This document shows, one piece after another, positions 1-64,000 of a stretch of DNA of 64,000 nt. Within the stretch, counting starts at the first letter, position 1. Each line of letters opens with the position of its first letter. The position numbers and the translations under genes are program-made. This stretch comes from Bacteroidia bacterium. Lineage in GTDB: Bacteria > Bacteroidota > Bacteroidia > SpSt-205. The stretch covers positions 47,648 through 111,647 of the forward strand of contig JBCNVK010000005.1 of NCBI GenBank assembly GCA_039630245.1, read 5' to 3'. Below the pieces are notes generated by a model. It searched no databases, was not told the origin of the DNA, and was given only the letters and a program-made list of their open reading frames with translations.

Positions 1-2
1 AA

Positions 3-1655
3 GTGGGCACAGCTTACTTATGGGGGACCGTGATAACCTTAGATACAGCAGGTACTAATCAACCCGCCATGCAAGGGGATGCGGAGATAATCTACTCCCT
101 AAATAATGGCGCTACTTGGCAAGCTGGGGGCGTTGTGAGCGGCTTTCCGACCTCATTTGCCCTTCCAACCCTCAGCCCACCTACCTATACCGGGACCATA
201 CAGATAGCGCTGGTAGCGCGTATGCCCGATGGCTGCCCTAACGAGCCGCCCGATACCTCAAATGTGCCTCTCACCCTAGGCCTTACCGACCGACCGGGCA
301 ATCGGCCTTCTACCGCCCTTCCCCTTGTACTCAATTACAATTCTACTACAGGCTACTGGGAGGCGAGCGTGCAGGACAGTACGAGTGGGTTAGGTCTCTC
401 TAATGAATACGGCGAACCAAATGCTACAGGAGTATCTACTAACCCACGTGGCACGGGCGCGCGTGACCTTTTCTTCCGTCTTACGCTACCAGTTTGTTTA
501 GACTCCCTGCGGCTAAATACCTGCGATGGCGGCACGAACTTTGGCACCCGACTTAGCCTTATTAACCTTACGCTTCCTGACACTACTTCCGATGAGGACC
601 AGGGTAGTGCTTGTAGTGCGGCGGGGTTTGGTGACCCGCGCTTTACGGCTCACATCTTAGCTATTGGCCGGCTAGGCTCTCAGCGCATAAAGCCAATGCC
701 AGAGGATCCGCAAGCCCCCACGCGCGATACCCTTCCCTTGAGAGAAGGTGATGAACTGCTCATTATAGTGGAGGGTTTCAATGCCGCTTCGCAGGGACGC
801 TTCCGTCTCAGTGTAACAGGCTATCCGGCGCAGCCCTTTACAAGGCGACCGGATTTGGGAGCTGACCGGCTTGTGTGCGTCAGTGCTGGGACGCTCACCT
901 TAGATGCCGCAGTAGGAGGCGCCACTACCTACCGCTGGCTGGTGAATGGTCAGCCTGTCAGTGGTGTCAGCGGTTCTACCTATACGCTAAACTTAGCCGT
1001 AGGTAGCTACACCATAATAGCTCAGGCTATTCGGGAAAATCCCCAAACCCCAGTCTGTCGTAGCGATACCACGGCGGACACGGTAAGTATTACCGTTTCC
1101 CCACAGCCAAATGCTTCTATCTCCGTTGCTGGAAGGACGTATGCGAGTGGCGACACTTATACCCTCTCTGGCACGCCACCATCCGTTCAGGCTACCTTTG
1201 AAGCCACTAGCGCTACAGCAGGAAATGCCTATAACTGGGAGCTTTATAACCCTGGGGCTACGACCCCTTCCGCTACAGGCGATCAAGCCACCTTTACCCA
1301 TACTTTTACGCAGGAAGGCAGGCACACGCTTGTGCTGCGTTCAAGAAACGGCGCCTGTGAGGAACGGGATACCCTTTTCGTAGAGGTACTATTACGGCCG
1401 AGTGGGCTTCCTTATAGGGGAGGCGAATTCGTCCTTTTCCCCAATCCAGCTCGTACCACCTTACATCTGGTAGCGCCTCGCATGGGTACCTACTCCTTGG
1501 TCTTTTCCGACCTTGCTGGGAAGGCGGTAGCTCACTATCCCTTTGAGGGAAGAGAGGGCGACATCGCTCTATCGCTTCCCGCTGGGTTATATCTCCTTAC
1601 TATCAGCGAGGACTCGGCTCTACTTTGGCGCACTTACCTGCTGGTAGTAGAGTAA
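3..1655 (+). CDS. Secreted protein with a T9SS C-terminal sorting domain. The 5' end is partial and runs off the window. The body shows Ig-like/PKD-like repeats.
   Basis: Open frame from the window edge. The C-terminal ~80 aa (FVLFPNPARTTLHLV...LLTISEDSALLWRTYLLVVE) matches the Por/T9SS C-terminal-domain (CTD) pattern. There are no internal stops. Confidence 0.6.
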   Translation: MGTAYLWGTVITLDTAGTNQPAMQGDAEIIYSLNNGATWQAGGVVSGFPTSFALPTLSPPTYTGTIQIALVARMPDGCPNEPPDTSNVPLTLGLTDRPGNRPSTALPLVLNYNSTTGYWEASVQDSTSGLGLSNEYGEPNATGVSTNPRGTGARDLFFRLTLPVCLDSLRLNTCDGGTNFGTRLSLINLTLPDTTSDEDQGSACSAAGFGDPRFTAHILAIGRLGSQRIKPMPEDPQAPTRDTLPLREGDELLIIVEGFNAASQGRFRLSVTGYPAQPFTRRPDLGADRLVCVSAGTLTLDAAVGGATTYRWLVNGQPVSGVSGSTYTLNLAVGSYTIIAQAIRENPQTPVCRSDTTADTVSITVSPQPNASISVAGRTYASGDTYTLSGTPPSVQATFEATSATAGNAYNWELYNPGATTPSATGDQATFTHTFTQEGRHTLVLRSRNGACEERDTLFVEVLLRPSGLPYRGGEFVLFPNPARTTLHLVAPRMGTYSLVFSDLAGKAVAHYPFEGREGDIALSLPAGLYLLTISEDSALLWRTYLLVVE

Positions 1656-1668
1656 GAAGCGGAGGGCC

Positions 1669-2553
1669 TCAGAGGGGCACCCATAAGGCCATAATCGCCA
1701 GCGTGCCTAACCCTACCGATGCTAAGCCATTATGGGTGAAAAAGGCCCGATTGATGCGAGTCTTGTCGCGGCTCACCCAGTGCTGGTAAAACACAAACCC
1801 ACTAAAAATCCCCCACCCTGTCCAGTAGAGGGGGTGAGCCCCATAAAGGGAAAGCCCTGCCCAGGCTAGAAAGATCGTACTGACCCCGTGACTGATAAGG
1901 CTTATACGGCGAGCGGGAACTTCACCAAAGCGAGCGGGAATGCTATGCAGCCCCGCCGCCCTATCAAAATCTATGTCCTGGAGCGCATAGAGAATATCAA
2001 ACCCTGCTACCCAGAAGGCTACCGCTGCGCCTACACTCAAAATAAATAGAGAAAACCTGCCTGTTACGGCTAGATACGCCCCTACAGGGGCTAGGCCTAG
2101 GGCTAAGCCCAAAATATAATGGGAGAAATAAGTAAAGCGCTTTGTATAGGAGTAGCCCAGAAGTATAGAGAGGGCTAAAGGGGCTAAAGTGCCGCAGAGG
2201 GGGTTGAGCTGCCAAGCGGCAGCCACGAAGATGGCCGCTGATATCAGGGTAAGCCAGAGGGCTTCTTTAGGCTGAACTAGGCCACGCGGAATCTCGCGCT
2301 GGGCTGTGCGTGGATTCTGCGCGTCTAAGAAGTGATCTGCGTATCTATTGAACGCTAAAGCCGCCGTGCGTGCGCTTATAAGGGCTATCAAGACCCAGCC
2401 TAACTTAGGCAAAAGGGCTGAGCCCCCCATCTCCTTGACCCCTACGGCAAATCCCCATAAACCAAAAGGAAGGGCGAATACGGCATGTTCTAAAACTACT
2501 AGTCGGCTATATAGCTCTAAGCGTTTCCGAAGGCGCTGGAGGAAGGGGAAAAT
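1669..2553 (-). CDS. UbiA-family aromatic prenyltransferase, polytopic membrane protein. The start is uncertain: the first canonical ATG is at 2430, but a conserved first TM helix continues in frame up to the tRNA-Gly 3' end.
   Basis: Asp-rich UbiA motif NRYADHFLDAQNPRTAQREIPRG, plus multiple TM helices. The six-frame ORF runs through two tRNAs; GFESR is a tRNA T-arm translation, which makes that read-through an artifact. Confidence 0.6.
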   Translation of the reverse strand: MFPFLQRLRKRLELYSRLVVLEHAVFALPFGLWGFAVGVKEMGGSALLPKLGWVLIALISARTAALAFNRYADHFLDAQNPRTAQREIPRGLVQPKEALWLTLISAAIFVAAAWQLNPLCGTLAPLALSILLGYSYTKRFTYFSHYILGLALGLAPVGAYLAVTGRFSLFILSVGAAVAFWVAGFDILYALQDIDFDRAAGLHSIPARFGEVPARRISLISHGVSTIFLAWAGLSLYGAHPLYWTGWGIFSGFVFYQHWVSRDKTRINRAFFTHNGLASVGLGTLAIMALWVPL

Positions 2554-2554
2554 G

Positions 2555-2627
2555 AGCGGGAGACGGGATTCGAACCCGCGGCCCTCAGCTTGGAAGGCTG
2601 ATGCTCTACCGGCTGAGCTACTCCCGC
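2555..2627 (-). tRNA. tRNA-Gly (anticodon TCC)
   Basis: The reverse complement is GCGGGAGTAGCTCAGCCGGTAGAGCATCAGCCTTCCAAGCTGAGGGCCGCGGGTTCGAATCCCGTCTCCCGCT. This folds as a cloverleaf with anticodon loop CTTCCAA and a GGTTCGAATCC T-arm. Confidence 0.85.
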
Positions 2628-2628
2628 G

Positions 2629-2712
2629 TGGGGAGTGGAGGATTCGAACCTCCGTAGGCATGGCGCCACCTGATTTACAGTCAGGCCCGTTTGACCGCTC
2701 CGGCAACTCCCC
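2629..2712 (-). tRNA. tRNA-Tyr (anticodon GTA), type II with a long variable arm
   Basis: The reverse complement is GGGGAGTTGCCGGAGCGGTCAAACGGGCCTGACTGTAAATCAGGTGGCGCCATGCCTACGGAGGTTCGAATCCTCCACTCCCCA. The anticodon loop is CTGTAAA. It lies 1 nt from tRNA-Gly. Confidence 0.85.
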
Positions 2713-2721
2713 AGATGGAAT

Positions 2722-2729
2722 GCAAAGAT
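2722..2729 (-). promoter_or_regulatory. Bacteroidetes-type -7 promoter box (TATCTTTG on the minus strand), 9 nt upstream of the tRNA-Tyr 5' end
   Basis: Plus-strand caaagata at 2722-2729 is TATCTTTG on the minus strand, matching the consensus TAnnTTTG. It overlaps the T-run of the terminator of the upstream gene. Confidence 0.45.
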
Positions 2730-2765
2730 AAAAAAAATGGGGCGATGCGCGCAGCGCATCGCCCC
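2729..2765 (-). terminator. Rho-independent terminator for the T9SS cargo gene 2787-3725
   Basis: Perfect 12-bp stem GGGGCGATGCGC/GCGCATCGCCCC with a 3-nt loop, followed on the minus strand by an 8-T run. Confidence 0.7.
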
Positions 2766-2786
2766 GTAAGAAGAGGTCGGATCACT

Positions 2787-3725
2787 TTACTCCACCACCA
2801 CGAGCCGGTCAGCTACACGGCCATACTCGGTCTCTAAGAGGATAGTATAAATCCCCTTAGGTAGACGGAGCGAATAGCGGTGCTCGCCAGCGGCATACAA
2901 GCCCTCGTGGAGGTAAGCTTCACGGCCGTCCATGGTGAAGGCGCGCAGGCTCACGCGGGTAGGCGAGATGAGGATGAACCGAAGCTCCGTCTCACCCCAA
3001 GCCGGATTAGGGGATAAACGCATCTGTACAGAGTGGTTTCCTATATAGCCTGTATAGGTCGGAAGATTGCGGGTGATTTTCACTACGTACCGAAACACGG
3101 TATCTCCATAGGTGCGGTTACCACCCGCATCAGGAGTGTGAAGGGTAGTGGTGTCCTTATTATTCCCATCGCCTGCGAGGGTAGGTATGAAGAATCGTAC
3201 GCGCACGCGCAGGGTGTCAGAGCCTTCTTGATTGGCCGCCTTGATGCAGAGACGGGCGCAACCGAAAGGGGGTGAGCCACCCGCTGTACCCCCAGCACCC
3301 CATTCCGTAGGCGAGGGATTGCGATATACTACAAATCTTGCCGTGTTAGGATTGTTCGGCTCATAGGCCTTGAGGCGGTGCGGTTGGTCAAAGTGGATGG
3401 GGCCAGCCTCAGGGTTATTACTGTTGTAAGCAAAGGGGTTACCGCTGCGGTCCGTCACCCGGTTGGAGTCTAGGCGCATACTATCTACCCAGATGGCATA
3501 ATTAGGAAACACAGTGAAGAGCCCCCTTCTTACAGAGTCTGGAAAGGTGAAATGTACTACGAGCGTAGTGTCGGAACCAGGGCGAAGCCGCAGGGTGTCC
3601 GGATTGAAGCCGAACGGCAACCTAATCAAATTTCGATCAGGCGTGCACTGGGCGCACGTATTTTGGCTGTAAGCCTGAGCCCCTAAAAGGGCCACCGAAA
3701 ATAGAGTAACGCTAGCGTAACGCAT
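2787..3725 (-). CDS. Secreted protein with an N-terminal signal peptide and a T9SS C-terminal sorting domain
   Basis: Signal peptide MRYASVTLFSVALLGAQAYSQ. C-terminal LSPNPAWGETELRF...GIYTILLETEYGRVADRLVVVE is a T9SS CTD. The start is placed at the internal ATG (3725) because TATATTTG lies 7 nt upstream on the minus strand. Confidence 0.6.
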   Translation of the reverse strand: MRYASVTLFSVALLGAQAYSQNTCAQCTPDRNLIRLPFGFNPDTLRLRPGSDTTLVVHFTFPDSVRRGLFTVFPNYAIWVDSMRLDSNRVTDRSGNPFAYNSNNPEAGPIHFDQPHRLKAYEPNNPNTARFVVYRNPSPTEWGAGGTAGGSPPFGCARLCIKAANQEGSDTLRVRVRFFIPTLAGDGNNKDTTTLHTPDAGGNRTYGDTVFRYVVKITRNLPTYTGYIGNHSVQMRLSPNPAWGETELRFILISPTRVSLRAFTMDGREAYLHEGLYAAGEHRYSLRLPKGIYTILLETEYGRVADRLVVVE

Positions 3726-3732
3726 ACCGCTC

Positions 3733-3740
3733 CAAATATA
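3733..3740 (-). promoter_or_regulatory. -7 box TATATTTG on the minus strand, 7 nt upstream of the ATG of gene 2787-3725
   Basis: Matches TAnnTTTG; it sits in a divergent AT-rich intergenic region. Confidence 0.4.
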
Positions 3741-3766
3741 CGGCTTTTTCCAAAAATCCAAATTCC

Positions 3767-3774
3767 TACCTTTG
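3767..3774 (+). promoter_or_regulatory. -7 box TACCTTTG, 4 nt upstream of the GTG start of the OlsF-like gene
   Basis: Matches TAnnTTTG. It is one half of a divergent promoter pair with 3733-3740. Confidence 0.4.
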
Positions 3775-3778
3775 GCTG

Positions 3779-5611
3779 GTGAGCCGCTATCGCCGCCCGC
3801 TCGTGGAGCTAGATAAGCTGCTAGCCACGCCTTGGCAGCGGGTCATCTATCGCCTCTTGGGACCGTGGATAGAAAAGGCTTTAGGCATAGAACGGCTCAA
3901 TCGTTTCTACGAACTCTGCGAAACCTCGGGCAAATCCCCCGCAGAGTTTGCCGATCGGGTACTGGAGCTTATAGGCGTCCAATACGTCTTGCCCTCTGAA
4001 GCTGAATTGGAAGCCCTGCGGGCCTACCAAGGCCCTCTGGTGGTAGTATGCAATCATCCCTTTGGCGGCATAGAAGCCATTTTTCTCGTGCGTTTTCTCA
4101 GTGAAATCCGGCCAGATTTTCGGATCATCGCAAATTTCTTCTTGGAGCGGGTGGAGGAGGTGCGGGAAATGCTTTTGCTGGTAGATCCCTTTGGGGGCGA
4201 AGGGGCCCAGCAGTTCAATCGCCAGCCCTTGCGTCAAGCCTTAGCCTACCTCAAAGGGGGCAATCTTTTAGGAATTTTTCCCTCAGGAGAGGTGGCCAGC
4301 TGGAACTGGCGCACGGGACGAGTGAGGGAGCCCGAATGGCATCCATTGGTAGGGCGCCTCATTTGGCAAAGCCAAGCCGCTGTCCTGCCACTCTATTTTC
4401 ACGGTACGAATAGCCTATTTTTTCATTTAGCCGGGCTTATCCATGCGCGTTTTAGGACGGGACTCCTTATCCGCGAGTTTGTATCGCCTTCTGCGCGCAA
4501 GGTGCATTATCGGATGGGCCGCCTACACCTATTTGAACGCCTGCGCGAGCTGGGATCCCCGGAGCGCATTACCAGCTATTTGCGGGCTAAAACCTACTTA
4601 GTGGGCGAAGCCGTAGAAAACCGCTGGCGTCGCTTGCGGCTTTATCGCTGGCGCCAGCGCTTCCTGCCTACCTATCCCCCTCAACCCATCAAACCTCCCC
4701 TAGGACCTGAGGTTGTGGACCGATTGCTGCGTAGCTTGCCAACTTCCCAAAAGCTTCTAGAACAAGGGGAATGGGCCGTATATTACTTTCGCGGCAGTCA
4801 GCAGCCTGAGCTCCTTTATGAATTGGGACGGCTGCGGGAAACTACCTTCCGCGCCGCAGGAGAGGGTACAGGTAAAGCCTTAGACACGGATGCCTACGAT
4901 ACGTGGTATGACCACCTTGTGCTCTACCACACCAGCGAAAAGGAAATCGTGGGTGCCTATCGGATTGGTCGTTGCGACGAGATTCTTCAGACTCGCGGCC
5001 TGCGCGGCCTTTACCTTTACTCCCTCTTTCACCTGCGGCGCGCGCTTTTCCGTGAGGTTCAGCCAGCGTTAGAGTTGGGCCGCGCTTTTATCACAGAGAA
5101 GTACCAGCGCACCTATGCGCCGCTCTATCTATTGTGGCGGGGGATTGGCCAGTATATCCTCCAAAACCCGCGCTACCGCTTCCTCATAGGGCCTGTGAGC
5201 CTGAGTAGGCATTTTTCGGACCTGTCTAAGGCTTTTCTAGTGGCCTTTCTGGAGGACCATTATAAGGCTGAAGCCCTAATGGCAGAGGTTCGGCCGCGCA
5301 ACCCCTATGTCGTTTCTCCTGACCATCGGAATTACTACTATACAGTAGCGGTTCAGAGCCTCCGAGATGTGGAAGACCTCATAGAGGAATTAGAAGGTAG
5401 TCCCATTCGGCTGCCTGCGCTAATCCGGCACTATTTGCGCATGGGCGCGCGCATTTTGGCCTTCAATATAGACCGCTCCTTTAGCGACGCCTTAGATATA
5501 CTTATGCTTACAGACCTTCTGGAAGTAGAGCCAGAACTTATGCGTAAGTACATGGGTGAGGAGGGGTACGAGCAATACAAGGCGTTTCATAAGCGAGAAG
5601 CTATCGTCTGA
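3779..5611 (+). CDS. Bifunctional aminolipid acyltransferase, OlsF-like. It has an N-terminal PlsC/LPLAT O-acyltransferase domain and a C-terminal OlsB-type hemolysin-like N-acyltransferase domain.
   Basis: The N-terminal half carries VVVCNHPFGGIEA and IFPSGEVAS, which are acyltransferase motif-like. The C-terminal half resembles OlsB/GNAT-type N-acyltransferases. At 610 aa the size matches OlsF. Confidence 0.5.
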   Translation: MSRYRRPLVELDKLLATPWQRVIYRLLGPWIEKALGIERLNRFYELCETSGKSPAEFADRVLELIGVQYVLPSEAELEALRAYQGPLVVVCNHPFGGIEAIFLVRFLSEIRPDFRIIANFFLERVEEVREMLLLVDPFGGEGAQQFNRQPLRQALAYLKGGNLLGIFPSGEVASWNWRTGRVREPEWHPLVGRLIWQSQAAVLPLYFHGTNSLFFHLAGLIHARFRTGLLIREFVSPSARKVHYRMGRLHLFERLRELGSPERITSYLRAKTYLVGEAVENRWRRLRLYRWRQRFLPTYPPQPIKPPLGPEVVDRLLRSLPTSQKLLEQGEWAVYYFRGSQQPELLYELGRLRETTFRAAGEGTGKALDTDAYDTWYDHLVLYHTSEKEIVGAYRIGRCDEILQTRGLRGLYLYSLFHLRRALFREVQPALELGRAFITEKYQRTYAPLYLLWRGIGQYILQNPRYRFLIGPVSLSRHFSDLSKAFLVAFLEDHYKAEALMAEVRPRNPYVVSPDHRNYYYTVAVQSLRDVEDLIEELEGSPIRLPALIRHYLRMGARILAFNIDRSFSDALDILMLTDLLEVEPELMRKYMGEEGYEQYKAFHKREAIV

Positions 5612-5618
5612 GAGCTCC

Positions 5619-5626
5619 TAATTTTG
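5619..5626 (+). promoter_or_regulatory. -7 box TAATTTTG, 4 nt upstream of the ATG of the enoyl-CoA hydratase gene (internal promoter in the cluster)
   Basis: Matches TAnnTTTG, in the 19-nt gap after the olsF-like stop. Confidence 0.4.
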
Positions 5627-5630
5627 CGGT

Positions 5631-6407
5631 ATGTATGAGACCCTTTTGTATGAGGTGCGGGAGGCGGTAGCCTACCTCACCCTCAATCGGCCCGACCGCT
5701 ACAATGCCTTTAACGAGAAAATGAGTGCGGAATTTCTGGAGGCGCTTAGAAAAGTAAGCAAAGACAAGGCCGTGCGCGTGTTGGTAGTAACAGGAGCGGG
5801 CAAGGCCTTCTGCTCGGGTCAAGACCTCAAAGAAGTAGCTGGGGTGGAGCGGTCGCTGGGGGATTCGGTAGCGCGTCGCTACAATCCCATGGTACGAGCC
5901 CTTCATGAGCTAGAAAAACCCGTAATAGCGAGCGTCAATGGGGTGGCTGCGGGTGCTGGCGTAGGCTTAGCCCTTGCCTGCGATTATGTAATAGCCGCCA
6001 AGTCGGCTACTTTCGTACTGGCCTTCGTGAATGTAGGCCTTTCGCTAGATACGGCTACCTCCTTTCACTTAGTGCGTACGGTAGGCCTCAAGCGGGCGTT
6101 TGCTTTGGCCACCTTAGGAGAGCCGCTGGGTGCAGAGCAGGCAGTACAATGGGGCCTTATCAACGAAGTAGTAGAAGAGGCTAAACTGGCTGAAGCTACT
6201 CACGCGCTGGCACTCAAACTGGCGGCGAAAGCACCCCGAGCCTTAGCCCTTATCAAAAAACTTCTTCTGCGCGCCGTTGAGCGCAGCTACGAAGAGGCGC
6301 TTCAGTACGAGCTCTACTATCAAGAAATCGCCGGACGGACGCAGGATTACAAAGAGGGCGTTCAGGCCTTCGTGGAGAAGCGGAAGCCGGTATTCCGAGG
6401 CGAATGA
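5631..6407 (+). CDS. Enoyl-CoA hydratase/isomerase (crotonase superfamily)
   Basis: N-terminal LTLNRPDRYNAFN, and the oxyanion-hole region GAGKAFCSGQDL. 258 aa. Confidence 0.8.
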   Translation: MYETLLYEVREAVAYLTLNRPDRYNAFNEKMSAEFLEALRKVSKDKAVRVLVVTGAGKAFCSGQDLKEVAGVERSLGDSVARRYNPMVRALHELEKPVIASVNGVAAGAGVGLALACDYVIAAKSATFVLAFVNVGLSLDTATSFHLVRTVGLKRAFALATLGEPLGAEQAVQWGLINEVVEEAKLAEATHALALKLAAKAPRALALIKKLLLRAVERSYEEALQYELYYQEIAGRTQDYKEGVQAFVEKRKPVFRGE

Positions 6408-7216
6408 CGGCGCCAGCCGACTGGCGGGAGTGGTTTTCGGGCGCAGCGGGTCGGCGCGCCTGCATCGTCGCCGGCCCATGCGTCGTAGAGTCCTATGCGA
6501 TCTGTGCGCAGGTGGCCGAGCGGCTCCGACAAGCCTGCGAGGCGGAAAACTTCTTCTATATCTTCAAGGCCTCTTACCGTAAGGCTAATCGTACGCGCCT
6601 CTCGGCCTTTCAGGGAATTGGGGATGCGGCAGCTCTGGAAATCCTCGGCCAGGTACGCCACGACTTTGGCCTACCTGTCTTGACCGATGTCCATGAAACG
6701 AGCGAAGTTCCAGCCGCAGCCGCCGTAGCGGATGTGCTCCAAATCCCCGCTTTTTTAGCCCGCCAGACAGCCCTCTTATTAGCCGCAGGCCGTACGGGTA
6801 AAGTGGTGAATATAAAAAAGGGCCAATTTATGAGTGCCCAAGCCCTTCTCTTTGCAGCGGAAAAAGTAAGCTCCACGGGCAATAGACGTATATTTCTCAC
6901 GGAGCGGGGAAATTTTTTTGGCTATGAAGACTTAGTGGTGGATTTTCGGAATATTCCGCGGCTGCGGGCGGGTGGGTATCCGGTGCTTATGGATGCGACG
7001 CATGCCGTCCAGCGCCCTAATTCCGCTGCGGGCTATACCAAGGGGGCCCGCGAATACGTGGCCCTTTACGCGCGGCTGGGCGTAGTAGCGGGTGCCGATG
7101 GGGTCTTTATGGAGGTCCATCCTAACCCAGCAGCTTCACCCAGCGATGCCGAGACCATGCTTTCGCTGGAAGAGGCGGAAGCCCTCTTGAGAGAGCTTAG
7201 TCGGCTTTACCCCTGA
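6404..7216 (+). CDS. kdsA: 3-deoxy-8-phosphooctulonate (KDO-8-P) synthase
   Basis: Strong similarity to KdsA blocks: FKASYRKANRT, VLQIPAFLARQTALL, DATHAVQ. Its start overlaps the upstream stop by 4 nt. Confidence 0.8.
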   Translation: MTAPADWREWFSGAAGRRACIVAGPCVVESYAICAQVAERLRQACEAENFFYIFKASYRKANRTRLSAFQGIGDAAALEILGQVRHDFGLPVLTDVHETSEVPAAAAVADVLQIPAFLARQTALLLAAGRTGKVVNIKKGQFMSAQALLFAAEKVSSTGNRRIFLTERGNFFGYEDLVVDFRNIPRLRAGGYPVLMDATHAVQRPNSAAGYTKGAREYVALYARLGVVAGADGVFMEVHPNPAASPSDAETMLSLEEAEALLRELSRLYP

Positions 7217-8265
7217 TGGAGGGGAAGTTCTGCCTAAGGGCTTTCTGGAGCCTCCCGGAAGCGGAGAACTTAGCCCAGGCGGCGCGGAACTGGAAAGTGC
7301 TGGATAATCGGCCAGTTTATGCGCTGCCTAGAGGCGGCACAACCTGGGAGCTGCTCTCTGCCTTGGCAGACCGCCACGCGGAGGAGATAAAAGCGCTTGC
7401 ACCGCAGGCCGTAGTTATTGGCTCGGCGCGAGGGGAAATGACTATGCTTTTCCAGGCCTACGACGCTTGGCGCTCTACCAAAGCCCTAACGCCTACCCTT
7501 TCTCCTGAAACTTCCTTGGGTACGCTGGCGAGCCGCTTAGCCCGTCGCTTGGGCATTCAAGGGCCAGCATGGACAGTAAGCCAAACCTGCCTTAGCGGCC
7601 TCGTAGCCTTATACCAAGCAGCCCTTCTGATTAGAGCAGGCGCGGCCCAGCGGGTACTTTTTGGGGCGGTAGAAGCTCCTCTCCACCCCTTCTTCGTAGA
7701 AGCTATGGCGGCTTTGCGGATTTATAGCCGTCAGAACGATTTTCCTTTTGTGCGGCCGCTAAGTGGGGAGAATACCTTTGCTTTAGGGGAGGCGGTGGCG
7801 TTAGGTGTTCTGACGGAAGGGACAGACGGCCCTTTTAGAGTAGAAGCCATTCACTTGACTACGGCCGCGCCGAGGGAAGGCCTAGCCTTTCCCGCTGTGG
7901 ATGCGGAAGCTTTAGCGGCTTTCTTGAGGGAGTTTAGTGCCCCGCCCGACATGGTTTTTCTGCATGCCCCTGGGACGCGGCAGGGCGATGCGGCCGAATG
8001 GCAGGCCATTCGCTTAGCTTGGGGTGATGTACCCGCCTGCGCGCCCAAAGCCTTCTTCGGGCACAGCTTGGGGGCCTCCCCGCTGGTGAGCTTAGGCTTA
8101 GCTTGCGCTTTTCTCCGTCAGCGGCGTTGGGTCACAAGCCTTCCTTCTTCTAAAAGCCCTGCGCAGTGGCAGCGAGCCGTAGTCTTGGCTTTAGGCTATG
8201 GCGGGGTAATGGGTGCCATAGAGCTTAGCTATGCGCCTTCAGGAACGGATTCGGCGCACGCTTGA
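7216..8265 (+). CDS. Beta-ketoacyl-ACP synthase I/II-like condensing enzyme. It is internally shortened in the N-terminal half (349 aa against about 410 for FabF) but retains the Cys-His-His triad.
   Basis: TVSQTCLSGL (active-site Cys), LHAPGTRQGD (His) and FFGHSLGASPLVS (His) align to the FabF/FabB catalytic motifs. TGATG couples its start to the kdsA stop. Confidence 0.6.
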   Translation: MEGKFCLRAFWSLPEAENLAQAARNWKVLDNRPVYALPRGGTTWELLSALADRHAEEIKALAPQAVVIGSARGEMTMLFQAYDAWRSTKALTPTLSPETSLGTLASRLARRLGIQGPAWTVSQTCLSGLVALYQAALLIRAGAAQRVLFGAVEAPLHPFFVEAMAALRIYSRQNDFPFVRPLSGENTFALGEAVALGVLTEGTDGPFRVEAIHLTTAAPREGLAFPAVDAEALAAFLREFSAPPDMVFLHAPGTRQGDAAEWQAIRLAWGDVPACAPKAFFGHSLGASPLVSLGLACAFLRQRRWVTSLPSSKSPAQWQRAVVLALGYGGVMGAIELSYAPSGTDSAHA

Positions 8266-9289
8266 TAAGCTACCCCCTAGGGGCTTCTGGCCCTTACCTT
8301 CAGAGGCCCCTGACTTCAGTACAAATGACTACCTCGGCCTCAATCGGGACGGCGTCATTCGGCAGATTTTACAGGCGGTACCCGCGGAGTGGCTGCGTGG
8401 GGGCAGCGCCTCTCGCTACTTAGGTGGCGAAGCTTCGCCCTTTGCCGCCTTAGAAGCTCTCGTCTGCGCCTTGTGGGGACCCCAAGAAGAGGCCCTTTTG
8501 TACCCAAGCGGGCTAGTGGCTAACCTTACCTTCTGGAGCGTGGTACCCGAGCGAGGAGATACAATAGTTTATGATAGGCGCGTCCATGCGTCTATCCGAC
8601 AGGGGATACGACTTAGTGGCGCAAAAAGCTGGGGCTTTCCCCATCAGAATTGGGAGGAGGCTGAAAGGCTTATACGCCGGGCTTCGGGGGAGGTTTTTGT
8701 AGCGGTGGAGTCGCTCTACTCTATGGAAGGTACGAGCCCTTCGGTTGAAGCGCTGAGCTATTTTCAGGCGCATTACGGCTGCCATATCGTGGTAGATGAA
8801 GCCCATACCACGCTTATTCTTCCACAAGGCGCTAGCTGGTCTCAGAGGGTGGGCCTTAGGCCGCTGGCGCGTCTTTTTACTTTTGGTAAGGCGGTTGGCC
8901 TAGTGGGGGCCGTGTGGGTAGGGCCTTGGTGGCTTATAGAGCTTTTGCGGCGGAAAGGATGGGGCGGGATCTATACTACAGCGCTTCCGCCTCTTTTGGC
9001 TTGGGCGGTGGGGGAGGTCCTGCGCCGTTCAGCCGAATGGGAAAGCCGCCGCCAGCGCCTATGGCAGCTGATAGGCTGGACGCGTCAGTACCTCGCTGCG
9101 TGCGGCTATACTTATCAGGGGCTTGAGGGGCCTATTGCGCTGCTTTCGGACGTACATCCACTGCCCCTCAAGAAGCTCCATCCGCCTACCGTACCACAGC
9201 CAGCCTATCGCCTAAGTCTCCATGCCTTCAATACCGAGGCCGAAATCCAAGCCCTTTTCACTTCAGCCAATCCTACCCCTTCTGAGTAG
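8231..9289 (+). CDS. bioF: 8-amino-7-oxononanoate synthase-like alpha-oxoamine synthase (PLP-dependent), short form
   Basis: N-terminal MRLQERIRRTLD is similar to E. coli BioF MSWQEKINAALD. It also has DFSTNDYLGL, DEAHTT and the PLP-lysine motif FTFGKAVG. At 352 aa it is short for a BioF. It overlaps the KAS-like gene by 35 nt. Confidence 0.5.
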   Translation: MRLQERIRRTLDKLPPRGFWPLPSEAPDFSTNDYLGLNRDGVIRQILQAVPAEWLRGGSASRYLGGEASPFAALEALVCALWGPQEEALLYPSGLVANLTFWSVVPERGDTIVYDRRVHASIRQGIRLSGAKSWGFPHQNWEEAERLIRRASGEVFVAVESLYSMEGTSPSVEALSYFQAHYGCHIVVDEAHTTLILPQGASWSQRVGLRPLARLFTFGKAVGLVGAVWVGPWWLIELLRRKGWGGIYTTALPPLLAWAVGEVLRRSAEWESRRQRLWQLIGWTRQYLAACGYTYQGLEGPIALLSDVHPLPLKKLHPPTVPQPAYRLSLHAFNTEAEIQALFTSANPTPSE

Positions 9290-9451
9290 GATTTTGCTGC
9301 TCTCTTAGTAACGGGCTAAAGATGACCTGATAGCGGCACGGTAGAATTCTGCCTAGCTAAAAATCCGCCAGCAGAGCTAGGGATACACCTTGTCTATAAG
9401 CCCTTATCCCTTTCTGGTCAGCAAGGGGCGTAGAAAGGTGCGCATTTGGCT

Positions 9452-9459
9452 TACCTTTG
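9452..9459 (+). promoter_or_regulatory. -7 box TACCTTTG, 4 nt upstream of the GTG (9464) of lepB
   Basis: Matches TAnnTTTG. Confidence 0.35.
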
Positions 9460-9463
9460 TGCG

Positions 9464-10567
9464 GTGGCGGAAAAGGCGCCTTCGGCACGCCGGCGCTGGT
9501 GGCGTGAGCTGATTATAGCTCTGGCGGTCATTCTCTTCCTGCGCACCTTCGTAGTGGAGGCCTTTCTTATTCCCACTAGCTCTATGGAGAAAACCCTTTT
9601 GGCCTGGGATCTCGTCTTTGTGAGCAAGCTTCATTATGGGCCGCGGCTGCCAATGGTGCCCTTAGCTATTCCGTTTATTCACAATCGTATCCCTTTCACG
9701 GGGATTCCCTCGTATTTGGATTGGATTGTTTTTCCCTATGTGCGGTTGCCTGGCTTCAAGCCTATTCAGCGAGGCGACATTATAGTCTTCAACTATCCCG
9801 CCGATGATGTAATGCCCAATAGTCCCGAGCTGGGTCCCGTACAAATCCCGAGCCTCAAGGAAAACTACGTCAAGCGGTGTGTAGGCATTCCCGGCGATAC
9901 GATAGAAATACAAGCTGGGGAACTGTATGTAAATGGCCGACTGGCCTATGCGCCGCGCTATCTACAGGAGCGTTATCGGGCGGTTACGCAGGGCGAACCC
10001 CTTACCTATCGGGTGCTGCGGCCGTTTGGGTTCCGCCCGCCAGGAAGTTCCAACCTGAATTGGAGTATGCGGGATGCCCGTACCTACCTGCTGGATATGA
10101 CGCGCGAGACAGCGCGCGCATTTCAGCAAAACTTTGCCTCCATCTTAGATACCTTTCACAGAGAAATAGACTCGGCCGGGCGCTTTATGCCGCTTATTTA
10201 CCCTCAGGATACGAACTTTCGGTGGAATTTAGACTACTGGGGGCCCTTCTATCTACCCCGGCGAGGGGATAAAATTCGGCTCAACTATTATACCTTAGCT
10301 CTTTACCGACGGCTCATAGAGGGGTATGAAGGGCATAATGTGCAGGTAGTAGGCGGGCAGATATACATAGACGGGGAGCCCCGAACGGAATATACCTTTC
10401 AGCAGAATTACTACTTTGCGATGGGCGATAATCGCTATAACTCGCTAGATGGGCGCTTTTGGGGGCCCGTGCCAGAGGATCACATTATAGGGAAGCCGAT
10501 TTTCGTCCTACTCTCTATTGAGGATTGGAAGCCGCGATGGGACCGGTTTCTGCGAGCCGTACAATAG
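9464..10567 (+). CDS. lepB: Signal peptidase I
   Basis: IPTSSMEKTLL (catalytic Ser box) and GDNRYNSLDGRFWGPV (box E), with an N-terminal TM anchor. The start is chosen at the in-frame GTG behind the -7 box; the ORF could begin at 9446. Confidence 0.75.
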   Translation: MAEKAPSARRRWWRELIIALAVILFLRTFVVEAFLIPTSSMEKTLLAWDLVFVSKLHYGPRLPMVPLAIPFIHNRIPFTGIPSYLDWIVFPYVRLPGFKPIQRGDIIVFNYPADDVMPNSPELGPVQIPSLKENYVKRCVGIPGDTIEIQAGELYVNGRLAYAPRYLQERYRAVTQGEPLTYRVLRPFGFRPPGSSNLNWSMRDARTYLLDMTRETARAFQQNFASILDTFHREIDSAGRFMPLIYPQDTNFRWNLDYWGPFYLPRRGDKIRLNYYTLALYRRLIEGYEGHNVQVVGGQIYIDGEPRTEYTFQQNYYFAMGDNRYNSLDGRFWGPVPEDHIIGKPIFVLLSIEDWKPRWDRFLRAVQ

Positions 10568-12804
10568 CCCAGAAAGCGGGGCTTTCTGAAGCGGAGTATG
10601 AACGAATCTTGGGCCTTCTGGGCCGAGAGCCCACAGAGGTGGAAGTCTGGATTTTTTCCGCTCTTTGGAGCGAGCACTGCAGCTATAAGAGTTCTTTACT
10701 TCATCTGCGGCGTTTGCCGCGCCGTGGGCCGCGTACCCTCCGCCTGGCGGGAGAGGAAAACGCTGGTCTGCTGGATATTGGAGAGGGGTGGGCCGTAGCC
10801 TTCAAGGTAGAGTCGCATAACCATCCCAGTGCGGTTGCCCCCTACCAAGGCGCAGCCACAGGCGTAGGTGGTATCCATAGGGATATACTGGCTGTGGGGG
10901 CCCGGCCTATTGCGGCTTTGGACTCGCTTCACTTTGGCTATCCTATAGATGCTAGTACGCGGGCGCTGCTGGAGGGGGTAGTACGGGGTATAGCGGATTA
11001 TGGGAATGCCCTAGGTGTGCCTACTATCGGCGGAGAGACCTACTTTGCGCCTGCGTATAGAGGTAAGCCTATCGTAAATGTGCTAAGTGTGGGGCTTGTG
11101 CCGAAGGATAGGGTGGTAAGTGCGCGCGCCCAAGGCGTAGGTAATCGAGTCCTATACCTCGGTGCGCCTACGGGGCCGGATGGGGTAGGGGGCGCCGCTT
11201 TCGCCTCCGAAGTGCTGGAGAGCGGAGACAAATCCTCACTGGCTGTGATTCAAGTGGGTAATCCATTTCGGGAAAAGCTTTTGCTGGAGGCCTTAGGAGA
11301 AATGGTGGCGGAAGGCCTGATTGTAGGGATGCAGGACATGGGCGCCGCTGGGCTGGCTAGCTCTACCGCCGAAACCGCCGCACGCGGAGGAGTAGGTATG
11401 CGCATCTGGCTAGACAAAGTGCCGCTCCGAGGGGGCGTACATACCCCTCAGGAAATCCTCCTTTCAGAGTCCCAGGAGCGCATGCTCCTTATAGCGACGC
11501 CCGAAGCTGTACCTGCCCTCCAGCGTATCGCTCAGAAGTGGGAGCTCCTTTTGGTAGATATTGGCGAAATCACGGAGGGCGAAGAGGTAGAGTACTGGTG
11601 GCAGGGCAGTAAGGTAGCTGCTTTGCCCCCTAAGCTCCTTTTAGCCGGCGAAGGTGCGCCCCTCTATGACTGGCCTAAAGAGCCTCCCGCCTACCTGCAG
11701 GAAATCGCCGCTTTCTCTCCCGCTAAGGTGCCCGATATCGGGTCGGTAGGCGAGTTAGAGGGTGCCTTAGAGCGGCTTCTTGCCCATCCAGATTTGGGAA
11801 GTAAGGCGTGGATTTATCGGCAATATGATAGGATGGTGGGGGGCTGTACCATAGGTAGTGCCAGCGAACTACCCGCTGCTGCACCGCTAATACGCCTTCC
11901 CTATACCGATCGGGCACTGGCGGTCACGCTGGACGGTAATCCTTGGTGGGTGGAGGCTTCCCCCCGAGTCGGTACAGCCTTAGCCGTAGCGGAGGCAGCT
12001 CGTCAGGTAGCTTGTACAGGGGCCGTGCCTTTAGGCGTTACCAACTGCCTAAACTTCGGCAGCCCTCAAAATCCCTCCATCTACTGGCAGTTTGTAGAAG
12101 CGGTGGAGGGCTTGCGGGAGGCCTGTGAAGTCTTAGAACTGCCCGTTACGGGTGGTAATGTAAGCTTTTATAATGAGGATACAGAAGGCGCTATTCTGCC
12201 GACGCCAGTCATAGGCGTAGTGGGGCTTTTAGAGGAGGCCCTCCAGCGGTGGGTGCCTATGGCCTTGCCAAAGTGTGCGGCTCGCCTGTATCTCATCGGT
12301 GGCCCAGCGAGCCTAGCGGAGCCCTCCTTAGGGGCTAGCCATTACCTTCGGGAAGTGCGGGGAATAAGGTATGCCCCACCGCCGAGGCTAGACCTAACTG
12401 CGGAGCGACGCCTTATACGGCTGCTTCCGGCCTTAGCGGCTCAAGGTCTACTTTTAGCCGCTCAGGATGTGTCGGATGGCGGCCTACTTCTGAGCCTTCT
12501 AGAAATGGCTCTAGCGGGGTCAAGCGGCTTTGTAGCGATTCAACCGCAGGGTGTGCGTACCGATGCTTTCTGGTTTGGGGAGGATGGCGGACGGGTGGTA
12601 GTGGCCGTAGCTTCTACTCAGGCCCAAGCCTTGGAACGCCAAGTGGCGGAGGCTGGCCTTTCGGCGCTTGCCTTAGGCGAAGTAGTGCCGGGAAGCGGGT
12701 ATGGCATTCTCTATACGCCTTGTGGTATAGGGCGGCTTGACCTTCTACGCCTGCGAGCTAAGTACATGGGCTGTTTAGAGACCCATTTGGCGCTGGCTAC
12801 TTAG
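10525..12804 (+). CDS. purL: Phosphoribosylformylglycinamidine synthase subunit PurL
   Basis: FSALWSEHCSYKSS, AIRE-like domains and tandem PurM-like repeats. 759 aa. Confidence 0.85.
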   Translation: MEAAMGPVSASRTIAQKAGLSEAEYERILGLLGREPTEVEVWIFSALWSEHCSYKSSLLHLRRLPRRGPRTLRLAGEENAGLLDIGEGWAVAFKVESHNHPSAVAPYQGAATGVGGIHRDILAVGARPIAALDSLHFGYPIDASTRALLEGVVRGIADYGNALGVPTIGGETYFAPAYRGKPIVNVLSVGLVPKDRVVSARAQGVGNRVLYLGAPTGPDGVGGAAFASEVLESGDKSSLAVIQVGNPFREKLLLEALGEMVAEGLIVGMQDMGAAGLASSTAETAARGGVGMRIWLDKVPLRGGVHTPQEILLSESQERMLLIATPEAVPALQRIAQKWELLLVDIGEITEGEEVEYWWQGSKVAALPPKLLLAGEGAPLYDWPKEPPAYLQEIAAFSPAKVPDIGSVGELEGALERLLAHPDLGSKAWIYRQYDRMVGGCTIGSASELPAAAPLIRLPYTDRALAVTLDGNPWWVEASPRVGTALAVAEAARQVACTGAVPLGVTNCLNFGSPQNPSIYWQFVEAVEGLREACEVLELPVTGGNVSFYNEDTEGAILPTPVIGVVGLLEEALQRWVPMALPKCAARLYLIGGPASLAEPSLGASHYLREVRGIRYAPPPRLDLTAERRLIRLLPALAAQGLLLAAQDVSDGGLLLSLLEMALAGSSGFVAIQPQGVRTDAFWFGEDGGRVVVAVASTQAQALERQVAEAGLSALALGEVVPGSGYGILYTPCGIGRLDLLRLRAKYMGCLETHLALAT

Positions 12805-13341
12805 CCAAGCCAGCCATTTTTGGAAGGCACGCGCCCGGTGCGAATGCTGGACTTTCCACGATTGGCCGAGTTCCGCTACCGTGCGCTCTTCCCCAGTGGG
12901 AATAAATATGGGATCATAGCCAAAGCCCTCTGTCCCACGCAGTTCGCGGCTGAGTCTACCCTCCCATAGGCCGTAAAAAAAGTAGTACTCGTGCTCGCTG
13001 AGATAGGCCACTACTACAGCGGCGAAGTACGCATAAGGTTCGGTATACGGGGGTAACTCCTGAAGGAGCCGTTCTGGACCACCATAGTGAGCGGAATGTA
13101 CCCCTGGCTTGCCTCCAAGGGCTGGTACAAACAATCCGCTATCTTCGGCCAGAACGGGATAATTTACATACGGTCTGTAGAAGCGGGCTTTGGCTAAGGC
13201 GTTTCCGTAAAGCGTAGACTCCTTCTCTTCAGCGACGGGAAGGCCGGGCGGAAGGGACAGTAGGTGGACTGATGAACCTACTATTTGCTGGACTTCGGCG
13301 AGTTTGTGCGGATTCTGGGTAGCGAGTATCCATGTCGTCAT
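12775..13341 (-). CDS. rdgB: Non-canonical purine NTP pyrophosphatase (RdgB/Ham1)
   Basis: ILATQNPHKLAEV and GFGYDPIF motifs. 188 aa. Confidence 0.8.
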   Translation of the reverse strand: MTTWILATQNPHKLAEVQQIVGSSVHLLSLPPGLPVAEEKESTLYGNALAKARFYRPYVNYPVLAEDSGLFVPALGGKPGVHSAHYGGPERLLQELPPYTEPYAYFAAVVVAYLSEHEYYFFYGLWEGRLSRELRGTEGFGYDPIFIPTGEERTVAELGQSWKVQHSHRARAFQKWLAWLSSQRQMGL

Positions 13342-13763
13342 TCGGGCCAGATACCGGGCTCGGTGATTTCTATGCTGTGGCCATCTGGGTCGCGGAAGTA
13401 AAAGGAGCGGCGCCCTAAGCGCCAGGTAGCCTCATGCTCTATAGGGAGCGAGTAAGCCGAAAGGTAGGCTTTCCACTGCTCATATGCTTCTGTGGAAGGG
13501 GCCTCAAAGGCAATATGCTGCACGCCATAGGCTCCATGCGCAGGTAGGGTAGGATTACGCTCGGAAAACTCCCGTACAAAGCACAGGAGCATGGTAGGGC
13601 CTAAGCGAAAGAAGGCAAACTGACCCGGCACTTCAGCGATACAGGTCAAACCTAGCAAGCCCTCATAGAAGGCCCGTGTGCGGGCGGTATCTTGAATATA
13701 CAGGCAGCTTTCCTTGATATGGCTAAGGGAGGGCGGCGACCAGTTCGGCGTATCGGCCTTCAT
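13338..13763 (-). CDS. VOC (glyoxalase/bleomycin-resistance) family protein
   Basis: It shows the size and pattern of a single VOC domain; this is a low-specificity call. Confidence 0.5.
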   Translation of the reverse strand: MKADTPNWSPPSLSHIKESCLYIQDTARTRAFYEGLLGLTCIAEVPGQFAFFRLGPTMLLCFVREFSERNPTLPAHGAYGVQHIAFEAPSTEAYEQWKAYLSAYSLPIEHEATWRLGRRSFYFRDPDGHSIEITEPGIWPE

Positions 13764-14517
13764 AGAGCTGAGTGCCTTGGCAGCCTAGCTCGCGTGCCTT
13801 ATTTCGGATGTTATTTACCCTTTCGCCGGGATCGGGATGGGTGCTGAGGAAGGCGGGCGGTCGCGGACCTCCCTGCTGGATAATATATTCAAAAAAGTAG
13901 GCGGCACCATCAGCCGGGTATTCGGTGGGGCAGAGGTAGATTACGGAGTGGGCGTCGGCGTCCCGCTCGTGGTCGCGGCTGAAACTAAGAAGAACAAGGT
14001 TAGCGGCAATCTGTCCGAGTACACCTGGATTGCCGCCCGTGAGGATATTTAGGAGGGTTTGGACGCCGTAGGCTTGGGTAAGGAGCTGGGAGACGTGGCG
14101 GCGATCCGCATGCGCCATCTCGTGGCCTAATACACCCATGAGCTGCGCTTCATTACGGAGATACTTGATGATCCCAGTGTAGATGTAGATGTAGCCACCT
14201 GGGGCGCAGAAGGCATTTTGAATGGTATCGTTGTGGATGATTCGGATGCGCCAGGGGAAGCGGTCTGCGTATTGCAGTTTGCCCGTGGCTAAGAGGGTAT
14301 TTCGCATGCGGTAGAGGTGCGCATACGCCGCAGCATAACGCGCCGAGTCCAGTATAGGGTATTCCTGCGGCTTGGATTCAATTTCGGCGGCAACCTGAGC
14401 ACCCAGCTTGAGATCATCCTCTACGGTGAAAAGGTTGAACCAAGGCTCATCTTTTTTCTTCCGACAGGTAGTTAGTAAAATCGTTAGCGGAATTAGCCAG
14501 AGGCAGGACTTCTTCAT
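13723..14517 (-). CDS. M48-family zinc metallopeptidase, lipoprotein
   Basis: HEMAHADRRH is an HEXXH motif. The N-terminal signal with Cys (LTILLTTC) marks it as a lipoprotein. Confidence 0.65.
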   Translation of the reverse strand: MKKSCLWLIPLTILLTTCRKKKDEPWFNLFTVEDDLKLGAQVAAEIESKPQEYPILDSARYAAAYAHLYRMRNTLLATGKLQYADRFPWRIRIIHNDTIQNAFCAPGGYIYIYTGIIKYLRNEAQLMGVLGHEMAHADRRHVSQLLTQAYGVQTLLNILTGGNPGVLGQIAANLVLLSFSRDHERDADAHSVIYLCPTEYPADGAAYFFEYIIQQGGPRPPAFLSTHPDPGERVNNIRNKARELGCQGTQLYEGRYAELVAALP

Positions 14518-16109
14518 AGCTTTACAAAAATAGCTTTGTAGGCGGTCTTACTTGCTCGGGAGAGGAGTTCTAAGAGATAGGGGCCTGGGGAGAGGCTGCC
14601 GATGGGTAGACGCATTTCCGTAAGGCCACGGTAGAGTCCTGAATGCACTTGATTGCCCTTTATGTCGTAAATCGCAAAGTCATAAAAGGCGAGGGTGGTG
14701 TCAAGGAGGAAAAGCGTAAGGTAGTCGCTGGCGGGATTAGGATAGAGCTGCAGCTGAGGGGCTAAGTTAGGGTTGTGGAGGCGAGTGAGGTGGGCAAGCG
14801 CGCGCTCGGCGTCGGGTAGGCCATAGCCATACAGGGTGTCGGGGTTATGGTAGCGGTCGGCTGAGCGGATAATCGCTTCTCGGATTTCCCAATTGCGTGC
14901 GTGAGGCATCGCCTGCCACAAGCAGGCCGCTAAAGCGCTAACAAGGGGAGCAGAGAAAGAGGTCCCTGCACTATATTGTACAGTGCCATTGAGGCCTAGT
15001 ATTTGGGTACCCCATCCTAAGGCCACTACATCGGGCTTTATGCGTCTATCCGCAGAAGGCCCGCGCGAGGAGAAAGGGGTGATTTCCCCATTTACATTGA
15101 TAGCCCCTACCCCTAAAATGCTGTCGGCATCAGATGGCGCAGTAATGTAATGCCAAGGGGAATTCCCTTCGTTGCCAGCCGAGGCTACTACTAAAATGCC
15201 TTTTTGAGTGGCTATGCGAGCCGCTTGGGTAGAGATAGCCGTGCGCCCGTTCATGTCGCGGTAGGTATAGTTTTCCGCTGGGTCATCAAAAGTGCTGTAG
15301 CCGAGCGAACTCTGGATGATATGAACGCCGTGGGAGTCGGCCCACTCAGCCGCTTCCGCCCAGTTCCATTCTTCTAAGCGTGTCTCAGAGAGGGCATTTT
15401 CGGTGCGTGCTAGAAGCACGCTTACATGGGGCGCGCCGCCGAGGTAGCCTGTGCCTTGCGGATCGTAGGCCACAATGACCGAGGCTACATGGGTGCCATG
15501 GGCATTATCTTCAAAGATAGACTGATTGCGATCCACAAAATCTCGCCCGCCTAAATAGCGGTTTTCTCTGAAAATGTGCTCAAAAGCGCGCATTTGATCA
15601 AAGTAAGGAAAGCCTGCATCAAAAATAGCCATACGGATGCCTTGTCCCGTATAACCCCGCTGATGGAGAAAAGGCAGTTTGAGCTGGTCCAGCTGGAAAG
15701 CATTTATGACCGAAGCCGACTGAGTAGGGGAAGCTTTGCTCTGAAGGGCCGGTAAGGGGGAGGGTGAGATAGGCTTAGGAGCGGGACAGAAATACTCCAC
15801 ACAGGCTACGCCAGGTAAAGACCCCAGAAGCTGAGGCGAAGTAGTCTCTACAAGGGCGGCATTTAGCCAGCGAGAGATTCCGTAAAGGCGGCCTGCCCGA
15901 GCAAGGCCTTCTATCCAAGCTAGCGGTATGGGAAGGTCTCGTCCGTCAATAGGCACACCGTGCAGGCGACGGCGCTCTATAGCAGCAGGACTCAAATACT
16001 GCTCAGGAAAAGGCAAAAGGGAGTCAGGCTTAGGCTGAAAATGCACTAAGTATAGCGCCGATTGCGTCCATCCCCCCAAGGGTAACAGCCAACTCCACAG
16101 CCACCGCAT
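14514..16109 (-). CDS. S8 (subtilisin) serine peptidase with a T9SS C-terminal sorting domain
   Basis: DAGF/HGTHVASVI/GTSFSAPLVS form the catalytic triad. The C-terminal LQLYPNPASDYLTLF...AIFVKL is a T9SS CTD. The start is set at the ATG at 16109; a GTG lies at 16115. Confidence 0.75.
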   Translation of the reverse strand: MRWLWSWLLPLGGWTQSALYLVHFQPKPDSLLPFPEQYLSPAAIERRRLHGVPIDGRDLPIPLAWIEGLARAGRLYGISRWLNAALVETTSPQLLGSLPGVACVEYFCPAPKPISPSPLPALQSKASPTQSASVINAFQLDQLKLPFLHQRGYTGQGIRMAIFDAGFPYFDQMRAFEHIFRENRYLGGRDFVDRNQSIFEDNAHGTHVASVIVAYDPQGTGYLGGAPHVSVLLARTENALSETRLEEWNWAEAAEWADSHGVHIIQSSLGYSTFDDPAENYTYRDMNGRTAISTQAARIATQKGILVVASAGNEGNSPWHYITAPSDADSILGVGAINVNGEITPFSSRGPSADRRIKPDVVALGWGTQILGLNGTVQYSAGTSFSAPLVSALAACLWQAMPHARNWEIREAIIRSADRYHNPDTLYGYGLPDAERALAHLTRLHNPNLAPQLQLYPNPASDYLTLFLLDTTLAFYDFAIYDIKGNQVHSGLYRGLTEMRLPIGSLSPGPYLLELLSRASKTAYKAIFVKL

Positions 16110-16114
16110 CTTCA

Positions 16115-16122
16115 CAAATATA
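16115..16122 (-). promoter_or_regulatory. -7 box TATATTTG on the minus strand, upstream of the S8 peptidase start
   Basis: Matches TAnnTTTG. It is back-to-back with the kbl box. Confidence 0.4.
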
Positions 16123-16125
16123 ACT

Positions 16126-16133
16126 TACTTTTG
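16126..16133 (+). promoter_or_regulatory. -7 box TACTTTTG, 4 nt upstream of the kbl ATG
   Basis: Matches TAnnTTTG. Confidence 0.4.
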
Positions 16134-16137
16134 CTCT

Positions 16138-17337
16138 ATGGCTTTTGGGCTTATCCAGTGGGCTGAGGCGCAGCTGTCTGAGATTCGGCGTAGCGGCCTG
16201 TACAAAACAGAACGGGTTATTGATTCACCACAAGGGGTGGAGATCACTCTAGCGGATGGCCGGCGGGTCCTTAATTTTTGTGCTAATAACTATTTGGGTT
16301 TAGCTTCGCACCCGCGTGTGGTAGCGGCGGCCCATCGCGCACTGGAGCGGTGGGGCTACGGCATGGCTTCGGTTCGCTTCATTTGTGGCACGCAGACGCC
16401 CCATAAAGCTCTAGAGCGCGCCATCGCCGACTTCCTGCACTGTGAAGACGCCATTCTGTATGCAGCTTGCTTTGACGCCAATGGAGGTGTCTTTGAGCCC
16501 TTTTTCGGACCGGAGGATGCCATTTTTTCGGACGAGCTCAATCACGCCAGCCTGATAGATGGTATCCGCCTTACGAAAGCGCGGCGGCTGATTTATCGCC
16601 ACTGTGATGTAGAGGATTTAGAGCGCAAGATCGTAGAAGCAGGGCCTGTACGCTTTCGGGCTATTGTTACGGACGGGGTTTTCTCCATGGATGGAGATTA
16701 TGCCCCTTTGCCCGAACTTATGCGACTGGCCGAGCAGTATGATGCGCTACTTATCGTGGATGACTCGCATGCGACGGGCTTCGTAGGGCCGACGGGCCGA
16801 GGGACGCCCGAACGGTTCGGGATTTTAGGTGCTCCGCGTCTCCTAATTACGGGTACGCTGGGCAAAGCGCTAGGGGGAGCCATGGGCGGCTTCGTGGCCG
16901 GGGCAGCGCCGCTTATAGACCTATTGCGGCAGCGCTCACGCCCCTACCTTTTCTCCAATTCCCTCTCACCTGTAGTCGCCGCTACAGCGGCCGAGATTTT
17001 CTCATGGCTTGCCGATACTACGGAACTGCGCGACCGACTTGAGCAAAACACCCGACAGTTCCGGGAAGGCCTTAGCCGAGCGGGCTTTCAGATAAAACCC
17101 GGCGATCATCCGATTGTGCCGATTATGCTCTATGATGCGGTTCTGACTCAGGAAATGGCTGAAGCCTTGTTGGAGGAAGGCATTTATGTGGTGGGCTTTT
17201 CTTACCCAGTGGTGCCGCGTGGTCAGGCGCGCATTCGGGTACAGCTTAGCGCCGCCCATACGTCTGAGCACATTGCCCAAGCGCTTGCGGCCTTTGAGAA
17301 GGTAGGCGCGCGCTTAGGAGTTCTGGCCAAGTCCTAA
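16138..17337 (+). CDS. kbl: Glycine C-acetyltransferase (2-amino-3-ketobutyrate CoA ligase)
   Basis: FCANNYLGL, FICGTQ, DDSHATGF and the GTLGKALGG PLP-Lys motif. 399 aa. Confidence 0.75.
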   Translation: MAFGLIQWAEAQLSEIRRSGLYKTERVIDSPQGVEITLADGRRVLNFCANNYLGLASHPRVVAAAHRALERWGYGMASVRFICGTQTPHKALERAIADFLHCEDAILYAACFDANGGVFEPFFGPEDAIFSDELNHASLIDGIRLTKARRLIYRHCDVEDLERKIVEAGPVRFRAIVTDGVFSMDGDYAPLPELMRLAEQYDALLIVDDSHATGFVGPTGRGTPERFGILGAPRLLITGTLGKALGGAMGGFVAGAAPLIDLLRQRSRPYLFSNSLSPVVAATAAEIFSWLADTTELRDRLEQNTRQFREGLSRAGFQIKPGDHPIVPIMLYDAVLTQEMAEALLEEGIYVVGFSYPVVPRGQARIRVQLSAAHTSEHIAQALAAFEKVGARLGVLAKS

Positions 17338-18294
17338 ACTAATCTGTTGTGCCCCGCCGCGCAGACTGAATATATCGGTACGGCCGGTCTGGCGGCGCAG
17401 CGCATAGGCAATTTGCCGACTACGCTCACCCTGCTCGCATACTATAATCACTGGCTGGCCTGAAAGCCGCCACTGGACCCAATTATACCAAGGGAGGTGT
17501 TGGGCCGGTACAGGCAGGGGGGGAAGGGGATTTTCGCGCAGGTCTATCCATTGGGCCGTAGGGAAGGCTTGTGTCGCTTCCCAGGAAAGCTCCAGCGGAG
17601 CGACTGGCTCAGCTGCCTCTAAGGCGAAGCTCTGCATGAGACCGCGCAGAAGGTCTAAGCGAAAGAGGATATTGACGGGCGCTAAGGCGGGCTGGGCTAA
17701 ATACTGAGCCGCTAAGGCCGCTTGAAGGGCCCCTACTACCCCTGGAAGGGCCCCTAAAACGCCGCCTATACTACAGCTAGGACCGCCCTCTTCGGCGCCG
17801 AAAAAATCCCTGTACCGCACCCCGACGAGCAGAGCCGCTTGCCCCTCCCCCTGATATACGGAGCCATATACCCAAGGCTTTTGGCAGGTGGCCGCCGCTT
17901 CATCCAGCGCCAGGCGGCTTGCAAGGTTGTCGGTGCCATCAATCCAAATGCCAGCGGCTTTGCCATATGTCTCTAAAAAGGCTCTATCGGCCCATACAGC
18001 GTGGGTTTCTACCTTCAAGTCGGGGCGCAAGCGGCGAAGGTGAGCGGCCAAAACTTCTACCTTAGGCTTACCTAAATCGGCTTCTGTATAGAGGGGCTGG
18101 CGGTGCAGATTTGCCTCGGCTACCGCGTCTGGGTCGGCTAAAATGAGCTTACCGATCCCCATGGCGGCTAAGTAGAGCGCCGCCGGTTGCCCTATGCCAC
18201 CTACGCCTACCACCAGCGCTGTGCTAGCCCCTAATTTTTCCTGGCTCCAGCCTGGGAGGCGCTGCTGCGGCTCGTAGCGCGAACTAGTTGCCAT
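17314..18294 (-). CDS. ThiF/MoeB-family E1-like adenylyltransferase with a C-terminal rhodanese domain (MoeZ type)
   Basis: Rossmann motif VVGVGGIGQPAALYLAAMGIGKL. The C-terminal CEQGERS region resembles a rhodanese active site. Confidence 0.7.
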   Translation of the reverse strand: MATSSRYEPQQRLPGWSQEKLGASTALVVGVGGIGQPAALYLAAMGIGKLILADPDAVAEANLHRQPLYTEADLGKPKVEVLAAHLRRLRPDLKVETHAVWADRAFLETYGKAAGIWIDGTDNLASRLALDEAAATCQKPWVYGSVYQGEGQAALLVGVRYRDFFGAEEGGPSCSIGGVLGALPGVVGALQAALAAQYLAQPALAPVNILFRLDLLRGLMQSFALEAAEPVAPLELSWEATQAFPTAQWIDLRENPLPPLPVPAQHLPWYNWVQWRLSGQPVIIVCEQGERSRQIAYALRRQTGRTDIFSLRGGAQQISLGLGQNS

Positions 18295-19954
18295 ACCGCG
18301 GGCGTATTTCGCCCTTTTCGTATTCCCAGAGGCGGAAGCGATAGCGTTCGCACTGAGGGGGGAGGAGATAAGTATTCAGAAGACCAAGCATCTCTTTGCG
18401 GGGCAGGGGAGCGTTAGGGGTATAAGCGTTACTAAGCGTGGCTATCCAGAGGGCGGCGTCATACCCCTGCGCATGGTAAAGTGTACCAGGCTGAGCAAAA
18501 AGCTGGCGTACACGCTGATTTAGGCTCCGCCAGGCCGCACTATCAGGCAGAAATACCTGCGGTATCCAGATCCGAAGGCGACGGTAATCTCTAAAGTAAG
18601 TGTATTGGAAATCGTTCCAAGTAGCCATACCTATTACGAGCGGGGGGAGAGAGTCCCTTCCCAGCTTGTGGAGCAAGAAGCCCAATAAGTCTTCACGGTT
18701 GCAGGCAAGGGTGTACCAGCTAAGCCCTTGAAGGGAGTCTTTGAGGGTGGCCCAGCGCTGGGTTAGCTCTTTGAGGTCGGAGGGCAGTGCGTAGAGAGGA
18801 CAGGGCCGAACCTGCCTAAACCCCTCGGCAAAAGCTACTGCCTGAGGGTCGGAGGCGTCGTAAAGGCATACCCCTGACCCATTTCCTTCAAGTTCCTTTC
18901 GGAGTTGCGCGCCTACGAATTGGCCCTGGCACTCTGCAGGAGGAAGCAGCGGAAAGGTATAGGGGTACTTAGGGTAAGCGGTGTTGATGGGCACGGCCTG
19001 CCAGATGCCTTTGCGCGCACAGAAGCTGCTAAGGGTTTGGTTGAGGCTCCAAGAAACCTCTCCTATGAGGATGTGGGGTGGGTGGGTTTCCCACTGCAAG
19101 AGGATTTCTTGAAGGCGGAGCGGATTGCGCTCGCTATCCTCTACGCGCACTTCCCAGACATAGTAAGGTGAGCGCGCCTCCCGAAGGCCCAGCTCAAATC
19201 CCTGCCAGAATTCCAAAAAGGGAGATGGTTTCTCCTGATTGGCTAAGAAAGGCATTAGAAGGGCTATGCGCAGGGTTTCGGGAGAGAGGGTATCTACCAG
19301 AGCAGCCCAGCTCCAAGGTAGGTGGGTCTCCTCGCCGCAGCGATAGCGGATTTCTTTTTCCCTTAGGCGCCAGAGCTCCCAGTAGCACCCCTGCCGAAGC
19401 TGATACAAAAGGGCTGGCAAAAAATAGGCTTGCAGGAGCGGGTGCCCCTCGTCAATGTAGGTCCATAAGAAACCCAAGTCCGCCTCATAATAGGCGAAAT
19501 GAGTCAGGCGATAGGCCGCTTCAGTGCGTAGAGCTGGGGGAGTGTGAGGACTCTCTAAAAGGTCACGCAGGAGAAAGAGCGCCTCTTTGCGGGTAGAGCG
19601 CTTTCTAAGCAGTAAGTCGGCGCGCCAGTAGGTGGCTTCGCAGCCTAGAGCAGAATGCGGCGTATATTGCGAGAGGCGGTACCAGTAGCCAAGGGCTTCA
19701 TTTTCGCGCCCGACGCGTGCAGCTACGTACCCTCGCAGAAGGAGGCTCTCCCAGCGTATGAGGCTATCGGGGCTTTCCTGGAGCTTTTGGAGCTGCCGCT
19801 GGGCGTTTAAGGTAAGGCCGCGCTGAATGGCCTGATATACAGGGGCCAAGGGGCTGGAGGGAGCCTGCGCCCAAGCCCCACAGCCTATCCCTATGCAGAG
19901 GAGCGCTAAGCTACTCCCACTCAATTGTAGCGGGCGGCTTAGTGGAGATATCAT
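18284..19954 (-). CDS. Lipoprotein with N-terminal TPR-like helices and a type-1 periplasmic-binding-fold C-terminal domain. It is possibly an LpoA-like PBP activator.
   Basis: Signal plus lipobox-like CIGIGCG. The domain architecture is inferred from the sequence pattern only. Confidence 0.3.
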   Translation of the reverse strand: MISPLSRPLQLSGSSLALLCIGIGCGAWAQAPSSPLAPVYQAIQRGLTLNAQRQLQKLQESPDSLIRWESLLLRGYVAARVGRENEALGYWYRLSQYTPHSALGCEATYWRADLLLRKRSTRKEALFLLRDLLESPHTPPALRTEAAYRLTHFAYYEADLGFLWTYIDEGHPLLQAYFLPALLYQLRQGCYWELWRLREKEIRYRCGEETHLPWSWAALVDTLSPETLRIALLMPFLANQEKPSPFLEFWQGFELGLREARSPYYVWEVRVEDSERNPLRLQEILLQWETHPPHILIGEVSWSLNQTLSSFCARKGIWQAVPINTAYPKYPYTFPLLPPAECQGQFVGAQLRKELEGNGSGVCLYDASDPQAVAFAEGFRQVRPCPLYALPSDLKELTQRWATLKDSLQGLSWYTLACNREDLLGFLLHKLGRDSLPPLVIGMATWNDFQYTYFRDYRRLRIWIPQVFLPDSAAWRSLNQRVRQLFAQPGTLYHAQGYDAALWIATLSNAYTPNAPLPRKEMLGLLNTYLLPPQCERYRFRLWEYEKGEIRPRYGN

Positions 19955-21425
19955 ACACTACCCGGCTCACGTCAGGTACCTCGGCTAAGATGCGTTGGGC
20001 GGCCTCTTCTAAAAGCTCGTGGGGCAGGGCTACAGGTGTAGCCGTCATGCCATCCGTACTATGAACGGCCCGTAGGGCGATAACCTCGCCGTAAAGCCGC
20101 TGGTCTCCGCCCACTCCTACACTGCGTAGAGGTAGAAGTACGGCGAAGGCCTGCCACGTGCGGTCGTACCAGCCGTGCCGACGAAGGGTTTCTAAAAAAA
20201 TAGCATCGGCCTGGCGGAGGCGTTCTATGCGCGCAGGTGTGATAGACCCCAGGATACGCACCGCTAAGCCGGGGCCTGGAAAAGGGTGGCGCTGGAGAAA
20301 CCTTTCTGGCAGGCCTAACGCCCGCCCTATCGCGCGCACCTCGTCTTTGAAGAAAAGACGCAAGGGTTCTACCAGCCTAAGCCCCAGCCGATCCGGTAAG
20401 CCGCCTACATTATGATGAGACTTAATGCGGGCGGCTACTTCTGTACCGCTCTCTACCACATCGGGATAGATAGTGCCCTGAACCAGATACTGCACAGACC
20501 CGAGCTGCTGGGCTGCTTCTTCAAAAACCTGAATGAATAAGCGTCCAATAATTTGGCGCTTAGCCTCAGGGTCCGTAATGCCCTCTAAGGCAGTGTAAAA
20601 AAGATTGCGAGCGTCTATAAGCTGAACTGGAAGGCCGACGGCTTTGTAGGCGCTTAGGACCTCTTCGGTCTCACCCTGGCGCAGTAGGCCTGTATCCACG
20701 AAAATCCCCTGGAACCGGTCACCGATAGCGCGATAGGCTAAGGTGGCCGCTACCGTAGAGTCAATACCCCCTGAAAGAGCGCCTATGGCTCGGCCGGAGG
20801 GCATTTGCTTTTGGAGTTCGGCTATAAGGGTAGGTATTTGGGTCTCGGGCTTCCAACTGCCCGAAAACCCGCAAATGGCGTAGAGGAAATTCTGCAGGAT
20901 TTGGGTGCCGATCTCCGTGTGGGCTACTTCAGGGTGAAATTGGACGGCGTAAAGCCGCTCAGAGGGCATTTCGTAGGCGGCTATGGGTATGGTGCGGGTG
21001 CGGGCTGTGGCTAGGGCGTTGGGGGGGAGGTGAGTGATAGTATCGCTATGGCTCATCCATACTCGGCTGCGAAGGGGTACACCCTGCCAGAGGGGGGAGG
21101 TAGGGCAGAGTACGTCTAGCTCTGCCGGGCCAAACTCGCGCGCGTAGCTTTCTTGTACAAGGCCGCCGTAATGTGCAGCTAGCCACTGCGCACTGTAGCA
21201 AATCGCTAAGATAGGTCGCTGTCCGACCCAAGCCGTAGGCAAAGCTGGCCCGCTAGAAACGGAAGCGTAGCTTCCAGAAAGTATAATTCCCTTGACGAAG
21301 GAGGGCAGCTCAGAACTTACCTGTGGCCACGGTATAAGCTCTGCATATACCCCGAGCTCCCGTGCGCGCCGTACAATCAGTAAGCTGTACTGAGACCCGA
21401 AGTCTACAACCCACAGCCGCTCCAC
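19911..21425 (-). CDS. guaA: GMP synthase (glutamine-hydrolysing)
   Basis: N-terminal GATase VVDFGSQYSLLIVRRARELGVY, the PP-loop SGGIDSTV, and a C-terminal ...IEWE. Confidence 0.9.
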   Translation of the reverse strand: MERLWVVDFGSQYSLLIVRRARELGVYAELIPWPQVSSELPSFVKGIILSGSYASVSSGPALPTAWVGQRPILAICYSAQWLAAHYGGLVQESYAREFGPAELDVLCPTSPLWQGVPLRSRVWMSHSDTITHLPPNALATARTRTIPIAAYEMPSERLYAVQFHPEVAHTEIGTQILQNFLYAICGFSGSWKPETQIPTLIAELQKQMPSGRAIGALSGGIDSTVAATLAYRAIGDRFQGIFVDTGLLRQGETEEVLSAYKAVGLPVQLIDARNLFYTALEGITDPEAKRQIIGRLFIQVFEEAAQQLGSVQYLVQGTIYPDVVESGTEVAARIKSHHNVGGLPDRLGLRLVEPLRLFFKDEVRAIGRALGLPERFLQRHPFPGPGLAVRILGSITPARIERLRQADAIFLETLRRHGWYDRTWQAFAVLLPLRSVGVGGDQRLYGEVIALRAVHSTDGMTATPVALPHELLEEAAQRILAEVPDVSRVVYDISTKPPATIEWE

Positions 21426-22051
21426 TACCCGCCCTGTGCGGATCGGAAGTGCTTATCGGCCTGTTCCCAATTCACTACGTTCCACCAGGCCTTTATATAG
21501 TCGGCCCGGCGATTCTGATAGCGCAGGTAGTAGGCGTGCTCCCATACATCTAGTCCTAAGATGGGACGCCCTTTGAATTCGCTGATGTCCATGAGCGGAT
21601 TATCCTGATTGGGGGTAGAGCCGATTTCCAGCTTGCCGTCCTTCCAGACGAGCCAGGCCCAGCCCGAGCCAAAGCGGCCCAAAGCTGCGGCGGTGAATTT
21701 TTCCTGAAAGGCCTCAAAGCTACCGAAGGTGCTCTGGATAGCCTCAGCGAGCGCCCCCACGGGTCGTCCTGGGCTTTTAGGCGTCATAAGCGGCCAGAAA
21801 AAGCTGTGATTCCAGTGGCCACCGCCGTTATTGCGCACCGCCGTGCGAATATCCTCCGGTAGACGGCTGATATTGGCCAAAATCTCCTCAAATGACTTAG
21901 CAGCCCAATCGGGATACTTCTCTAAGGCTGCTTTGAGATTATTGAGATAGGTGCCATGGTGCTTCTGGTGGTGTATTTCCATCGTCATTTTGTCTATATG
22001 CGGCTCTAAGGCATCGTAAGGGTAGGGAAGCTCAGGCAGGACGAACTCCAT
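21425..22051 (-). CDS. Fe/Mn superoxide dismutase
   Basis: HHQKHH and DVWEHAYYL motifs. The start is set at the ATG that gives [10 protein letters not shown]. Confidence 0.85.
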
Positions 22052-22078
22052 AAGCCAAAGGTACGACAAAGAAAGGTA

Positions 22079-23455
22079 TCAGGGCGGGCAAAATAGACGG
22101 GTTTGCCACTCGTCTATAGTTAGCAGGTAGAGCCCGAGAGGGTTAGGAGGAAGCGGGAGAGTGAGATGCGGTCCGTGGATGTAGCCTTCGGCGAGCAGGC
22201 GGCCCGCCGTATCCAGTAGGCACCACCGCCGCCCTATATAAGGGGTTGGAAGCTCTAAATACAGAGTTCCTGCAGAGCAGAAAGACCGCGGTGTAGAATA
22301 GGAGGAGAACGGTCTCAGGAAAGTACTAAGGCTGAGAGTGAAAGTAGTTTCAGCGGTGCATCCGTGCGCGTCCCGCACAATTACCTGGTAGGTGCCCGGC
22401 CCAAGGCCGGTAGGATTAGGGCCGGTAAAGCCATGGCTCCAGATGTATTGATAGGGTGGCTGCCCTCCTTGAACACTGAGGCTAATGCTGCCGCTATTAG
22501 GGTTATCAGGGGTAGGGGGCGAAATCTGCGCAGAGAGGGAAAGGCGAGGATAGGCGCAGGTAGTGGAGTAGGTTATAAAGGTAGAGGCCAAGCTCGCCAG
22601 CGTATCTATGAAGCGTGCGGGACAGCTATCCCTAAGATAAGCATTCAGAAAGGGCCTTAGGATCCGAAGAGTAAGGGCCTGCTGCTGGGCGCGCGTGAGC
22701 GTGATGGTAGAGCCTGCGCTATTTTCACCGAAGTCACAGGCTGCATCAGGGTTAGCAAAGTAGCAGTGGCCCCCACCTGTAAGGCTGACGTAAGCCTTAC
22801 AAGTAGCTGCAAGGTTGTTATAAATAGGTAGCTGATGCTGGCGAGGGGGAGTCACGCTATCTCCCGAACCAGCTATAATGAGGGTAGGCAGGGTTACCTG
22901 GGCGGCTGCTTGAATGGCGGAAGGATTAGTGTTAGCGGCTGCTAGGCCTACTACGCAGTGCGCGCCAGAGAAGTTAGCGGCGGCTAAGATGGCGCAGCCG
23001 CCCCCCATAGAGTGTCCCATCAGTGCAAGGCGCGGATAAATACGCCCGTAGAAAGGGCTAAAAGGATTTTGCCCTTCGGCTAAAAGGCGCTCGCCCACTA
23101 GCCGCAGGTCCAGCGCAAAGTCCCTATGGCTAGGGGAAAAACCGCCCTCCGTGCGTGGGAGGGCTACTATGTACCCCGCAGGTACTAACTCTTCCCATAA
23201 GTTCTGGTAGGCTGACCAAGGCATAAGAAATCCGTGACCAATAAGTATTACGGGAAAAGCGCCAGTCTGAATGGGTGTATTGTCCCCCGCTTGCACGGCG
23301 GGGTAATAGATCTCGGTTTGGATCTGTCGGCCCGGGCCGCCGCCCGATCCAAATCCTCCGCTGCGCGTGGGATCGTTGAAGACAAAAGTGCGATGACCTA
23401 TTTGGGCAAAAGCCGCAAGGCCTAAGAAAAGAGGTAGTCCAAAAAGTTGTTGCAT
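22079..23455 (-). CDS. Secreted alpha/beta hydrolase (lipase/esterase-like) with an SprB repeat and a probable T9SS C-terminal domain
   Basis: Signal peptide. GHSMGG nucleophile elbow. An SprB-type repeat: GGQPPYQYIW...GPGTYQVIVRDAHGC. The C-terminal ~70 aa is a weak CTD. Confidence 0.55.
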   Translation of the reverse strand: MQQLFGLPLFLGLAAFAQIGHRTFVFNDPTRSGGFGSGGGPGRQIQTEIYYPAVQAGDNTPIQTGAFPVILIGHGFLMPWSAYQNLWEELVPAGYIVALPRTEGGFSPSHRDFALDLRLVGERLLAEGQNPFSPFYGRIYPRLALMGHSMGGGCAILAAANFSGAHCVVGLAAANTNPSAIQAAAQVTLPTLIIAGSGDSVTPPRQHQLPIYNNLAATCKAYVSLTGGGHCYFANPDAACDFGENSAGSTITLTRAQQQALTLRILRPFLNAYLRDSCPARFIDTLASLASTFITYSTTCAYPRLSLSAQISPPTPDNPNSGSISLSVQGGQPPYQYIWSHGFTGPNPTGLGPGTYQVIVRDAHGCTAETTFTLSLSTFLRPFSSYSTPRSFCSAGTLYLELPTPYIGRRWCLLDTAGRLLAEGYIHGPHLTLPLPPNPLGLYLLTIDEWQTRLFCPP

Positions 23456-23501
23456 AATCTAGGAGTTCAACAAAAAACCCCTATCCCCTTCAGGTTGTGC
23501 T

Positions 23502-23509
23502 TATCTTTG
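23502..23509 (+). promoter_or_regulatory. -7 box TATCTTTG, 6 nt upstream of the ATG (23516) of the M1 peptidase
   Basis: Matches TAnnTTTG. Confidence 0.4.
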
Positions 23510-23515
23510 GGCAGC

Positions 23516-26500
23516 ATGAGAAAGGAATGGGCCTGCTCTCTCCTTAGCCTGGGTGTCTGGGGCTGGGCGCAGCGGCCGTACTTCCAGCAGCGCGTGGAGT
23601 ACCAAATCAAGGTACAGTTGGATGCCCAGCAGCATCTCCTGAGGGGGCATATTCGCTTTGTCTATCGCAACAATAGCCCTGATACGCTCCCAGGGCTTTA
23701 TATCCATCTATGGCCTAATGCTTACAGTCGTAGGGGCACAGCCTTAGATAAACAGCAGCGCGCCAGAGGCGAAAGCCGCTTCTTTTTTGCGCGTAAAAAT
23801 GAGCGCGGCTACATAGACAGCCTGGACTTTCGGGTAGATGGCGTACCAGTACGACCTCTACCAGCCTGGCGCGGACCTAAGCCGGCTGAAGGCCATCCAC
23901 GCCGGCTTCTCAAAAGTGCCCCCGACGTGGTATGGCTTCCTTTTCCCACACCCCTTCCCCCAGCGGGGCACCTGACTGTGGAGACACCTTTTCGGGTAAA
24001 GCTTCCGCCTATTTTCTCTCGCTTAGGTCACGACGGAAGCCAATATGCGATTACCCAGTGGTACCCTAAGCCGGCTGTGTATGATGCCCGCGGATGGCAT
24101 CCGCTTCCCTACTTAGACCAAGGGGAGTTTTACAGCGAGTGGGGCCGATATGAGGTGGAAATCACTGTGCCGCAGAATTTTGTCGTAGCCGCTTCGGGCG
24201 TTTTACAGACGCCAGAGGAATGGCGCTGGCTGCGCCAGCGGGAGCTGGAAACCCGCCAGTGGATAGCCCAGCAGCCCGACACCCCCACCGCTGAGGAAAA
24301 AGTGCGCCGATTTTTGATAGTGAGCTTTAGACTCAGTGGGGGCAAAGCTACCCTTCCGCTAAATGCTCCCAGCTGGGCTCGCGACGATACGCCTGCCCCT
24401 GCCTACAAGACGCTGAGATTTACTCAGGACAGCATCCATGATTTTGCCTGGTTTGCCGACCCGCGGTATGCGCTGCTAAGCGATAGTACCGCAATAGCCC
24501 CAGGCAAGTGGGTCCGCTGCGTAGCGGTTTTTCGGCTGGAGGATTACCGTTCTTGGCAGTACGTGCCTTCTTACATCGCTGAAGCGCTGCAATCGCTTAG
24601 CGCCTGGGTAGGGCCCTATCCGTATGCGCATGCCACAGCCGTAGAAGGCCCCTTGGCCGCTGGCGGCGGAATGGAATACCCAATGATCACCATTATCAGT
24701 CCTATACGGGATACTTCCCAACTGCGCCGGGTAGTCGTGCATGAGGTGGGGCATAACTGGTTTCAAGGTTTGCTAGGCTCTAACGAACGGCTTCATCCCT
24801 GGCAGGACGAAGGCATCAATAGCTATTATGAGCGCCGAATTATAGAGGCGGATCCCATCTTCTCGGGAGGGGGCGAGGTAATACGCCCTATTGGTCCAGG
24901 GCGCTATACCAGCATACCAGCGGAGATGCTCTTTTACCACCATCTAAATGCCGATGTAGCCCCAGGAGCCTCCAGCTACCACTTTGGGTCTATATCCTAT
25001 GGCTTAGGAGCTTATAACAAGACAGCCTATCTCCTGCGTTCGTTAGTGCTTTCGGTGGGCTCCGAACGGTGGGATGCGGCGATGCAGACCTACTTCCAGC
25101 GCTGGGCCTTTCGCCATCCATATCCCGAAGACTGGGCCGAAAGTTTGGAGTCCCAAGGCGTGCCAGGCCAAGCTATGCTGCGCCTTTTGCGTACAGATCG
25201 TGAGCCCGACCTGCGCCTGCGATTTCGTCGCCTTTCGGACTCCTTATACCAAGTACGCGTGGAGGAGCCTACGCGGCTCCTGCCTCGTCCCTTTCGGGTG
25301 GAAGCTCTAGCAATAGAACGCCCAGGCTGGATAGCCGAACGCTATACCCTACCCTTAGATAGTACGCTTGACCTTTCCCTGCCTCCTTCAGCCCATCTAT
25401 TTGTGGTCAATCCCCAGCTCCTTATTTACGAGCGGCGGGTAGGAAATAACTTTTTCTACCGGCGCCGCTTCTTGCCGGGATGGCGGCGCCTTAAATGGGG
25501 AGTCGTAGCGCCGCTGACGCGTTTTTATCTCTACCAGTATCCTCTGGGCCTGTTACCGGCTTTGGGCTACAACTATCGGGATGGCCTTATGGCAGGGGCT
25601 CTGCTGTACGGAGGGCTCTTTCCTAAGCGCACTTTGGAGTTTCACTTACTACCCTTGTACAGCTTTCTACGTCAGGAGCTGCGGGGAAGTGCAGGGCTTA
25701 CGCTGCGCGCCTTTCCAGCGGATGGGCGGTTACATCTGATTGAAATGCGGCTGCGTACCTCCAATTTTGCGGGACTGTGGCGGGTGAAAGCGGCAGTAGA
25801 AGGCTTCTTGCGGCGTAGTCCTGAGGCGCTCATAGGCTGGCGGCAGGTAGTACGCCTGCGCAGCTATCATCTAGCCTTTCAATCGCCCGAAAAGCTCAGC
25901 TATAATTGGGAAAATGGCGGGCGTCCCGCCTATGTGGCCCTGGACTGGGAAGGCCGCCGAGAAGAAGCCATTACCACGCTCTTTGTAATGGGTTCTGTAG
26001 GCCATGACCTAAGAGGCGGTTTTCGTACCGAAGGAGAGCTCAGGGCTTTCCACCGCTTCCGGCACTGGCATATTTGGGCCCGCCTCTACGGTGGCTGGGT
26101 AAGCGCCGACCGTGCGGATTACCTTCTTTTTCGGCCTGCTGGCTATGATCCTTTCGGGGAGTACGTATTACTTGACCGTTTCCGCGAGGGGAAGGGCGTA
26201 GTACGTAGGCAGTTTCCCGAGAATCAAGGTGGCTGGCGCACGCCAGCTGATACCCTCCGTACCTCAGCCCTCTTAGCGGTAAATTTGGAACTTCCCCTAC
26301 CTTACTGGCACTCTATTGTGCTTCGAACCGATGCTGGCTACCTGCCCCAGATGCGCCGCACCTATTGGGGCATAAGCCTAGGGCTGCCCGTATACCGCTT
26401 TCGGGATAGGCTCTTAGTAGGCGGCTATTTCCCTCTGCTAGGCACAACCTTTGAGGGCGAAAGACCAAAAACGCTAAGGGCAGTAGTGGAGCGCTTCGTG

Positions 26501-26548
26501 TGGCAGATAGAGGTGCCCTTGGATCTGCGTTGGGCCATACCCTGGTAG
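23516..26548 (+). CDS. Large secreted M1-family zinc metallopeptidase
   Basis: HEVGHNWF...(18 aa)...E matches HEXXH-X18-E. It has a signal peptide. About 1010 aa. Confidence 0.65.
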   Translation: MRKEWACSLLSLGVWGWAQRPYFQQRVEYQIKVQLDAQQHLLRGHIRFVYRNNSPDTLPGLYIHLWPNAYSRRGTALDKQQRARGESRFFFARKNERGYIDSLDFRVDGVPVRPLPAWRGPKPAEGHPRRLLKSAPDVVWLPFPTPLPPAGHLTVETPFRVKLPPIFSRLGHDGSQYAITQWYPKPAVYDARGWHPLPYLDQGEFYSEWGRYEVEITVPQNFVVAASGVLQTPEEWRWLRQRELETRQWIAQQPDTPTAEEKVRRFLIVSFRLSGGKATLPLNAPSWARDDTPAPAYKTLRFTQDSIHDFAWFADPRYALLSDSTAIAPGKWVRCVAVFRLEDYRSWQYVPSYIAEALQSLSAWVGPYPYAHATAVEGPLAAGGGMEYPMITIISPIRDTSQLRRVVVHEVGHNWFQGLLGSNERLHPWQDEGINSYYERRIIEADPIFSGGGEVIRPIGPGRYTSIPAEMLFYHHLNADVAPGASSYHFGSISYGLGAYNKTAYLLRSLVLSVGSERWDAAMQTYFQRWAFRHPYPEDWAESLESQGVPGQAMLRLLRTDREPDLRLRFRRLSDSLYQVRVEEPTRLLPRPFRVEALAIERPGWIAERYTLPLDSTLDLSLPPSAHLFVVNPQLLIYERRVGNNFFYRRRFLPGWRRLKWGVVAPLTRFYLYQYPLGLLPALGYNYRDGLMAGALLYGGLFPKRTLEFHLLPLYSFLRQELRGSAGLTLRAFPADGRLHLIEMRLRTSNFAGLWRVKAAVEGFLRRSPEALIGWRQVVRLRSYHLAFQSPEKLSYNWENGGRPAYVALDWEGRREEAITTLFVMGSVGHDLRGGFRTEGELRAFHRFRHWHIWARLYGGWVSADRADYLLFRPAGYDPFGEYVLLDRFREGKGVVRRQFPENQGGWRTPADTLRTSALLAVNLELPLPYWHSIVLRTDAGYLPQMRRTYWGISLGLPVYRFRDRLLVGGYFPLLGTTFEGERPKTLRAVVERFVWQIEVPLDLRWAIPW

Positions 26549-26583
26549 GGCCGTGTGCCGCTACTTTGCTTATCTTAACTCAC

Positions 26584-27894
26584 ATGTACGACCTACTTAT
26601 TGTAGGGGCTGGACCTTCGGGCCTAGCTACTCTGCGCCGAGCTAAGGAAGCTCGCCTCACCGCTCTGGCATTTGAAAAGCGGCACGATGTAGGCGGCCTC
26701 TGGCTTTATGAAGAAGATCCAGAGGGCCACTCAAGCGCCTACAAAACCCTCACGATGATTACCTCCAAGGCCTGTTCGCACTTTGAGGATTTTCCCTTTC
26801 CGGCCGAGTGGCCCGACTACCTCCCTTATCACTTAGCGCAGACTTACCTGCGGCGGTATGCCGAGCACTTTGGGCTGCTTAGCGCTATCCACTTTGAGGA
26901 GGCCGTAGTTTCGGCTCGTCCGATGCCAGAGGGATGGGAAGTTACCACATCCCGAGGCGAAACCTACTATGGCCGCTACCTCGTGGCGGCTTCGGGCCAT
27001 CATTGGAAGCCACTTCTACCCGAGTATCCGGGCCACTTTACCGGTGAGGCATTCCATTCCCATGCCTACAAAAATCCCCTTCAACTGGCTGGGCGGCGCG
27101 TACTGGTAGTGGGCGCTGGAAACTCTGGAGCCGATATTGCCGTAGATGCCGTGCGCGTAGCTCGTTCGGTGGATATGTCTCTGCGACGCGGCTATTACAT
27201 CCTACCCAAATTCGCCTTCTTTGGGCTGCCTACCGATGAGCTGTACCGCCGTCTCTTAGCGCCTCTGCCGAAGCCCCTGCGACGCTTCTTCTCCTATCTA
27301 ACTCTACGCCTCATAGTAGGTCCGCTGCGCCGCTATGGTATGCCCGAGCCCGACCACCCGCTTTTCTACACGCATCCGCTTATGAATAGCGAGCTGCTCT
27401 ACCACCTACGCCATGGCAAGGTGCGCCTGCGTCCAGGGATTGTTCGCTTAGAGGGGAATAAGGTGTACTTCACGGACGGCTCAAGCGGAGAGTACGATAC
27501 GCTGGTCTGGGCCACGGGGTATGAGGTAGATTTTCCCTATCTCCCCGCCGACCTCGTGCCTAAAGGGGAGAAAGCCTATCGAGTTTATCTAAACATATTT
27601 CATTTGGATCAGCCGCGCCTCTTTTTCGTAGGGCTTATCCAGCCGAATGGGTGTATCTGGAACTTAGCCGAGAAGCAAGCCGCCCTCATCATGCGCTACA
27701 TCCACGGCAGCTATAAGCTCCCAGCGGACGCAGAAGCTCAAACCCAGCGCTACTGGGAGGCCCATAAACAGCGTTTTGCCAGCAGTGCCCGCCACATCTG
27801 GGAAGTAGAATGGTACGAATATGCGGGGATTTTGGATCGCCTGATTGCGCGCCATCCGCTGCCAGCGGCCGTTTCCTCTATGGCCCATGCCTAA
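26584..27894 (+). CDS. Flavin-containing monooxygenase (FAD/NADPH-dependent)
   Basis: N-terminal LLIVGAGPSGLA (FAD) and a second dinucleotide motif VVGAGNSGADIA. Confidence 0.7.
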   Translation: MYDLLIVGAGPSGLATLRRAKEARLTALAFEKRHDVGGLWLYEEDPEGHSSAYKTLTMITSKACSHFEDFPFPAEWPDYLPYHLAQTYLRRYAEHFGLLSAIHFEEAVVSARPMPEGWEVTTSRGETYYGRYLVAASGHHWKPLLPEYPGHFTGEAFHSHAYKNPLQLAGRRVLVVGAGNSGADIAVDAVRVARSVDMSLRRGYYILPKFAFFGLPTDELYRRLLAPLPKPLRRFFSYLTLRLIVGPLRRYGMPEPDHPLFYTHPLMNSELLYHLRHGKVRLRPGIVRLEGNKVYFTDGSSGEYDTLVWATGYEVDFPYLPADLVPKGEKAYRVYLNIFHLDQPRLFFVGLIQPNGCIWNLAEKQAALIMRYIHGSYKLPADAEAQTQRYWEAHKQRFASSARHIWEVEWYEYAGILDRLIARHPLPAAVSSMAHA

Positions 27895-28699
27895 GGTACT
27901 GCTTACTGGGGCGGCTGGGGGCATCGGGGTAGCTACGGCCCGTCGCCTCTGGGAAAAGGGCTTCCAGCTCGTACTTACCGACCTGAGCCTAAGTGCCCTT
28001 GAGCGGGCCTTTCCTGAGGTGCCCTCGGGTTCAAGTCTGGAACCCCTGGATGTACAAAGTCTTGAAAATTGGGGGGAAATAGCTGAACGCCACTCTGATA
28101 CCGAAATCCTTATTCAGCTGGCGGGGGTGATGCGAGTGGGAAAGTTCCTAGAGCAGCCCATAGAGCTTTGGCATCTTCAGCAAGGGGTTAATCTCACAGG
28201 TCTGGTGTATGGGGCGTGGGTATTTGGGCGGCGGTTTGCGGAGCGGGGGCATGGACACCTCATCCATGTGGCTTCGCTGGCCGGGATAGCTCCGGTGCCC
28301 GGAATTGCCGCCTACACCGCTACTAAATTTGGCGTGCGGGGGTTTAGCTTAGCGCTGGATTTGGAACTGCGGCCGCAGGGCGTGCCTGTAACGGTTATCT
28401 GCCCAGGTCCTGTAGCTACGCCGCTTATCTGGAATGAACTCCCCAAACCAGAAAGCGTTTATACCCTTGCGGCGGGAGGGCTTCTGGAGCCGGAAGCAGT
28501 GGCCCGAGCAATTGAGCGAGCTATTTGGGATCGTCCGCCCGAGATTGCTTTACCTGCCCATAAAGCCCGGGCGGCTCGGCTGGTAGGGGCTTTTCCCCGC
28601 CTACTTCCCTGGGCTGTGCGGTTCTTTACGAAAGGTGCGGCCCAGCGCCGCGCTAAATATCTCCAGACCTATCCTACGCCGTCCCAGTCCACGACCTAA
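27887..28699 (+). CDS. SDR-family oxidoreductase
   Basis: TGAAGGIGVATARRL Rossmann motif and a YxxxK-type region. It overlaps the FMO stop by 8 nt. Confidence 0.65.
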   Translation: MPKVLLTGAAGGIGVATARRLWEKGFQLVLTDLSLSALERAFPEVPSGSSLEPLDVQSLENWGEIAERHSDTEILIQLAGVMRVGKFLEQPIELWHLQQGVNLTGLVYGAWVFGRRFAERGHGHLIHVASLAGIAPVPGIAAYTATKFGVRGFSLALDLELRPQGVPVTVICPGPVATPLIWNELPKPESVYTLAAGGLLEPEAVARAIERAIWDRPPEIALPAHKARAARLVGAFPRLLPWAVRFFTKGAAQRRAKYLQTYPTPSQSTT

Positions 28700-30053
28700 G
28701 GCGCTTCATCCATTCTGCGGCTAAAGCCTCTGCTTCCTCCACGGTAGGGGCCTCTACAATAAGTCGCAGAAGCGGCTCCGTACCCGAGGGGCGAATGTGA
28801 ATCCATCTATCTCTCCAGCTTACTTTGCATCCATCCTCCCAGTTCAGCTCGGCATCCGCTGCGTAGGCCTGCACATTTTTCCAGAAGTCCTGGGGTAAGG
28901 CCGTGTGAAGGGGTAGGCGCGCTTTTATCATGTGAAACTTAGGATAGCGCGCCCGAAGCGCCTGCATATCCCCGCCGAAGCGGCACAGGTGCGATAGGAA
29001 GAGGGCTACGCCTACGAGCGCATCGCGCCCATAATGCAAAGCCGGCCAGATAATCCCGCCATTACCTTCCCCGCCTATGACGGCGCCTACGGCACGCATT
29101 TTTTGCACTACGTGGTACTCGCCTACAGGACTTTCGTAGAAAGGGGCATTATGCCGCTCAGCTACCCAGCGTACAGCAGCTGTGGTGGAAAGGTTTGCCA
29201 CTACGGGCCCGCGCTGATGGCCTAGCACGTAGTCGGCCACGGCTACCAAGGTGTATTCTTCTCCAAATGGAGTTCCGTCGGGCATCAGGAAAGCCACGCG
29301 ATCGCCATCGGGATCTGTGGCTATACCTAAATGAGCCCCCTGCTGACGCACTTCCTGGGCCAGCTGCGTGAGGTTCTCGGGAAGTGGCTCGGGCGGATGG
29401 GCAAAGCGCCCATCCGGCGTGCCATTGAGCACGGTAATTTTGGCCACACCTAAGGCTTCTAAAAGGAGAGGTAGGGCGATAGCGCCGCTGCTATTGATGC
29501 CATCTACCACCACATGCAGGCCGGCCTGCGCAATGGAGCGGCGGTCTACCCAAGGGTGCTGAAGCAGCCGCTCTATGTGATAGGCTAAGAGGGAAGGGGC
29601 TTCCTCAGCTGGGGGTGGCGCATCCGTGGCGAGAAATTGGAGTTTGGCGCGCAAAGCGGTAATCTCTTGAAGCGCTTCGGGGGAGAGGAATTCGCCCCTT
29701 TCGTCCAGAAACTTTAGGGCATTCCAGCCGGCGGGGTTGTGGGAGGCCGTAATCATAAGCCCCCCACTAGCCTCTAAGAAAGGCACGCCCATAGCCAAGG
29801 TAGGGGTAGTTACAAGGCCGGCCTCCCATACCTTGTGGCCGAGTGCCCTCAGGGTATGAACGGCTATCGGCTGAAGCACTGAACCGCTGGGGCGACTATC
29901 TCGGCCTATTAGGACAGCCGTTGGTCCATACTTTTCCCGCAGCCACTGGCCCCAAGCGCCTACCCACTGGACTACTTCTAAGGGGGTAAGGTTTTCGCCT
30001 GCGGCACCTTCTACGGTGCCTCTTAGGCCAGAGGCCGATAGGATAAGCGGCAT
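28674..30053 (-). CDS. glmM: Phosphohexomutase (phosphoglucosamine mutase-like)
   Basis: The phosphoserine loop ITASHNPAGWNALKF and a four-domain PGM/PMM architecture. 459 aa. Confidence 0.55.
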   Translation of the reverse strand: MPLILSASGLRGTVEGAAGENLTPLEVVQWVGAWGQWLREKYGPTAVLIGRDSRPSGSVLQPIAVHTLRALGHKVWEAGLVTTPTLAMGVPFLEASGGLMITASHNPAGWNALKFLDERGEFLSPEALQEITALRAKLQFLATDAPPPAEEAPSLLAYHIERLLQHPWVDRRSIAQAGLHVVVDGINSSGAIALPLLLEALGVAKITVLNGTPDGRFAHPPEPLPENLTQLAQEVRQQGAHLGIATDPDGDRVAFLMPDGTPFGEEYTLVAVADYVLGHQRGPVVANLSTTAAVRWVAERHNAPFYESPVGEYHVVQKMRAVGAVIGGEGNGGIIWPALHYGRDALVGVALFLSHLCRFGGDMQALRARYPKFHMIKARLPLHTALPQDFWKNVQAYAADAELNWEDGCKVSWRDRWIHIRPSGTEPLLRLIVEAPTVEEAEALAAEWMKRLRSWTGTA

Positions 30054-30071
30054 GGGGCGAAGTTAGCGGCC

Positions 30072-31850
30072 TTAGAAGTGCACGAGCCGCTGGGTTCTAT
30101 TGCCTACTCGGTCGCTCGCCTCAATCCAAAACCGCCGTCCCTCCTTAGCCGGAAGGTATAGGATGGCCTGCGGCTCGTAGTATTCGGGAAAAAGGTTTCG
30201 CCTTTCGCTGCGCACTCGGATAGTGTGCGCGGCTACACCACTGCCTAAATCCTGAATAGCGACGAGATAAAAGGGTCCTGCTCGCTTCAAGGGGCGGATG
30301 GTGGGTGGGACGGTATCCTCATACATCACATAAGCCCCAGCCGTGGTAAAGGGAATATGCCAGACGTCGCCATAGCGGCGGGCCTCGGTGATAGGACTCC
30401 AAGCCCCGCCATTCCACGGGCGTAGGAGCGGATAGGCTTTGGGCGAGCCAGCTACCCGCCAGTGCAGCGAAGCCGAAAACCGAAGCGGCACATAAGGATC
30501 CCCCAAAAGCCACCCCGCCCCGTAAGGCGTCTGGAGGGGTACAGCCCGAAAGTATAGGGTATCGCCTATATTTTCCCCAAAGAAATAAAGCCGGCAGTCG
30601 GGGCTCAAAATCAGCGTATCTCTACAGCCCGGGCGTAAGCAGGCCCGTAGGTGGGTTGGCCAACCCTTACCATTTTCCTCATAAAGGGTATCGGGAAGCT
30701 GTCCGCTTAGGGGTAGGGGCGCTTCTGGGCGTACCACGGCGCCCCAAGGTAGGCGCAGAGGCCGATTCGCTAAAAGCAAGCCATCCTCTATGCTCCAAAG
30801 GCTTTTGGGATCAAGAGGCCGGCGCGGCGCTATAGGCTCCTTGGGCTTATCGCCTTTTAGAGTCAGGCGCACCTGAGCCGTATTTCCCTCAAAGTCCTGT
30901 GCCTCTATGGTTACCGTAACTAAACTTTCGGGCGGTATGAGGAGGATGCCCTTCCCTCGAGTCCAAGGCACGGTGGCTTGAGGGGGAAGCTCGTACAGCC
31001 GAGCAAGCCCGACACGATATACCTGCTGGAAAGGATAATCCTTATACCAGCGGAGGAAGCGCTGCCAGTCAAAATCCAAGGTCTCCCAGCGGGCTTGAAA
31101 GAGGATGGTCCCGCTAGCGTCTTTTAGGGTCAGGCGGGCAAGGCCCAGCCAGGCGCTACTGGGGGCTTGCCTATCGGCTGCGGTGCATTCCAAGCCTACA
31201 GCTCCGCCTACATGGAGGGTATCCCGGCATACATACAAGCGAGAGGAGGGCTGACACTGAAGCTGGAAGAAGGAAAGGAGCCGAAGGCCGCCCCAGCCCT
31301 CTATGTGGCTACTGGGCGTAAGGGCTCGCACGGCTATACGGATAAAAACAGGCGGGATAGTATCCTTGAGAGGTGGCAAGTACAGAAGCGGGCAAAGGGG
31401 TTTCTGATCTTTTGTGCGCACTTCAAAGTGCAGGTGCGGGCCAAAAGAATAGCCCGAATTCCCGGCCCAGCCCAGCGTTTCGCCCGGGGCTACAGGCCAT
31501 TCCTCTGGGGTGAGATACTTCTCTACTTCAAATCGCTGGGCTTGGGCTTGTAGGGCCTCTACTAAGGCCTCGCCGCGCGGGGCGAAGTGGGAGAGGTGGC
31601 CATACACTGTAGTATAGCCCTCCGGATGCGATACATACAGAACTTTTCCAAATCCCCTGTGGCTTACTCGGATTCGGGACACGTAGCCTTTGCCTGCGGC
31701 TAAAACAGGCACGGTGCCGATCTTTTCGCCCACGCTAAGGTCTATACCGGTGTGGAATAGCTCGCCGCGCACTTCCCCATAACTGCCTGTAAGCGTGATG
31801 GGCCCGTGTAGGGGCCATAGAAACTGAAGGGCAACCCACGCCCCAATCAC
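30072..31850 (-). CDS. M23-family (LytM) peptidase domain protein with a large C-terminal extension
   Basis: HTGIDLS...HLHFEV are M23 zinc-ligand motifs. Confidence 0.6.
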   Translation of the reverse strand: MIGAWVALQFLWPLHGPITLTGSYGEVRGELFHTGIDLSVGEKIGTVPVLAAGKGYVSRIRVSHRGFGKVLYVSHPEGYTTVYGHLSHFAPRGEALVEALQAQAQRFEVEKYLTPEEWPVAPGETLGWAGNSGYSFGPHLHFEVRTKDQKPLCPLLYLPPLKDTIPPVFIRIAVRALTPSSHIEGWGGLRLLSFFQLQCQPSSRLYVCRDTLHVGGAVGLECTAADRQAPSSAWLGLARLTLKDASGTILFQARWETLDFDWQRFLRWYKDYPFQQVYRVGLARLYELPPQATVPWTRGKGILLIPPESLVTVTIEAQDFEGNTAQVRLTLKGDKPKEPIAPRRPLDPKSLWSIEDGLLLANRPLRLPWGAVVRPEAPLPLSGQLPDTLYEENGKGWPTHLRACLRPGCRDTLILSPDCRLYFFGENIGDTLYFRAVPLQTPYGAGWLLGDPYVPLRFSASLHWRVAGSPKAYPLLRPWNGGAWSPITEARRYGDVWHIPFTTAGAYVMYEDTVPPTIRPLKRAGPFYLVAIQDLGSGVAAHTIRVRSERRNLFPEYYEPQAILYLPAKEGRRFWIEASDRVGNRTQRLVHF

Positions 31851-32560
31851 CGCAGGCGAAACCGAATGAAAACCGTGAGGCGCTGGATTTGATTAGTGGT
31901 TATAGGGGTAAATCGCCACTGAAGGATGGCCTCTTCGCCCGCGCGCTTGAGCTCAGGAGGCGCCTGAAGGTCTAAGGCGCGCGCCATAGCCACGCGGCCA
32001 TCTGGCTGTATAAATAGCTCAAACTTAATGCGAGCTTCTCGCTGAACTTGGTATTTGGGAAGCACAAAATGGATAAGCTGGCGGTTTTCGCTGCCAGCAT
32101 CCCCTTCGCCAAACTCTATTAGGCCTCCGCCCATTTCAGTGGCGCTTTTTTGGAGGTTGCCGCCTGGACGGAAAACCTCCACCTCTTCCGTTGTGTCCTC
32201 CTCTTCTTCTGTTTCCTGAGGCGCTTCTTCCGCGGTCTGCGGTTCGGGAGGGGTAGGTTTAGGCGAAGGCCGGTTAACCTCAGGCGGCTCTTGGACGGGG
32301 GAGGGCTCGGGAGAAGTAATCACAGGCTCCCGAGCGGCGGGCACAGGCGCGGGCGCCCGCGCTACCTTCGGACCTAAATTAGCCCCAAAATCTATCCGTC
32401 CTACCACGATATAGGGATTCTCATCAGGCGGCGGAATCGTGCTGCGTACTACCACCCAAAAGTAGGCCAAGAGAATGAGGAGAATAAGCAGGAAAATAGT
32501 GATCGTAAGGCTCGTACGGCGGGCTTCTAATTCGTCCTGTAGGTAAGAAGAAGCCTTCAT
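31847..32560 (-). CDS. tonB: Energy transducer TonB
   Basis: N-terminal TM, a Pro-rich PKPTPPEPQ linker and a C-terminal TonB fold. It is the third gene of the exbB-exbD-tonB operon. Confidence 0.7.
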   Translation of the reverse strand: MKASSYLQDELEARRTSLTITIFLLILLILLAYFWVVVRSTIPPPDENPYIVVGRIDFGANLGPKVARAPAPVPAAREPVITSPEPSPVQEPPEVNRPSPKPTPPEPQTAEEAPQETEEEEDTTEEVEVFRPGGNLQKSATEMGGGLIEFGEGDAGSENRQLIHFVLPKYQVQREARIKFELFIQPDGRVAMARALDLQAPPELKRAGEEAILQWRFTPITTNQIQRLTVFIRFRLR

Positions 32561-32955
32561 GGCCGGCGCGTGGCTAAAACAACACTGCCCCGATATTCCG
32601 CAATCAGAGAGATTGCATAGGCCACCTCATCCATCGTTACGCTACGATCCACCCGGAGGGTTATCGTGCGCGCGGCGGGATCACGAGCATTACGCAGCGC
32701 GGCTTGGATATACCCCTCTAAGCGTTCCTTAGGGATGCGTTGATTATCCCAGTACCACTCGCGCTGGGCCGTAATCGTAATGCTATGTTGCCCAGGCGAA
32801 GGTTGCAGCGAGCGCCCTTGGGGTAGATTTACCTGTACGCCCGCCTGATTGACAAAGCTGGCCGTAAGCATAAAGTAGATGAGCAAGAGGAATACCATGT
32901 CGGCTATGCTGGCTAGGGCAAATTCGGATTGCGGCTGAAGCCGTCGGCGGAACAT
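32557..32955 (-). CDS. exbD: Biopolymer transport protein ExbD/TolR
   Basis: Single TM LASIADMVFLLLIYFMLTASF, 132 aa, lying between exbB and tonB. Confidence 0.8.
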   Translation of the reverse strand: MFRRRLQPQSEFALASIADMVFLLLIYFMLTASFVNQAGVQVNLPQGRSLQPSPGQHSITITAQREWYWDNQRIPKERLEGYIQAALRNARDPAARTITLRVDRSVTMDEVAYAISLIAEYRGSVVLATRRP

Positions 32956-32958
32956 AGG

Positions 32959-33642
32959 CTAACGAACAGGTTCTTGCAGGACATCTAAAAAAGCAGTGCT
33001 AGCCACCTCCATCTTGAGAATAAAGCTTTGAATGCGGTTGACGAGGAAGTTATAGGCGAATTGCATTGGAATCGCTACGATGAGCCCTGCAGCAGTGGTA
33101 ATCATAGCTTCATAAATCCCGTCCGCTAAGGCAGCTGGATTTACATTTCCCTGAAGCTGGGCAATCTTCATGAAGGCCTGGATGAGGCCCGTTACGGTGC
33201 CTAAAAAGCCCACCATAGGCGAGAGGGCAGCGATCGTGGCTAAGTAAGGGATATTTTTTTCCAATTGAAGGATTTCTAGGTTGCCTTGGTTTTGGACGGC
33301 GGCGGCGATGTCGGGGAGGGGCGAACCTAACCGGCTAATCCCTTTCCCCACCATACGAGCGAAGGGCGTAGGGTTAGCTGCGCAAAGCGCCTCTGCGCGT
33401 TGGATATCGCCTCTACGGATAGCGTTTTTGACCTGCTCCATAAAGGCCGCAGGGTCCTTGTCGTACTTCGCAATTAGGAGAAAACGCTCAAGGAAAATGT
33501 AAACGCCGACGGCGAAAAGAATGATTAGCACGGCCATGCTCCAGCCGCCCATTAGAATAAAATCCAGCAGGGTAAGCTCTACGGGCTGGGGGGTAGTGGG
33601 AGAAGGGGTTTCGGGAAGTGTCTGCAACCAGACCATACCCAA
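32959..33642 (-). CDS. exbB: MotA/TolQ/ExbB proton-channel protein
   Basis: Three TM helices. The conserved C-terminal core resembles TolQ/ExbB. Confidence 0.8.
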   Translation of the reverse strand: MGMVWLQTLPETPSPTTPQPVELTLLDFILMGGWSMAVLIILFAVGVYIFLERFLLIAKYDKDPAAFMEQVKNAIRRGDIQRAEALCAANPTPFARMVGKGISRLGSPLPDIAAAVQNQGNLEILQLEKNIPYLATIAALSPMVGFLGTVTGLIQAFMKIAQLQGNVNPAALADGIYEAMITTAAGLIVAIPMQFAYNFLVNRIQSFILKMEVASTAFLDVLQEPVR

Positions 33643-33652
33643 AGGTACGCGC

Positions 33653-34408
33653 TCATTCCTGCCCTGAGGCCACGTAGGCGCGCAGGGCTTGGTAAAGGGC
33701 CTGGGCTATCCGCTGCTGCCCATTCTCAGAGGCCAAATACTGCTCCTCCTGAGGGTGGGTAATGAAACCAATTTCACAGAGTACCGCTGGCATGCTCGTG
33801 CGCCAGAGTACGAGAAAGCCCGCCTGCTTGACGCCGCGACTGGGCCGCTGCGTAACCTCTACCAGCGCATCCTCAATTCGGCGGGCAAGCCGCAAGCTCT
33901 GCCTTAGGTAAGCATGCTGAACAAGGGAAAAGATAATATAGGCCTCCTCAGAGTTGGGATCAAAGCCCTCATAAGTGCGCTGGTATCCCTCTTCTAAAAG
34001 TATGGCGGAATTCTCCCGCATTACTACAGAGAGGTTTTCGGCTGTTTTGTGCTCGCCTAAGGCATAGGTTTCGGAGCCGTGAGCCTCCTTTTTAGGGTTG
34101 GCGTTGCAGTGGATGCTAAGGAAAAGGTCAGCATGCAGCTTATTAGCAGTATCGGCGCGACGGGAAAGCTCTACAAAAACGTCCGAGTCGCGCGTGAGGA
34201 CTACGCGGAAGTGGGAGTCGCGACGCAGAAGTTCGGCTAGCTTAAGGGCCACCCCGAGGGTGATGTGCTTCTCTTTGGTGTGGCGGCCGCTGGCCCCGGG
34301 GTCTTTACCGCCATGACCGGGGTCTATAACGACCAGTACAGGCCGAAGCGGCCGCAGCGAAGTAGCGCATAGGGCAAGTAGCAGCCAAACCCATCTACCT
34401 TTGCCCAT
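33653..34408 (-). CDS. N-acetylmuramoyl-L-alanine amidase (Amidase_3)
   Basis: VVIDPGHGGKDPGA, plus SIHCNA and Glu residues. It has a signal peptide. The start is set at the internal ATG. Confidence 0.8.
   Translation of the reverse strand: MGKGRWVWLLLALCATSLRPLRPVLVVIDPGHGGKDPGASGRHTKEKHITLGVALKLAELLRRDSHFRVVLTRDSDVFVELSRRADTANKLHADLFLSIHCNANPKKEAHGSETYALGEHKTAENLSVVMRENSAILLEEGYQRTYEGFDPNSEEAYIIFSLVQHAYLRQSLRLARRIEDALVEVTQRPSRGVKQAGFLVLWRTSMPAVLCEIGFITHPQEEQYLASENGQQRIAQALYQALRAYVASGQE
34396..34403 (+). promoter_or_regulatory. -7 box TACCTTTG, 11 nt upstream of the lptD ATG
   Basis: Matches TAnnTTTG. It lies inside the divergent overlap with the amidase 5' end. Confidence 0.3.
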
Positions 34409-34414
34409 ACGCTC

Positions 34415-36886
34415 ATGCAAATATGCAAAACTAGTGTCTTTATGCTGGCGGTGGTGTGGGCACAGTTAGGCGTGCCGCCCCCGCGCGATACCCTTCCCTC
34501 AGGCCTGAAAAAAAAACTGGTAGAGGCTGCGCCCCTGCGCGATACGCTGGAATATGCCGCCGCCGACTCTATAGTTTTTGATCTGCATAGGCGAGAGGCG
34601 CGTCTCTATCGGCAGGCACGATTGGGTAAGCGTGGCTTTCGCTTAGAGAGCGGTCTAATTCTCCTCTCACATACCAGCGGCTGGCTCTATGCCCGTCCCT
34701 ACGCAGCGGGAGATAGCCTACGTGAATATCCCGTGCTCTACAATTTAGGCGACCGCTATGAGGCGGATAGCCTGCGGTATCATCTTCAACAGCGGCGCGG
34801 GCAGCTTTTCGGGCTGCGTCAGCAGCTTACGGAGGAGGTCCTAGCCGGGCGTACCGTCCAGCTCAATCCTGATACGACTTTCTACGCGGCTAATGCCTAC
34901 TATACTACCTGTACGGCACGCCCACCGCACTTCTATATCGCTGCAGGACGCATTAAGGTGTATAAGGAGCGCATTATTAGCGGGCCCCTCTATGCGGTAG
35001 TAGCGGATGTACCCCTGCCTATCTTTGCGCCTTTTGGCTACTTTCCTTTACTCAGCCGGCGCTCTTCTGGGCTGATTCTTCCTATCATTGGCGAAGCGGC
35101 CGATAGAGGATTTTTTCTGCGGGGTTTGGGGTATTACTGGGCTATTAGTCCGTATGCTGATGCGCGCTTAGAATTAGACCTCTTTACGCGTGGGGGCTTT
35201 CGTTCGGAGCTTCTCTGGACCTACCGCCGCCGCTACTGGTACGATGGGCTCTTTTCAGTTCAGTACGCCTACCTAAGCTTCAATGAACCCGGCGATCCGG
35301 ATTACCAGGTCCAACGGCTGACCTTTGTGCGCTGGCAGCACCGCCAGACCCTTTCCCCTACGGCTTCCCTTAGCGCCAATGTCCAAGCGGGCTCCTCGGC
35401 CTTCCTCGCCCGCCAGAGCTATAGCGCTACGGAATTCCTTTCCACTAACCTCCAATCCAGCATCGCCCTGCAAAAAAACTTTCCCAATAGTCCTTGGCAG
35501 CTTACGGTAGCGGCGGGGCATACCCAGAATCTTATCCAGCGGCTCTGGAACATTCAGGTGCCTGTATTGGCCCTATACCAAAATCGCACTTTTCCCTTTC
35601 AGCGGCGCCAAAGCGTAGGACGGCGGCGCTGGTATGAGCTCATCGGCGTAACCTATCGGCTGGATGCTCAGGGGGCTGTGCAATTGCCCGAAAGCCTCCT
35701 TAGCCTGGCGGTCTTACAGGATACCTTCCGCTGGGGGGCGCGCCATAGCATACAAATAGCCGCCGGCTATACCCTCTTCCGCTACTTCCAGTTAGCTCCA
35801 GCCCTTACCTATAACGAGTACCTCTATAGCGAGTGGCGCCGCTATACCCTAGACCCAGCGAGGGATAGCGTAGTAGCCCAACGCGTAGTACGGCCGCGGA
35901 CGGCGCGCGATTTTTCGGGTAGCGTTACCCTTTCTACCCGGCTCTACGGTATCCTGCGGATAGGAAGCCCGCGCCAAATAGCTGTGCGCCATACCCTTAT
36001 TCCTTCAGTAGGTTTTCAGTGGCGCCCTGACTTTGGGGCGGCTTGGTGGGGGTACTACCAGTACCTTTCTATGCAGGGGCAGCCTCAGCGGTTTGACCCC
36101 TTTGTAGGTAGCTTTTACGGCAGTCCTCCTTCAGGGGCCCAGGCTGCCCTCTCCCTTTCCCTAAATAACCTTCTGGAGGCCCGCTACAAAGACCCCCAGG
36201 ACCCCAAAGGCCGAAAGTACAAGTACCTTACACTGCTGGATAACTTTGGCGCCTCCGCCAGCTATAACCTTGCCGCCGATAGCTTTGCGCTTTCGCCTAT
36301 TGCCCTCTTTGCTCGCACTAATCTTTTGGGCAATCTGCTCAATCTCAACTATACGGCTACTCTGGACCCCTATTTTTACGATACCTTAGGTCGGCGGCGG
36401 CCGATCTACCACTGGCGCAGGCATCGTGGCATTGGTACAATCGCCCAAATGAACTGGGCCATAGCGATGGCGCTACGCCCTTCCACTACCCTCTCCTCTA
36501 CTGACATAAAGGAAGAAACTTTCGTATTCTTCAACCTTCCTTGGCGGCTGGATATCAGCTATAACCTCGTAGGCGTGCGCCAATATCATCCTGACTCCGT
36601 GCGATACAAATGGATACAAACGCTGGGCTTTTCAGGCGAGTTTAATCTCACGCGCTTTTGGCGGATCCAGGTAAGTTCAGGCTTTGATTTTACCCAAAAG
36701 CGCTTAGCCTTTACGGCTATCAATATTTACCGAGACTTGCACTGCTGGGAAATGAGCCTAAATTGGATTCCTTTTGGACCACGTCAGAGCTATTTTTTCA
36801 CCCTGTCGGCGCGCGCACCTAAGCTGCAGGATCTGCGTCTTACCAAACGGCGGGATTGGCAGGACCGATTTGTACGCGGATTGTGA
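34415..36886 (+). CDS. lptD: LPS-assembly outer-membrane protein LptD
   Basis: YYTTCTARPPHFYIAAGRIKV...PLPIFAPFGYFPL is an LptD signature block. At 823 aa it is consistent with a beta-barrel OMP. Confidence 0.55.
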   Translation: MQICKTSVFMLAVVWAQLGVPPPRDTLPSGLKKKLVEAAPLRDTLEYAAADSIVFDLHRREARLYRQARLGKRGFRLESGLILLSHTSGWLYARPYAAGDSLREYPVLYNLGDRYEADSLRYHLQQRRGQLFGLRQQLTEEVLAGRTVQLNPDTTFYAANAYYTTCTARPPHFYIAAGRIKVYKERIISGPLYAVVADVPLPIFAPFGYFPLLSRRSSGLILPIIGEAADRGFFLRGLGYYWAISPYADARLELDLFTRGGFRSELLWTYRRRYWYDGLFSVQYAYLSFNEPGDPDYQVQRLTFVRWQHRQTLSPTASLSANVQAGSSAFLARQSYSATEFLSTNLQSSIALQKNFPNSPWQLTVAAGHTQNLIQRLWNIQVPVLALYQNRTFPFQRRQSVGRRRWYELIGVTYRLDAQGAVQLPESLLSLAVLQDTFRWGARHSIQIAAGYTLFRYFQLAPALTYNEYLYSEWRRYTLDPARDSVVAQRVVRPRTARDFSGSVTLSTRLYGILRIGSPRQIAVRHTLIPSVGFQWRPDFGAAWWGYYQYLSMQGQPQRFDPFVGSFYGSPPSGAQAALSLSLNNLLEARYKDPQDPKGRKYKYLTLLDNFGASASYNLAADSFALSPIALFARTNLLGNLLNLNYTATLDPYFYDTLGRRRPIYHWRRHRGIGTIAQMNWAIAMALRPSTTLSSTDIKEETFVFFNLPWRLDISYNLVGVRQYHPDSVRYKWIQTLGFSGEFNLTRFWRIQVSSGFDFTQKRLAFTAINIYRDLHCWEMSLNWIPFGPRQSYFFTLSARAPKLQDLRLTKRRDWQDRFVRGL

Positions 36887-36907
36887 GAGAATAATTTTCT
36901 TCGCAGT

Positions 36908-39823
36908 ATGCGCCTTCTATACTGGCTGGGGCTGGTAGGAGGATTAGGCGCGCAGGTGATTACGGGTACTGTCTATGATGCGGCTACCGGTGAGCCTCTG
37001 CCGGGTGCTACCGTACGCGTGCAAGGTACCAATCTCGGCGCCCTCACCAATGAACAAGGTAATTTCTCCATAAAAATAACCCAAAGGCTCCCAGTTTTTC
37101 TAATCGTCTCCTATGTGGGTTATGATACGGCTAAGGTGCTGGTTTCCGCCTTCAAGCCCCTGCGCATACCTCTGGGAGAAAAAGAAGTGCTCCAGCAGAC
37201 CGTGGAGATTGTGGACATTCGCGTCAGCCAAAAGCAGCAGGAGTCGCCCCTTACTATAGAAACGATGGATGCCTTAGCCGTCAAAGAAAGCGCTTCTCCT
37301 GACTTCTACGAAAACCTAGCAAATCTCAAAGGCGTAGATATTACCACGGCTAGCTTAGGCTTCAAGATTATCAATACGCGCGGCTTCAATAGCACGCGTC
37401 CCGTACGCACCCTTCAAATTATAGATGGCATGGATAATCAGGCCCCAGGATTGAATTTTTCCTTGGGGAATTTCGTGGGGGCTTCGGAACTGGATATTCA
37501 ATCCGTGGAGCTGGTGGTAGGGGCGCAGTCAGCCCTCTACGGTCCAAATGCCTTTAATGGCGTGATTCTTATGCACCTCAAGGACCCCTTTCTGCATCCG
37601 GGGACCTCAGTAAGCTTCAAGGTGGGGAATAGAAGTCTGGTCGAGACGGCCTTTCGCACGGTGCATGTACTTGGTTCAGCGGAGCGCTTTGCCTTCAAAC
37701 TTAGCGGTAGCTTCATGCAGGCGGAGGACTGGCCAGCCGATAATAGAGCCCCCACCGCTCAGTCCCTCGTAGGTCCAGATAATCCCGGCGGCTACGACGC
37801 CGTAAACCGCTACGGCGACGAAAACCCTGACCCACGCTCAAATAACTACGACGCTTCGGCCTATAGCCGATTCTTTTTCCCTGGCCTGGGGATTTACCAC
37901 CGCACAGGCTATTGGGAACGAGAACTGGTGGATTATACGGTCAAAAGCATCAAGCTCTCGGGCGGCCTGTATTACAAGCTCAACCCCGATCTGCGCGCCG
38001 AGTATGCAGCCAATTTCGGAACGGGTACTACCGTCTATCAAGGGGATAACCGCTACAGCGTACGCGATATCCTATTCTTCCAGCATAAGCTGGAATTTCG
38101 GGGAAAGGACTTTTACCTACGGGCTTATCATACGACAGAGGATGCGGGTAAGTCCTATGATATTGTATTTACAGCCCTTCTGCTTCAGAGGTATGTCAAG
38201 CCCTTGCTTCGCTGGAGCTTGGATTATCAGCGGGCCTTTATACCTTACTCAAATATCATCCGAAATGACCCCGATTTCCCCAGAACATTTGTGAATAATC
38301 CAAATTTCGATGCTCAGTATCAGTATGTTTTGAATAAGTATCGTGACTCTTTGTGGGTATGGCACCAGCGGGCACGAGCCTTTGCGGATGGGCCTGGAGG
38401 GGGACTGGGGTGTGATACCTGCCGCGCGCGGCTAGAGCCAGGCACCCCAGAGTTCAACGAAGTCTTCCAGCGCATCATCTCTAATCCCAGCTTTTTGTAT
38501 GGCGGAAGCCGATTTGTGGATAATTCCTCCCTTGTCCATTTTCAGGGCGGGCACGAATGGAAAATAAACCCCCACATTACCCTGCACTGGGGTGCTAACT
38601 ATCGTAAGTACTTCCCGCGCTCGTATGGGACTATTTTCTCTGATACCCTGATAGACCCGAATAACCCCGCCCTAGGTTATCGCCGGATTACCCTGTATGA
38701 GTGGGGGGTATTTTTTCATTTAGAAACGCGCTGGCTGGAGGGCGATAGGCTGCGTATAGGTATAGCGGGTCGGGCCGATGCCCAGCAAAATTTTGTTCGC
38801 GAGCGCAACATTTTAGACGGCTTCTCCTTAGAAAAGCTCCGCCGGGCTATAGCCGGTAATTTTATCTACTCGCCTGCAGTAATGATTACCTATGATCTGC
38901 GCCGGTTTCATACGCTCCGAATAGCCTATACGTCGGCTCTACGCTACCCCACGCTCCAAGACCAGTACCTCTACTACAACGTAGGACGCGCTATCCTCAA
39001 AGGCAACCCAAATGGAATGGGGGGGATCATTCCTTTGGAGAACCTTTACGACTTTTTAGCTACGGGCGATACCCTCAAGCTGAGGCCAATTTTTGTACCC
39101 GGCGTGCGCCCTGAGCGCCTGCGCACCTTAGAGATTGGCTATAAGGGAATTTGGAAAGAAAGGCTCTTCATAGATGCGGGCTACTTCTTTAGCTGGTATT
39201 GGAATTTTCTAGGGTTTCGGCTAGTCTCTACCGTGCCTGATCTCACTACTAATCAGCCTGTACAGATATATCGCCTTTCGGCTAATGCCTCAGATATTGT
39301 TACAACGCAGGGCTTTGCGCTGGGCATTTATTATTACTTTGCTAAAAAGTATGCTTTTTCCGCTAGCTACACTTGGGCCGTGCTCAATAAGGGTGGAAGC
39401 TGGATGAATGATGTGGCTAATACCCTTAACCGCCTAGTAGGTCGGACTGTGCTGCGTCCGATTCCTCCTCATTCGGATCCTATCATACCAGCCTTCAATA
39501 CGCCACCCCACAAGTACAATCTAGGCCTTAGTGCGCGTGATCTGATAGTGCGGATAGGCAGCCGAGAGATTCGGTATCTAGGCTTCAATGTTACCTGGCG
39601 GTGGGTGCATGGATTCTGGTTTGAAGGTTCGCCACAGTTTACAGGGTATGTGCCCTCTTATGGCACCTTAGATGCCCAGGTGAGCTGGCGCCCTGCCGCC
39701 ACACCTGAGATTACCTATAAAGTGGGCGGTACAAATCTTTTAGGCCAGCGTTTCTTTCAGGCTTATGGCGCACCTTTCATAGGTCGCATGGTGTATGCGG
39801 GGGTCTGGATAGAGCTTTTCTGA
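36908..39823 (+). CDS. TonB-dependent receptor with an N-terminal CarboxypepD_reg domain
   Basis: VITGTVYDAATGEPLPGATVRVQGTN (CarbopepD_reg). Plug region. 971 aa, ending in the aromatic ...VWIELF. Confidence 0.8.
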   Translation: MRLLYWLGLVGGLGAQVITGTVYDAATGEPLPGATVRVQGTNLGALTNEQGNFSIKITQRLPVFLIVSYVGYDTAKVLVSAFKPLRIPLGEKEVLQQTVEIVDIRVSQKQQESPLTIETMDALAVKESASPDFYENLANLKGVDITTASLGFKIINTRGFNSTRPVRTLQIIDGMDNQAPGLNFSLGNFVGASELDIQSVELVVGAQSALYGPNAFNGVILMHLKDPFLHPGTSVSFKVGNRSLVETAFRTVHVLGSAERFAFKLSGSFMQAEDWPADNRAPTAQSLVGPDNPGGYDAVNRYGDENPDPRSNNYDASAYSRFFFPGLGIYHRTGYWERELVDYTVKSIKLSGGLYYKLNPDLRAEYAANFGTGTTVYQGDNRYSVRDILFFQHKLEFRGKDFYLRAYHTTEDAGKSYDIVFTALLLQRYVKPLLRWSLDYQRAFIPYSNIIRNDPDFPRTFVNNPNFDAQYQYVLNKYRDSLWVWHQRARAFADGPGGGLGCDTCRARLEPGTPEFNEVFQRIISNPSFLYGGSRFVDNSSLVHFQGGHEWKINPHITLHWGANYRKYFPRSYGTIFSDTLIDPNNPALGYRRITLYEWGVFFHLETRWLEGDRLRIGIAGRADAQQNFVRERNILDGFSLEKLRRAIAGNFIYSPAVMITYDLRRFHTLRIAYTSALRYPTLQDQYLYYNVGRAILKGNPNGMGGIIPLENLYDFLATGDTLKLRPIFVPGVRPERLRTLEIGYKGIWKERLFIDAGYFFSWYWNFLGFRLVSTVPDLTTNQPVQIYRLSANASDIVTTQGFALGIYYYFAKKYAFSASYTWAVLNKGGSWMNDVANTLNRLVGRTVLRPIPPHSDPIIPAFNTPPHKYNLGLSARDLIVRIGSREIRYLGFNVTWRWVHGFWFEGSPQFTGYVPSYGTLDAQVSWRPAATPEITYKVGGTNLLGQRFFQAYGAPFIGRMVYAGVWIELF

Positions 39824-39839
39824 CCCTTCATACCTTTCT

Positions 39840-40415
39840 TTGTATGGACTAAGCTCGGGACTCATGGGATTTCTGCGGGCATGGGATGAGCAGCTCCTTT
39901 TATGGCTAAATCAGGCGGGTACGCCAGAGTGGGATGCGTTTATGTGGTATATTACGCAGACATGGGTTTGGGCGCCGCTTTTTTTGGGCTTAGGGATTTG
40001 GCTACTAAGACGCTACAAAAGGCGCACATGGGTGCCTATAGTTGGTGTTTTGGCTAGCGTGGGTCTGACGGATGGGCTTACGGGGCGGGTGCTAAAGCCC
40101 TGGGTGGCTCGCCTGCGGCCCTCCCATCAAGCGTCGCTCCGGCCTAGCTTGCGTATAGTTCGCGGCTATCGTGGGGGCCTTTATGGGTTTCCTTCCAGTC
40201 ATGCTGCTAACAGCGCGGCTTTGCTTAGCGCCCTCTGGGTGTGGTTGCGTCGCCCCCTACTCCTTCCCATAGGACTTGGCTGGGTAGTACTCCACAGTGG
40301 TAGCCGAGTCTACTTAGGTGTGCACTACCCTAGCGATATTTTGGCTGGGTGGCTAATAGGTGCTAGCGTAGGGTATCTCCTAAACCGCTTACTCCTAAAG
40401 TTTATATGGGTCTAA
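39840..40415 (+). CDS. PAP2-family lipid phosphatase
   Basis: The three PAP2 motifs are present: KPWVARLRP, PSSHA and GVHYPSDILAG. Confidence 0.8.
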   Translation: MYGLSSGLMGFLRAWDEQLLLWLNQAGTPEWDAFMWYITQTWVWAPLFLGLGIWLLRRYKRRTWVPIVGVLASVGLTDGLTGRVLKPWVARLRPSHQASLRPSLRIVRGYRGGLYGFPSSHAANSAALLSALWVWLRRPLLLPIGLGWVVLHSGSRVYLGVHYPSDILAGWLIGASVGYLLNRLLLKFIWV

Positions 40416-41326
40416 TGCAACACTGGGTATTGGGAGGCTTCATAGTCCTAGTGGGGTTCTACCTGCTATTAGACCTTGGGGTATTTCACCGAAAAGTACG
40501 CACCCTTACCTTTCGTCAAGCCGTCTGGCAGTCGCTTTTTATCGTACTTATTGCGCTAGCCTTCGGCATGTTTGTGCTGACTCAGAAGGGCATGGACGCA
40601 GCCTTAGAGTATTACTCGGCCTATTTCATGGAATACGCGCTCTCTATGGATAATGTATTCGTTATACTGCTCATCTTTCGGTATTTCTCCATAGAGCCGC
40701 CTTATTACCATCGGGTGCTTTTTTGGGGCGTGCTGGGAGCTATGCTCATGCGGGGTATATTTATATTTGCTGGCGTATTTCTGGTTCGTCGGTTTGAGTG
40801 GCTACTTTACATTTTTGGCTTATTCCTTATATGGGCTGGGATACGCAATCTTCTAGACTCTCAAAAGGAAGCACCCGACCTAAGCAAGAATTTACTGCTC
40901 CGATTCCTCAGCCGTTATCTTCGGATTACTACGGCGCCTCATCAGGGAAAGTTCATTCTAGTGCGCCGCGGTCGTCGCTTCTTTACCCTTTTAGCTCTGG
41001 CCCTTTTTATGGTAGAGATTTCCGACCTGCTATTTGCGGTAGATTCCATTCCCGCAGCCTTTGGAATTACCCGCGATGAAGAAGTTCTTTTTAGCTCTAA
41101 TATTCTGGCAGTTATGGGCTTGCGTTCTATGTTCTTTCTTTTGGCGGCCGTGGTAGAGCGCTTTTGGGCCTTAGAGTACGGCATTTCTATCGTGCTTATT
41201 GGGATTGGGCTCAAGATGTTTCAAGGACTTTTAGGCTTCCACATTAGTCCGGCGTTCTCACTCATTTTTATCCTAAGCCTGCTGGGTGGAAGTATTTTAC
41301 TTTCGCTAGCTTTTCCGCGCAGGTAG
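40406..41326 (+). CDS. TerC-family integral membrane protein
   Basis: YALSMDNVFVILLIF, and a repeated TerC core. Confidence 0.75.
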   Translation: MGLMQHWVLGGFIVLVGFYLLLDLGVFHRKVRTLTFRQAVWQSLFIVLIALAFGMFVLTQKGMDAALEYYSAYFMEYALSMDNVFVILLIFRYFSIEPPYYHRVLFWGVLGAMLMRGIFIFAGVFLVRRFEWLLYIFGLFLIWAGIRNLLDSQKEAPDLSKNLLLRFLSRYLRITTAPHQGKFILVRRGRRFFTLLALALFMVEISDLLFAVDSIPAAFGITRDEEVLFSSNILAVMGLRSMFFLLAAVVERFWALEYGISIVLIGIGLKMFQGLLGFHISPAFSLIFILSLLGGSILLSLAFPRR

Positions 41327-41330
41327 AGCT

Positions 41331-42158
41331 ATGGCGCGCCTTCTACCGCATAAGCGTTTGGGTGTAAAGGGCCCATGGTTAGTGCTCATTCATGGGTATA
41401 TGGTGAATGGGGGTATGTTTATGCCTGTGGAGGGTGCCTTAGCGCAGCACTATCGGCTCATTATTCCCGACTTACGGGGCTATGGAGGAGCCTGGAACTG
41501 GGAGGGACCCTATACGCTGAGTCAGCGGGCGGAAGATGTGATGGCGCTGATTTCGGCGCTAACTGAGGGTGAGCCCGTATGGGTTTTAGGCTATTCTATG
41601 GGCGGGGTGATAGCGCAGCTTTTGGCCGTGCGCTATCCCGAGCGGCTGGAGGGGCTTATTTTAGCCTGCACTTTCGCCTATAAGCCGAGTACGACTTTGG
41701 AGCAGTGGCAGGGGCGTCTATTGGGGCGGGTATTGCGCCTTCTCCCGCCCGCCTCTATAGCCAATCTGATCTATCCTCAGGCTTTTGGGAGCGAAACCTT
41801 TCCTGTAGAGGTGGTTGAGTGGTATCGGAAAGCGCTCCAATCCACACGCTTAGAGGTGCTCTTAGCGGATGCGGAGGAGATATTCCGCTACGATGGGCGG
41901 CCTTTCCTGCCTTCTATTCGGCATCCTACCTTAGTGATAGGAGGCACGGCAGATTTTATTGTGCCGGCCTATCACAGCCAGCAGATTAGCCGACTTATAC
42001 CGCAGGCGCAGCTTATTCTCTACAAGGGAGCTACGCATGCGCTTATTTTTACGCATCGGCGGCCTTTCGTAAGGGACGTACATCGGTTTATTCTATCGGC
42101 GGTTCATACGCCTGCAGTACCCAATCCGCACTCCGCCCCGTCTCAATCTCCTCAATAA
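41331..42158 (+). CDS. Alpha/beta-fold hydrolase
   Basis: VLGYSMGGVIA nucleophile elbow. 275 aa. Confidence 0.7.
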   Translation: MARLLPHKRLGVKGPWLVLIHGYMVNGGMFMPVEGALAQHYRLIIPDLRGYGGAWNWEGPYTLSQRAEDVMALISALTEGEPVWVLGYSMGGVIAQLLAVRYPERLEGLILACTFAYKPSTTLEQWQGRLLGRVLRLLPPASIANLIYPQAFGSETFPVEVVEWYRKALQSTRLEVLLADAEEIFRYDGRPFLPSIRHPTLVIGGTADFIVPAYHSQQISRLIPQAQLILYKGATHALIFTHRRPFVRDVHRFILSAVHTPAVPNPHSAPSQSPQ

Positions 42159-42711
42159 TCGCTTCTATAAGCGGCTCTTGGGCTGGGTCGTAAGTGAGCC
42201 TGAGGTTAGAGCCGTAAAGACGCGCGGTAAGCTGCCAGAAGGTAGCCTGTAAGGGGCCGGTATAATCTCGTATCAAGCTGTAGGCGTCAATACCCGTCTC
42301 GCGGTGGATGAGCTTGATAAGCAGTATGCCTTGAGTTACGGTCATTTCGCGGAAAATGGGTTCATAGCGCTCGAAGAGCTCGCGCCGCAGGCGCCGCGCA
42401 TATTTTTTGAAGTCGCGGCGGCTCAGTCGGGCTCTTTCGTTATCTACTTCCCGCACGATGCGCGCAGCTTCTTTAGCGAAGGGATAGACTAAATACACAT
42501 TTTGCCGCAGCCGCTGGAAGGCGCGCCACTGTTTGCGAGTCTCAGCGATGCGTTCGGGCGGTGGAGCCTGCGCGATAATTTCCACCGGCTCCATAAGATA
42601 GATTGGAATACTGTCAGGGCCTAAAAGGAGACGGCGCTGGGCTGAAGCCCAAAGTGGCAAGAAATAGAGAAAAGTTTTTCCTACCTTTGCCCAAATATGG
42701 CCCTGGCGCAT
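42088..42711 (-). CDS. DUF4294-like secreted protein (Bacteroidetes-specific)
   Basis: Signal peptide MRQGHIWAKVGKTFLYFLPLWASAQ. The start is chosen at this internal ATG. It overlaps the hydrolase 3' end convergently. Confidence 0.4.
   Translation of the reverse strand: MRQGHIWAKVGKTFLYFLPLWASAQRRLLLGPDSIPIYLMEPVEIIAQAPPPERIAETRKQWRAFQRLRQNVYLVYPFAKEAARIVREVDNERARLSRRDFKKYARRLRRELFERYEPIFREMTVTQGILLIKLIHRETGIDAYSLIRDYTGPLQATFWQLTARLYGSNLRLTYDPAQEPLIEAIIEEIETGRSADWVLQAYEPPIE
42682..42689 (+). promoter_or_regulatory. -7 box TACCTTTG, 7 nt upstream of the miaB ATG
   Basis: Matches TAnnTTTG. Confidence 0.4.
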
Positions 42712-44079
42712 GAACGGGTATTTGGGCAGCGGAGCGGGGCGAGGGGAGAGCCAGCGCCGTATAAAGCCTACATAGAAACCTATGGCTGCCAAATGAACTT
42801 TGCCGACAGCGAATTGGTTGCGCGGATTTTGCACAGCGTAGGCTATGGCTTTACTTCGCAGCCGGAGGAGGCCGACCTGGTGCTTCTTAATACCTGTGCT
42901 ATCCGTGAGCACGCCGAAGAGAAAATATGGCAGCGCCTAAAATACTTCCACTCGCTCAAACGTCGGCGGCCGCATTTAGTAGTGGGGGTATTAGGGTGTA
43001 TGGCTGAGCGCCTACGCCAGAAGCTCCTGGCCGAAGCGCCTGTGGTAGACTTAGTGGCCGGGCCGGATTCATACCGGCACTTGCCCCAGCTCCTGCGCCA
43101 AGTGGAAGGCGGTCATAAAGCCATTCATGTCCTTCTTTCGCGGGAAGAGACATACGCTGATATCGCTCCATTGCGCGTTTCCCCCTATAAGGTGAATGCC
43201 TATATTTCCATTATGCGTGGCTGTAATAATATGTGTTCTTTTTGCATTGTGCCTTTCACGCGCGGGCGCGAGCGCAGCCGTCCCTGGGCTACTATCGTGG
43301 AAGAGGCTAAATACTTAGCCGAAGAAGGCTATAAAGAGATAGTGCTACTTGGCCAGAATGTAGATTCTTACCGCGATGGAGAGGTAGATTTTGCGCAGCT
43401 TTTGGCGCGCGTGGCTGAAGCGGTTCCTGAGGTATGGGTACGCTTCGCTACCTCTCACCCCAAGGACATGCGTGACGAGGTTTTGGAAACTATTGCCCGC
43501 TATCCTAATCTAACGCCTTACATTCACCTGCCCGTACAGTCGGGCAGCGATACGGTACTTGCGCGCATGAATAGAGGCTATACGGTGCAGTGGTATCTGC
43601 AGCGTATAGAGGCGATACGCCGGTATCTTCCAAAAGCGGTCATTTCTACGGACATTATTGTGGGCTTTTGCGGGGAGACCGAAGCCGAGTTCAGGGAAAC
43701 TTTGGCGCTTATGGAGGCGGTGGAGTTTGATGCGGTCTATCAGTTCATGTATTCGGAGCGGCCGGGCACCTTAGCCGCGCGCCGCTACAAGGACGATGTG
43801 CCGCCCGCCGAGAAAAAAGCCCGTTTGGAGCAGGTAATTCAACTTGCCCACACCCTGAGCTTGAAACGGCATCGCACCCAAGTAGGCTCTGTCCAAGAGG
43901 TACTTCTAGAACGGCCAGCTCGTAAAAATCCCGCGGATCTAGCTGGACGAACCTTTTCAGGCTATCCAGTGGTAGTGCGGGACGCTGCGGAGAAGTATAA
44001 AATAGGCGCTAAAATACAGGTTCATATTACCTCAGCCACGCCTGCTACGCTTATAGGCTATGTGGCAAATGGTAACTGA
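42697..44079 (+). CDS. miaB: tRNA-i6A37 methylthiotransferase
   Basis: N-terminal KAYIETYGCQMN. Radical-SAM motif CNNMCSFC. A C-terminal TRAM-like region. Confidence 0.85.
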   Translation: MALAHERVFGQRSGARGEPAPYKAYIETYGCQMNFADSELVARILHSVGYGFTSQPEEADLVLLNTCAIREHAEEKIWQRLKYFHSLKRRRPHLVVGVLGCMAERLRQKLLAEAPVVDLVAGPDSYRHLPQLLRQVEGGHKAIHVLLSREETYADIAPLRVSPYKVNAYISIMRGCNNMCSFCIVPFTRGRERSRPWATIVEEAKYLAEEGYKEIVLLGQNVDSYRDGEVDFAQLLARVAEAVPEVWVRFATSHPKDMRDEVLETIARYPNLTPYIHLPVQSGSDTVLARMNRGYTVQWYLQRIEAIRRYLPKAVISTDIIVGFCGETEAEFRETLALMEAVEFDAVYQFMYSERPGTLAARRYKDDVPPAEKKARLEQVIQLAHTLSLKRHRTQVGSVQEVLLERPARKNPADLAGRTFSGYPVVVRDAAEKYKIGAKIQVHITSATPATLIGYVANGN

Positions 44080-45244
44080 GACGCCGCGCGAGGTAGCGCG
44101 CCGATTCCGCCTGATTGGCGAGGATCCCCTCCTACTGGAGGCCGTAGAGATAGCCATGCGGGTCGCCCCCACCGACGTGCCCGTCCTCATCTTAGGCGAA
44201 AATGGCACAGGCAAAGAAATTTTTGCGCACATCTTACACCAGCTGAGCCGCCGGCGGGATAAACCTCTGCTGGCTATAAACTGCGGCGCTATACCAGAAG
44301 GCACGATAGATTCGGAGCTCTTTGGCCATGAGAAAGGCGCCTTTACTTCCGCCTACGAGAGTCGCAAGGGTTATTTTGAAGTGGCTAATGGCGGGTCGCT
44401 CTTTTTAGACGAGATAGGCGAGATGCCTTTAGGCACACAAGCCCGCCTTCTGCGCGTCTTAGAGACTGGCGAGTTTCTGCGTGTAGGCAGCAGTAAGATT
44501 CAGAAAACGGATGTGCGCGTTATTGCGGCTACCAATAGGAATCTTGTCCAGCTTATTCAGCAGGGCAAGTTTCGGGAGGACCTTTACTATCGCCTCAATA
44601 CGATTACGCTGCACATACCGCCTTTGCGAGAGCGAGGGCAGGATATAGAGCGGCTTTTTGACTTTTTTGCCGAGGAGTTTGCCCGGCAGTATAAGGTGGA
44701 ACCAGTGGAGCTAGAGCCCGATGCGGTACGTCTGCTTTATGAGTATCACTGGCCAGGGAATGTCCGGGAGCTTCGCCATTTGGTGGAGCGGATTACGGTT
44801 ATAGAAGCGGGCCGGCGACTTAGTCGGGCGCAGCTGGAGCGCCATCTGCCAGCGCGGGAGACGCGCTTGCCTATGCGTTATGTGCCGCCTTCGCCGGCTA
44901 CCCAGCCTGAGCCAATTTCTGAGACTTCCTCTGGCCTCTACGCCCAATTAGCCAATCTGGAGCATCGCCTAATTCAGCTAAGCGAAGGGATGGCTACGAT
45001 TCAGCAGCTTCTGCGTGAGATAGGGGCGCGCCTCATGGCCGGGGAGACGCCGCGCCTACCCGCCCCAGCCTCGCCTCCCTCCGACTTGAATTTGGAAAAC
45101 AACGAGCAGCGCCTTATTCAAGAAGCTCTCCAGCGCGCCGGTGGGAATAGGAAATTAGCCGCCCGTCTTCTGGATATTTCCGAGCGTACCCTGTATCGTA
45201 AAATGGAGCGTTATGGACTTCGTCAAACGGTACGCTCCAGCTAG
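44060..45244 (+). CDS. Sigma-54-dependent transcriptional activator. It has a central AAA+ domain and a C-terminal HTH, with no N-terminal receiver or sensor domain.
   Basis: Walker A GENGTGKE. A GAFTSA-type sigma-54-contact motif: HEKGAFTSA. A C-terminal Fis-type HTH. Confidence 0.8.
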   Translation: MWQMVTETPREVARRFRLIGEDPLLLEAVEIAMRVAPTDVPVLILGENGTGKEIFAHILHQLSRRRDKPLLAINCGAIPEGTIDSELFGHEKGAFTSAYESRKGYFEVANGGSLFLDEIGEMPLGTQARLLRVLETGEFLRVGSSKIQKTDVRVIAATNRNLVQLIQQGKFREDLYYRLNTITLHIPPLRERGQDIERLFDFFAEEFARQYKVEPVELEPDAVRLLYEYHWPGNVRELRHLVERITVIEAGRRLSRAQLERHLPARETRLPMRYVPPSPATQPEPISETSSGLYAQLANLEHRLIQLSEGMATIQQLLREIGARLMAGETPRLPAPASPPSDLNLENNEQRLIQEALQRAGGNRKLAARLLDISERTLYRKMERYGLRQTVRSS

Positions 45245-45713
45245 CTTAGCCTTACTGCTAGGCGCTTGTAGCTATTCCTTCCGCAGTGGGGCCCTTCCGG
45301 CGGATGTGCGTACCATCACCATTCTACCCCTTACGAATGAAGCCGCCTTAGTAGTGCCTACTCTCACCCAGACCTTAGCTGAGGCCCTCCGCCAGAAGTT
45401 TATTACGCAGTCCCCTCTTGTGCTGGTAGCCACGCAGGGCGATCTTGTTCTACAAGGCCGAATCGTTGAATTCAAGCTTGCCCCCGTTGCTATTCAAGGT
45501 ACTCAGCAAGCCGCCCAAAATCGCCTGAGCCTTGTCCTCCATGTGCGCTGCACTAGCCTACGGTATCCTGAGATTTCGTGGGAACAAAGCTTTATGAATT
45601 TTGCGGATTTTCCGGCTGGGCAGTCTCTGGCTCAGGTTCAGGAGGTTCTGCTGGCCGATCTCTGTGATAGGATTGCCCAAGACGTAGTGAATAAGACGCT
45701 ATCGCTTTGGTAG
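45213..45713 (+). CDS. Small outer-membrane lipoprotein, LptE-like
   Basis: Lipobox LLLGAC. Its size and its position next to LPS-transport genes support the call. The family assignment is tentative. Confidence 0.35.
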   Translation: MDFVKRYAPASLALLLGACSYSFRSGALPADVRTITILPLTNEAALVVPTLTQTLAEALRQKFITQSPLVLVATQGDLVLQGRIVEFKLAPVAIQGTQQAAQNRLSLVLHVRCTSLRYPEISWEQSFMNFADFPAGQSLAQVQEVLLADLCDRIAQDVVNKTLSLW

Positions 45714-47425
45714 TGCCTATGAATTGGCCGAAACTATATCTACAAATGCGCATGGGGCTAGAGCTGACGGAGGCTAATCGGGAGCTGGTGGAAAGCGCGG
45801 TAAGCAAGTATCCCTTTTTTGCGATGGGTCGGATGATGCTGGCTAAGGTGGCGACAAAGCTGGGAGATGCTCAAGCTCAGCCCCTGCGATTTTTAGCCTC
45901 TCTCTATGCCCCTTCACGGCCGCACTATGCGTTTTTCTTAGAAGAGAAGCTCCGACCTAAAGTTGCACCGCCTCCTCGCCTTCAAGGCCCTACGGGACGA
46001 GAAGCCGAGACACCTTCAACCTCTACGAAGAGCCCCAGCGATGAATCCCCTGCCAGTCAAGAGGAACCTAATGAAGGGGCAATGGCCTATTCCCCCGCCT
46101 TTTGGCCGCCGCTTCAAGGGCGGCTGGCTGCCCGCCTGACGCTTTATAAAAACCTTTCCACGCGGCTTTTTGAGCAGCTGACCTTTCCTACTCCTTCCCT
46201 TCTTCCCTCTGAAGCTGCCCTTTCGTCGGGGGTAGAGGCCGTTCAACCCTTGCCTTTGGGCCCTCCTCAGGAGGCAAGCGAAGCAAAACTGGAAGAACAT
46301 CTCGAAGACACTCAAGCGCCCCCTACAGCGTTTGAAGAAGTAGTCAAACCTGTTCTCAAGGCTGTTGATCCTTCCCCATTGCAGCATCAATTGATTTTGC
46401 CCTCGCCCGCTCTATGGCTTCTTCAAGTTGAACCGCCTTTAGCCAAAGGGCGCTCCCCTCAGGCCTCCTCAAATGATGTATTGACCTCATCCGATAGCCC
46501 TGTGGTCGTTAGTGCGACGGAGACGGCCCCCTTAGCGGAGCCAGTGCCCCCTCCTCCCGCTGAAAAACCGCTGGAAACTATCCCTATGCCTGATTTGCCT
46601 GCCTCCTCGTTTGCTTCTTCGGCCGAGGCGGAGGGTTCCGCCCCACTGACGGAATCTTCTACCTTGACTTCACCTACTATGGAAGCAGGGTCTCTCTCCT
46701 TCTTTCATAGGGCCTACCAGCCCTTGGAGGACCCTAAAGCTTCTATCCACCTACCTACTCATACGCCCCCAGAAGCGTCTGAACCCCCTAAGCCTGATGA
46801 GGGGGATATATCGTTTGTAAGCGAGTCGCCTATCCGTACGCTTACCGTACCCTTCGATATAGATGTTTCGGCTTCTATTCATCTGCCTATACCTGAGCCA
46901 AGCGAAGAGCCTTCCCCCCCTCCTGCCTCTACCACTTTATCTTCTCCAGAAGCGCCCCCATCCGCTCCTTCCGTCTCAATTCCCAAAAAGTGGCAATCCT
47001 TTCTCCAAGAGTTCCAGGAGCAGTCTTTCCTCTCGGAGGTAGGTCCCAGCCCCGTCTCTAAAGAGCTGGAGAATCTTCGGCGGGAGTTTATCCGTAAGCT
47101 TTTAGCCCAGCGCATCATTCAGCCGGTATTTTCGGAAAAGGAGAGCCGTTCGAACCTTATAGATCAGCTCATTGAGCGGCTTCAATCGTTTCCTAAATCC
47201 CCGCCGGTGGAGCGCGAGTTGGGCGAGCTTACGGTGCCGGTGTGGGAAGCGCCAGCCGCTGAACCTAAAGCCTATACTGAGACTATGGCGCGGCTTTATT
47301 GGCGGCAAGGCGATACGGCACGCGCCATCCAGGTATATGAACGCCTTATGGAGCGTCATCCCGAAAAGGCGGATTTCTACCAGGCGCAAATTGCGCGCAT
47401 CCGGGCGGGTGAGCCGCCACCCTGA
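45707..47425 (+). CDS. Pro/Ser/Glu-rich low-complexity protein with a folded N-terminal domain and a C-terminal TPR-like helical domain
   Basis: About 400 residues are of biased composition: PPPA, PSE and SSAEAEG repeats. The start overlaps the upstream stop. Confidence 0.4.
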   Translation: MVVPMNWPKLYLQMRMGLELTEANRELVESAVSKYPFFAMGRMMLAKVATKLGDAQAQPLRFLASLYAPSRPHYAFFLEEKLRPKVAPPPRLQGPTGREAETPSTSTKSPSDESPASQEEPNEGAMAYSPAFWPPLQGRLAARLTLYKNLSTRLFEQLTFPTPSLLPSEAALSSGVEAVQPLPLGPPQEASEAKLEEHLEDTQAPPTAFEEVVKPVLKAVDPSPLQHQLILPSPALWLLQVEPPLAKGRSPQASSNDVLTSSDSPVVVSATETAPLAEPVPPPPAEKPLETIPMPDLPASSFASSAEAEGSAPLTESSTLTSPTMEAGSLSFFHRAYQPLEDPKASIHLPTHTPPEASEPPKPDEGDISFVSESPIRTLTVPFDIDVSASIHLPIPEPSEEPSPPPASTTLSSPEAPPSAPSVSIPKKWQSFLQEFQEQSFLSEVGPSPVSKELENLRREFIRKLLAQRIIQPVFSEKESRSNLIDQLIERLQSFPKSPPVERELGELTVPVWEAPAAEPKAYTETMARLYWRQGDTARAIQVYERLMERHPEKADFYQAQIARIRAGEPPP

Positions 47426-47434
47426 GGAAGTCCC

Positions 47435-48100
47435 ATGTGGGACTGGCTTTTTCCCCGTTTGTGCGGCGCTTGCGGGCGGCCTCTCTTAAAGGGTGAGCAC
47501 GGGGCTTGCCTATCTTGCCTGCTAGCTCTGCCCCAAACGTACTTTTGGAGCCACCCGCATAAAAATGCGGCCTACTATCGCTTAGCCCCTCATGTGCCGC
47601 AACTGGTAGGGGCCTTCAGCGGCTTTTGGTATGCCCCCGGCAGTCCCTTGCGGGAGTGGGTACATATGGCTAAATACCAAGGCCGCCCCTACCTTTTGTA
47701 TGAAGCCGCCCATTTCCTGGCTTATTTGGCTCAGCAAGCCCTGCCGCTCAGCGAATTGAAGGGTCTTTTGCCTATCCCTATATCCCCTCAGCGTTTGCGT
47801 CAAAGAGGCTATAATCAGGCCGAATGGGTGGCGCGCGGCCTTCATGACGTATGGAGGCTACCTATTCTTAGCGGCTACTGGCAGCGGCGCGCTGGAGGAG
47901 TATCCCAGCTGTATAAGGTCCGTACCCAACGCTGGACCACCCTTCAAGGAGAATTTGTATGTCGGCGGCCAATCCCCTCCCCAGTAGTGGTAGTAGATGA
48001 TGTGCTTACCACGGGGGCGACTTTAGCTGCGGCGATTGCGGCCCTTCCCGCTTCGGTGCAGGTGTGGGTAGTTACCGTGGGAATTACTCGCCCGCGCTGA
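47435..48100 (+). CDS. comF: ComF-family phosphoribosyltransferase-like protein
   Basis: N-terminal Cys-rich zinc finger CGACGRP...CLSCL. C-terminal PRTase motif VVVVDDVLTTGATL. Confidence 0.7.
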   Translation: MWDWLFPRLCGACGRPLLKGEHGACLSCLLALPQTYFWSHPHKNAAYYRLAPHVPQLVGAFSGFWYAPGSPLREWVHMAKYQGRPYLLYEAAHFLAYLAQQALPLSELKGLLPIPISPQRLRQRGYNQAEWVARGLHDVWRLPILSGYWQRRAGGVSQLYKVRTQRWTTLQGEFVCRRPIPSPVVVVDDVLTTGATLAAAIAALPASVQVWVVTVGITRPR

Positions 48101-51100
48101 CTAAAGAGCGTCGGCGACGCCGCTCTGGTAAAAAGAACCCTTTTCGTAGGCGGATGCCAGCGCCTTGGCTGGTGGCTCCGACCGCCCCCCATAGGAAAGT
48201 CTGCCGGCTAAACCCCTCCACCTCCAATTGCCAGTCTGTGGGCTCGCTAAAACGGCGCGGTAAAAGGCGGTAGCGCGCCGAGAGGTTACCTAAGGTAGGA
48301 TTATTGCTGCCAGGCCCTACCAGTATCCCATCACGCTCTATAGTAAGCCGCTGGCCCAAGTTGAGACGCAGTTGGGCTAGCAGTTCATTCCGCTGACCTA
48401 CACTAAACGATACCCCTACTTCATTGCCCAGCGTCTGCCCTACCCAGCCAGCTAACTGAGCGGAGAGAAACTCTGCCAGTGTAGAACTTACACCTGAGCG
48501 TACCTGCCGTGAGCCAAATCCTTGCTCCATGGGTACAAAAGTGCCCAGCATGAGAAGGGCAAATACCTGCCTATTACGCTCCTGCTCGTCATTCCTAAGC
48601 CGCTGTAAAAATAGATTGACTAGGGGTGTCGCGCTGCCGCCCAGCGAGGGAATATCAATGGTAAAGTTCATGAGAGGTGCTAATAGAGTGCCCCGCACCA
48701 AGACGCGCAGTTCTACAGGGACAGTTTGGAAAAAAGCGGTGTCAATCTGTTGAAGGTTTGTGGAGGCGCGATAAAGGGCGGTGAGGTGAAGCCGACCGCT
48801 ATAGAGGTCCCCATCCCAGCTGATGGTGCCCCCAGGCTCTAATACCAATCGCTTGGAAGCTACGCCTTGGAGATTAATGCGGTATTCGCCGCGCTGGATT
48901 TCATAGGAGCCCGCTAGATTGATTTTACCTTCCCTATCTATGCGCAAGAAGAGGTCGGCTGAACCTTGCGCAGCTATCTCATCGCCTGTACGCTCATCAA
49001 AAATGATCCTAAACTGTGTGCGTGGCACTGAGGTGATATGAAGATGAAGGTCCAGACCAGTAGGGGCAATAACCTGCCGGAGACTCTCGGGCTGGGTAGG
49101 CCCGACGAATCGCACATGATGCGCACTACTGCTGCGCTGGTAGGTGTGTAGGGGCATATGCAGTTCGGTGCCTTCGCCAAATCGCACATATCCTTCCAGT
49201 TGCGGGGTGTGCCAGAGGCCCTTGATCCTGAGAGAGCCCTCTTCTAATTCAGCACGGCCGTACAAATAGGCGTCCGAAGAAGGTGAAATAACCGCTAAAA
49301 GAAAACGGGGATCAGTGATCTTTATTTCTAAATTTAGGTGAGGCTCAAAGCCCTCTTGTAAAATAATGCTACCATCCACATGAGCCCGGTGAAATTGACT
49401 CTCTCGCAGTTCCAAACTTCGGAATATTATGCTATCATTGCGTAAAAGGAGAAAGCCTTCCACTGCATACACCATGCGAGTGAAGGGCAGGTAAAAGCTA
49501 AGATTATCGCAAAGGATTTCACCCCGGACATGAGGCTTTGTTGGCTTTCCCGATATGGCCAAATAGCGTGATTGAAAACTGCCACGTAAATTGAGGATAT
49601 GTTCCCTTAGAAAAGGGCTAAGCCAGCGTGCTGGTAGGTAAAACTTGCGCAGCTCTACATACATAGGTGCAGCGGTATCCTGCCAGTTGTACCGCCCGCG
49701 AAATTGAAGGTAAGTGTTGTTGAGCTCTTGGACGACTCCTTGAAATTGCAGCGCCTTTTCGGCAAGCTTTCCTGTAAGGCGGATAGGCGGGTAAGCAAAG
49801 CCGGCGTAGTGCAGCGCCTCCATATCTACCCAAAAGCTGGCTTCCTCTTGGCCTTCCCAGCCTAAAGAGAGGCGGCCTTCTAAAGGCACCTCCTTACCTA
49901 GGCTGGTTAAGACGGGGCTGATAGGTAGCTGATGAACTTTTAGAGTGAGCCCTTCTGGCCCCTGCCTAAATCCTAGGCTACTTTCGCGGCTCTGAGCCTC
50001 CAAGAGAGACGCTATAGGTAAGCCTTGACTAATATCAAATTCTATCATGCTGCCTTGGCGAAAGGTCCATAGCTGATGCCCTAGGTAGAAATGCGAACGC
50101 AGAGTGTCTAACTGAATCTGCACTAGGGGGCTTGCGCCGGCACGCTGCCAACTTAGGGCTAAGAAAAAGGTATCCTGCATCGCCCCTACAATGCTGTAGA
50201 GATTCAAAAGACCTGACTGAGATGTGGATTGGCTTTGAAGCACAAGCGAGTGCCATTTTAGGTAAGTGGAACCCTCTTGGGCCTCAGCATGAATGTAGAG
50301 GGAGTCTGCGTACTTTCGTAGGGTTAGCCTGCCGTGGGCTAGGTAAAGATCCTGCCACTTCAAGGTATCCCAGCTTATGGCGCACTCCGCATGCGCCTCA
50401 TCTATCTCTAGGCAACCCAAGGCGCCTCTCAATTCTACTTGGGCGGGCAGGCCTAGTAGCCAAAGCCAAACGGGATTATCCAGCACGAGTTCACCCGAAA
50501 GGCGCCAGGTGGGTGACCCTAAGGCAAGGGGAAAAAGGCCTTCGGCTTGCCAGATTTCCCAGCGCCGTCCCCAGTTTTGGAGGCCTTCCAGCCAATCGCC
50601 TTCGCTCTGCATAGCTAAGCTGAGCCCCGGTCCCCGCAGGCGGTAGTAGCAGCCATTCTGAAGGTAGACCTCCACCTGGTTCAGAAAGTAGGTGTGGTTC
50701 TCTCTAAGCCAAGAGAGGTTGGGAAGAATGAGGTTGGCCCAGCCTTTGGTCCAGGGGAGGCCAGCGCCGCTCACAATAAAAGTGCCCGTGCAGGTACCTG
50801 ACGCACCCCACAGTTCGGCACTCAGCCCGTCAAACCATCCACTACCCTGATAAAAGCTACCCTCGTGAAGGGGTAGTCGCCCGCTGTAGAAAAACGTACC
50901 ATAGGGCGTTTCGGCTTGCCAAGTGCCCTGAGCGTTGCCAGCTTCAAGATTAAGGTGGCCGGCTATTTGGACTCGGCCACCTTGGGGTAAGCGGCCGTGT
51001 AGCTCAGCTTGCAGAAGGCCCCTAAGCTGGGCTAGGTCAAAGCCTTTAGCTTCTAAATGCGCTTCCCCCCACAGCTCACTCAGGGGTAAGGTGAGTCCCC

Positions 51101-52400
51101 ATCGCTGGGCTTCCCAATTCCTAAAGCTTACCTTCAGTAGGTAGGACCAATCATCGGTTTTCTGAAGCTTGCCCGTAGCCTGAAGCTCTGGGGCGTATGC
51201 GGTAAAGGTATATTGCTGCTGGTGTAGCCACCCTGCATGTTCAGCTTGAAGCCTAAGGGGCAGGTGAGTATGTATGCCTTTAGGTAAGCCGATCAGGGGC
51301 AAAGTGCGGTAAATACCTTCCCAGGACACGAAGGCATCGTGCAGCCGCACCTGCCAGCGCATCTTTTCCGGGCGAGCGTAATGGATAATCTCTCCTTCAG
51401 CCACTAGGTATTCGCACGCATCTAATTCAATGCGGAGCCGTGTAGCCTTTATACGGTAAAGGTCGCCAGTAGCCTGCAGGTCTATGGTCCATTGACTCTG
51501 AAGGGGAAGGGCCGTCCCAGCGAAAGCGGCCACATCAGCCCAGCCCAAGGTACCCCACAAATGGGCTTGAAAGAATTTAGTTTCAGTATTCCGAAAAAGC
51601 TTGTCTAGGCCTTCATGGGTAAAAGTGCCTCTACCGTGAAGTTCGCTGTGCGGTAGGCGAACATGCAAGTAGGGGATGAGAGTCTTATTTGGGAAGGCCT
51701 TCAGTACTAGACTAATGTGGTGGATGGGTAGGCTTGCGTAGGCCTCCTTGCCAGTGAGTTTGTGAATGGCAGCCCATACCTTCCCTCCAGTGCTTAGCTC
51801 AAGGCTGCTCTCTAAAAAAAGGCTGTCCAGCCATAGGTCCGCGTAATTGAGGTAGCCAACCTCATGGGTGAAGGGATAGGCCGTGGAATCCACCCAACGG
51901 AAGGTGCCATTTTTTAGGGAGAGGCGTCGTAAGCTGAGCCACCAGCGCTTTGGCCCTTCGGTGGAAGCGGAGGTATCCTTAGGAAAAAGTCGGTCTACAT
52001 TTGTGAGGCCACTGTGGCGCTCCTTGTAGATGAATACGCTGGGGGCTTCCAGATCCACGTAGGATACGGGAAAGTACTGGCGCCCATTCCAGAAGCCCTC
52101 CCAAAAGGCATAAGGAACCCACTGCAGCCGCAAGGAGCGGGCCCGAATAAAGGGCTGGCAAGCCCGATCATAAAGAATAAAATGCTCTGCTTCTACCTCG
52201 GCTAGGCCGCGCAGGCGTAAAGCCCCCAGCTCTACCTCAGTTTGGAGGGCATTACTAAGCACCGTAACAAGAAGCCTACGCAGGGTCGCTTGGCCGGAAG
52301 GAGTAGCCAAAATAAGCTGAAGCCCAATCACCCCTATTCCCCCGAGAACTAATAGGGTAAGAAAAAGATAACCGAACCAGCGGCTTGTGCGTTTAGCTCG
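48084..52400 (-). CDS. tamB: Translocation and assembly module protein TamB (DUF490 family)
   Basis: N-terminal signal-anchor WFGYLFLTLLVLGGIGVIG, a very long beta-rich body and a C-terminal DUF490-like region. The 5' end is uncertain: the frame runs into tRNA-Leu and no canonical start follows the tRNA. Confidence 0.7.
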   Translation of the reverse strand, partial: RAKRTSRWFGYLFLTLLVLGGIGVIGLQLILATPSGQATLRRLLVTVLSNALQTEVELGALRLRGLAEVEAEHFILYDRACQPFIRARSLRLQWVPYAFWEGFWNGRQYFPVSYVDLEAPSVFIYKERHSGLTNVDRLFPKDTSASTEGPKRWWLSLRRLSLKNGTFRWVDSTAYPFTHEVGYLNYADLWLDSLFLESSLELSTGGKVWAAIHKLTGKEAYASLPIHHISLVLKAFPNKTLIPYLHVRLPHSELHGRGTFTHEGLDKLFRNTETKFFQAHLWGTLGWADVAAFAGTALPLQSQWTIDLQATGDLYRIKATRLRIELDACEYLVAEGEIIHYARPEKMRWQVRLHDAFVSWEGIYRTLPLIGLPKGIHTHLPLRLQAEHAGWLHQQQYTFTAYAPELQATGKLQKTDDWSYLLKVSFRNWEAQRWGLTLPLSELWGEAHLEAKGFDLAQLRGLLQAELHGRLPQGGRVQIAGHLNLEAGNAQGTWQAETPYGTFFYSGRLPLHEGSFYQGSGWFDGLSAELWGASGTCTGTFIVSGAGLPWTKGWANLILPNLSWLRENHTYFLNQVEVYLQNGCYYRLRGPGLSLAMQSEGDWLEGLQNWGRRWEIWQAEGLFPLALGSPTWRLSGELVLDNPVWLWLLGLPAQVELRGALGCLEIDEAHAECAISWDTLKWQDLYLAHGRLTLRKYADSLYIHAEAQEGSTYLKWHSLVLQSQSTSQSGLLNLYSIVGAMQDTFFLALSWQRAGASPLVQIQLDTLRSHFYLGHQLWTFRQGSMIEFDISQGLPIASLLEAQSRESSLGFRQGPEGLTLKVHQLPISPVLTSLGKEVPLEGRLSLGWEGQEEASFWVDMEALHYAGFAYPPIRLTGKLAEKALQFQGVVQELNNTYLQFRGRYNWQDTAAPMYVELRKFYLPARWLSPFLREHILNLRGSFQSRYLAISGKPTKPHVRGEILCDNLSFYLPFTRMVYAVEGFLLLRNDSIIFRSLELRESQFHRAHVDGSIILQEGFEPHLNLEIKITDPRFLLAVISPSSDAYLYGRAELEEGSLRIKGLWHTPQLEGYVRFGEGTELHMPLHTYQRSSSAHHVRFVGPTQPESLRQVIAPTGLDLHLHITSVPRTQFRIIFDERTGDEIAAQGSADLFLRIDREGKINLAGSYEIQRGEYRINLQGVASKRLVLEPGGTISWDGDLYSGRLHLTALYRASTNLQQIDTAFFQTVPVELRVLVRGTLLAPLMNFTIDIPSLGGSATPLVNLFLQRLRNDEQERNRQVFALLMLGTFVPMEQGFGSRQVRSGVSSTLAEFLSAQLAGWVGQTLGNEVGVSFSVGQRNELLAQLRLNLGQRLTIERDGILVGPGSNNPTLGNLSARYRLLPRRFSEPTDWQLEVEGFSRQTFLWGAVGATSQGAGIRLRKGFFLPERRRRRSLVSAGE

Positions 52401-52484
52401 TGCCCAGAGCCGGACTCGAACCGGCACGGAGTTACCTCCACCAGTTTTTGAGACTGGCGCGTCTACCTGTTCCGCCATCTGGGC
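52401..52484 (-). tRNA. tRNA-Leu (anticodon CAA), type II
   Basis: The reverse complement is GCCCAGATGGCGGAACAGGTAGACGCGCCAGTCTCAAAAACTGGTGGAGGTAACTCCGTGCCGGTTCGAGTCCGGCTCTGGGCA. The anticodon loop is CTCAAAA, and there is a long variable arm. Confidence 0.85.
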
Positions 52485-52490
52485 TTCCTA

Positions 52491-52498
52491 CAAAGGTA
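52491..52498 (-). promoter_or_regulatory. -7 box TACCTTTG on the minus strand, 6 nt upstream of the tRNA-Leu 5' end
   Basis: Matches TAnnTTTG. It is back-to-back with the box at 52504-52511. Confidence 0.45.
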
Positions 52499-52503
52499 GA
52501 AAT

Positions 52504-52511
52504 TATGTTTG
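52504..52511 (+). promoter_or_regulatory. -7 box TATGTTTG, 9 nt upstream of the ATG at 52521
   Basis: Matches TAnnTTTG. Confidence 0.4.
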
Positions 52512-52520
52512 CAAATTGGT

Positions 52521-52889
52521 ATGCGGCTTTTGGTAGGGGCAGTAGCGGTGGGCTTACTGCTAGCCTTCCTTGTGTTACGGCTAGGGGAGGAAGTAACGAT
52601 TTATACAGACTTTCGCACGGCTCAAACTAACCCGCATCGCACTTATCACGTCATAGCCCAGTGGGTACAACGGGAGGCCAGCAGGTATGACCCGCAGGAG
52701 GATGCTTTCTGGTTTTGGGCCCAGGACAGCTTAGGTACAATCGTGCGCGTACGCTATCCCGATCCGAAGCCGGTCAATTTTGAAGCCGCCCAAAAAGTCG
52801 TACTTATTGGGCGTTATGCGGATAGCGTATTCTTAGCCGAAAAGATTCTTATGAAGTGTCCTTCTAAGTACAAAGCGGAGGGGCGGTGA
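52521..52889 (+). CDS. Membrane-anchored CcmE-like (OB-fold) protein, ending in KCPSKY. No heme-binding His or HDE motif is evident.
   Basis: N-terminal TM LLVGAVAVGLLLAFLVL. The OB-like body and the C-terminal ILMKCPSKY resemble Bacteroidetes CcmE-domain proteins. Confidence 0.4.
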   Translation: MRLLVGAVAVGLLLAFLVLRLGEEVTIYTDFRTAQTNPHRTYHVIAQWVQREASRYDPQEDAFWFWAQDSLGTIVRVRYPDPKPVNFEAAQKVVLIGRYADSVFLAEKILMKCPSKYKAEGR

Positions 52890-52920
52890 GGTTAGATAGC
52901 CCTCTGGCTGGGAGGGGACG

Positions 52921-53196
52921 CTATTCAATCCTAAAACCTTCCTCGGCGCGCAAAGGGAGGTCGCGCTGAACTTCTACCCTTTCTACGCGGGCCGCGGGGG
53001 AGCCGCGATGGGCCCACTGGACAAAGCGTTCCAGATCCTCCACGGGGCCTTGCACCTCAGCTGTAACGGAGCCATCTAACTCATTTCGCACTAGCCCTGT
53101 AAGGCCTAAGGCCTGAGCAGTCATTTGGGCATATTTGCGGAAGAAGACGCCTTGCACCTTACCAAAGACCCGAACCCGCCACCGGGCCTTTGTCAT
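52921..53196 (-). CDS. acyP: Acylphosphatase
   Basis: VFGKVQGVFFRKYAQ...GLVRNELDGSV is the acylphosphatase signature. 91 aa. Confidence 0.85.
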   Translation of the reverse strand: MTKARWRVRVFGKVQGVFFRKYAQMTAQALGLTGLVRNELDGSVTAEVQGPVEDLERFVQWAHRGSPAARVERVEVQRDLPLRAEEGFRIE

Positions 53197-53206
53197 AAAA
53201 GGGCCT

Positions 53207-54385
53207 TTAGTTTAGGCGCTCAAAGATACCAGCTATGCCTTGGCCACCTCCCACGCAAGCCGTTACTAAGCCATATTTCTGATTGCGTCGCCGCAGTTCA
53301 TTTAGGATTTGTACGGTGAGCTTAGCGCCCGTACAGCCGAGCGGATGGCCTAACGCAATAGCCCCCCCATTGACATTTACCTTATCCAGTGGCAGCTCGG
53401 CTAGCTTGATTACGGCTAAGGATTGGGCGGCGAAGGCTTCATTTAGCTCGATAAGGTCTATATCGGCTAAGGAGAGTCCGGCGCGCCGTAGGGCCTTTGG
53501 TATGGCCTCTACAGGACCTATCCCCATAAGGCGCGGCTCTACGCCAGCCACGGCATAGCCGCGCAATACAGCTAAGGGCTTGAGGTTATGCCGTTTAAGG
53601 AAAGCCTCACTCACAACTAAAACAAACGCTGCGCCATCCGAAGTTTGAGAAGCATTGCCAGCCGTTACCTGACCATTAGCGGCAAAAACTGGCTTGAGCT
53701 TCGCTAAGGCTTCCAAGCTGGTATCTGCGCGCGGCCCTTCATCCGTATCGTGAATAAAGCGGCGCACCTGCCTTTTGCCATTCTCTACAATTACTTCTTC
53801 TACTTCAAGCGGCACGATCTCCTCCCGAAACTTGCCAGCGGCTATAGCGGCGAGCGCATTCTGGTGAGAGCGTAAAGCGAAGGCATCCGCCTCCGCCCGC
53901 GTAATCTGGTACGTACGGGCTACTTCCTCAGCAGTCATGCCCATATTGTAGTACCAGTCGGGCGCATGCAGGGCATAGTTGTAGTTGGGTGCGATCTTAA
54001 AGCCTCCCATAGGCACTAGGGACATCGTCTCAGTACCTCCTGCTATAATCGCCTCGGCATCACCCGTGCGGATTTTAGAAACAGCCATGGCTATGGCTTC
54101 CAGACCTGAAGCGCAGTAGCGATTGATAGTAACAGCGGGCACCTCTTTACCTAAGGCCTTCAGGGCGATGTAGCGGCCCATATTGAGCCCTTGCTCGGCT
54201 TCGGGAATAGCATTGCCGCAGATGAGGTCATCTATCTCTTGGGTGAAGTTTATTTGGGGGAAGTCGGCGCGCAGCTTCTCAATCACCGCTACGGCCATAT
54301 CGTCGGGTCGTACGGTTCGTAACCTACCGCGCGGCGCCTTTCCCACAGCGGTGCGGTAACCGGCTACTAAGTAGGCTTCCTGCAT
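53207..54385 (-). CDS. Acetyl-CoA C-acetyltransferase (thiolase II)
   Basis: [11 protein letters not shown] (Cys), and C-terminal [16 protein letters not shown]. Confidence 0.85.
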
Positions 54386-54399
54386 GAAGCAAAAATAGT

Positions 54400-55083
54400 T
54401 TATCTGGGGGGTTGACGCAGGGCTTGTGGAGGAAGGTGGGCAGGGTCGGCTAAATAAAATCGCTCTGTCTCAGGGAGAATCTCCAGCCGCAGGACACCAA
54501 TAAGGGTGTATTTGATAAGGATGCGTTCAGCCTTCCAGCCTTCTTTAGGGCCTAGGAGCTGGCGGAAGGTAGTGGCCTCAATAAACGGATGCGTCTGGAG
54601 GTACCTAAAGAGCTGGGCTTCGGCCTGGCGAAAAAATATATGCTGGGGCTGGCGGGCTGCTAGCCAGAGCCGCTCTAAGAGCCGGCCAGCCAGACGCGTT
54701 TTGTCCCCTGCACGCACATACGCCCGCCGAATTCCCCCTTCCTCCAGCACATATACAGGCCGCTTGTCAGGGTGCGCCGCCACTTGAATTTCCAACACGT
54801 ATTTCTCCTCGCAGTTATACACTAAGCTTTCAAAGGGAATAGGCGGGGAGAGGTAGCGGTGGGCCGCTAATTCTACCATGTAAAACTCCTGTTCGGGGTC
54901 TATACCAGCGATGCGTCCATTGTCTTTCACACCAATGAGGAGGCTTCCGCCTGCTGTATTAGCGAAAGCCGAGAGGGTTCGGGCAATCTTGCGGGCACTT
55001 TCTATACGCTGCTTGAAATCTAGGTGCAACCCTTCCCCTTCTGCAATGCGGCTCAGAAGGGAAAGCAGCGCGCGCCCCTCCAT
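54400..55083 (-). CDS. AlbA_2 / divergent-AAA (Schlafen-like) DNA-binding domain protein with a C-terminal wHTH
   Basis: LHLDFKQ...AFANTAGGSLLIGVKDNGRIAGI is the AlbA_2 signature. Confidence 0.6.
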   Translation of the reverse strand: MEGRALLSLLSRIAEGEGLHLDFKQRIESARKIARTLSAFANTAGGSLLIGVKDNGRIAGIDPEQEFYMVELAAHRYLSPPIPFESLVYNCEEKYVLEIQVAAHPDKRPVYVLEEGGIRRAYVRAGDKTRLAGRLLERLWLAARQPQHIFFRQAEAQLFRYLQTHPFIEATTFRQLLGPKEGWKAERILIKYTLIGVLRLEILPETERFYLADPAHLPPQALRQPPR

Positions 55084-55161
55084 TGTGGCCTTGCAAAATA
55101 ATAAATTTGGGTCTAAAGTTCCCTTAGGTATGGCGCTAAGGTTTTAGCGTATTTTGAGGGC

Positions 55162-55743
55162 ATGCACCATTTAGGGCATTTATTTTTGGCAGAGGGGCCG
55201 CCGGCCTTCCAGTTTGGGGCCTTTATAGCCGATGGGGTGCGCGGAAGCTTTTTAGATAGTTTGCCTGCTTTGGTGAAAGAAGGGGTGCGTTTTCATCGGT
55301 GGATAGATTGGCAGACCGATCGGCACCCGGCCTTTCAGGCAGCGCGCCGCCTTTTACGCCCTGTGGCTGGTCGGTATGCCGGCCTTTTAGTGGATTTCTG
55401 GCTGGATGCGGTTTTAGGCGAAAACTGGGCGCGCTTCTCACCTAATGAGCCTTTTGAAGCGTTTGAGCAGCACTTTATTCAGAAAGTCCTTTTGCCCCAT
55501 CGGTTATGGGCGCCTCCCAGCTGGCAAGGCTTCCTTCAGAATCTAGTAGAGCAGCACCTTCTGCGTCAGTTTGCCCGGTATGAGAGCATGCTGGAGCACA
55601 TAGAGCATTTTATTAGGCGTCATCACCTCCCGCTCTCGGCCGAGCGGGTGCGCACCGAACTGAAGCAGCATCAGGCCACCCTAGCCGAAATTTTACAAAC
55701 ATTTTGGGCAGAGGCCTTGGCCTGGCGTTGTACCGCCGCCTAA
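55162..55743 (+). CDS. acpH: Acyl carrier protein phosphodiesterase
   Basis: MHHLGHLFLA...GAFIADGVRG...FHRWIDWQTDRH matches the AcpH N-terminal HD-like motifs. 193 aa. Confidence 0.65.
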   Translation: MHHLGHLFLAEGPPAFQFGAFIADGVRGSFLDSLPALVKEGVRFHRWIDWQTDRHPAFQAARRLLRPVAGRYAGLLVDFWLDAVLGENWARFSPNEPFEAFEQHFIQKVLLPHRLWAPPSWQGFLQNLVEQHLLRQFARYESMLEHIEHFIRRHHLPLSAERVRTELKQHQATLAEILQTFWAEALAWRCTAA

Positions 55744-55749
55744 ATCGCT

Positions 55750-55757
55750 TATCTTTG
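55750..55757 (+). promoter_or_regulatory. -7 box TATCTTTG, 7 nt upstream of the LOG-family gene ATG
   Basis: Matches TAnnTTTG. Confidence 0.4.
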
Positions 55758-55764
55758 CTTAGGC

Positions 55765-56484
55765 ATGATACCGCCAACTAATAGGCTGCCTAAGAACATC
55801 CTGAATAAAACCCGTGATCTGCGTGAAAAAAGAGCTACGGATACTTGGCAGATATTTCGAATTATGGCTGAATTCGTAGAGGGGTTTGAGACACTTTCTC
55901 GTATAGGACCCTGCGTTTCTATTTTTGGCTCAGCTCGCAGTAAGCCTGGCTCGCTGCACTACGAATTAGGTGTGGAGGTAGCCAAAGCCTTAGTGGAAAA
56001 TGGCTACGGCATCATAACAGGGGGCGGTCCAGGGATTATGGAAGCCGCCAACAAGGGCGCTAAACTCCTAGGTGGCCATTCCGTAGGCCTCAATATCATC
56101 CTGCCCTACGAGCAGCATCCCAACCCGTATGTGGATGAAAATCTCCTCATAAACTTTGACTACTTTTTCGTGCGCAAAGTGATGTTTGTAAAATATGCTC
56201 AGGCCTTCGTGGTATTACCGGGAGGGTTTGGAACGATGGACGAGCTTTTTGAGGCCCTAACGCTTATTCAGACGCGGAAGATAGAGCGGTTTCCTGTTGT
56301 GATGGTAGGCAGCACCTACTGGCGAGGGCTTGTTGAATGGATGCGCCAGACGGTTATGGAAGAGTGGAACTACATCTCCCCTCAAGACATGTTTCTTTTT
56401 GCAGTCGTTGATACCCCCCAGGAGGTCGTAGAAACAATCAATACCTTCTATCGCCAGCGCTTAGAGCAGTTTCTTTTAGGCTAA
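55765..56484 (+). CDS. LOG-family (TIGR00730) nucleotide 5'-monophosphate nucleosidase
   Basis: GGGPGIMEAANKGA and PGGFGTMDELFE motifs. Confidence 0.8.
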   Translation: MIPPTNRLPKNILNKTRDLREKRATDTWQIFRIMAEFVEGFETLSRIGPCVSIFGSARSKPGSLHYELGVEVAKALVENGYGIITGGGPGIMEAANKGAKLLGGHSVGLNIILPYEQHPNPYVDENLLINFDYFFVRKVMFVKYAQAFVVLPGGFGTMDELFEALTLIQTRKIERFPVVMVGSTYWRGLVEWMRQTVMEEWNYISPQDMFLFAVVDTPQEVVETINTFYRQRLEQFLLG

Positions 56485-57060
56485 GTGATCGGCTGGGTAC
56501 TCCGACGTGCGGCTGAGCTATTGGGAGGGGTGGTAATCTGGATAGGTCTATGGATAGTGCTCCTGCGTTGGGTGCCTTTGCCGCCCGTAGGGTATGTGTT
56601 AGACTTACTGGGCGGTCGCGCGCCGCAATGGGGCTGGGTAGGCGATAAAGCGGCCCTGCAGCGATTTCAGCGATTTTGGGAAGCATGGGAAGAGATAGAA
56701 GCTACGCCCGCAAATGGGACAGTTTCTTTAGGCCAGCAGGCCGCCGAAGCTTACTTCTATCCACCTACCCTTCAAAATAAGTCTGGTAGCCACCTACTAG
56801 GCGCGCTGATTGCGTACGTATGGGGAACGGAGCGACTGTGGATAGTCTACCTCAATTCGCTTACCTTTTCAAAAGGGGTGTATGGCATAGAGGCTGCGGC
56901 CGAACGGTTCTTTGAGAAGCCCCTGCGCGCCCTAAATTCTGAGGAGCTTTCGGAGTTGGTGGTACGGCAGCGGAGTGGGTATTGGGATTCGCCGCTGCCC
57001 ATACCCCTCTACCTAGCACAGAAACGGCTCCAACAGCGGGTTGCTGGCTATGACTCGTAG
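56485..57060 (+). CDS. Divergent GT51 monofunctional peptidoglycan transglycosylase-like protein (MtgA-like)
   Basis: N-terminal TM. SLGQQAAEAYF is similar to GSTITQQLAKNLF. IVYLNSLTFSKGVYGIEAAAERFF is similar to GT51 motif 4. Motif 1 (EDxxFxxHxG) is degenerate. Confidence 0.45.
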   Translation: MIGWVLRRAAELLGGVVIWIGLWIVLLRWVPLPPVGYVLDLLGGRAPQWGWVGDKAALQRFQRFWEAWEEIEATPANGTVSLGQQAAEAYFYPPTLQNKSGSHLLGALIAYVWGTERLWIVYLNSLTFSKGVYGIEAAAERFFEKPLRALNSEELSELVVRQRSGYWDSPLPIPLYLAQKRLQQRVAGYDS

Positions 57061-58084
57061 AAAATTACGCCCTAGGCTGAACCGGAAGAAGGCTAGGTGG
57101 ATCGCGGCTTCTCTCTTCGGCTTAGCTGGACTAGGAAGCTTAGCCCTCCTGCAGCTTACGGCTAAGCTCTCTATCAGCAGGCTAGAGAAGGTTTGGCTGC
57201 CCTTAGCGACCGCCGCACGGTGCGATACCCAGGTCAAGGTGGCGACCTTTTTCCCCTTTTATACCATCTGGCACTGGCTGGTACGATATCAGAATTTAGC
57301 CCCAGGTTACTACGAACTTACCCCTCAGATGTCGGCGCTGGAGGCCTGGCTGCGCCTGCGTCAGGGCCGTCAGACGCCCCTGCGCTTCTATCTACCCCCT
57401 CAGCGCAGTCCGGGGCATTTAGCCCGTTTTCTAGGCACGCACCTAGCCCATGACTCGGCTCAGTGGGCCCTTATCTTCGCCTCTTACCCTTGGGAAAAGC
57501 TAGGCCTAAATACCCACACTTGGCTGGCTATCTTCTTGCCTGATGTGTATGAGGTGTATTGGACCATCGCGCCTGCACGCTTTATTGAGCGCATGAAAGA
57601 AAACTATGATCGCTTTTGGAATTCAGCCCGCCGGCAAGCCGCCGCTGCCTTGGGCTTTACGCCCATTGAAGTAATTACCCTGGCCTCCATCTTAGAATAC
57701 GAAACCTGCCGACACGACGAGAAGCCCCTTATCGCAGGGGTCTACCTAAACCGCCTGCGGCTGGGGATGCCTCTCCAAGCTGATCCTACGGTGATTTATG
57801 CTTTAGGCAACTTCAATATCACGCGCGTTACGAAGCGTATGTTGGAGGTGGAATCCCCTTACAATACTTACCGCCGTCGTGGTTTGCCCCCTGGCCCTAT
57901 TGGCACGCCGTCTTTAGAGAGTATAGAGGCGGTGCTACACTATAAGCCCAGCCGCTATCTTTACTTTTGTGCGCGTCCAGACGGCTCAGGCTACCATGAC
58001 TTTTCGACGACCTATCCCGAACACTTAGTAAAGGCGCGCGCCTATCAGCGTTCGCTTAACCGATGGCTAGCTCAGAAGAAGTAG
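57041..58084 (+). CDS. mltG: Endolytic murein transglycosylase MltG (YceG family)
   Basis: N-terminal TM anchor and the YceG core, with C-terminal ...LYFCARPDGSGYHDFSTTYPEH. It overlaps the previous gene by 20 nt. Confidence 0.75.
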   Translation: MLAMTRRKLRPRLNRKKARWIAASLFGLAGLGSLALLQLTAKLSISRLEKVWLPLATAARCDTQVKVATFFPFYTIWHWLVRYQNLAPGYYELTPQMSALEAWLRLRQGRQTPLRFYLPPQRSPGHLARFLGTHLAHDSAQWALIFASYPWEKLGLNTHTWLAIFLPDVYEVYWTIAPARFIERMKENYDRFWNSARRQAAAALGFTPIEVITLASILEYETCRHDEKPLIAGVYLNRLRLGMPLQADPTVIYALGNFNITRVTKRMLEVESPYNTYRRRGLPPGPIGTPSLESIEAVLHYKPSRYLYFCARPDGSGYHDFSTTYPEHLVKARAYQRSLNRWLAQKK

Positions 58085-58506
58085 AAAGGCCTTTTTGGTC
58101 GCAGCCCCATGAGGTGCGCCTGCGCGTGCGTTATGCCGAAACCGACCAGATGGGGGTAGTGTATTACGCCCATTATGCCGTCTATTGTGAAGTAGCTCGT
58201 ACCGAATGGCTGCGCCGCTTTGGGCTTACCTATGCGGAAATGGAACGCACGATGGGTATTCTCCTGCCGGTTCGCCACTTTCGGATTACTTACCACCGAC
58301 CAGCGCGCTATGATGATGAGCTGCGGTTAGAAACGCGCCTACTGGCCCCACCGCAGACCCGCCTCCACTTCCACCACTTCATCTATCGTGAGGCAGAACT
58401 ACTGGCCGAAGCTGAGGTGGTTCTGGTATTCATTGACCGGCATACCTGGCGGCCCTGCCGACCTCCCCAAGCCTTCTATGAAGCGCTGGCTCTGGCTAAT
58501 TCTTAG
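58063..58506 (+). CDS. Acyl-CoA thioesterase, YbgC/4HBT hotdog family
   Basis: RVRYAETDQMGVVYYAHYAVYCEVARTEWLR carries the hotdog-fold catalytic Asp motif. Confidence 0.75.
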   Translation: MASSEEVERPFWSQPHEVRLRVRYAETDQMGVVYYAHYAVYCEVARTEWLRRFGLTYAEMERTMGILLPVRHFRITYHRPARYDDELRLETRLLAPPQTRLHFHHFIYREAELLAEAEVVLVFIDRHTWRPCRPPQAFYEALALANS

Positions 58507-59395
58507 GGTATTAGGACACTTAGAATTGCCCGGCTTTTCGGGGGTGCGTTTGGGGAGTGTAGCCTACCTTTTTTGGCGGAATATTACTCATCCTACCTTC
58601 ACCCTACGGGGGAGTGCCATGGCCTTTAGTTTCTTTTTTGCGCTTTTTCCGGGCCTTCTCTTTGCCATGGCACTCATTAGCTACCTGCCTTTTGAGCGGT
58701 TTGAGGCCCTCTTCCAGAGCCAACTGGGCGCTGTGCTTCCGCCGCCTGTCTATCAGCTTGTACATGATGTGGTATTTGAAGAGGTATATAGCCGCCGTAA
58801 CTTCACCCTGCTTTCTACCTCCTTCTTGCTGGCGTTTTACTCGCTCTGGCAGGGTATGCTAGCCATGCTGCGGGCTTTCTTTCATGAGGACCTCCCTCAG
58901 CCGCCTTTCTGGCAGCTCTGGCTGCGGGCCCTGGGCTTAGTCTTCCTGCTTCTGCTCCTCGTAATAGCCAACCTTCTATTCACCTTCGTGTATCATCATC
59001 ACCTAGCCTGGCTATGGGCGAGGCTGCTGCACTCGCCCATAGGACCAGCTATCGCTATACTCTTGGGGGTAGCGGAATTCCTTCTGCTTTTCCTTCTTGT
59101 GGCTTTGGCCATAGAAATCATGTATCGGGCTGCTTTACCGCACCGCAGTCTGCCTTATTGGATCTCCCCGGGGGCGCTGCTGGCCACCTTTCTGCTAGGC
59201 GCAGCTATGAAGCTCCTCTCGTGGTATTTCTTAGCTGTGGCCAACTTTAGCCGATTCTACGGCAGTATTGCGGCGGTAATTGCGCTGATGGTGTGGTTTT
59301 ATTGGCTTTCCATCGTGCTGCTGGTGGGCTTTGAGGTGAATTACAGCCTGTATCGCTCCCGCCTTCTGGCGCAAGCCAACCACATGGCGGCCTAA
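58478..59395 (+). CDS. YihY/BrkB-family inner-membrane protein
   Basis: Six TM helices and a YihY core. The start is set at the ATG that gives MKRWLW. Confidence 0.65.
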   Translation: MKRWLWLILRVLGHLELPGFSGVRLGSVAYLFWRNITHPTFTLRGSAMAFSFFFALFPGLLFAMALISYLPFERFEALFQSQLGAVLPPPVYQLVHDVVFEEVYSRRNFTLLSTSFLLAFYSLWQGMLAMLRAFFHEDLPQPPFWQLWLRALGLVFLLLLLVIANLLFTFVYHHHLAWLWARLLHSPIGPAIAILLGVAEFLLLFLLVALAIEIMYRAALPHRSLPYWISPGALLATFLLGAAMKLLSWYFLAVANFSRFYGSIAAVIALMVWFYWLSIVLLVGFEVNYSLYRSRLLAQANHMAA

Positions 59396-59414
59396 AAGCG
59401 TTATGTTTGTAGCC

Positions 59415-61142
59415 ATGCCAACTATTTACATAGACGGCAAGCCCTTTACGTACGAAAAGCCGGCCAAGCTCCTCCAATTCTGTCTGGAGCATGGCATAGA
59501 GATACCTTTTTTCTGCTATCATCCTGCGCTGAGCATACCGGCCAATTGCCGCATGTGCCTCGTAGAGACGGGCCTTCCAGTGAAGGACAGGCAGACAGGC
59601 GAATATGTGCGGGAGGCCGATGGCTCACTCCGAATAGCTTGGGGGCCTAAGCCTACGCCTTCCTGCACTACGGACCTTGTGCCCGATCTGCACGTACGCA
59701 CGCATCGTACCTCGGAAGTAGTGCGCCAAACCCAGCAGGCCGTTTTGGAATTCCTCCTTATCAATCATCCGCTGGACTGCCCTATCTGCGACCAGGCTGG
59801 GGAATGTCCCCTCCAAATCTGGACCTATAAGTATGGCCCCGAAGGCTCCCGCTTTGAGGAGCAAAAGGTGCATAAGCCCAAGCGGATTCGCTTAGGGCCG
59901 CGCGTGATTTTAGATGCTGAGCGCTGTATCAATTGCACGCGCTGCGTGCGTTTCACGGAAGAAATCTCTGGCACGCGTCAGCTTACGATTGTCCAGCGCG
60001 GCAATCAAAATTATCCTGCTACGGCTGATGGGCAGCCTTTTGATGACCCCTACTCGCTCAATACCGTAGATATCTGCCCCGTAGGCGCCCTTACCAGTGC
60101 GGCCCATCGGTTCAAGGCTCGTCCCTGGGAGATGAATTACAGCCCCACTATCTGTACTGGCTGTGCACGTGGCTGCAACGCCTACGTATGGGTGCGGGAC
60201 AACCTCGTCATGCGCCTTACTCCCCGTAAAAATCTGGCCATCAATCAATACTGGCTCTGCGACGAGGGCCGACTGGATTACGAGAAGTACAACGAGGCAC
60301 GGGCCTCTGGGCTCAGACGCCGAGGCGGTGTGCCTGTGGGGTGGGAGGAAGGTATCCAGGAGATAGCTCAACTCCTTCTTCAGCATACGGGACGCATCCT
60401 TTTCGTGGGTTCGGCATATGCAAGCATAGAGACGCTGTATGTTTTGCGTGAGTTTGTCCGGCGCTTTGCGCCCCAAAGTCCGCTCCTTTATGTGCCTTAT
60501 ATCCAGCTGGGTTGGGGTGATAACTTGCTGCGGCGCGACGATCGTACCCCGAATGCTACGGGTGCTGAGGCATTAGGCTTCCAGCCTATTTCGCTTGAAG
60601 ACCTGCAGGCTCGCCTTCATACGGGCCAATATACCTTGCTCTATTGGGTGGAGGATGACAGGGCTCTCAAAGAGCTTCTGCCGCACCTGCCGCCTGACCT
60701 TCCCGTGGTGGCCCACCTTTACCAGCTTATTCCAGGCTTTGAGCGGCTTACGTGGGTCCTGCCTGCGGCCACGCATTTAGAGAGCTTTGGCACCTATGTT
60801 AACTTCGCTGGCCAAGCTCAAACGGTGGCGCCAGCCCGCCAGTGGCTGCAAATGACTCCTACGGACTGGTTTTACTTACCTAAAAGCCGTTTAGATGCGG
60901 CTGGTCAAGCTGTAGACCGCTGGCGCCATCCCCAGCATATTCCTGATTGTCTGCCTAGCTATCAGCTTCTCCTGCGTATCGCCGAAGCCGCAAAAGAAAG
61001 CCTCCGCTTGCCTCAAGAACACAAGCCCTTGTGGGAAAAGCTCAAAGCCAGCCTTTCTTTCTTAGAAAGCGCCACCTATCCTAAGCTCTTACGCAAAGAA
61101 ATCTTCCGGCATAATCAGCTAGAATTTGCTTTGCCTGTATAG
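59415..61142 (+). CDS. NuoG/Nqo3-like Fe-S protein. It has a 2Fe-2S ferredoxin domain, the His-Cys3 N5 cluster motif and 4Fe-4S motifs, with a shortened molybdopterin-like C-terminus. It stands alone.
   Basis: MPTIYIDGK...CRMCLVE; HPLDCPICDQAGEC; CINCTRCVRF; DICPVGALT; CTGCARGC. It is 575 aa, against about 780-900 for a full-length NuoG. Confidence 0.6.
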   Translation: MPTIYIDGKPFTYEKPAKLLQFCLEHGIEIPFFCYHPALSIPANCRMCLVETGLPVKDRQTGEYVREADGSLRIAWGPKPTPSCTTDLVPDLHVRTHRTSEVVRQTQQAVLEFLLINHPLDCPICDQAGECPLQIWTYKYGPEGSRFEEQKVHKPKRIRLGPRVILDAERCINCTRCVRFTEEISGTRQLTIVQRGNQNYPATADGQPFDDPYSLNTVDICPVGALTSAAHRFKARPWEMNYSPTICTGCARGCNAYVWVRDNLVMRLTPRKNLAINQYWLCDEGRLDYEKYNEARASGLRRRGGVPVGWEEGIQEIAQLLLQHTGRILFVGSAYASIETLYVLREFVRRFAPQSPLLYVPYIQLGWGDNLLRRDDRTPNATGAEALGFQPISLEDLQARLHTGQYTLLYWVEDDRALKELLPHLPPDLPVVAHLYQLIPGFERLTWVLPAATHLESFGTYVNFAGQAQTVAPARQWLQMTPTDWFYLPKSRLDAAGQAVDRWRHPQHIPDCLPSYQLLLRIAEAAKESLRLPQEHKPLWEKLKASLSFLESATYPKLLRKEIFRHNQLEFALPV

Positions 61143-61258
61143 GGCTGCCTAATAGGCCCTGTTAGGTGGAGTGGGGAGCGGGTTTTGAAACCTATAGCGG
61201 CTGCCTGCAGAAGAATAGGATTAGCAGAATGGCCGCCCCAAGTAGCAGAAGGTGAAGA

Positions 61259-61855
61259 TCAAGGAGGGGTAAGGGGCTGGAAAGTTATCTTTTCCCAGCC
61301 CATTTCGTGGCATAGTCGGCTCAGGAGGCGTTCGGCCTGGGCTTGGGCGGCCGCCTGCGGAAAATGCTGGCTAATACGCACTTTTAGCGTTTCCTGAGCC
61401 GCCGTAAGTACCTCGCGCAGTCGCTCAGCTTCGCCGCTACGCCACCACTCTAAAAAAGAAAAGTCGGCTTCATATACCTGAATGCTTTGGGGGTCAATTC
61501 GTACTTGACATACATAGGGCGGGGGCAGGGCTAATTTCAGCGTGCGCTGACGCCAGTCGGCCTCCTGAATCCGAATCTGGGCAAAATCCATACAAATACG
61601 GGCTTCTCCCGTGAGGATGATAAGAAGGCGTGAGCGGGCTAGCGGCAAATTATAGCTCCATTCTCGTCGCACTACGTCGCGCAATTGATAGGCCAGGAGT
61701 TCTAGTTGGCCTAAGGCTGTAAGACGCTCCACTAAGAGGGTTTGTTCCTCTTTAGCTTTTTTCGCCTCAGCTGAGCTTTGCTGCCAGTAGGCCAGTCCTA
61801 AGCCCCCTACAAGGCCTAAGCCCAGAAAGAGCGTATAGCGAAGCAGCAAGCGCAA
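61259..61855 (-). CDS. Hypothetical membrane-anchored protein (DUF4230-like)
   Basis: N-terminal TM; no catalytic motif. Confidence 0.35.
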   Translation of the reverse strand: MRLLLRYTLFLGLGLVGGLGLAYWQQSSAEAKKAKEEQTLLVERLTALGQLELLAYQLRDVVRREWSYNLPLARSRLLIILTGEARICMDFAQIRIQEADWRQRTLKLALPPPYVCQVRIDPQSIQVYEADFSFLEWWRSGEAERLREVLTAAQETLKVRISQHFPQAAAQAQAERLLSRLCHEMGWEKITFQPLTPP

Positions 61856-61859
61856 AGCC

Positions 61860-62420
61860 CTAGCTCTGAGTGCGCAGCGCGCGCGGCACCTCTACCCGTG
61901 CAATTCCTGTATCTGGCGAAGCCACAATCTCTAGCCCCGGTATATTCACTTTAGCTACGGTGAGAGTTTTGCCCAGCTTGAGACTTGAAATGTCTATCTC
62001 CAGCGCAGGTGGGAGGTCTTTGACTTTGCCGCGTACGCGCAGCCGCCGCACTAAGGGCACAAGCTTGCCTCCCATCTGAACTCCTTCCGCCAGACCTACC
62101 AGCTTAACGGGTAGAGGAAGAGTTACTACATCCTCCAAATCGCACGCCATAAAATCCAAATGCAGTACATAATCATGGACAGGATGGAGCTGGTATTCGC
62201 GTAAGATGGCCGTGTAACTTTTCCCCTCTAAACGCAGCTCGAAGAGATAGACATTGGGGGTGAATACCACTTTGCGCGCTTCATTTTCAGGGAGGAGAAA
62301 GGGGATGTTTAGGCCTTTTCCGTAGAGGCTGCAGGGTACTTGGTGCTGGCGGCGGTAGCGGCGTGCCTCAGCCGTGCCTACTTTCGCCCGTAATACCCCT
62401 TCTAAAACATACCGCTGCAT
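61860..62420 (-). CDS. rplY: 50S ribosomal protein L25 / general stress protein Ctc
   Basis: L25 N-terminal domain (RAKVGTAEARRYRRQHQVPCSLYGKG) and the Ctc C-terminal extension. Confidence 0.8.
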   Translation of the reverse strand: MQRYVLEGVLRAKVGTAEARRYRRQHQVPCSLYGKGLNIPFLLPENEARKVVFTPNVYLFELRLEGKSYTAILREYQLHPVHDYVLHLDFMACDLEDVVTLPLPVKLVGLAEGVQMGGKLVPLVRRLRVRGKVKDLPPALEIDISSLKLGKTLTVAKVNIPGLEIVASPDTGIARVEVPRALRTQS

Positions 62421-62422
62421 AG

Positions 62423-62496
62423 CGCACCCGGGAGGACTCGAACCCCCAACCGCCAGATCCGAAGTCTGGTGCTCTATCCAATTGAGCTACGGGTGC
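62423..62496 (-). tRNA. tRNA-Arg (anticodon TCG)
   Basis: The reverse complement is GCACCCGTAGCTCAATTGGATAGAGCACCAGACTTCGGATCTGGCGGTTGGGGGTTCGAGTCCTCCCGGGTGCG. The anticodon loop is CTTCGGA. Confidence 0.8.
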
Positions 62497-62520
62497 ATAA
62501 GAAGCCCCTCAAAGGCGAAA

Positions 62521-62528
62521 CAAAGATA
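62521..62528 (-). promoter_or_regulatory. -7 box TATCTTTG on the minus strand, 24 nt upstream of the tRNA-Arg 5' end
   Basis: Matches TAnnTTTG. Confidence 0.35.
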
Positions 62529-62667
62529 AGGACAATACCACCTAACAACCCTTGAGTCATGCGGTACAGCTTAGCGCCTCTAACTATCCTTTGCCTTATT
62601 GAGGGCCTAAACTAAACCTACGCCCTCTTCAGCAAAAGGATAATGCGTTGGGCTTAGGCTAGGAGCG

Positions 62668-63021
62668 CTAGGTTTTCAGGTAGCGCAGGAGGAGGATCAG
62701 GAGAATAATTAGGCCTATAAGGGATACAATCACATTTACAGGCCAAGGGGTCAGCCAGACTACTATGCTGATGGCTATAGCTACAATGGCCACAATTATG
62801 AGAAGGCGAATTAGCTCTTGGTCGGACTGGAAAAGGCGCTTGATAGCTTGCCAGAAGCGGGTGGCTTTGGTCTGGAGGGTTCGCCAGAGAGACCGCTCCC
62901 CTTGTGGCTTACTAACTACTACAGAAGGTGAATTAAGAGGGGTGGGACAAGGGGTTGTAGCGCTTCCATAGAGCGAGGGTATACCCACAAGCCCCAGTAG
63001 GAATAGCCCGATTAGGCGCAT
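62668..63021 (-). CDS. Small hypothetical membrane protein with a signal peptide and two C-terminal TM helices
   Basis: ORF only; the start is placed at the ATG that gives MRLIGLFLLGLVG. Confidence 0.3.
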   Translation of the reverse strand: MRLIGLFLLGLVGIPSLYGSATTPCPTPLNSPSVVVSKPQGERSLWRTLQTKATRFWQAIKRLFQSDQELIRLLIIVAIVAIAISIVVWLTPWPVNVIVSLIGLIILLILLLRYLKT

Positions 63022-63095
63022 ACGGCCACAAAGGTAAGGAAAACCCCCACAGCCCAAAACTCAAACCAGGCAACAGTTGCGCAATACTTTTGCCC

Positions 63096-64000
63096 TATGC
63101 GGGCTACTCTCGGCTGGCTCGGAAGCCTTTTTCTAAGTGCTCAGAGCTTTATCCCGCGTGAGCGGCAGGTAGATATGCAGCATTTGCGTCTTGTCGTGCG
63201 TTTTGCGCCCGAGCGCGGGGTAGTATATGGCTTGGCTACCTTCGTATTTCAACCCCTACGCCCTAATCTTGAGACGCTAGCTCTGGATGCCGTCAAGCTG
63301 CAAATAGAGGAGGTACGCTCCCATGACCAGCCTGTACCCTTTGATTATACTGGGGAGAAACTAATACTGAAGTTCCCCCGGCCGCTGGAGGAGACCAAGC
63401 TAGACTCGGTTACTATTCGGTACATGGCTAAGCCGCGCAAGGGGCTTTACTTTGTCGGGTGGAATGACCCTACTGGCCGGGCGCGCCGGCAAATCTGGAC
63501 GCAAGGCCAAGCCTACGACCACCGCTACTGGATCCCCTGTTACGACGACCCAAATGATAAGCTTATCACCGAGACGCTTATCACTTTTGACAGCCGGTAT
63601 CAGGTCCTTTCCAATGGTACCTTATTAGACACCCTGCGTAATCCCGACGGTAGCCTCACTTGGCACTATCGCATGCAGAAACCCCATAGCCTGTACCTGC
63701 TCATGATAGCTGTAGGGGAGTATGGTATTGAGCGTCGGACTACCCGACGAGGCCTGCCGCTCTGGCTCTACTACTATCCCGACCGCAAAGAGTGTTGCCT
63801 TGAGCCTACCTACCGCTACAGCGTAGAGATGGTGGAAAAATTAGAGGCTGAGCTGGACGTACCTTTTCCTTGGGAGAAATATGCGCAGGTCCCCGTAGCC
63901 GACTATATCTACGGGGCTATGGAAAATACCACCGCGACCATTTTCGGCGATTTCTTCCATGTGGATGAGCGGGCCTACTTGGATCGCAGCTATGTGGAGG
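63096..64000 (+). CDS. M1-family aminopeptidase (aminopeptidase N-like). The 3' end is partial and runs off the window.
   Basis: The frame stays open to the window end. YIYGAMENTTATIFGD is the GAMEN exopeptidase motif. It has an N-terminal signal peptide. Confidence 0.75.

Follow-up and report, generated by a model that had tools for sequence, protein, structure and literature searches.

The window, by which we mean the whole 64-kb stretch of DNA that was analysed, carries the octamer TAnnTTTG directly in front of protein-coding and tRNA genes on both strands. The list below gives for each box either its spacer, measured from the G of the box up to the start codon's first base, or its distance to the tRNA 5' end.

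2723..2730, minus strand, TATCTTTG: 10 nt 5' of the tRNA-Tyr 5' end (2712); heads the string tRNA-Tyr/tRNA-Gly/UbiA
3733..3740, minus strand, TATATTTG: 7 nt 5' of ATG 3725, secreted protein, divergent partner of olsF
3767..3774, plus strand, TACCTTTG: 4 nt 5' of GTG 3779, OlsF-like acyltransferase
5619..5626, plus strand, TAATTTTG: 4 nt 5' of ATG 5631, enoyl-CoA hydratase (crotonase), in a 19-nt gap after olsF
9452..9459, plus strand, TACCTTTG: 4 nt 5' of GTG 9464, signal peptidase I (LepB)
14525..14532, minus strand, TATTTTTG: 7 nt 5' of ATG 14517, M48 lipoprotein
16115..16122, minus strand, TATATTTG: 5 nt 5' of ATG 16109, S8 peptidase with a type IX secretion (T9SS) tail
16126..16133, plus strand, TACTTTTG: 4 nt 5' of ATG 16138, kbl
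22056..22063, minus strand, TACCTTTG: 4 nt 5' of ATG 22051, Fe/Mn superoxide dismutase (sodA)
23502..23509, plus strand, TATCTTTG: 6 nt 5' of ATG 23516, M1 peptidase with signal peptide
33640..33647, minus strand, TACCTTTG: 3 nt 5' of ATG 33636, ExbB/TolQ, in a 16-nt gap
34396..34403, plus strand, TACCTTTG: 11 nt 5' of ATG 34415, LptD; predicted leader about 6-7 nt
34426..34433, minus strand, TAGTTTTG: 17 nt 5' of ATG 34408 (amidase) or 5 nt 5' of TTG 34420
42682..42689, plus strand, TACCTTTG: 7 nt 5' of ATG 42697, MiaB
52491..52498, minus strand, TACCTTTG: 6 nt 5' of the tRNA-Leu 5' end (52484); predicted tRNA leader 1-2 nt
52504..52511, plus strand, TATGTTTG: 9 nt 5' of ATG 52521, CcmE-like protein
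54390..54397, minus strand, TATTTTTG: 4 nt 5' of ATG 54385, thiolase, in a 14-nt gap
55102..55109, plus strand, TAAATTTG: 52 nt 5' of ATG 55162, AcpH; comparator with an ordinary leadered layout
55750..55757, plus strand, TATCTTTG: 7 nt 5' of ATG 55765, LOG family protein, in a 21-nt gap
59402..59409, plus strand, TATGTTTG: 5 nt 5' of ATG 59415, NuoG-like protein (N-terminus MPTIYIDGK)
62521..62528, minus strand, TATCTTTG: 24 nt 5' of the tRNA-Arg 5' end (62496)
63029..63036, minus strand, TACCTTTG: 7 nt 5' of ATG 63021, small secreted protein
63085..63092, plus strand, TACTTTTG: 4 nt 5' of ATG 63097, second M1 peptidase

All 14 matches reported in an earlier note on this DNA are present, the first being located at 2723-2730 and not at 2722. 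That list was incomplete, however, and had overlooked eight further boxes beside starts, at 14525-14532, 22056-22063, 33640-33647, 34426-34433, 54390-54397 and 63029-63036 on the minus strand and at 59402-59409 and 63085-63092 on the plus strand. Its spacers of 4 nt at 3767, 5619, 9452 and 16126 and of 6-11 nt at most other genes were reproduced, but the minus-strand box at 16115 is separated from its start by 5 nt. The range of 6-24 nt given for tRNA 5' ends holds for tRNA-Tyr (10), tRNA-Leu (6) and tRNA-Arg (24), and the divergent pairs are indeed closely set, with 26 nt between the boxes of 3733/3767, 3 nt in 16115/16126 and 5 nt in 52491/52504. The tRNA 5' ends are identical in ARAGORN and Rfam, and an Rfam scan of the window returned four tRNAs only. 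A terminator hairpin with a run of T8 leads directly into the box at 2723..2730. The box at 34426..34433 faces the lptD box, and the predicted 5' ends of the lptD and amidase transcripts overlap. The box of the M48 gene (14525..14532) lies within the 3' end of the S8 gene, the stop codon of which overlaps ATG 14517. The weakest case is the NuoG-like box (59402..59409), with G at -9 and an ATG (59403) inside the box. Not all genes would be leaderless, because the AcpH box is 52 nt away from its ATG.

TAnnTTTG occurs 50 times in the 64-kb window compared to 28.1 ± 5.3 times in shuffled sequences, and none of 100 shuffles reached 50. The surplus is confined to DNA immediately 5' of genes. A sense box ending at -12 to -3 was found at 18 of the 53 protein-gene starts in the window, an antisense box at none of the 53, and 17 of the 50 matches are followed after 3-12 nt by the ATG of a long ORF, with 0.86 expected (binomial P ≈ 5e-18). 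The number of other, intragenic matches (about 27) equals the chance expectation, and G is frequent at their n positions. One further candidate (53221-53228; spacer of 24 nt to ATG 53196) was rejected and is taken as a chance match because it lies in the coding end of the thiolase gene and is not kept in the related locus L082.

The start codons are fixed independently of the motif by Pfam edges, sole candidates, signal peptides, conserved N-termini and a gene caller. Position 3 of ECH_1 aligns at residue 10 of the crotonase, position 2 of Peptidase_S26 at residue 10 of LepB, position 2 of Sod_Fe_N at residue 3 of SodA, position 2 of Thiolase_N at residue 5 of the thiolase, position 1 of Fer2 at residue 4 of the NuoG-like protein and position 1 of ACP_PD at residue 1 of AcpH. 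Only one candidate start is available for kbl, miaB, the M48 gene (14517) and the second M1 peptidase (63097); ATG 14517 leads into a lipoprotein signal (MKKSC..), and all OlsF N-termini across the clade read M-x-RYRRPL. The starts that the earlier note had chosen with the help of the motif (3725, 9464, 16109, 23516 and 52521) were adopted; 9464 is supported by its profile edge and ATG 16109 was also picked by an independent gene caller. TTG 9446 may remain as an alternative start of LepB. TTG 52509, the start of the CcmE-like gene in naive ORF lists, is part of the box 52504..52511.

The boxes are strongly biased to operon-leading genes: 11 of 16 such genes (≈69%) have one, compared to 1 of the 22 genes overlapping the gene before them (p = 3.6e-5), and six further boxes are located in gaps of 14-27 nt inside gene strings. 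The spacers of 3-11 nt leave no room for a Shine-Dalgarno (SD) sequence at boxed genes, as had been proposed, and internal genes do not show one either, an SD-like 4-mer being present in 4 of 30 internal genes versus a background of 18%.

Related loci (numbered with L) were reached via homologues of window genes and thus do not sample genomes at random. Relatives with 64-93% protein identity retain both the box and its distance to the start at kbl, thiolase, olsF, the gene divergent from olsF, and sodA, while spacer letters, flanks and even the choice of ATG or GTG vary. The kbl box reads TATCTTTGtagcATG in L003 and TACTTTCGctctATG in L002. The olsF box is found at a spacer of 4-5 nt in L162, L163, L165, L166 and L167, in front of ATG or GTG, and its divergent partner has box and a spacing of 6-7 nt in L162, L163, L165 and L166. 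The spacer-4 box of sodA is kept in L169 and L170, and the tRNA-Tyr box in L162 and L163. L082, which shares with the window only the thiolase gene and the next gene, has the thiolase box (TACTTTTGtggtATG) in a different upstream context. Comparison with the closest genome representatives, SKW77 and SKW103, was limited to the kbl promoter because around this locus kbl alone is common to them and the window.

These features support the assignment of the TAnnTTTG boxes as the -7 element of Bacteroidota sigma-A promoters. G is rare at the n positions of the 62 clade promoters (4 at -10 and 3 at -9, giving TAHHTTTG) and of the 22 window promoters (1 at -10 and 2 at -9). At -20 to -18 the window promoters have an A+T content of 73-86%, and only 3 of the 62 clade promoters have C at -19; an A/T-rich patch near -18 is also present in Flavobacterium johnsoniae promoters (PMC6847099). 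The -33 TTG that had been suggested is absent, as neither TTTG/TTG nor any other signal near -33 is enriched in the 22 window or the 62 clade promoters. In F. johnsoniae, too, the -33 element is hardly visible (PMC6847099). The 64-kb window contains no sigma gene, and L166 encodes a short, 290-aa RpoD-like sigma factor with regions 1.2-4 (6358-7230), a candidate for the short primary sigma factor without region 1.1 that would be expected with such promoters. A PDB search with this protein yielded SigA chains as best matches and no structure of a Bacteroidota sigma-A.

In the 62 homologue-derived clade promoters the distance to the start codon peaks at 4-5 nt: 23 promoters have a spacer of 4 nt and 13 one of 5 nt, compared to 6 with 3 nt, 7 with 6 nt, 9 with 7 nt and 4 with 9 nt. 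The mode in the window is likewise 4-5 nt, and the same peak is seen in 11 relative loci. Eleven of the 62 clade promoters precede a GTG start; leaderless mRNAs that begin with GTG are poorly translated in E. coli, yet they are used by mycobacteria. In Flavobacterium the box is located at -12 to -5, with 4-5 nt between its G and the transcription start (PMC6847099, PMC9723704), and transcription would thus begin on the fifth or sixth base after the G. This distance replaces the start at 6-8 nt past the box assumed in the earlier note. Since the spacer peak equals the published distance, a leaderless or near-leaderless mRNA is the simplest reading: genes with spacers of 4 or 5 nt would be exactly leaderless, and spacers of 7-11 nt would give leaders of 1-7 nt. 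The six spacer-3 cases among the 62 do not fit such a start, and ExbB/TolQ is less certain because its spacer of 3 nt is below the published distance.

We conclude that most operon-leading mRNAs are probably leaderless or nearly so and arise from a -7 box that mostly sits 4-7 nt in front of the start codon; the spacer peak at validated starts supports what had been proposed before, with the transcription start placed by analogy to Flavobacterium. The Bacteroidota primary sigma factor would use a -7 box whose usual distance from the start codon is 4-5 nt and, in fewer cases, 6-9 nt. RNA polymerase would then initiate either at the first base of the ATG or GTG or 1-5 nt ahead of it. The resulting leaderless mRNA would be translated via its 5'-terminal start codon, without a ribosome-binding site, and genes that do not lead an operon would either overlap with the preceding gene (coupled translation) or have their own promoter in a gap of 14-27 nt.

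Alternatively, the boxes could be real promoters while most protein is made from longer leadered or polycistronic transcripts, the leaderless class being minor or conditional. This concerns chiefly the boxes within gene strings (crotonase, M48, sodA, exbB, thiolase, LOG and nuoG-like), which might have little or no activity. Seven boxes follow a gene on the same strand at a distance of 0-27 nt, the ATGA overlap at the M48 start is a usual mark of coupled translation, and leadered mRNAs dominate in mapped Bacteroidota. However, divergent pairs with 28-75 nt between their starts lack room for another extragenic promoter, and a spacing of 4-5 nt that is conserved in relatives at 64-93% identity would be pointless unless the box-derived transcript is translated. 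We thus consider this alternative rather unlikely. Much less probable still is that TAnnTTTG represents a non-SD ribosome-binding or start-context element in a 5' leader, with promoters further upstream. Its constant, close position before the start codon would be in agreement with such a function, and in 90% of Bacteroidetes/Chlorobi genomes GeneMarkS-2 detected a non-SD motif upstream of genes, but that motif is A-rich and not TAnnTTTG (PMC6028130). Moreover, the same exact box is present at variable distance (6-24 nt) at 7 of 7 clade tRNA operons, including all three in the window, which are untranslated; it is found at just 1 of 22 overlapping internal genes, where the need would be greatest; and the sigma-A box is matched in every detail, the -18 A/T patch included. 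An artefact, either by chance matches in A/T-richer intergenic DNA (as the coding coincidence at 53221-53228 is one) or by starts placed to suit the motif (as five originally were), is hardly conceivable, since shuffles, antisense control and binomial test exclude chance and the starts were set by the independent means described above.

At four of six independent ends of tRNA strings, a small sample, a coding frame begins 0-3 nt past the tRNA 3' end. The junctions are tRNA-Arg|T-ATG (bL25), tRNA-Gly|ATT (UbiA) and tRNA-Leu|GA-GCT (TamB-like) in the window and tRNA-Val|T-GTG (Dxr) in L164. For UbiA and the TamB-like protein, the stretch from the tRNA to the conserved N-terminus contains no canonical start codon, and the ATT-initiated frame has ATC in a relative; a homologue search with the TamB-like N-terminus, aimed at settling its start, gave no matches. 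Among non-clade tRNAs, 0 of 25 have a coding frame abutting the 3' end. Processing of the tRNA 3' ends would leave a leaderless mRNA at such frames.

The start-adjacent box is special to the studied lineage and not a phylum-wide habit. Other Bacteroidota loci have 13 near versus 52 far boxes. GC content was rejected as a cause: L012 and L030, labelled Bacteroidota (51-56% GC), have far and not near boxes, and so does the unlabelled metagenome locus L095 (53%). In four published Bacteroidota transcription-start maps mRNAs are mostly leadered; short leaders of less than about 10 nt account for 3.7%, 5.5% and 13% in mapped transcriptomes, and the box is a median of 24-32 nt plus discriminator away from the start codon (PMC6847099, PMC9723704, PMC7366714). 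Zheng et al. (2011), who considered Pribnow-like signals only, detected leaderless genes in one Bacteroidetes/Chlorobi genome out of 37 and flagged a possible undercount (PMC3160421). Our literature search found no report of a Bacteroidota lineage rich in leaderless mRNAs; an implicit earlier detection may be contained in the ≈10% of Bacteroidetes/Chlorobi genomes that GeneMarkS-2 placed outside group B. It is possible, though on balance doubtful, that leaderless translation is the default in a whole deep uncultured Bacteroidota lineage of dozens of species-level clusters, including in-string promoters and tRNA punctuation.

Leaderless mRNAs as the explanation for the lack of SD sequences were rejected in F. 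johnsoniae, B. thetaiotaomicron and F. psychrophilum (PMC6847099, PMC7366714, PMC9723704). A lineage of the same phylum in which the answer is apparently yes provides a natural contrast for start-codon choice by SD-less ribosomes and for the evolution of initiation modes. In these metagenome-assembled genomes the box also gives an independent rule for start codons, where naive ORF callers choose a TTG inside the box or read across the promoter. Promoter and start codon form compact cassettes, some of them back-to-back divergent pairs that span just 28 nt.

Mitochondrial tRNA punctuation yields leaderless mRNAs that are freed by tRNA excision. The tRNA-adjacent genes of the present study, and only these, resemble it in that coding frames abut tRNA 3' ends, with processing being predicted; unlike in mitochondria, the tRNA strings each come with a promoter of their own and are followed by just one ORF. 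The boxes resemble Bacteroidota sigma-ABfr promoters (-7 TAnnTTTG/-33 TTTG; B. fragilis; F. johnsoniae, PMC6847099; F. psychrophilum, PMC9723704; B. thetaiotaomicron, PMC7366714) in the -7 consensus with avoidance of G, the -18 A/T patch and the use at protein and tRNA genes, but differ by their location 3-12 nt from the start at ≈69% of operon heads and by the lack of a detectable -33 TTTG. With the leaderless-rich Actinobacteria and Deinococcus-Thermus (GeneMarkS-2 group C, PMC6028130; PMC3160421) they share a box placed at a constant, short spacing before the start codon of the first gene in operons, the absence of an SD signal at such genes, the use of both ATG and GTG as starts and a roughly similar operon fraction. 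In contrast to group C, internal genes here also have no SD signal, and the box next to the start is TAnnTTTG at a spacer of 4-5 nt, where those bacteria have a TATAAT-type Pribnow box 6-8 nt away. The present architecture would thus represent a variant of the leaderless type rather than a member of its sigma-70 version.

In 62 promoters of the uncultured Bacteroidota lineage to which the window belongs (the clade), a TAnnTTTG box ends a few nucleotides ahead of the start codon, which is ATG in 51 cases and GTG in 11. The spacer, counted from the final G of the box up to the start codon, has its mode at 4 nt (n = 23) and its next highest value at 5 nt (n = 13), followed by 7 nt (n = 9), 6 nt (n = 7), 3 nt (n = 6) and 9 nt (n = 4). 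In Flavobacterium johnsoniae the box extends from T-12 to G-5, with 4 or 5 nt from box to transcription start (PMC6847099), and in F. psychrophilum it is likewise located at -12 to -5 (PMC9723704); the 6-8 nt past the element assumed in an earlier note on this DNA are slightly too long by comparison. Modal spacer and published geometry together would make the first base of the start codon, a purine, position +1. Given the Flavobacterium distance, genes with a spacer of 4 or 5 nt would be exactly leaderless, and those with 6-11 nt would have leaders of 1-7 nt. The box spacing of tRNA genes is broad and free of the 4-5 nt constraint, which fits a constraint on protein genes that comes from translation. 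In the best-supported reading, which agrees with the leaderless or near-leaderless mRNAs implied in the earlier note, the majority of operon-leading genes of this lineage and a part of the internal ones yield leaderless or nearly leaderless mRNAs. These would be transcribed from Bacteroidota-type promoters that merge with the start codon, and translation of the remaining genes would be coupled through overlap. The position of the box, its conservation and its restriction to this lineage are observed; where transcription starts and how the mRNAs are translated are inferred. It is possible that box-proximal transcripts are merely a minor class alongside leadered ones, mainly at internal boxes.

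The motif agrees in detail with the -7 box of the Bacteroidota primary sigma factor. G is nearly missing at the two variable positions and an A/T-rich block is present at -20 to -18. A clear -33 element, for which the earlier note had suggested a check for a TTG at the right spacing, was seen neither in 22 window promoters nor in the 62 clade promoters; F. johnsoniae likewise has the A/T-rich block at -20 to -18 and no clear -33 element (PMC6847099). The alternative that the motif is a ribosome-binding site acting at the mRNA level is contradicted by boxes before tRNA genes and by their scarcity before internal genes. The exact box precedes 7/7 tRNA operons of the window and its relatives at a variable distance (6-24 nt), which rules out a purely translational signal, and it is found at 11 of 16 genes leading a transcription unit versus 1 of 22 genes overlapping their upstream neighbour (p = 3.6e-5). 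Six more boxes lie in same-strand gaps of 14-27 nt, before the crotonase, sodA, exbB, thiolase, LOG and nuoG-like genes. Same-strand neighbours meet in one of two ways: at about 22 junctions the genes overlap or abut (-119 to 0 nt; ATGA or TGATG in several), and at the rest they are 14-27 nt apart with a box in the gap. Internal genes are not preceded by an excess of SD-like 4-mers (4/30 vs 18% background); they are devoid of a Shine-Dalgarno signal and often pyrimidine-rich at -3 to -1.

The window (55% GC) contains 50 TAnnTTTG matches in 64 kb, compared with 28.1 +/- 5.3 in 100 dinucleotide shuffles, none of which reached 50. In 17 of the 50, an ATG 3-12 nt downstream opens an ORF of >=100 codons (expected 0.86; binomial P ~5e-18). 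A sense-strand box ends at -12 to -3 of 18/53 protein-gene starts, its reverse complement at 0/53. The roughly 27 leftover boxes are intragenic and equal chance expectation in number, so that the entire excess is located in front of genes. All 14 sites of the earlier note are present, the first beginning at 2723 and not at 2722; its 4-nt class stood, and the box at 16115, assigned there to 6-11 nt, measures 5 nt. Eight further cases had been overlooked.

Boxes and spacers in the window, with the additional cases by start position
3767, 5619, 9452 and 16126: spacer 4 nt
23502: spacer 6 nt
42682 and 55750: spacer 7 nt
52504: spacer 9 nt
34396: spacer 11 nt
3733, minus strand: spacer 7 nt
16115, minus strand: spacer 5 nt
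14517: M48 peptidase, additional
22051: superoxide dismutase, additional
33636: ExbB, additional
34408/34420: amidase, additional
54385: thiolase, additional
59415: NuoG-like gene, additional
63021/63097: divergent pair, two of the eight additional cases

The start codons hold without recourse to the motif. Pfam profiles align from close to the expected N-termini onward (position 2 of Sod_Fe_N, Thiolase_N and Peptidase_S26 at residues 3, 5 and 10, respectively, position 3 of ECH_1 at residue 10 and position 1 of Fer2 at residue 4), the ATG is the sole candidate start in the open frame of kbl, miaB, M48 and the second M1 peptidase, and several products start with clear signal peptides (MRK.., MKKSC.., MRW.., MRL..). 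Within the clade, the OlsF-like protein has about 27 homologs that invariably begin with M-x-RYRRPL, which fixes GTG 3779 as the olsF start, and an independent gene caller agrees for SodA, S8, kbl, M48 and M1. Chance or misplaced starts as the source of the pattern are thus excluded by the shuffles, the antisense control and this motif-independent evidence, and the motif is not equally frequent at random positions.

The final TTG of the box is itself a legal start codon (e.g. window 52509, 33642 and 23507; 7812 in the relative locus L169), and with a spacer of 3, 6 or 9 nt it is in frame, so that naive ORF lists begin the gene within its own promoter. At least one database gene call also begins inside the box with TTG, and in the relative L163 a called gene extends over the entire divergent promoter region. 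Some operon heads depart from the near-box pattern, among them two at 55060-55162. The box of AcpH (55162) is 52 nt upstream, making this gene leadered; the Schlafen/AlbA_2 gene (55083) is preceded by no more than TATTATTTTG, a variant with a three-letter gap; the PETase-like (23455) and DUF4294 (42594) genes have no box. The 14-mer ATACCTTTCTTTGT occurs twice in the window, at 22067-22080 (-), where it forms a tandem box-like element shortly before the sodA box, and at 39827-39840 (+), 21 nt ahead of ATG 39864; in two registers, each copy differs from the box at a single position.

The clade is delimited by OlsF homologs at 58-93% identity, followed by a sharp fall to 46%, and by GuaA homologs at 62-75%, followed by a sharp fall to 56%.

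Conserved boxes in the window and in clade relatives
kbl: window TACTTTTGctctATG; SKW103 TATCTTTGtagcATG; SKW77 TACTTTCGctctATG
thiolase: window TATTTTTGcttcATG; L082 TACTTTTGtggtATG, with an unrelated upstream gene
olsF: window TACCTTTG, spacer 4; five relatives (64-93% identity), spacer 4-5
olsF divergent partner: window TATATTTG, spacer 7; relatives, spacer 6-7
sodA: window, spacer 4; L169 and L170, spacer 4

The olsF start codon alternates between GTG and ATG among the five relatives; the olsF box is absent in the 58% clade member L164 and in the 46% outgroup L168. Nine relative loci (~158 kb) gave a matching histogram (spacer 4 in 18 boxes, spacer 5 in 11), and two more, L169 and L170, have the near-box pattern of the window. 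Fourteen loci of other Bacteroidota contained 13 near versus 52 far boxes, and non-Bacteroidota loci had no signal. GuaA matches outside the clade (~53-55% identity) include Thermoflexus, Kallotenue, Ammonifex, Thermodesulfitimonas and Hydrogenibacillus, and others at similar identity belong to Bacteroidota, Herpetosiphonaceae or Bacillota genomes. The five named genera are thermophilic and hint faintly at a hot spring as the source.

Several promoters are arranged back to back. The boxes of kbl and S8 are separated by 3 nt in an intergenic region of 28 nt, those of tRNA-Leu/ccmE by 5 nt, and those of the olsF divergent pair by 26 nt (26-32 nt in relatives). At such proximity the upstream half of each promoter lies within the first codons of the opposite gene, and simultaneous occupancy of both close promoters by two polymerases is probably not feasible. 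The lptD and amidase boxes (window 34396-34433) point toward each other, with predicted transcription starts at ~34408 (plus) and ~34420 (minus), so that the predicted 5' ends overlap by ~12 nt.

The tRNA 5' ends, on which ARAGORN and Rfam are concordant, lie 10 nt (tRNA-Tyr), 6 nt (tRNA-Leu) and 24 nt (tRNA-Arg) behind their boxes, within the 6-24 nt claimed earlier. The terminator of the gene upstream of tRNA-Tyr (2731-2775, minus strand) is a perfect 12-bp hairpin, GGGGCGATGCGC-TGC-GCGCATCGCCCC, followed by T8, which adjoins the -7 box without a gap, an arrangement kept in the relative L162; the T-run thus also serves as the A/T-rich upstream patch of the promoter. All three tRNA strings of the window lead straight into a coding frame, 0-3 nt past the tRNA 3' end; in non-clade loci, 0 of 25 tRNAs have a long ORF so close behind them.

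Coding frames directly behind tRNA genes
Window 62418-62423: tRNA-Arg, then T-ATG of bL25/Ctc
Window 2551-2555: tRNA-Gly, then ATT of a UbiA family frame
Window 52395-52401: tRNA-Leu, then GA-GCT of a TamB-like signal anchor
Relative L164, 20110-20114: tRNA-Val, then T-GTG of Dxr

In the UbiA-family ORF (2473-2553, minus strand) the stretch from the tRNA-Gly end to the Pfam domain, which begins at residue 28, is free of in-frame ATG, GTG and TTG codons; the ATT at the tRNA border is the only plausible near-cognate start. The 93% relative L162 has ATC at this position, and L163 and L166 have a normal ATG or GTG. The TamB-like ORF (52331-52400, minus strand) likewise lacks a canonical start, both upstream of its N-terminal membrane helix and up to mid-helix; the in-frame GTG 52427 and ATG 52478 fall within tRNA-Leu. 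As these frames abut tRNA 3' ends, tRNA 3' processing could, in this small sample, be a source of additional leaderless mRNAs, predicted here from the genes; leaderless mRNAs are likewise released by tRNA 3' processing in mitochondrial tRNA punctuation.

Neither leaderless mRNAs nor the TAnnTTTG box is new in itself. No account of the two combined as the prevailing architecture of a Bacteroidota lineage was found in the literature. GeneMarkS-2 placed 10% of Bacteroidetes/Chlorobi genomes outside its non-SD group (PMC6028130), and the architecture may already have been picked up implicitly among these. An earlier survey of leaderless genes looked for Pribnow-like boxes only (PMC3160421). In published start maps, leaders of <10 nt make up 3.7% in Bacteroides thetaiotaomicron (PMC7366714) and leaderless mRNAs 5.5% in F. 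psychrophilum (PMC9723704), 87% of leaders exceed 10 nt in F. johnsoniae (PMC6847099), and S. copri has ~35 leaderless transcripts.

Follow-up and report, generated by a model that had tools for sequence, protein, structure and literature searches.

A crotonase-KdsA-KAS-BioF operon of hot-spring Bacteroidia with a probable role in the supply of a biotin precursor

The window analysed here is a 64-kb stretch of DNA from a Bacteroidia bacterium which carries five co-directional open reading frames at 3779-9289. The reading we favour, and consider rather probable, is that the last four of these make up a lineage-specific crotonase-KdsA-KAS-BioF operon in which KAS and BioF supply the biotin precursor KAPA, and that the OlsF-like gene in front of them is separate. 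The distribution of this four-gene operon is confined to one hot-spring clade of Bacteroidia, and its genes belong to separate housekeeping pathways, a mixture that is common in this compact genome.

Organisation of the locus

An earlier note on this DNA had described the frames, their domains and their junctions, all of which are borne out (Table 1), the junctions by direct reading of the sequence. The OlsF-like frame ends in TGA and is followed by a 19-nt spacer containing TAATTTTG and by the ATG of the crotonase gene, which in turn overlaps KdsA by 4 nt (ATGA); KdsA and KAS overlap by 1 nt (TGATG) and KAS and the alpha-oxoamine synthase (AOS) by 35 nt. The start of AOS at 8231 is supported by comparison with solved BioFs, whose N-termini match the protein from residues 5-8 on. 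The tight packing is real, but 34 of the 39 pairs of same-strand neighbouring frames in the window, taken with longest-ORF starts, overlap or lie at most 25 nt apart, so that tight spacing is the norm of this genome and is uninformative on a shared pathway.

Table 1. Reading frames of the locus and the promoter boxes that flank them
Feature	Position	Strand	Length	Remark
Bacteroidota-type -7 box TACCTTTG	3767..3774	+		4 nt upstream of the OlsF-like start codon
OlsF-like acyltransferase ORF	3779-5611	+	610 aa	
-7 box TAATTTTG	5619..5626	+		4 nt before the crotonase ATG; predicted start of the four-gene unit
PaaG-like crotonase ORF	5631-6407	+	258 aa	
KdsA ORF	6404-7216	+	270 aa	
Short KAS ORF	7216-8265	+	349 aa	
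BioF-like AOS ORF	8231-9289	+	352 aa	
-7 box of the signal peptidase I unit	9452..9459	+		marks the downstream end of the four-gene operon; spacer of about 160 nt

The Bacteroidota -7 box motif, TAnnTTTG, is enriched in the window (50 observed vs 28 +/- 5 expected). The internal box to which the earlier note had pointed is present, and in 17 of 19 loci of the clade a TAnnTTTG stands at -12 to -5 relative to the crotonase ATG regardless of the upstream gene, which would imply that transcription starts there. No such box lies before KdsA, KAS or AOS. The conserved box is predicted to open a transcription unit of its own and to set the OlsF-like gene apart, which under its own -7 box would form a stand-alone aminolipid acyltransferase gene. 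The mRNA of the four-gene operon would be near-leaderless, with the -7 box so close to the first ATG, and its translation would be coupled through the overlapping stop and start codons. The alternative offered in the earlier note, that two housekeeping units (an aminolipid acyltransferase; kdsA plus biotin) are fused around an internal promoter at 5619, fits this evidence.

The OlsF-like gene

The product of the first frame carries an Acyltransf_2 domain at residues 30-278 and an Acetyltransf_5 domain at residues 352-453 (Pfam). Its best NCBIfam model is OlsF (NF052615), which aligns over residues 23-592 with 347 bits and does not reach the cut-off of 620. The adjacency of KAS and the BioF-like gene to kdsA is conserved in the clade, but OlsF adjoins the crotonase-KdsA-KAS-AOS cluster only in the window and in one relative (L021), and is missing upstream of it from no fewer than 12 further loci of the clade with enough flank. 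The OlsF-like aminolipid acyltransferase gene is therefore best viewed as a separate gene outside the conserved unit, and one predicted to have no functional tie to the genes downstream.

Crotonase and KdsA

The crotonase aligns with E. coli PaaG at 227 bits and retains the PaaG-type Asp. The two hydratase glutamates, whose motif positions (GGGxE...PE) are general knowledge of the crotonase family, are both absent, with the protein reading AGAGVGLALACD and AFVNVGLSLD instead. Identity as an enoyl-CoA hydratase sensu stricto, as named in the earlier note, is not supported, given the lack of both catalytic glutamates and the resemblance to PaaG; judged by its residues, the protein is a putative PaaG-like crotonase fold of the isomerase type. 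Many Bacteroidota have orthologues that are 55-60% identical, and the gene stands alone in all three of the other Bacteroidota checked. Its role would be a housekeeping one, probably unrelated to the other operon genes. KdsA (3-deoxy-8-phosphooctulonate synthase), which would make Kdo-8-phosphate for LPS (Kdo synthesis), reaches the cut-off of NF003543 (322 bits vs 242), falls just under that of TIGR01362 (308 bits vs 314) and is 73-79% identical across the clade. In most clade loci crotonase and KdsA are about 73-83% identical as against 36-54% for KAS, and from this conservation both look like slow-evolving housekeeping genes.

The BioF-like alpha-oxoamine synthase

The best NCBIfam model for AOS is BioF (TIGR00858) at 192 bits, short of the curated cut-off of 426, which is likewise not reached by the Hymenobacter BioF that lies inside a bio operon (334 bits). 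Every non-BioF model scores at most 108 bits, with SPT at 108 and Kbl at 107; for the SPT models the scores are 80-108 bits where 500-670 would be required, among them the SPT CFB model with 102 against 640. A genuine Kbl, encoded elsewhere in the window, reaches 596 bits and so clears its cut-off of 493. Among PDB matches the top six are all BioF (92-96 bits), followed at a distance by SPT (80), Kbl (71) and the cysteate acyltransferase CapB (28eh, 56), which ranks below BioF, ALAS, SPT and Kbl. An identity as SPT, CapB or Kbl is rejected, since these scores are well under those of BioF and the SPT cut-offs are unreached.

The motifs VVDEAHT (DEAH), FTFGKAVG (TFGK) and PPTVPQPAYRLSLHA (C-terminal YRLSLHA) are all present, and K220, H192 and R327 do not vary among 20 members of the clade; going by the roles described for E. 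coli BioF, we take these to be the PLP lysine in TFGK, the His of DEAH and the C-terminal carboxylate-binding Arg. In a neighbour-joining tree, which carries no support values, AOS falls on the BioF side and far from Kbl. Its closest outgroup (L036, 43% identity) sits inside a bioB-F-D-A-KAS operon, and its next-closest relatives are BioFs with BioD-BioA downstream. Scores, tree and outgroup thus place AOS, which the earlier note had left between BioF, Kbl, SPT and CapB, with BioF and away from SPT and CapB. AOS is probably a divergent short BioF-type enzyme, a predicted 8-amino-7-oxononanoate synthase.

The short KAS and a proposed route to KAPA

KAS is short compared with full-length FabF/FabB (349 vs about 410 aa), and neither its best model, NF004618 (69.5 bits vs a cut-off of 455), nor FabF (53 vs 494) is reached. 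The Cys-His-His triad and Lys are in place, with C125, H250, H283 and K278 invariant in 17 sequences. KAS shares 37% identity (E 5e-30) with the last gene product of the Hymenobacter bioF-bioD-bioA-KAS cluster. In a neighbour-joining tree, again without support values, it is sister to a biotin-operon KAS family and separate from the FabF-like, aryl-polyene and actinobacterial KS sequences included for comparison. Members of this family have bioF/A/D/B within 10 kb at 41 of 46 loci (Bacteroidota, Bdellovibrionota), BioB being the only other recurrent neighbour, and are annotated merely as 'beta-ketoacyl synthase N-terminal-like domain-containing protein'.

It is proposed that KAS-AOS is a diverged copy of the BioF-KAS module that recurs in biotin operons across many Bacteroidota and Bdellovibrionota. 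KAS would condense a short carboxy-acyl primer (a malonyl or glutaryl thioester) with malonyl-ACP toward pimeloyl-ACP, with the reductions en route presumably carried out by general fatty-acid enzymes, and BioF would then join the pimeloyl thioester and L-alanine, giving 8-amino-7-oxononanoate (KAPA), the first intermediate that is committed to biotin. A point against a role in biotin synthesis is that both proteins fall short of their biotin-operon relatives in length and have diverged further (349 vs about 390 aa for KAS; 192 vs 334 bits for AOS, the latter being the Hymenobacter BioF).

Gene context and alternative explanations

The crotonase (ECH)-KdsA-KAS-AOS operon is conserved in about 25 hot-spring Bacteroidia contigs and is contiguous in every clade contig long enough to show the order. 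The earlier note was right that bioA, bioB, bioC and bioD are missing from the window: none was found among its 50 scanned ORFs (Pfam) or by tblastn, and bioA, bioD and bioB were not found within 10 kb at about 27 clade loci, which extends the absence to every relative examined and is the chief reservation about the biotin reading. Since BioD-BioA follow most ordinary BioFs, this could mean that KAS-AOS of the hot-spring clade, perhaps together with the crotonase and even with KdsA, has become detached from biotin and makes another alpha-amino-ketone, such as a head group for a lipid or for signalling, assembled from an amino acid and an acyl thioester that KAS provides. The shortening of both proteins, their scores far under the curated cut-offs and the strictly conserved gene order would agree with this. 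So would a sister lineage (L004/L005), which keeps ECH-KdsA-KAS without AOS beside yceD-rpmF-plsX-fabH; KAS is thus linked to ECH-KdsA no less stably than to BioF, a further point against the biotin reading. However, it is common in Lewinella/Neolewinella and Bdellovibrionota, too, for a BioF-KAS pair to have no bioA/D/B within 10 kb, so that separation from the late genes is not unusual for the module; moreover, AOS keeps all its catalytic motifs with BioF still the top score, and crotonase and KdsA are of a slow-evolving, housekeeping type with other contexts elsewhere. We regard such a detachment as unlikely. Its fullest form, in which the four-gene unit is a dedicated pathway of thermophilic Bacteroidia whose KAS and AOS have left biotin and which, with the PaaG-like crotonase and perhaps KdsA chemistry, yields a new amino-ketone metabolite or envelope component, seems decidedly unlikely. 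The crotonase could instead work together with KAS and BioF, so that three enzymes lead to a pimeloyl thioester and KAPA without BioC or BioH; it would act for instance on an unsaturated or carboxylated C5-C7 thioester, with KdsA as a passenger. Joint transcription of crotonase and KAS is retained throughout the clade and in L004/L005, and the Desulfovibrio bio cluster also pairs a KAS with dehydratase-type enzymes (PMC10102598), but not one of the about 46 biotin-operon KAS loci contains a crotonase, and the stand-alone orthologues and the isomerase-like active site described above speak against it too, so that this route is judged quite improbable.

The earlier note had preferred a single sphingoid-, capnine- or ornithine-like aminolipid pathway in which KAS makes an acyl donor, the crotonase modifies it, AOS joins it to an amino acid and the OlsF-like enzyme performs N- and O-acylation. 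The co-directional, closely spaced genes and the recurrence of OlsF in L021 could be read in its favour. It is opposed by the lack of OlsF upstream of the cluster in most relatives, the conserved promoter box between OlsF and crotonase, spacing that is ordinary for this genome, a biotin-type KAS and an AOS that is BioF-like and neither SPT- nor CapB-like. OlsF-type enzymes, furthermore, acylate free amino acids and do not need an AOS product. Already undermined by synteny, the five-gene pathway appears largely refuted, and we consider it highly improbable.

Comparison with known systems

The closest known systems to the 3779-5611 protein are OlsF and GlsB/GlsA of Bacteroidota. It has the OlsF architecture, an N-terminal O-acyltransferase and a C-terminal GNAT N-acyltransferase in one polypeptide, but scores only about half of the curated cut-off for the bifunctional ornithine lipid synthase. 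Like the BioFs of bio operons (E. coli BioF, PDB 1BS0; Hymenobacter sp. DG25B, CP010054), AOS is a PLP-dependent alpha-oxoamine synthase by its sequence, with DEAH, TFGK and the C-terminal Arg, and it is 36-43% identical to the BioFs of bioF-bioD-bioA operons. Unlike them it is about 30 aa shorter, and in the clade it is never found beside bioD/bioA but sits after KdsA and KAS. SPT and cysteate-C-fatty acyltransferase (CapB, 28eh) share its fold and chemistry but are clearly weaker matches than BioF.

KAS resembles the biotin-operon KAS family in its Cys-His-His-Lys set, its BioF neighbour and its sister position in the tree, as well as in the invariant Arg of an S-R-G motif that aligns with the gate residue I108 of E. 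coli FabF. It differs from the family in length, by about 40 aa fewer, in its remodelled N-terminal third, in an identity of only 30-37%, and in gene order, which is KAS then BioF in the window and BioF(-BioD-BioA) then KAS in the family. No characterisation of this family was found in the literature searched, and it is here that the remaining interest of the locus lies. It is possible, if on balance doubtful, that the family, of which the window KAS would be the most reduced member, represents an undescribed BioC/BioH-independent route to a pimeloyl thioester; we rank this as more likely than a dedicated four-gene pathway with an as yet unknown amino-ketone product.

Condensing enzymes dedicated to pimelate synthesis have been described elsewhere and offer precedent for the route proposed above. 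BioZ of alpha-proteobacteria is a KAS III that uses glutaryl-CoA and has a Cys-His-Asn triad (PMC7645780, PMC8024396) in place of the Cys-His-His of the window KAS. The FabF-like DVU2563 from the bio cluster of Desulfovibrio vulgaris is needed for growth without biotin (PMC10102598) and comes with an ACP of its own and with partners resembling FabG and FabZ; the window KAS has none of these beside it. Despite these differences, the three may be likened by role and gene context, each being a condensing enzyme encoded with a bio-type gene for which assembly of the pimeloyl chain has been proposed or shown, independently of the methyl-ester disguise of BioC/BioH.

Gene organisation and promoter elements

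The five open reading frames of the region between 3779 and 9289, which encode an OlsF-like acyltransferase, a crotonase, KdsA, a short ketoacyl synthase (KAS) and a BioF-like alpha-oxoamine synthase (AOS), were called at the positions assigned to them in the earlier note, and its domain assignments were upheld by Pfam and NCBIfam. The junctions read from the sequence are likewise as described there: the TGA of gene 1 lies 19 nt ahead of the ATG of gene 2, genes 2 and 3 meet in ATGA and genes 3 and 4 in TGATG, and gene 5 overlaps gene 4 by 35 nt. An AOS start at position 8231 is credible, since the N-terminus that it gives, LQERIRRTLDKL..., aligns with those of BioFs of solved structure. Tight spacing is the norm across the window, where 34 of 39 same-strand neighbour pairs overlap or lie at most 25 nt apart (longest-ORF starts), among them the obviously unrelated pair of signal peptidase and PurL, and closeness in this region is therefore no evidence of a pathway. 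T9SS sorting domains are also encoded in the window.

For TAnnTTTG, the -7 motif of Bacteroidota, the window has 50 occurrences versus 28 +/- 5 expected. The internal box at 5619 that had been pointed out previously is present and conserved in relatives: among the crotonase upstream regions examined in loci L001-L089, 17 of 19 have it exactly at -12 to -5 relative to the crotonase start codon, irrespective of the upstream gene, and one further locus has it with a single mismatch. This conservation indicates that crotonase opens a conserved four-gene unit and that the OlsF-like gene is separate. The TAnnTTTG scan of the window found no box ahead of KdsA, KAS or AOS, and a scan for terminators and sigma-70 promoters between 3500 and 9700 gave nothing above chance. 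The thiolase start codon also follows the end of a -7 box by 4 nt. Both in the window and upstream of crotonase in relatives the motif recurs with its end just 4-12 nt ahead of a start codon, and such start-proximal boxes would imply leaderless or near-leaderless mRNAs in this lineage.

Features of the window and of compared loci (locus number before the colon where not in the window)
Feature	Position	Strand	Remark
-7 box	3767-3774	+	ends 4 nt before OlsF-like start codon
-7 box	5619-5626	+	ends 4 nt before crotonase start codon
-7 box	9452		after ~160-nt spacer downstream of AOS; precedes signal peptidase I
-7 box	16126-16133		ends 4 nt before Kbl start codon
-7 box	54390-54397	minus	one of the boxes near start codons
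KAS	7216-8265	+	349 aa
AOS	8231-9289	+
Signal peptidase I	9446-10567
Kbl	16138-17337
ORF	2787-3761	minus	324 aa; no significant Pfam domain; weak T9SS sorting signal at end
ORF	18284-19954	minus	556 aa; no significant Pfam domain
Flavin-containing monooxygenase (FMO-like, 464 aa)	26500-28699		gene overlaps short-chain dehydrogenase gene
Alpha/beta hydrolase	41331-42158
Thiolase (acetyl-CoA C-acyltransferase), Schlafen/AlbA_2-domain protein, ACP phosphodiesterase (AcpH)	53207-55743		adjoin one another
Region of crotonase-KdsA-KAS and yceD-rpmF-plsX-fabH	L004:6446-11700
Cupin_8/JmjC-like gene	L024:12122-12985
Cupin_8/JmjC-like gene	L032:12221-13081
Cupin_8/JmjC-like gene	L048:12255-13106
~194 aa gene	L040:10989-11570		also in L023, L033, L039 and one further locus

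Gene neighbourhoods in relatives

Homologous loci came from look-ups of KAS and AOS homologues, from genomes, one for each species, scanned with a KAS alignment (70 loci) and from a metagenome scan with the AOS-clade alignment (80 loci), and all were annotated by blastp and tblastn. The order crotonase-KdsA-KAS-AOS is kept in every contig with enough sequence (~25 contigs) of a hot-spring clade of Bacteroidia, with identities to the window of 36-85% for KAS and 52-90% for AOS. Among the loci compared, only the window and L021 (66% identical) have the OlsF-like gene upstream, other clade loci having SprA, Lon, LysM proteins and others ahead of crotonase; of the neighbourhood suggested for comparison earlier, the association of KAS and AOS with kdsA is conserved in the clade and that with olsF is not. 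In L004 and L005, from a more distant Bacteroidia lineage (KAS 34%), crotonase-KdsA-KAS is followed by yceD-rpmF-plsX-fabH without an AOS, an order which links KAS there to fatty-acid genes. Signal peptidase I directly adjoins the BioF-KAS pair in the window, after AOS, and directly precedes the BioF of the pair in Lewinella/Neolewinella (L027, L037, L041, L045, L053), which may be either remnant synteny or coincidence.

The alpha-oxoamine synthase

AOS scores 192 bits with the BioF model TIGR00858 (SPT 108, Kbl 107), and its top six matches among solved structures are all BioF (92-96 bits), followed by ALAS (82), SPT (80), Kbl (71), cysteate-C-fatty acyltransferase (56) and CqsA (51 bits). 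SPT and CapB are ruled out on these model and PDB scores. Its catalytic motifs are invariant in the clade. The close family is small (~35 clusters at at least 50% identity), and after it, at no more than 40% identity, come annotated BioFs of Hymenobacter and Myroides, of which that of Hymenobacter sp. DG25B heads bioF-bioD-bioA and then a KAS gene. Outside the clade, the relatives in the metagenome scan are ordinary BioFs, most with BioD-BioA after them. The phylogenetic placement called for by the earlier note was run as a neighbour-joining tree rooted on the window Kbl, and the AOS clade falls on the BioF side, a placement qualified by the shortness of the protein, a score below the curated cut-off and a tree without support values. 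The clade adjoins the BioF of L036, which is 43% identical and belongs to an operon of the order bioB-bioF-bioD-bioA-KAS.

AOS is not a Kbl either; the genuine Kbl (glycine C-acetyltransferase, 596 bits versus a cut-off of 493) is the second alpha-oxoamine synthase of the window, 7 kb downstream. As had been claimed, bioA, bioB, bioC and bioD are absent from the 50 Pfam-scanned ORFs of the window (of 53 longest-ORF calls, three of <130 aa being left out), and tblastn agrees. An alpha/beta hydrolase distant from the KAS-BioF pair scores weakly as BioH-like (TIGR01738, 90 bits versus a cut-off of 207) and matches 3-oxoadipate enol-lactonase models best.

The ketoacyl synthase and its relatives in biotin operons

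The best NCBIfam model for KAS scores 69.5 bits. Cys125, His250, His283 and Lys278 are invariant in the alignment, which predicts a competent Cys-His-His condensing enzyme despite its small size. KAS is 37% identical (E 5e-30) to a KAS of a Hymenobacter bio cluster and ~27% to FabF-like proteins. In a neighbour-joining tree the KAS of the hot-spring clade and of L004/L005 form the sister group of a family of KAS encoded in biotin operons, both standing apart from the fetched FabF-like, aryl-polyene and actinobacterial KS. The sole aryl-polyene match (P0035, L008) is more distant and lies within a typical APE cluster, and this identity was rejected.

An invariant Arg (Arg72, S-R-G motif) aligns with Ile108 of E. 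coli FabF. FabF I108 is a "back gate" residue of the acyl pocket (PMC9006962). A positive charge at this site would suit a carboxylated primer. This reading is only a lead, because S-R also occurs at this position in some other FabF-like matches (P0036-P0041), which weakens the case for Arg72 as a mark peculiar to the biotin-operon KAS.

BioF and KAS are associated across phyla, and 41 of 46 loci of the biotin-operon KAS family have at least one of bioF, bioA, bioD and bioB within 10 kb, commonly as bioF-bioD-bioA-KAS-bioB or just bioF-KAS. In the species-genome scan members of this family adjoin bio genes in Saprospiraceae, Lewinella/Neolewinella, Flavilitoribacter, Robiginitalea, Aquimarina, Mesonia, Chryseobacterium, Rufibacter and Negadavirga, as well as in MAGs of Bdellovibrionota and a few of proteobacteria. 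In the sampled biotin operons of Bacteroidota (Hymenobacteraceae, Saprospiraceae, Flavobacteriaceae and others) and Bdellovibrionota, no extra gene other than a Cys-His-His KAS recurs. When 98 unlabelled neighbours were assigned to Pfam families, BioB was the sole recurrent one, and no recurrent methyltransferase, BioH-like esterase, P450 or BioW stood among the 25 commonest families. In the incomplete body of literature covered we found no published characterisation of such a KAS in Bacteroidota bio operons.

In Flavobacteriaceae operons of the order bioF-bioD-bioA-KAS-bioB the next gene encodes a conserved Cupin_8/JmjC-like protein of 283-287 aa, a putative Fe/2-oxoglutarate oxygenase which could be another unrecognised component of the biotin pathway. 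Saprospiraceae have a conserved membrane/lipoprotein-like gene without Pfam match between KAS and bioB.

Crotonase and KdsA

The crotonase evolves slowly (72-94% identity among its closest database homologues) and shares 55-60% identity with hundreds of proteins from Bacteroidota. Its gene stands alone in Pontibacter and in the two other Bacteroidota examined, with kdsA, KAS and bioF elsewhere, so a widespread crotonase-KdsA pair was discarded. Among solved structures its sequence is closest to 2ej5 and the PaaG proteins of E. coli and Thermus. Both hydratase glutamates are missing and the PaaG-type aspartate is kept, indicating that it is not a classical enoyl-CoA hydratase. KdsA passes its curated threshold (322 bits versus 242) and LptD and LptE are encoded in the window; most simply, it would be a housekeeping Kdo8P synthase.

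Readings of the locus

The headline proposal, that all five genes form an aminolipid pathway, is very improbable. The OlsF-like two-domain acyltransferase (347 bits versus a cut-off of 620) is not syntenic, a conserved promoter box separates it from the other genes and AOS falls on the BioF side; a pathway including OlsF is rejected on synteny and internal promoter, and the locus gives no reason to be followed as a new lipid pathway. The alternative which the earlier note itself had offered, an OlsF-like gene beside a kdsA-plus-biotin-type unit, is supported instead, and the region is best read as a separate OlsF-like gene followed by a clade-specific mixed operon ending in a reduced BioF-KAS module.

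Repurposing of the KAS-AOS pair away from biotin is unlikely. It draws on the absence of bioA, bioD and bioB within 10 kb in any clade locus, and keeps some probability since the searches covered neighbourhoods rather than whole genomes; however, genomes of the Lewinella type and of Bdellovibrionota, too, commonly have a BioF-KAS pair with no late bio genes close by, so this absence weighs less. That crotonase, which shares the operon in the clade, takes part in a KAS-BioF route is distinctly doubtful, as such a link is unsupported outside the hot-spring clade.

Possible role and comparison with known pimelate routes

The residual interest of the locus lies in the uncharacterised biotin-operon KAS family. 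The analysis shows the operon structure, the identity of the genes as far as their families and the link between BioF and KAS in several phyla. On this basis, a KAS of this kind may join a short carboxy-acyl primer to malonyl-ACP and so supply, or help to supply, a pimeloyl thioester, from which the BioF-type AOS would then make KAPA. The origin of the pimeloyl moiety in bacteria without BioC/BioH, BioI/BioW, BioZ or BioE is an open question in biotin biochemistry, for which this family is a concrete and testable candidate, and the hot-spring clade has the smallest form of the module, two genes in one operon with predicted thermostable products. The pimelate routes given in a 2025 survey are only BioC-BioH, BioI-BioW, BioZ and, newly added, BioE-BioL (PMC12704756). 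BioZ is a precedent for a KAS role in pimeloyl synthesis (PMC7645780, PMC8024396), and the FabF-like DVU2563 belongs to the bio cluster of a Desulfovibrio which has no bioC or bioH and requires the whole cluster for biotin-free growth (PMC10102598).

Follow-up and report, generated by a model that had tools for sequence, protein, structure and literature searches.

KAS I/II-type enzymes in the biotin operons of Bacteroidota suggest an undescribed route to the pimelate precursor of biotin

Relatives of a KAS I/II-type condensing enzyme encoded in the window (the whole 64-kb stretch of DNA analyzed) are found in the bio operons of many Bacteroidota, which suggests an undescribed route to biotin's pimelate precursor. 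In the window itself, the gene for the KAS overlaps that for a BioF-type α-oxoamine synthase (Table 1), and the reading that we favor, with slightly better than even confidence, is that the KAS acts as a dedicated condensing enzyme, turning an ω-carboxy primer into 3-oxopimeloyl-ACP and thereby feeding BioF. If this is true, a fatty-acid-type KAS I/II fills a BioZ-like slot in biotin synthesis.

Table 1. Positions of the genes and key codons in the window
Feature	Position	Strand	Description
OlsF-like bifunctional acyltransferase	3779-5611	+	NCBIfam OlsF 346.6 bits (cutoff 620); Pfam Acyltransf_2 and Acetyltransf_5
Crotonase-family enoyl-CoA hydratase/isomerase	5631-6407	+	Pfam and NCBIfam
kdsA	6404-7216	+	Bona fide; KdsA NF003543 322 bits, above the cutoff of 242
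KAS gene	7216-8265	+	349 aa, ATG; KAS I/II-fold condensing enzyme (predicted), shortened member of an unnamed bio-operon-linked family
KAS key codons	Arg72 7429-7431; Cys125 7588-7590; Arg168 7717-7719; His250 7963-7965; Thr254 7975-7977; Lys278 8047-8049; His283 8062-8064; Tyr328 8197-8199
KAS/bioF overlap	8231-8265	+	35 nt, KAS stop region with bioF start
bioF-type gene	8231-9289	+	352 aa, ATG; α-oxoamine synthase, AONS/BioF type
BioF key codons	Arg17 8279-8281; His119 8585-8587; Glu160 8708-8710; Ser164 8720-8722; Asp189 8795-8797; His192 8804-8806; Thr217 8879-8881; PLP-Lys220 8888-8890; Arg327 9209-9211
Kbl	16138-17337		Bona fide, separate from the bioF-type gene

Catalytic residues and length of the KAS and BioF-type proteins

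Pfam finds ketoacyl-synt PF00109 (7e-15; residues 62-202, corresponding to positions 115-249 of the HMM) and Ketoacyl-synt_C PF02801 (4e-7) in the KAS. The three motifs that the first-pass annotation had taken to mark the catalytic residues (TCLSGL, HAPGT, and GHSLGAS) are all present in the translation, as QTCLSGL (Cys125), LHAPGT (His250), and FGHSLGAS (His283), and in HMMER alignments these residues match the catalytic Cys and two His of solved FabF/KS structures. Together with Lys278 and an aromatic gate, G-Y/F-G-G (Tyr328; Phe in most relatives), they correspond to FabF C163, H303, H340, and K335 and its GFGG gate. Alignments of 21, 41, and 62 sequences all keep Cys125, His250, Lys278, and His283 without exception, and the gate is likewise invariant in 62 family members. 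Arg168 aligns with FabF Arg206, at a distance of 43 from the Cys in both proteins; in FabF this residue contacts Asp56 of ACP (PMC9006962). By these alignments, the 349-residue protein is a KAS I/II-type enzyme with its catalytic set intact. The AlphaFold2 model is a confident KAS fold (pLDDT 92.9, pTM 0.92), for which Foldseek returns KasA, FabF, and FabB (TMq 0.78-0.83, 16-22% identity). The HMM searches, proposed like the structure prediction in the first-pass annotation, gave a divided answer: the Pfam KAS domains are present, but the NCBIfam cutoffs for FabF, FabB, and bioF are missed. All NCBIfam KAS models score far under cutoff (e.g., TIGR03150 fabF, 52.8 vs 493.75; PRK07967 FabB, 34.8 vs 630; and the top model, PRK05952 (NF004618), 69.5 bits vs 455).

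Two other class assignments were tried and rejected. As a KAS III, the protein would differ from what is seen in its domains, with neither PF08545 nor PF08541 (ACP_syn_III) found and PRK09352 reaching just 16.4 bits, and in its triad, which is Cys-His-His; the distinction that had been drawn from the KAS III-like BioZ is thus upheld. In chain-length factors (KS-β), another residue, typically Gln, stands in place of the active-site Cys, and a second KS gene is the partner. Here Cys125 is kept and invariant, no second KS gene is adjacent, and Cys-His-His, Lys, and the aromatic gate are retained family-wide, in agreement with the earlier view that this is not an inactivated chain-length factor.

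The KAS is 63 residues shorter than E. coli FabF (349 vs 412). With FabF residue numbering taken from the literature, the segments measure 72 vs 108 residues from the N terminus to the back-gate residue, 53 vs 55 from the gate to the Cys, 125 vs 140 from the Cys to the first His, 33 vs 37 between the two His, and 66 vs 72 from the second His to the end; 36 of the missing residues lie ahead of the FabF-Ile108 position and ~27 elsewhere. The shortening noted in the first-pass annotation therefore stands, but not its placement of about 60 residues in the N-terminal half: 38 of 63 are lost before the Cys, and the others at dispersed sites. The bulk of the N-terminal loss is peculiar to the thermophilic window clade, because the bio-operon relatives (386-390 residues) keep an almost FabF-like spacing (104/53/134/35/60). 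Position 7216 is the earliest possible KAS start, the upstream DNA being occupied by full-length kdsA, and orthologs in 14 MAGs are of equal length (~344-366 residues). The shortening is real and spread out, not an artifact, and a frameshift, once considered as its cause, did not hold: the ORF is unbroken by any frameshift or stop. That the KAS is decaying or non-catalytic, and kept as a structural partner of BioF, is extremely improbable. It does fall 63 residues under FabF length and lacks ~30 N-terminal residues present in its bio-operon relatives, but its catalytic residues persist down to 33% identity within the clade, more than 14 MAGs have a protein of this length, and its predicted fold is compact and confident. 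The shortened enzyme is apparently, as predicted from sequence, catalytically competent.

The 352-residue protein is, by its residues, an AONS (BioF)-type enzyme retaining the full catalytic set: R17, H119, E160, S164, D189, H192, T217, K220, and R327 (E. coli R21, H133, E175, S179, D204, H207, T233, K236, and R361) are invariant among 36 sequences, including the BioFs of Hymenobacter and Myroides. It scores 192.3 bits on the NCBIfam bioF model TIGR00858, under the cutoff of 426.45, as does the Cellulophaga bio-operon BioF (344.8); the runner-up family is SPT at 108 bits, 84 bits behind. Its best PDB sequence matches are AONS, and its AlphaFold2 model (pLDDT 94.2) has E. coli AONS as its top Foldseek match (1dje; TMq 0.88, rmsd 2.6). 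The N terminus is short, as had been claimed, by ~15 residues instead of about 25 (the Phe of DFSTNDYLGL is Phe29 here and Phe44 in E. coli), and this is normal for the group: other Bacteroidota bio-operon BioFs have a similarly short N terminus, and short BioFs of 351-354 residues lie next to bioB in other Bacteroidota. A ~14-residue gap in the C-terminal domain makes up the rest. The closest relatives outside the window clade are Hymenobacter bio-operon BioFs (1e-51).

Linkage to biotin genes and the local gene block

We tallied linkage in 61 genomes with a KAS relative. The KAS adjoins bioF in 34 genomes, lies inside a bioF-(u126)-bioD-bioA-KAS(-bioB) cluster in 16, and has bioA and bioB beside it in 2, for a total of 52/61 bio-linked; the remaining 9 have no bio gene within the DNA examined around the KAS. 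The taxa include Flavobacteriaceae, Hymenobacter (the complete genome of Hymenobacter sp. DG25B has the order bioF-bioD-bioA-KAS), Lewinellaceae, and Bdellovibrionota. CP010054.1 is an example of a KAS-bearing complete genome. The window KAS matches the Cellulophaga bio-operon KAS at 9e-32 and solved FabFs at ~1e-12, and in a neighbor-joining tree the window clade is sister to all bio-operon KASs, with APE-type, cyanobacterial, and FabF-type outgroups apart. For both the KAS and the BioF of the window, the nearest relatives outside the clade are the bio-operon versions. NCBIfam has no model for the bio-operon KAS family, whose names in the source records are generic, and a literature search found no paper describing it.

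The literature consulted lists only four pimeloyl routes, BioC-BioH, BioI-BioW, BioZ, and BioE (PMC12704756). A search of the window and 68 loci (849 kb) found no BioC-like ORF at E<=0.01; the hydrolases there all fall short of the BioH cutoffs, and the KAS-bearing loci examined gave no BioE-like ORF either. A Myroides bio operon has a BioE ortholog overlapping bioF and no KAS; its ExxH motifs at 53 and 155 match the EmBioE ligands (PMC12704756). These loci without BioC, BioH, or BioE, together with the 52/61 linkage, give strong comparative backing to the earlier suggestion that a KAS I/II partner of BioF would be a different way of supplying the pimeloyl moiety. The BioC search covered loci, and BioC could be encoded elsewhere in the genomes, a point that we counted against the favored reading. 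It is nonetheless unlikely that the KAS works within a BioC-type pathway, with BioC and an esterase encoded elsewhere and the KAS elongating malonyl- and glutaryl-ACP methyl esters, which host FabH/FabF, branched-chain-tuned in Bacteroidota, would handle poorly. Such a role would explain the bio-operon linkage equally well, acyl-ACP primers are natural for a KAS I/II, a PF00756 esterase lies immediately upstream of Hymenobacter DG25B bioF, generic α/β hydrolases lie near some loci, and bioC has been reported in the bio cluster of the related Balneolaceae (PMC9909488). Yet bioC normally sits in bio operons and is missing from all 849 kb, the hydrolases are not conserved across loci, and an invariant Arg in the pocket (see below) is hard to square with a neutral methyl-ester substrate.

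The 35-nt overlap of the KAS and bioF genes, already noted in the first-pass annotation, is consistent with translational coupling; the ortholog pairs in loci L001-L014 overlap or abut, and the BioF start M-R/S-L-x-x-R is kept in clade orthologs. Upstream, the crotonase and kdsA genes are joined by a 4-nt overlap and kdsA and the KAS gene by a 1-nt overlap (TGATG), and this four-gene block (ECH-KdsA-KAS-BioF) is kept in L002-L014, L088, and L089, with varying flanks. The OlsF-like gene, which is separated from the crotonase gene by 19 nt and also lies upstream in locus L013, probably heads the same transcription unit. With kdsA, crotonase, and OlsF-like genes, the neighborhood of the pair is lipid/LPS-flavored, not purely biotin. 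We found no bioA, bioD, or bioB in the 64-kb window, nor in the 6-10 kb flanking the pair in 16 further loci of the clade; beside the nearest relatives, these genes are present. A pair set apart in this way is common, because Lewinellaceae and Bdellovibrionota also keep a lone bioF-KAS pair, isolated from bioA, bioD, and bioB.

This setting leaves a small but appreciable chance that in the thermophilic clade the pair never served biotin, or no longer does. The KAS would then deliver a β-ketoacyl- or short acyl-ACP, which the AONS-like enzyme would join to an amino acid to give another α-amino ketone (e.g., a signal or a precursor of lipid head groups). The lack of bioA, bioD, and bioB around the pair in 17 loci of the clade fits such a role, as do the olsF-like, crotonase, and kdsA neighbors, the clade member P0029, where ECH-KdsA-KAS is followed by yceD-rpmF-plsX-fabH and bioF is absent, and the much greater divergence and shortness of both proteins relative to their bio-operon counterparts. 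Pairs of a KS and an α-oxoamine synthase are known in secondary metabolism, prodigiosin PigJ/PigH being one, and NCBIfam searches gave weak PigJ matches. Against this stand the retention of all AONS catalytic and substrate-anchoring residues, the lead of AONS over SPT, KBL, ALAS, CqsA, and CFAT by both sequence and structure, the bio-operon versions as nearest relatives of both genes, the separate Kbl in the window, and the lone pairs of Lewinellaceae and Bdellovibrionota.

Arg72 and the proposed condensation

In FabF, the I108-F202 back gate sits at ~C7-C8 of the bound chain, and I108F restricts chain length (PMC9006962). In the KAS, Arg72 aligns with Ile108 of FabF GSGIGG and Met164 with Phe202; the hydrophobic FabF-type gate, which admits C4-C16, appears, as inferred from sequence only, not to be kept. 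Arg occupies the Ile108 position in 62/62 family members and in 95/96 single-domain representatives among the top profile matches. The family signature is G-[SCT]-[SA]-R-G, a first-His motif H-x-P-G-T-x-x-G-D, and a Cys-to-Arg spacing of 53, which the window KAS fits with GSARG and HAPGTRQGD. Arg alone is no proof of a biotin role, because cyanobacterial PRK05952-like KASs carry it too, with bio genes absent from the one context examined. Arg72 is a candidate partner for an ω-carboxylate.

In the reading that we favor, the KAS-BioF pair would form a two-enzyme module for entry into biotin ring assembly, the KAS being an active, ACP-dependent, decarboxylating KAS I/II enzyme specialized for the pimeloyl moiety. 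A short ω-carboxy acyl primer, most likely glutaryl-ACP or glutaryl-CoA (with a malonyl primer possible in an earlier round), would be loaded onto Cys125, and Arg72 would pair with the free ω-carboxylate and also shut the pocket to longer chains. Malonyl-ACP would be decarboxylated by His250, His283, and Lys278, and condensation would give 3-oxopimeloyl-ACP, which housekeeping FabG/FabZ/FabI would convert to pimeloyl-ACP; the AONS would then join pimeloyl-ACP and L-alanine to give KAPA (8-amino-7-oxononanoate). From these proposed steps, the role of the KAS would be analogous to that of BioZ with another KAS class, and no BioC/BioH methyl-ester disguise would be needed.

A housekeeping role, in which the KAS replaces FabF/FabB, adjacency to bioF means no more than that biotin and fatty-acid synthesis are metabolically linked, and the upstream crotonase might serve unsaturated fatty acid synthesis as a FabM-like isomerase, is very unlikely. 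The FabF/FabB-like fold and triad, a sub-threshold NCBIfam FabM match of the crotonase (204 bits, cutoff 400), and the plsX-fabH context of P0029 speak for it. However, the invariant Arg in place of Ile108 should block long acyl chains, FabF models score about a tenth of their cutoffs, and the crotonase link is limited to the window clade whereas the bioF/bio-operon link crosses phyla.

For the dedicated condensing enzyme we counted the catalytic residues, the bio linkage, the bio-operon nearest relatives, the lack of a local alternative provider, the invariant Arg72, and the intact AONS set. On this reading, the window clade would make biotin. Against it we counted the lack of bioA, bioD, and bioB near the clade pair, the lipid/LPS-type neighbors, P0029 without bioF, the missed curated cutoffs for FabF and BioF, the occurrence of the Arg in cyanobacteria, and the use of serines by BioZ.

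Comparison with known systems

BioZ is a KAS III-type 3-ketoacyl-ACP synthase of α-proteobacterial bio operons (Hu & Cronan 2020, PMC7645780). Like BioZ, the KAS is a putative dedicated condensing enzyme encoded with bio genes in loci without BioC/BioH, and the reaction proposed for it is the same, an ω-carboxy C5 primer and malonyl-ACP giving 3-oxopimeloyl-ACP, to be finished by FAS II. BioZ, however, is FabH-like, with Cys-His-Asn and ACP_syn_III domains, and takes glutaryl-CoA, whereas the KAS has Cys-His-His plus Lys and ketoacyl-synt N/C domains. BioZ grips the glutaryl carboxylate with two serines, Ser84/Ser287, not with an Arg (PMC12625853); the candidate in the KAS is Arg72. Linkage of the BioZ type holds for the family at locus level (52/61), whereas the window clade has just bioF beside the KAS. 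The BioC-BioH(G/K/J/V) and BioE routes occupy the same slot, that of a pimeloyl-ACP provider beside bioF (PMC12704756), and Myroides BioE overlaps bioF as the window KAS does, but the families are unrelated, and the chemistry is methylation with esterolysis in the first route and oxidative cleavage of long acyl chains in the second, as opposed to Claisen condensation.

With FabF/FabB, the KAS shares the thiolase-type KAS fold (TMq ~0.8), Cys-His-His, and, compared with FabF, Lys335, the Phe400-type gate, Thr307, and the ACP-contacting Arg206. It differs in its low identity (16-22%), equivalog scores about a tenth of the cutoffs, its length, linkage to bioF instead of acpP/fabG, and two motifs, FabF GSGIGG becoming GSARG and HGTSTPAGD becoming HAPGTRQGD (Thr305 to Pro). 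The best profile-to-PDB matches are the compact (~400 residues) ApeO (PDB: 6qsp; 2e-55) and 7f28_B (6e-50); unlike the KAS, these short stand-alone KSs of aryl-polyene/flexirubin-type clusters have G-T-S-T-S-G at the Arg site, have no bio-gene linkage, and make polyenes together with a chain-length factor. The cyanobacterial PRK05952 (NF004618) enzymes, the best NCBIfam match, have G-S-S-R at the Ile108 position but are longer (369-421 residues), form a separate neighbor-joining clade, and have no bio genes in the single context examined. E. coli BioF (1dje/1bs0) shares the catalytic set with the window BioF and is its top structural match; at 25-26% identity, the window protein is 32 residues shorter, ~15 at the N terminus and ~14 in the C-terminal domain.

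The KAS-BioF gene pair and its neighborhood

The gene for the 349-residue KAS I/II-fold protein (window KAS) and that for the 352-residue BioF-like protein (window BioF) lie in a tightly packed run of plus-strand genes in which the crotonase-family gene (ECH) and kdsA overlap by 4 nt, kdsA and KAS by 1 nt (TGATG), and KAS and BioF by 35 nt, the last as read in the first-pass annotation. The window has a G+C content of ∼55%, uncultivated thermophilic "Bacteroidia bacterium" MAGs encode identical or near-identical proteins, and scans for sigma-70 promoters and terminators over positions 3500-10800 were uninformative. The C-terminal half of the OlsF-like protein also resembles the glycine-lipid protein GlsB, and the product is predicted to be a divergent aminolipid synthase of uncertain amino-acid specificity. 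Divergently oriented to it is a gene for a protein with no Pfam match whose C-terminal ∼80 residues look like a T9SS (Por) sorting domain; elsewhere in the window, a flavin-containing monooxygenase-like gene overlapping a short-chain dehydrogenase gene looks like a small oxidative module.

Features of the window and of compared loci (L numbers, loci from other genomes; P numbers, individual homologous proteins)
Feature	Position	Strand	Remarks
324-aa protein	2787-3761	-	17 nt from olsF-like start
OlsF-like bifunctional acyltransferase	3779-5611	+	346 bits vs OlsF cutoff 620
Crotonase-family enoyl-CoA hydratase/isomerase (ECH)	5631-6407	+	
KdsA, bona fide KDO-8-phosphate synthase	6404-7216	+	NF003543 322 bits, cutoff 242
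KAS-like ORF	7216-8265	+	349 aa
BioF-like ORF	8231-9289	+	352 aa
lepB, then purL			157-nt gap after BioF-like ORF
Kbl	16138-17337		596 bits vs cutoff 493
Monooxygenase-like and dehydrogenase genes	26500-28699		FMO-like/Lys_Orn_oxgnase, 464 aa
PRK05952-like cyanobacterial KAS	L081:1928-3184		P0036-P0042, 369-421 aa
ECH-KdsA-KAS-YceD-L32-PlsX-FabH	L082:6446-11700; L083		P0029, 337 aa
PF00756 "putative esterase," Hymenobacter sp. DG25B	L084:6984-7865		293 aa, directly upstream of bioF
BioE ortholog, Myroides marinus	L085:8396-9004		4-nt overlap with bioF start; bioE-bioF-bioD-bioA operon
bioB, short BioF, predicted lipoprotein; other Bacteroidota	L086:7897-10056; L087:7900-10065		BioF 351-354 aa
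Acyl-CoA dehydrogenase; type III CoA-transferase (CaiB family)	L089:14715-15902; L089:19089-20159 (also L090)		window-clade metagenome contig
Cupin_8/JmjC-like gene, Flavobacteriaceae	L015:8122-8985; L016:10356-11213; L017, L021, L022, L023, L040, L045, L047, L048, L050		∼285 aa; PF13621, 7e-31
Small gene between bioF and bioD, Flavobacteriaceae	L016:3431-3811; homologs L015, L017, L021, L023, L035, L040, L045, L047, L048		∼126-145 aa

Pfam finds both ketoacyl-synthase domains in the window KAS, and its scores on curated NCBIfam KAS models all lie at about a tenth of the cutoff (best, cyanobacterial PRK05952, 69.5 versus 455; fabF, 52.8 versus 493.75), with matches to solved FabF, KasA, and actinorhodin KS structures of only 1e-13 to 1e-11. 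The AlphaFold2 model, built from a 41-sequence alignment, is confident (pLDDT 92.9, pTM 0.92) and is placed by Foldseek among KAS I/II and PKS KS structures (TMq ∼0.8, 16%-22% identity). Cys125, His250, Lys278, His283, and the G-Y/F-G-G gate align to FabF C163, H303, K335, H340, and F400 and do not vary in any of three alignments (21, 41, and 62 sequences), and Arg168 has the spacing of FabF Arg206, which contacts ACP (PMC9006962). These features exclude a KAS III and make catalytic competence very probable; that the protein is a non-catalytic relic strikes us as extremely improbable. The retained Cys rules out a chain-length factor, in agreement with the first-pass annotation, and Pfam and NCBIfam rule out membership of KAS III/BioZ.

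The shortening is genuine. Position 7216 is the first start, kdsA fills the DNA upstream, and orthologs have the same length, which disposes of a frameshift or mis-called start; together with the invariant residues, this bears out the initial description of a shortened enzyme that keeps Cys-His-His. The loss had been described as ∼60 residues of the N-terminal half, whereas segment lengths show it spread along the protein with no single internal deletion. Compared with the bio-operon KASs of Cellulophaga and Hymenobacter, these lengths indicate that a loss of ∼30 N-terminal residues is peculiar to the thermophilic clade. Short-type KASs have only about six 50%-identity representatives among 1.8 billion proteins.

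Segment lengths (residues) in the window KAS and its relatives
Segment	Window KAS	E. coli FabF	Cellulophaga / Hymenobacter
N-terminus to back-gate position	72	108	104 / 100
Gate to Cys	53	55	53 / 53
Cys to first His	125	140	134 / 138
First His to second His	33	37	35 / 35
Second His to end	66	72	60 / 64

The window BioF scores 192 bits on the TIGR00858 bioF model (cutoff 426), 84 bits above any other alpha-oxoamine synthase family, and its best PDB sequence matches are AONS enzymes. E. coli AONS (1dje; TMq 0.88, rmsd 2.6 Å) gives the best superposition for its AlphaFold2 model (pLDDT 94.2), with R17, H119, E160, S164, D189, H192, T217, K220 (the PLP lysine), and R327 equivalent to E. coli R21, H133, E175, S179, D204, H207, T233, K236, and R361; this set is invariant in 36 sequences that include Hymenobacter and Myroides BioF. 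About 15 residues, rather than the ∼25 first estimated, are missing ahead of the DFSTNDYLGL block, as are ∼14 residues of the C-terminal domain, and the short N-terminus is common to other Bacteroidota BioFs. The second alpha-oxoamine synthase of the window, considered as the real BioF, proved to be a bona fide Kbl, leaving the ORF next to KAS as the only bioF candidate in the window.

Association of the KAS family with biotin genes

A family-alignment scan with one genome per species gave 61 loci with clear relatives of the window KAS, whose neighbors were annotated by phmmer, Pfam, and NCBIfam. KAS lies immediately upstream of bioF in 15 loci (the window clade and one other), immediately downstream of it in 19 (Lewinellaceae, other Bacteroidota, and Bdellovibrionota), and inside a bioF-(u126)-bioD-bioA-KAS(-bioB) cluster in 16, from Flavobacteriaceae (Cellulophaga, Zeaxanthinibacter, Mesonia, Aquimarina, and Robiginitalea) and Cytophagia (in Negadavirga, in the order bioB-bioF-bioDA-KAS); two loci show only bioA-KAS-bioB, and nine no bio gene in the DNA examined around KAS. 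The complete genome of Hymenobacter sp. DG25B carries bioF-bioD-bioA-KAS with an 8-nt overlap. It is very unlikely that the window KAS is a housekeeping elongation enzyme.

In a neighbor-joining tree (no bootstrap), the window clade is sister to all bio-operon KASs and apart from APE-type, cyanobacterial, and FabF-like outgroups, and the closest relatives of the window BioF outside the clade are Hymenobacter bio-operon BioFs (38%-40% identity). Given these affinities and the bio-operon relatives, the window pair is best regarded as a shortened and divergent version of the bioF-KAS association, which is widespread.

Within the window clade, the pair might instead make another alpha-amino ketone: no bioA, bioD, or bioB lies near it in 17 clade loci, ECH-KdsA-KAS-BioF, the conserved block, follows an OlsF-like gene, and in one clade member ECH-KdsA-KAS sits beside yceD-rpmF-plsX-fabH with no bioF. 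However, in Lewinellaceae and Bdellovibrionota, too, bioF and KAS as a rule form a pair apart from bioA/D/B, and the AONS residue set is intact, and we regard this alternative as unlikely. No gene flanking or downstream of the clade loci (DHFR, PfkB, FAA hydrolase, Lon, TPR proteins, and others) is bio-related. The member lacking bioF downstream, P0029 of the short KAS clade, suggests that the ECH-KdsA-KAS triad is the more deeply conserved unit in the short-KAS lineage.

Two further genes recur in the flavobacterial operons. Downstream of bioB in 11 bio-KAS operons is a Cupin_8/JmjC-like gene whose product has no NCBIfam match and could be another unrecognized operon member. Between bioF and bioD lies a small gene, missing in the window clade, whose product matches DUF2007 weakly and carries CxxC...CxxC in its C-terminal part.

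Other possible sources of the pimeloyl moiety

We searched the window and 68 loci, 849 kb with 5,035 ORFs in all, with E. coli BioC and BioH sequences that had been validated against NCBIfam. There was no BioC-like ORF at E ≤ 0.01, BioH retrieved only three generic alpha/beta hydrolases, none near the BioH cutoffs and none conserved across loci, and clustering of recurrent neighbors of the KAS loci gave no conserved methyltransferase or esterase. We consider it improbable that the KAS acts in a methyl-ester pathway of BioC type, with the remaining genes encoded elsewhere. The PF00756 protein of DG25B falls under every BioH-type cutoff and might or might not have a part in a methyl-ester route.

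The Myroides bio operon has no KAS. There, a 202-residue ORF overlapping bioF has ExxH at 53 and 155, the published iron-ligand positions of EmBioE (PMC12704756), which identifies it as a BioE ortholog, one that no NCBIfam model yet covers. The KAS loci contain no BioE-like ORF, so BioE and KAS fill the same slot beside bioF in different lineages. The u192 protein beside the Cellulophaga KAS was rejected as a BioE-like provider: this membrane protein, whose gene is paired with one for a flotillin, lacks ExxH and is unlike Myroides BioE. Two other Bacteroidota loci with bioB and a short BioF show no KAS, BioE, or BioC nearby; short BioFs thus also occur outside the window, and in some bio loci no pimeloyl provider is yet apparent. 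On the window-clade metagenome contig, the acyl-CoA dehydrogenase and CoA-transferase genes are on the strand opposite to the KAS-BioF pair, at a distance of 4-9 kb. The CaiB family is the one that makes glutaryl-CoA in the BioZ pathway, and the proximity is possibly coincidental because unrelated genes intervene.

A predicted charged acyl pocket and a proposed pimeloyl route

An Arg in a G-[SCT]-[SA]-R-G motif is found in 62/62 family members and in 95 of the 96 single-domain representatives among the top profile matches. It falls at FabF Ile108 of GSGIGG (HMMER alignments; spacing to Cys 53 versus 55), a residue that with Phe202 forms a "back gate" at ∼C7-C8 of the bound acyl chain and whose I108F substitution limits elongation to short chains (PMC9006962). 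With a guanidinium there, long chains should be shut out of the pocket, and from the alignment we infer that this group is in a good position to pair with the free omega-carboxylate of a dicarboxylic primer of C5, perhaps C3; glutaryl-ACP methyl ester is ∼C7 long on Cys (PMC9006962). The first-His motif reads H-A-P-G-T-R-Q-G-D versus H-G-T-S-T-P-A-G-D in FabF, with Thr307 kept and Thr305 replaced by Pro. PRK05952-like cyanobacterial KASs, a separate clade, have G-S-S-R with Arg at the Ile108 position and may be a second uncharacterized family whose acyl pocket is charged; no bio genes lie in the single context that we examined (neighbors Ycf4, PPIase, and Psb28), and literature on slr1332 was uninformative about these relatives.

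On balance, we think it probable, with only moderate confidence, that the window KAS is a dedicated pimeloyl-moiety condensing enzyme feeding the co-translated AONS. An omega-carboxy primer on Cys125 would condense with malonyl-ACP to 3-oxopimeloyl-ACP, FabG/Z/I would turn this into pimeloyl-ACP, and the AONS would make KAPA from it. The first-pass suggestion that a KAS I/II partner of BioF would be a different solution thus gains strong guilt-by-association support across phyla, though it is less secure in the window clade. More tentatively, the family may represent a fifth pimelate route without omega-carboxyl disguise, in which free omega-carboxy primers (malonyl then glutaryl, or glutaryl alone) would be taken on the FAS to 3-oxopimeloyl-ACP and pimeloyl-ACP passed to BioF; much of Flavobacteriia, Cytophagia, Saprospiria, and Bdellovibrionota, and perhaps the Arg-motif cyanobacteria, would rely on it.

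No NCBIfam model (June 2026) captures the window KAS or the Cellulophaga bio-operon KAS. The more than 100 Hymenobacter bio-operon members carry generic or wrong names ([quoted passage not shown] "hypothetical protein"), and many (P0314, P0321, P0323, P0325, P0329, and others) are called "beta-ketoacyl-ACP reductase" in NCBI/UniRef despite their ketosynthase domains, a propagated misannotation. In biotin synthesis, it is the supply of the pimeloyl thioester that varies and is still incompletely known, and each new route has so far been proposed as a drug or engineering target; here, large and ecologically dominant groups (marine Flavobacteriaceae, Hymenobacter, Lewinellaceae, and Bdellovibrionota) have a conserved, as yet unnamed gene of KAS I/II type in their bio operons. 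Were it the pimeloyl provider, a pathway hole would be filled for those groups, their annotations would be corrected, B-vitamin auxotrophy predictions in microbiome and ocean models would be affected, and dicarboxylate engineering would gain a natural case of a FabF-type pocket re-gated by a charged residue.

The BioE paper of December 2025 lists only the BioC-BioH, BioI-BioW, BioZ, and BioE routes (PMC12704756), and we found no open-access full text that describes biotin or pimelate synthesis with a KAS I/II or FabF-like enzyme, although subscription papers may hold an earlier mention. Dedicated condensing enzymes for the pimeloyl moiety are already known; this one would belong to another class of KAS and have a distinctive pocket. 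The window KAS would work likewise to BioZ without belonging to its family: in BioZ, two serines hold the omega-carboxylate (PMC12625853), whereas in the bio-operon KASs the candidate for this role is the motif Arg.
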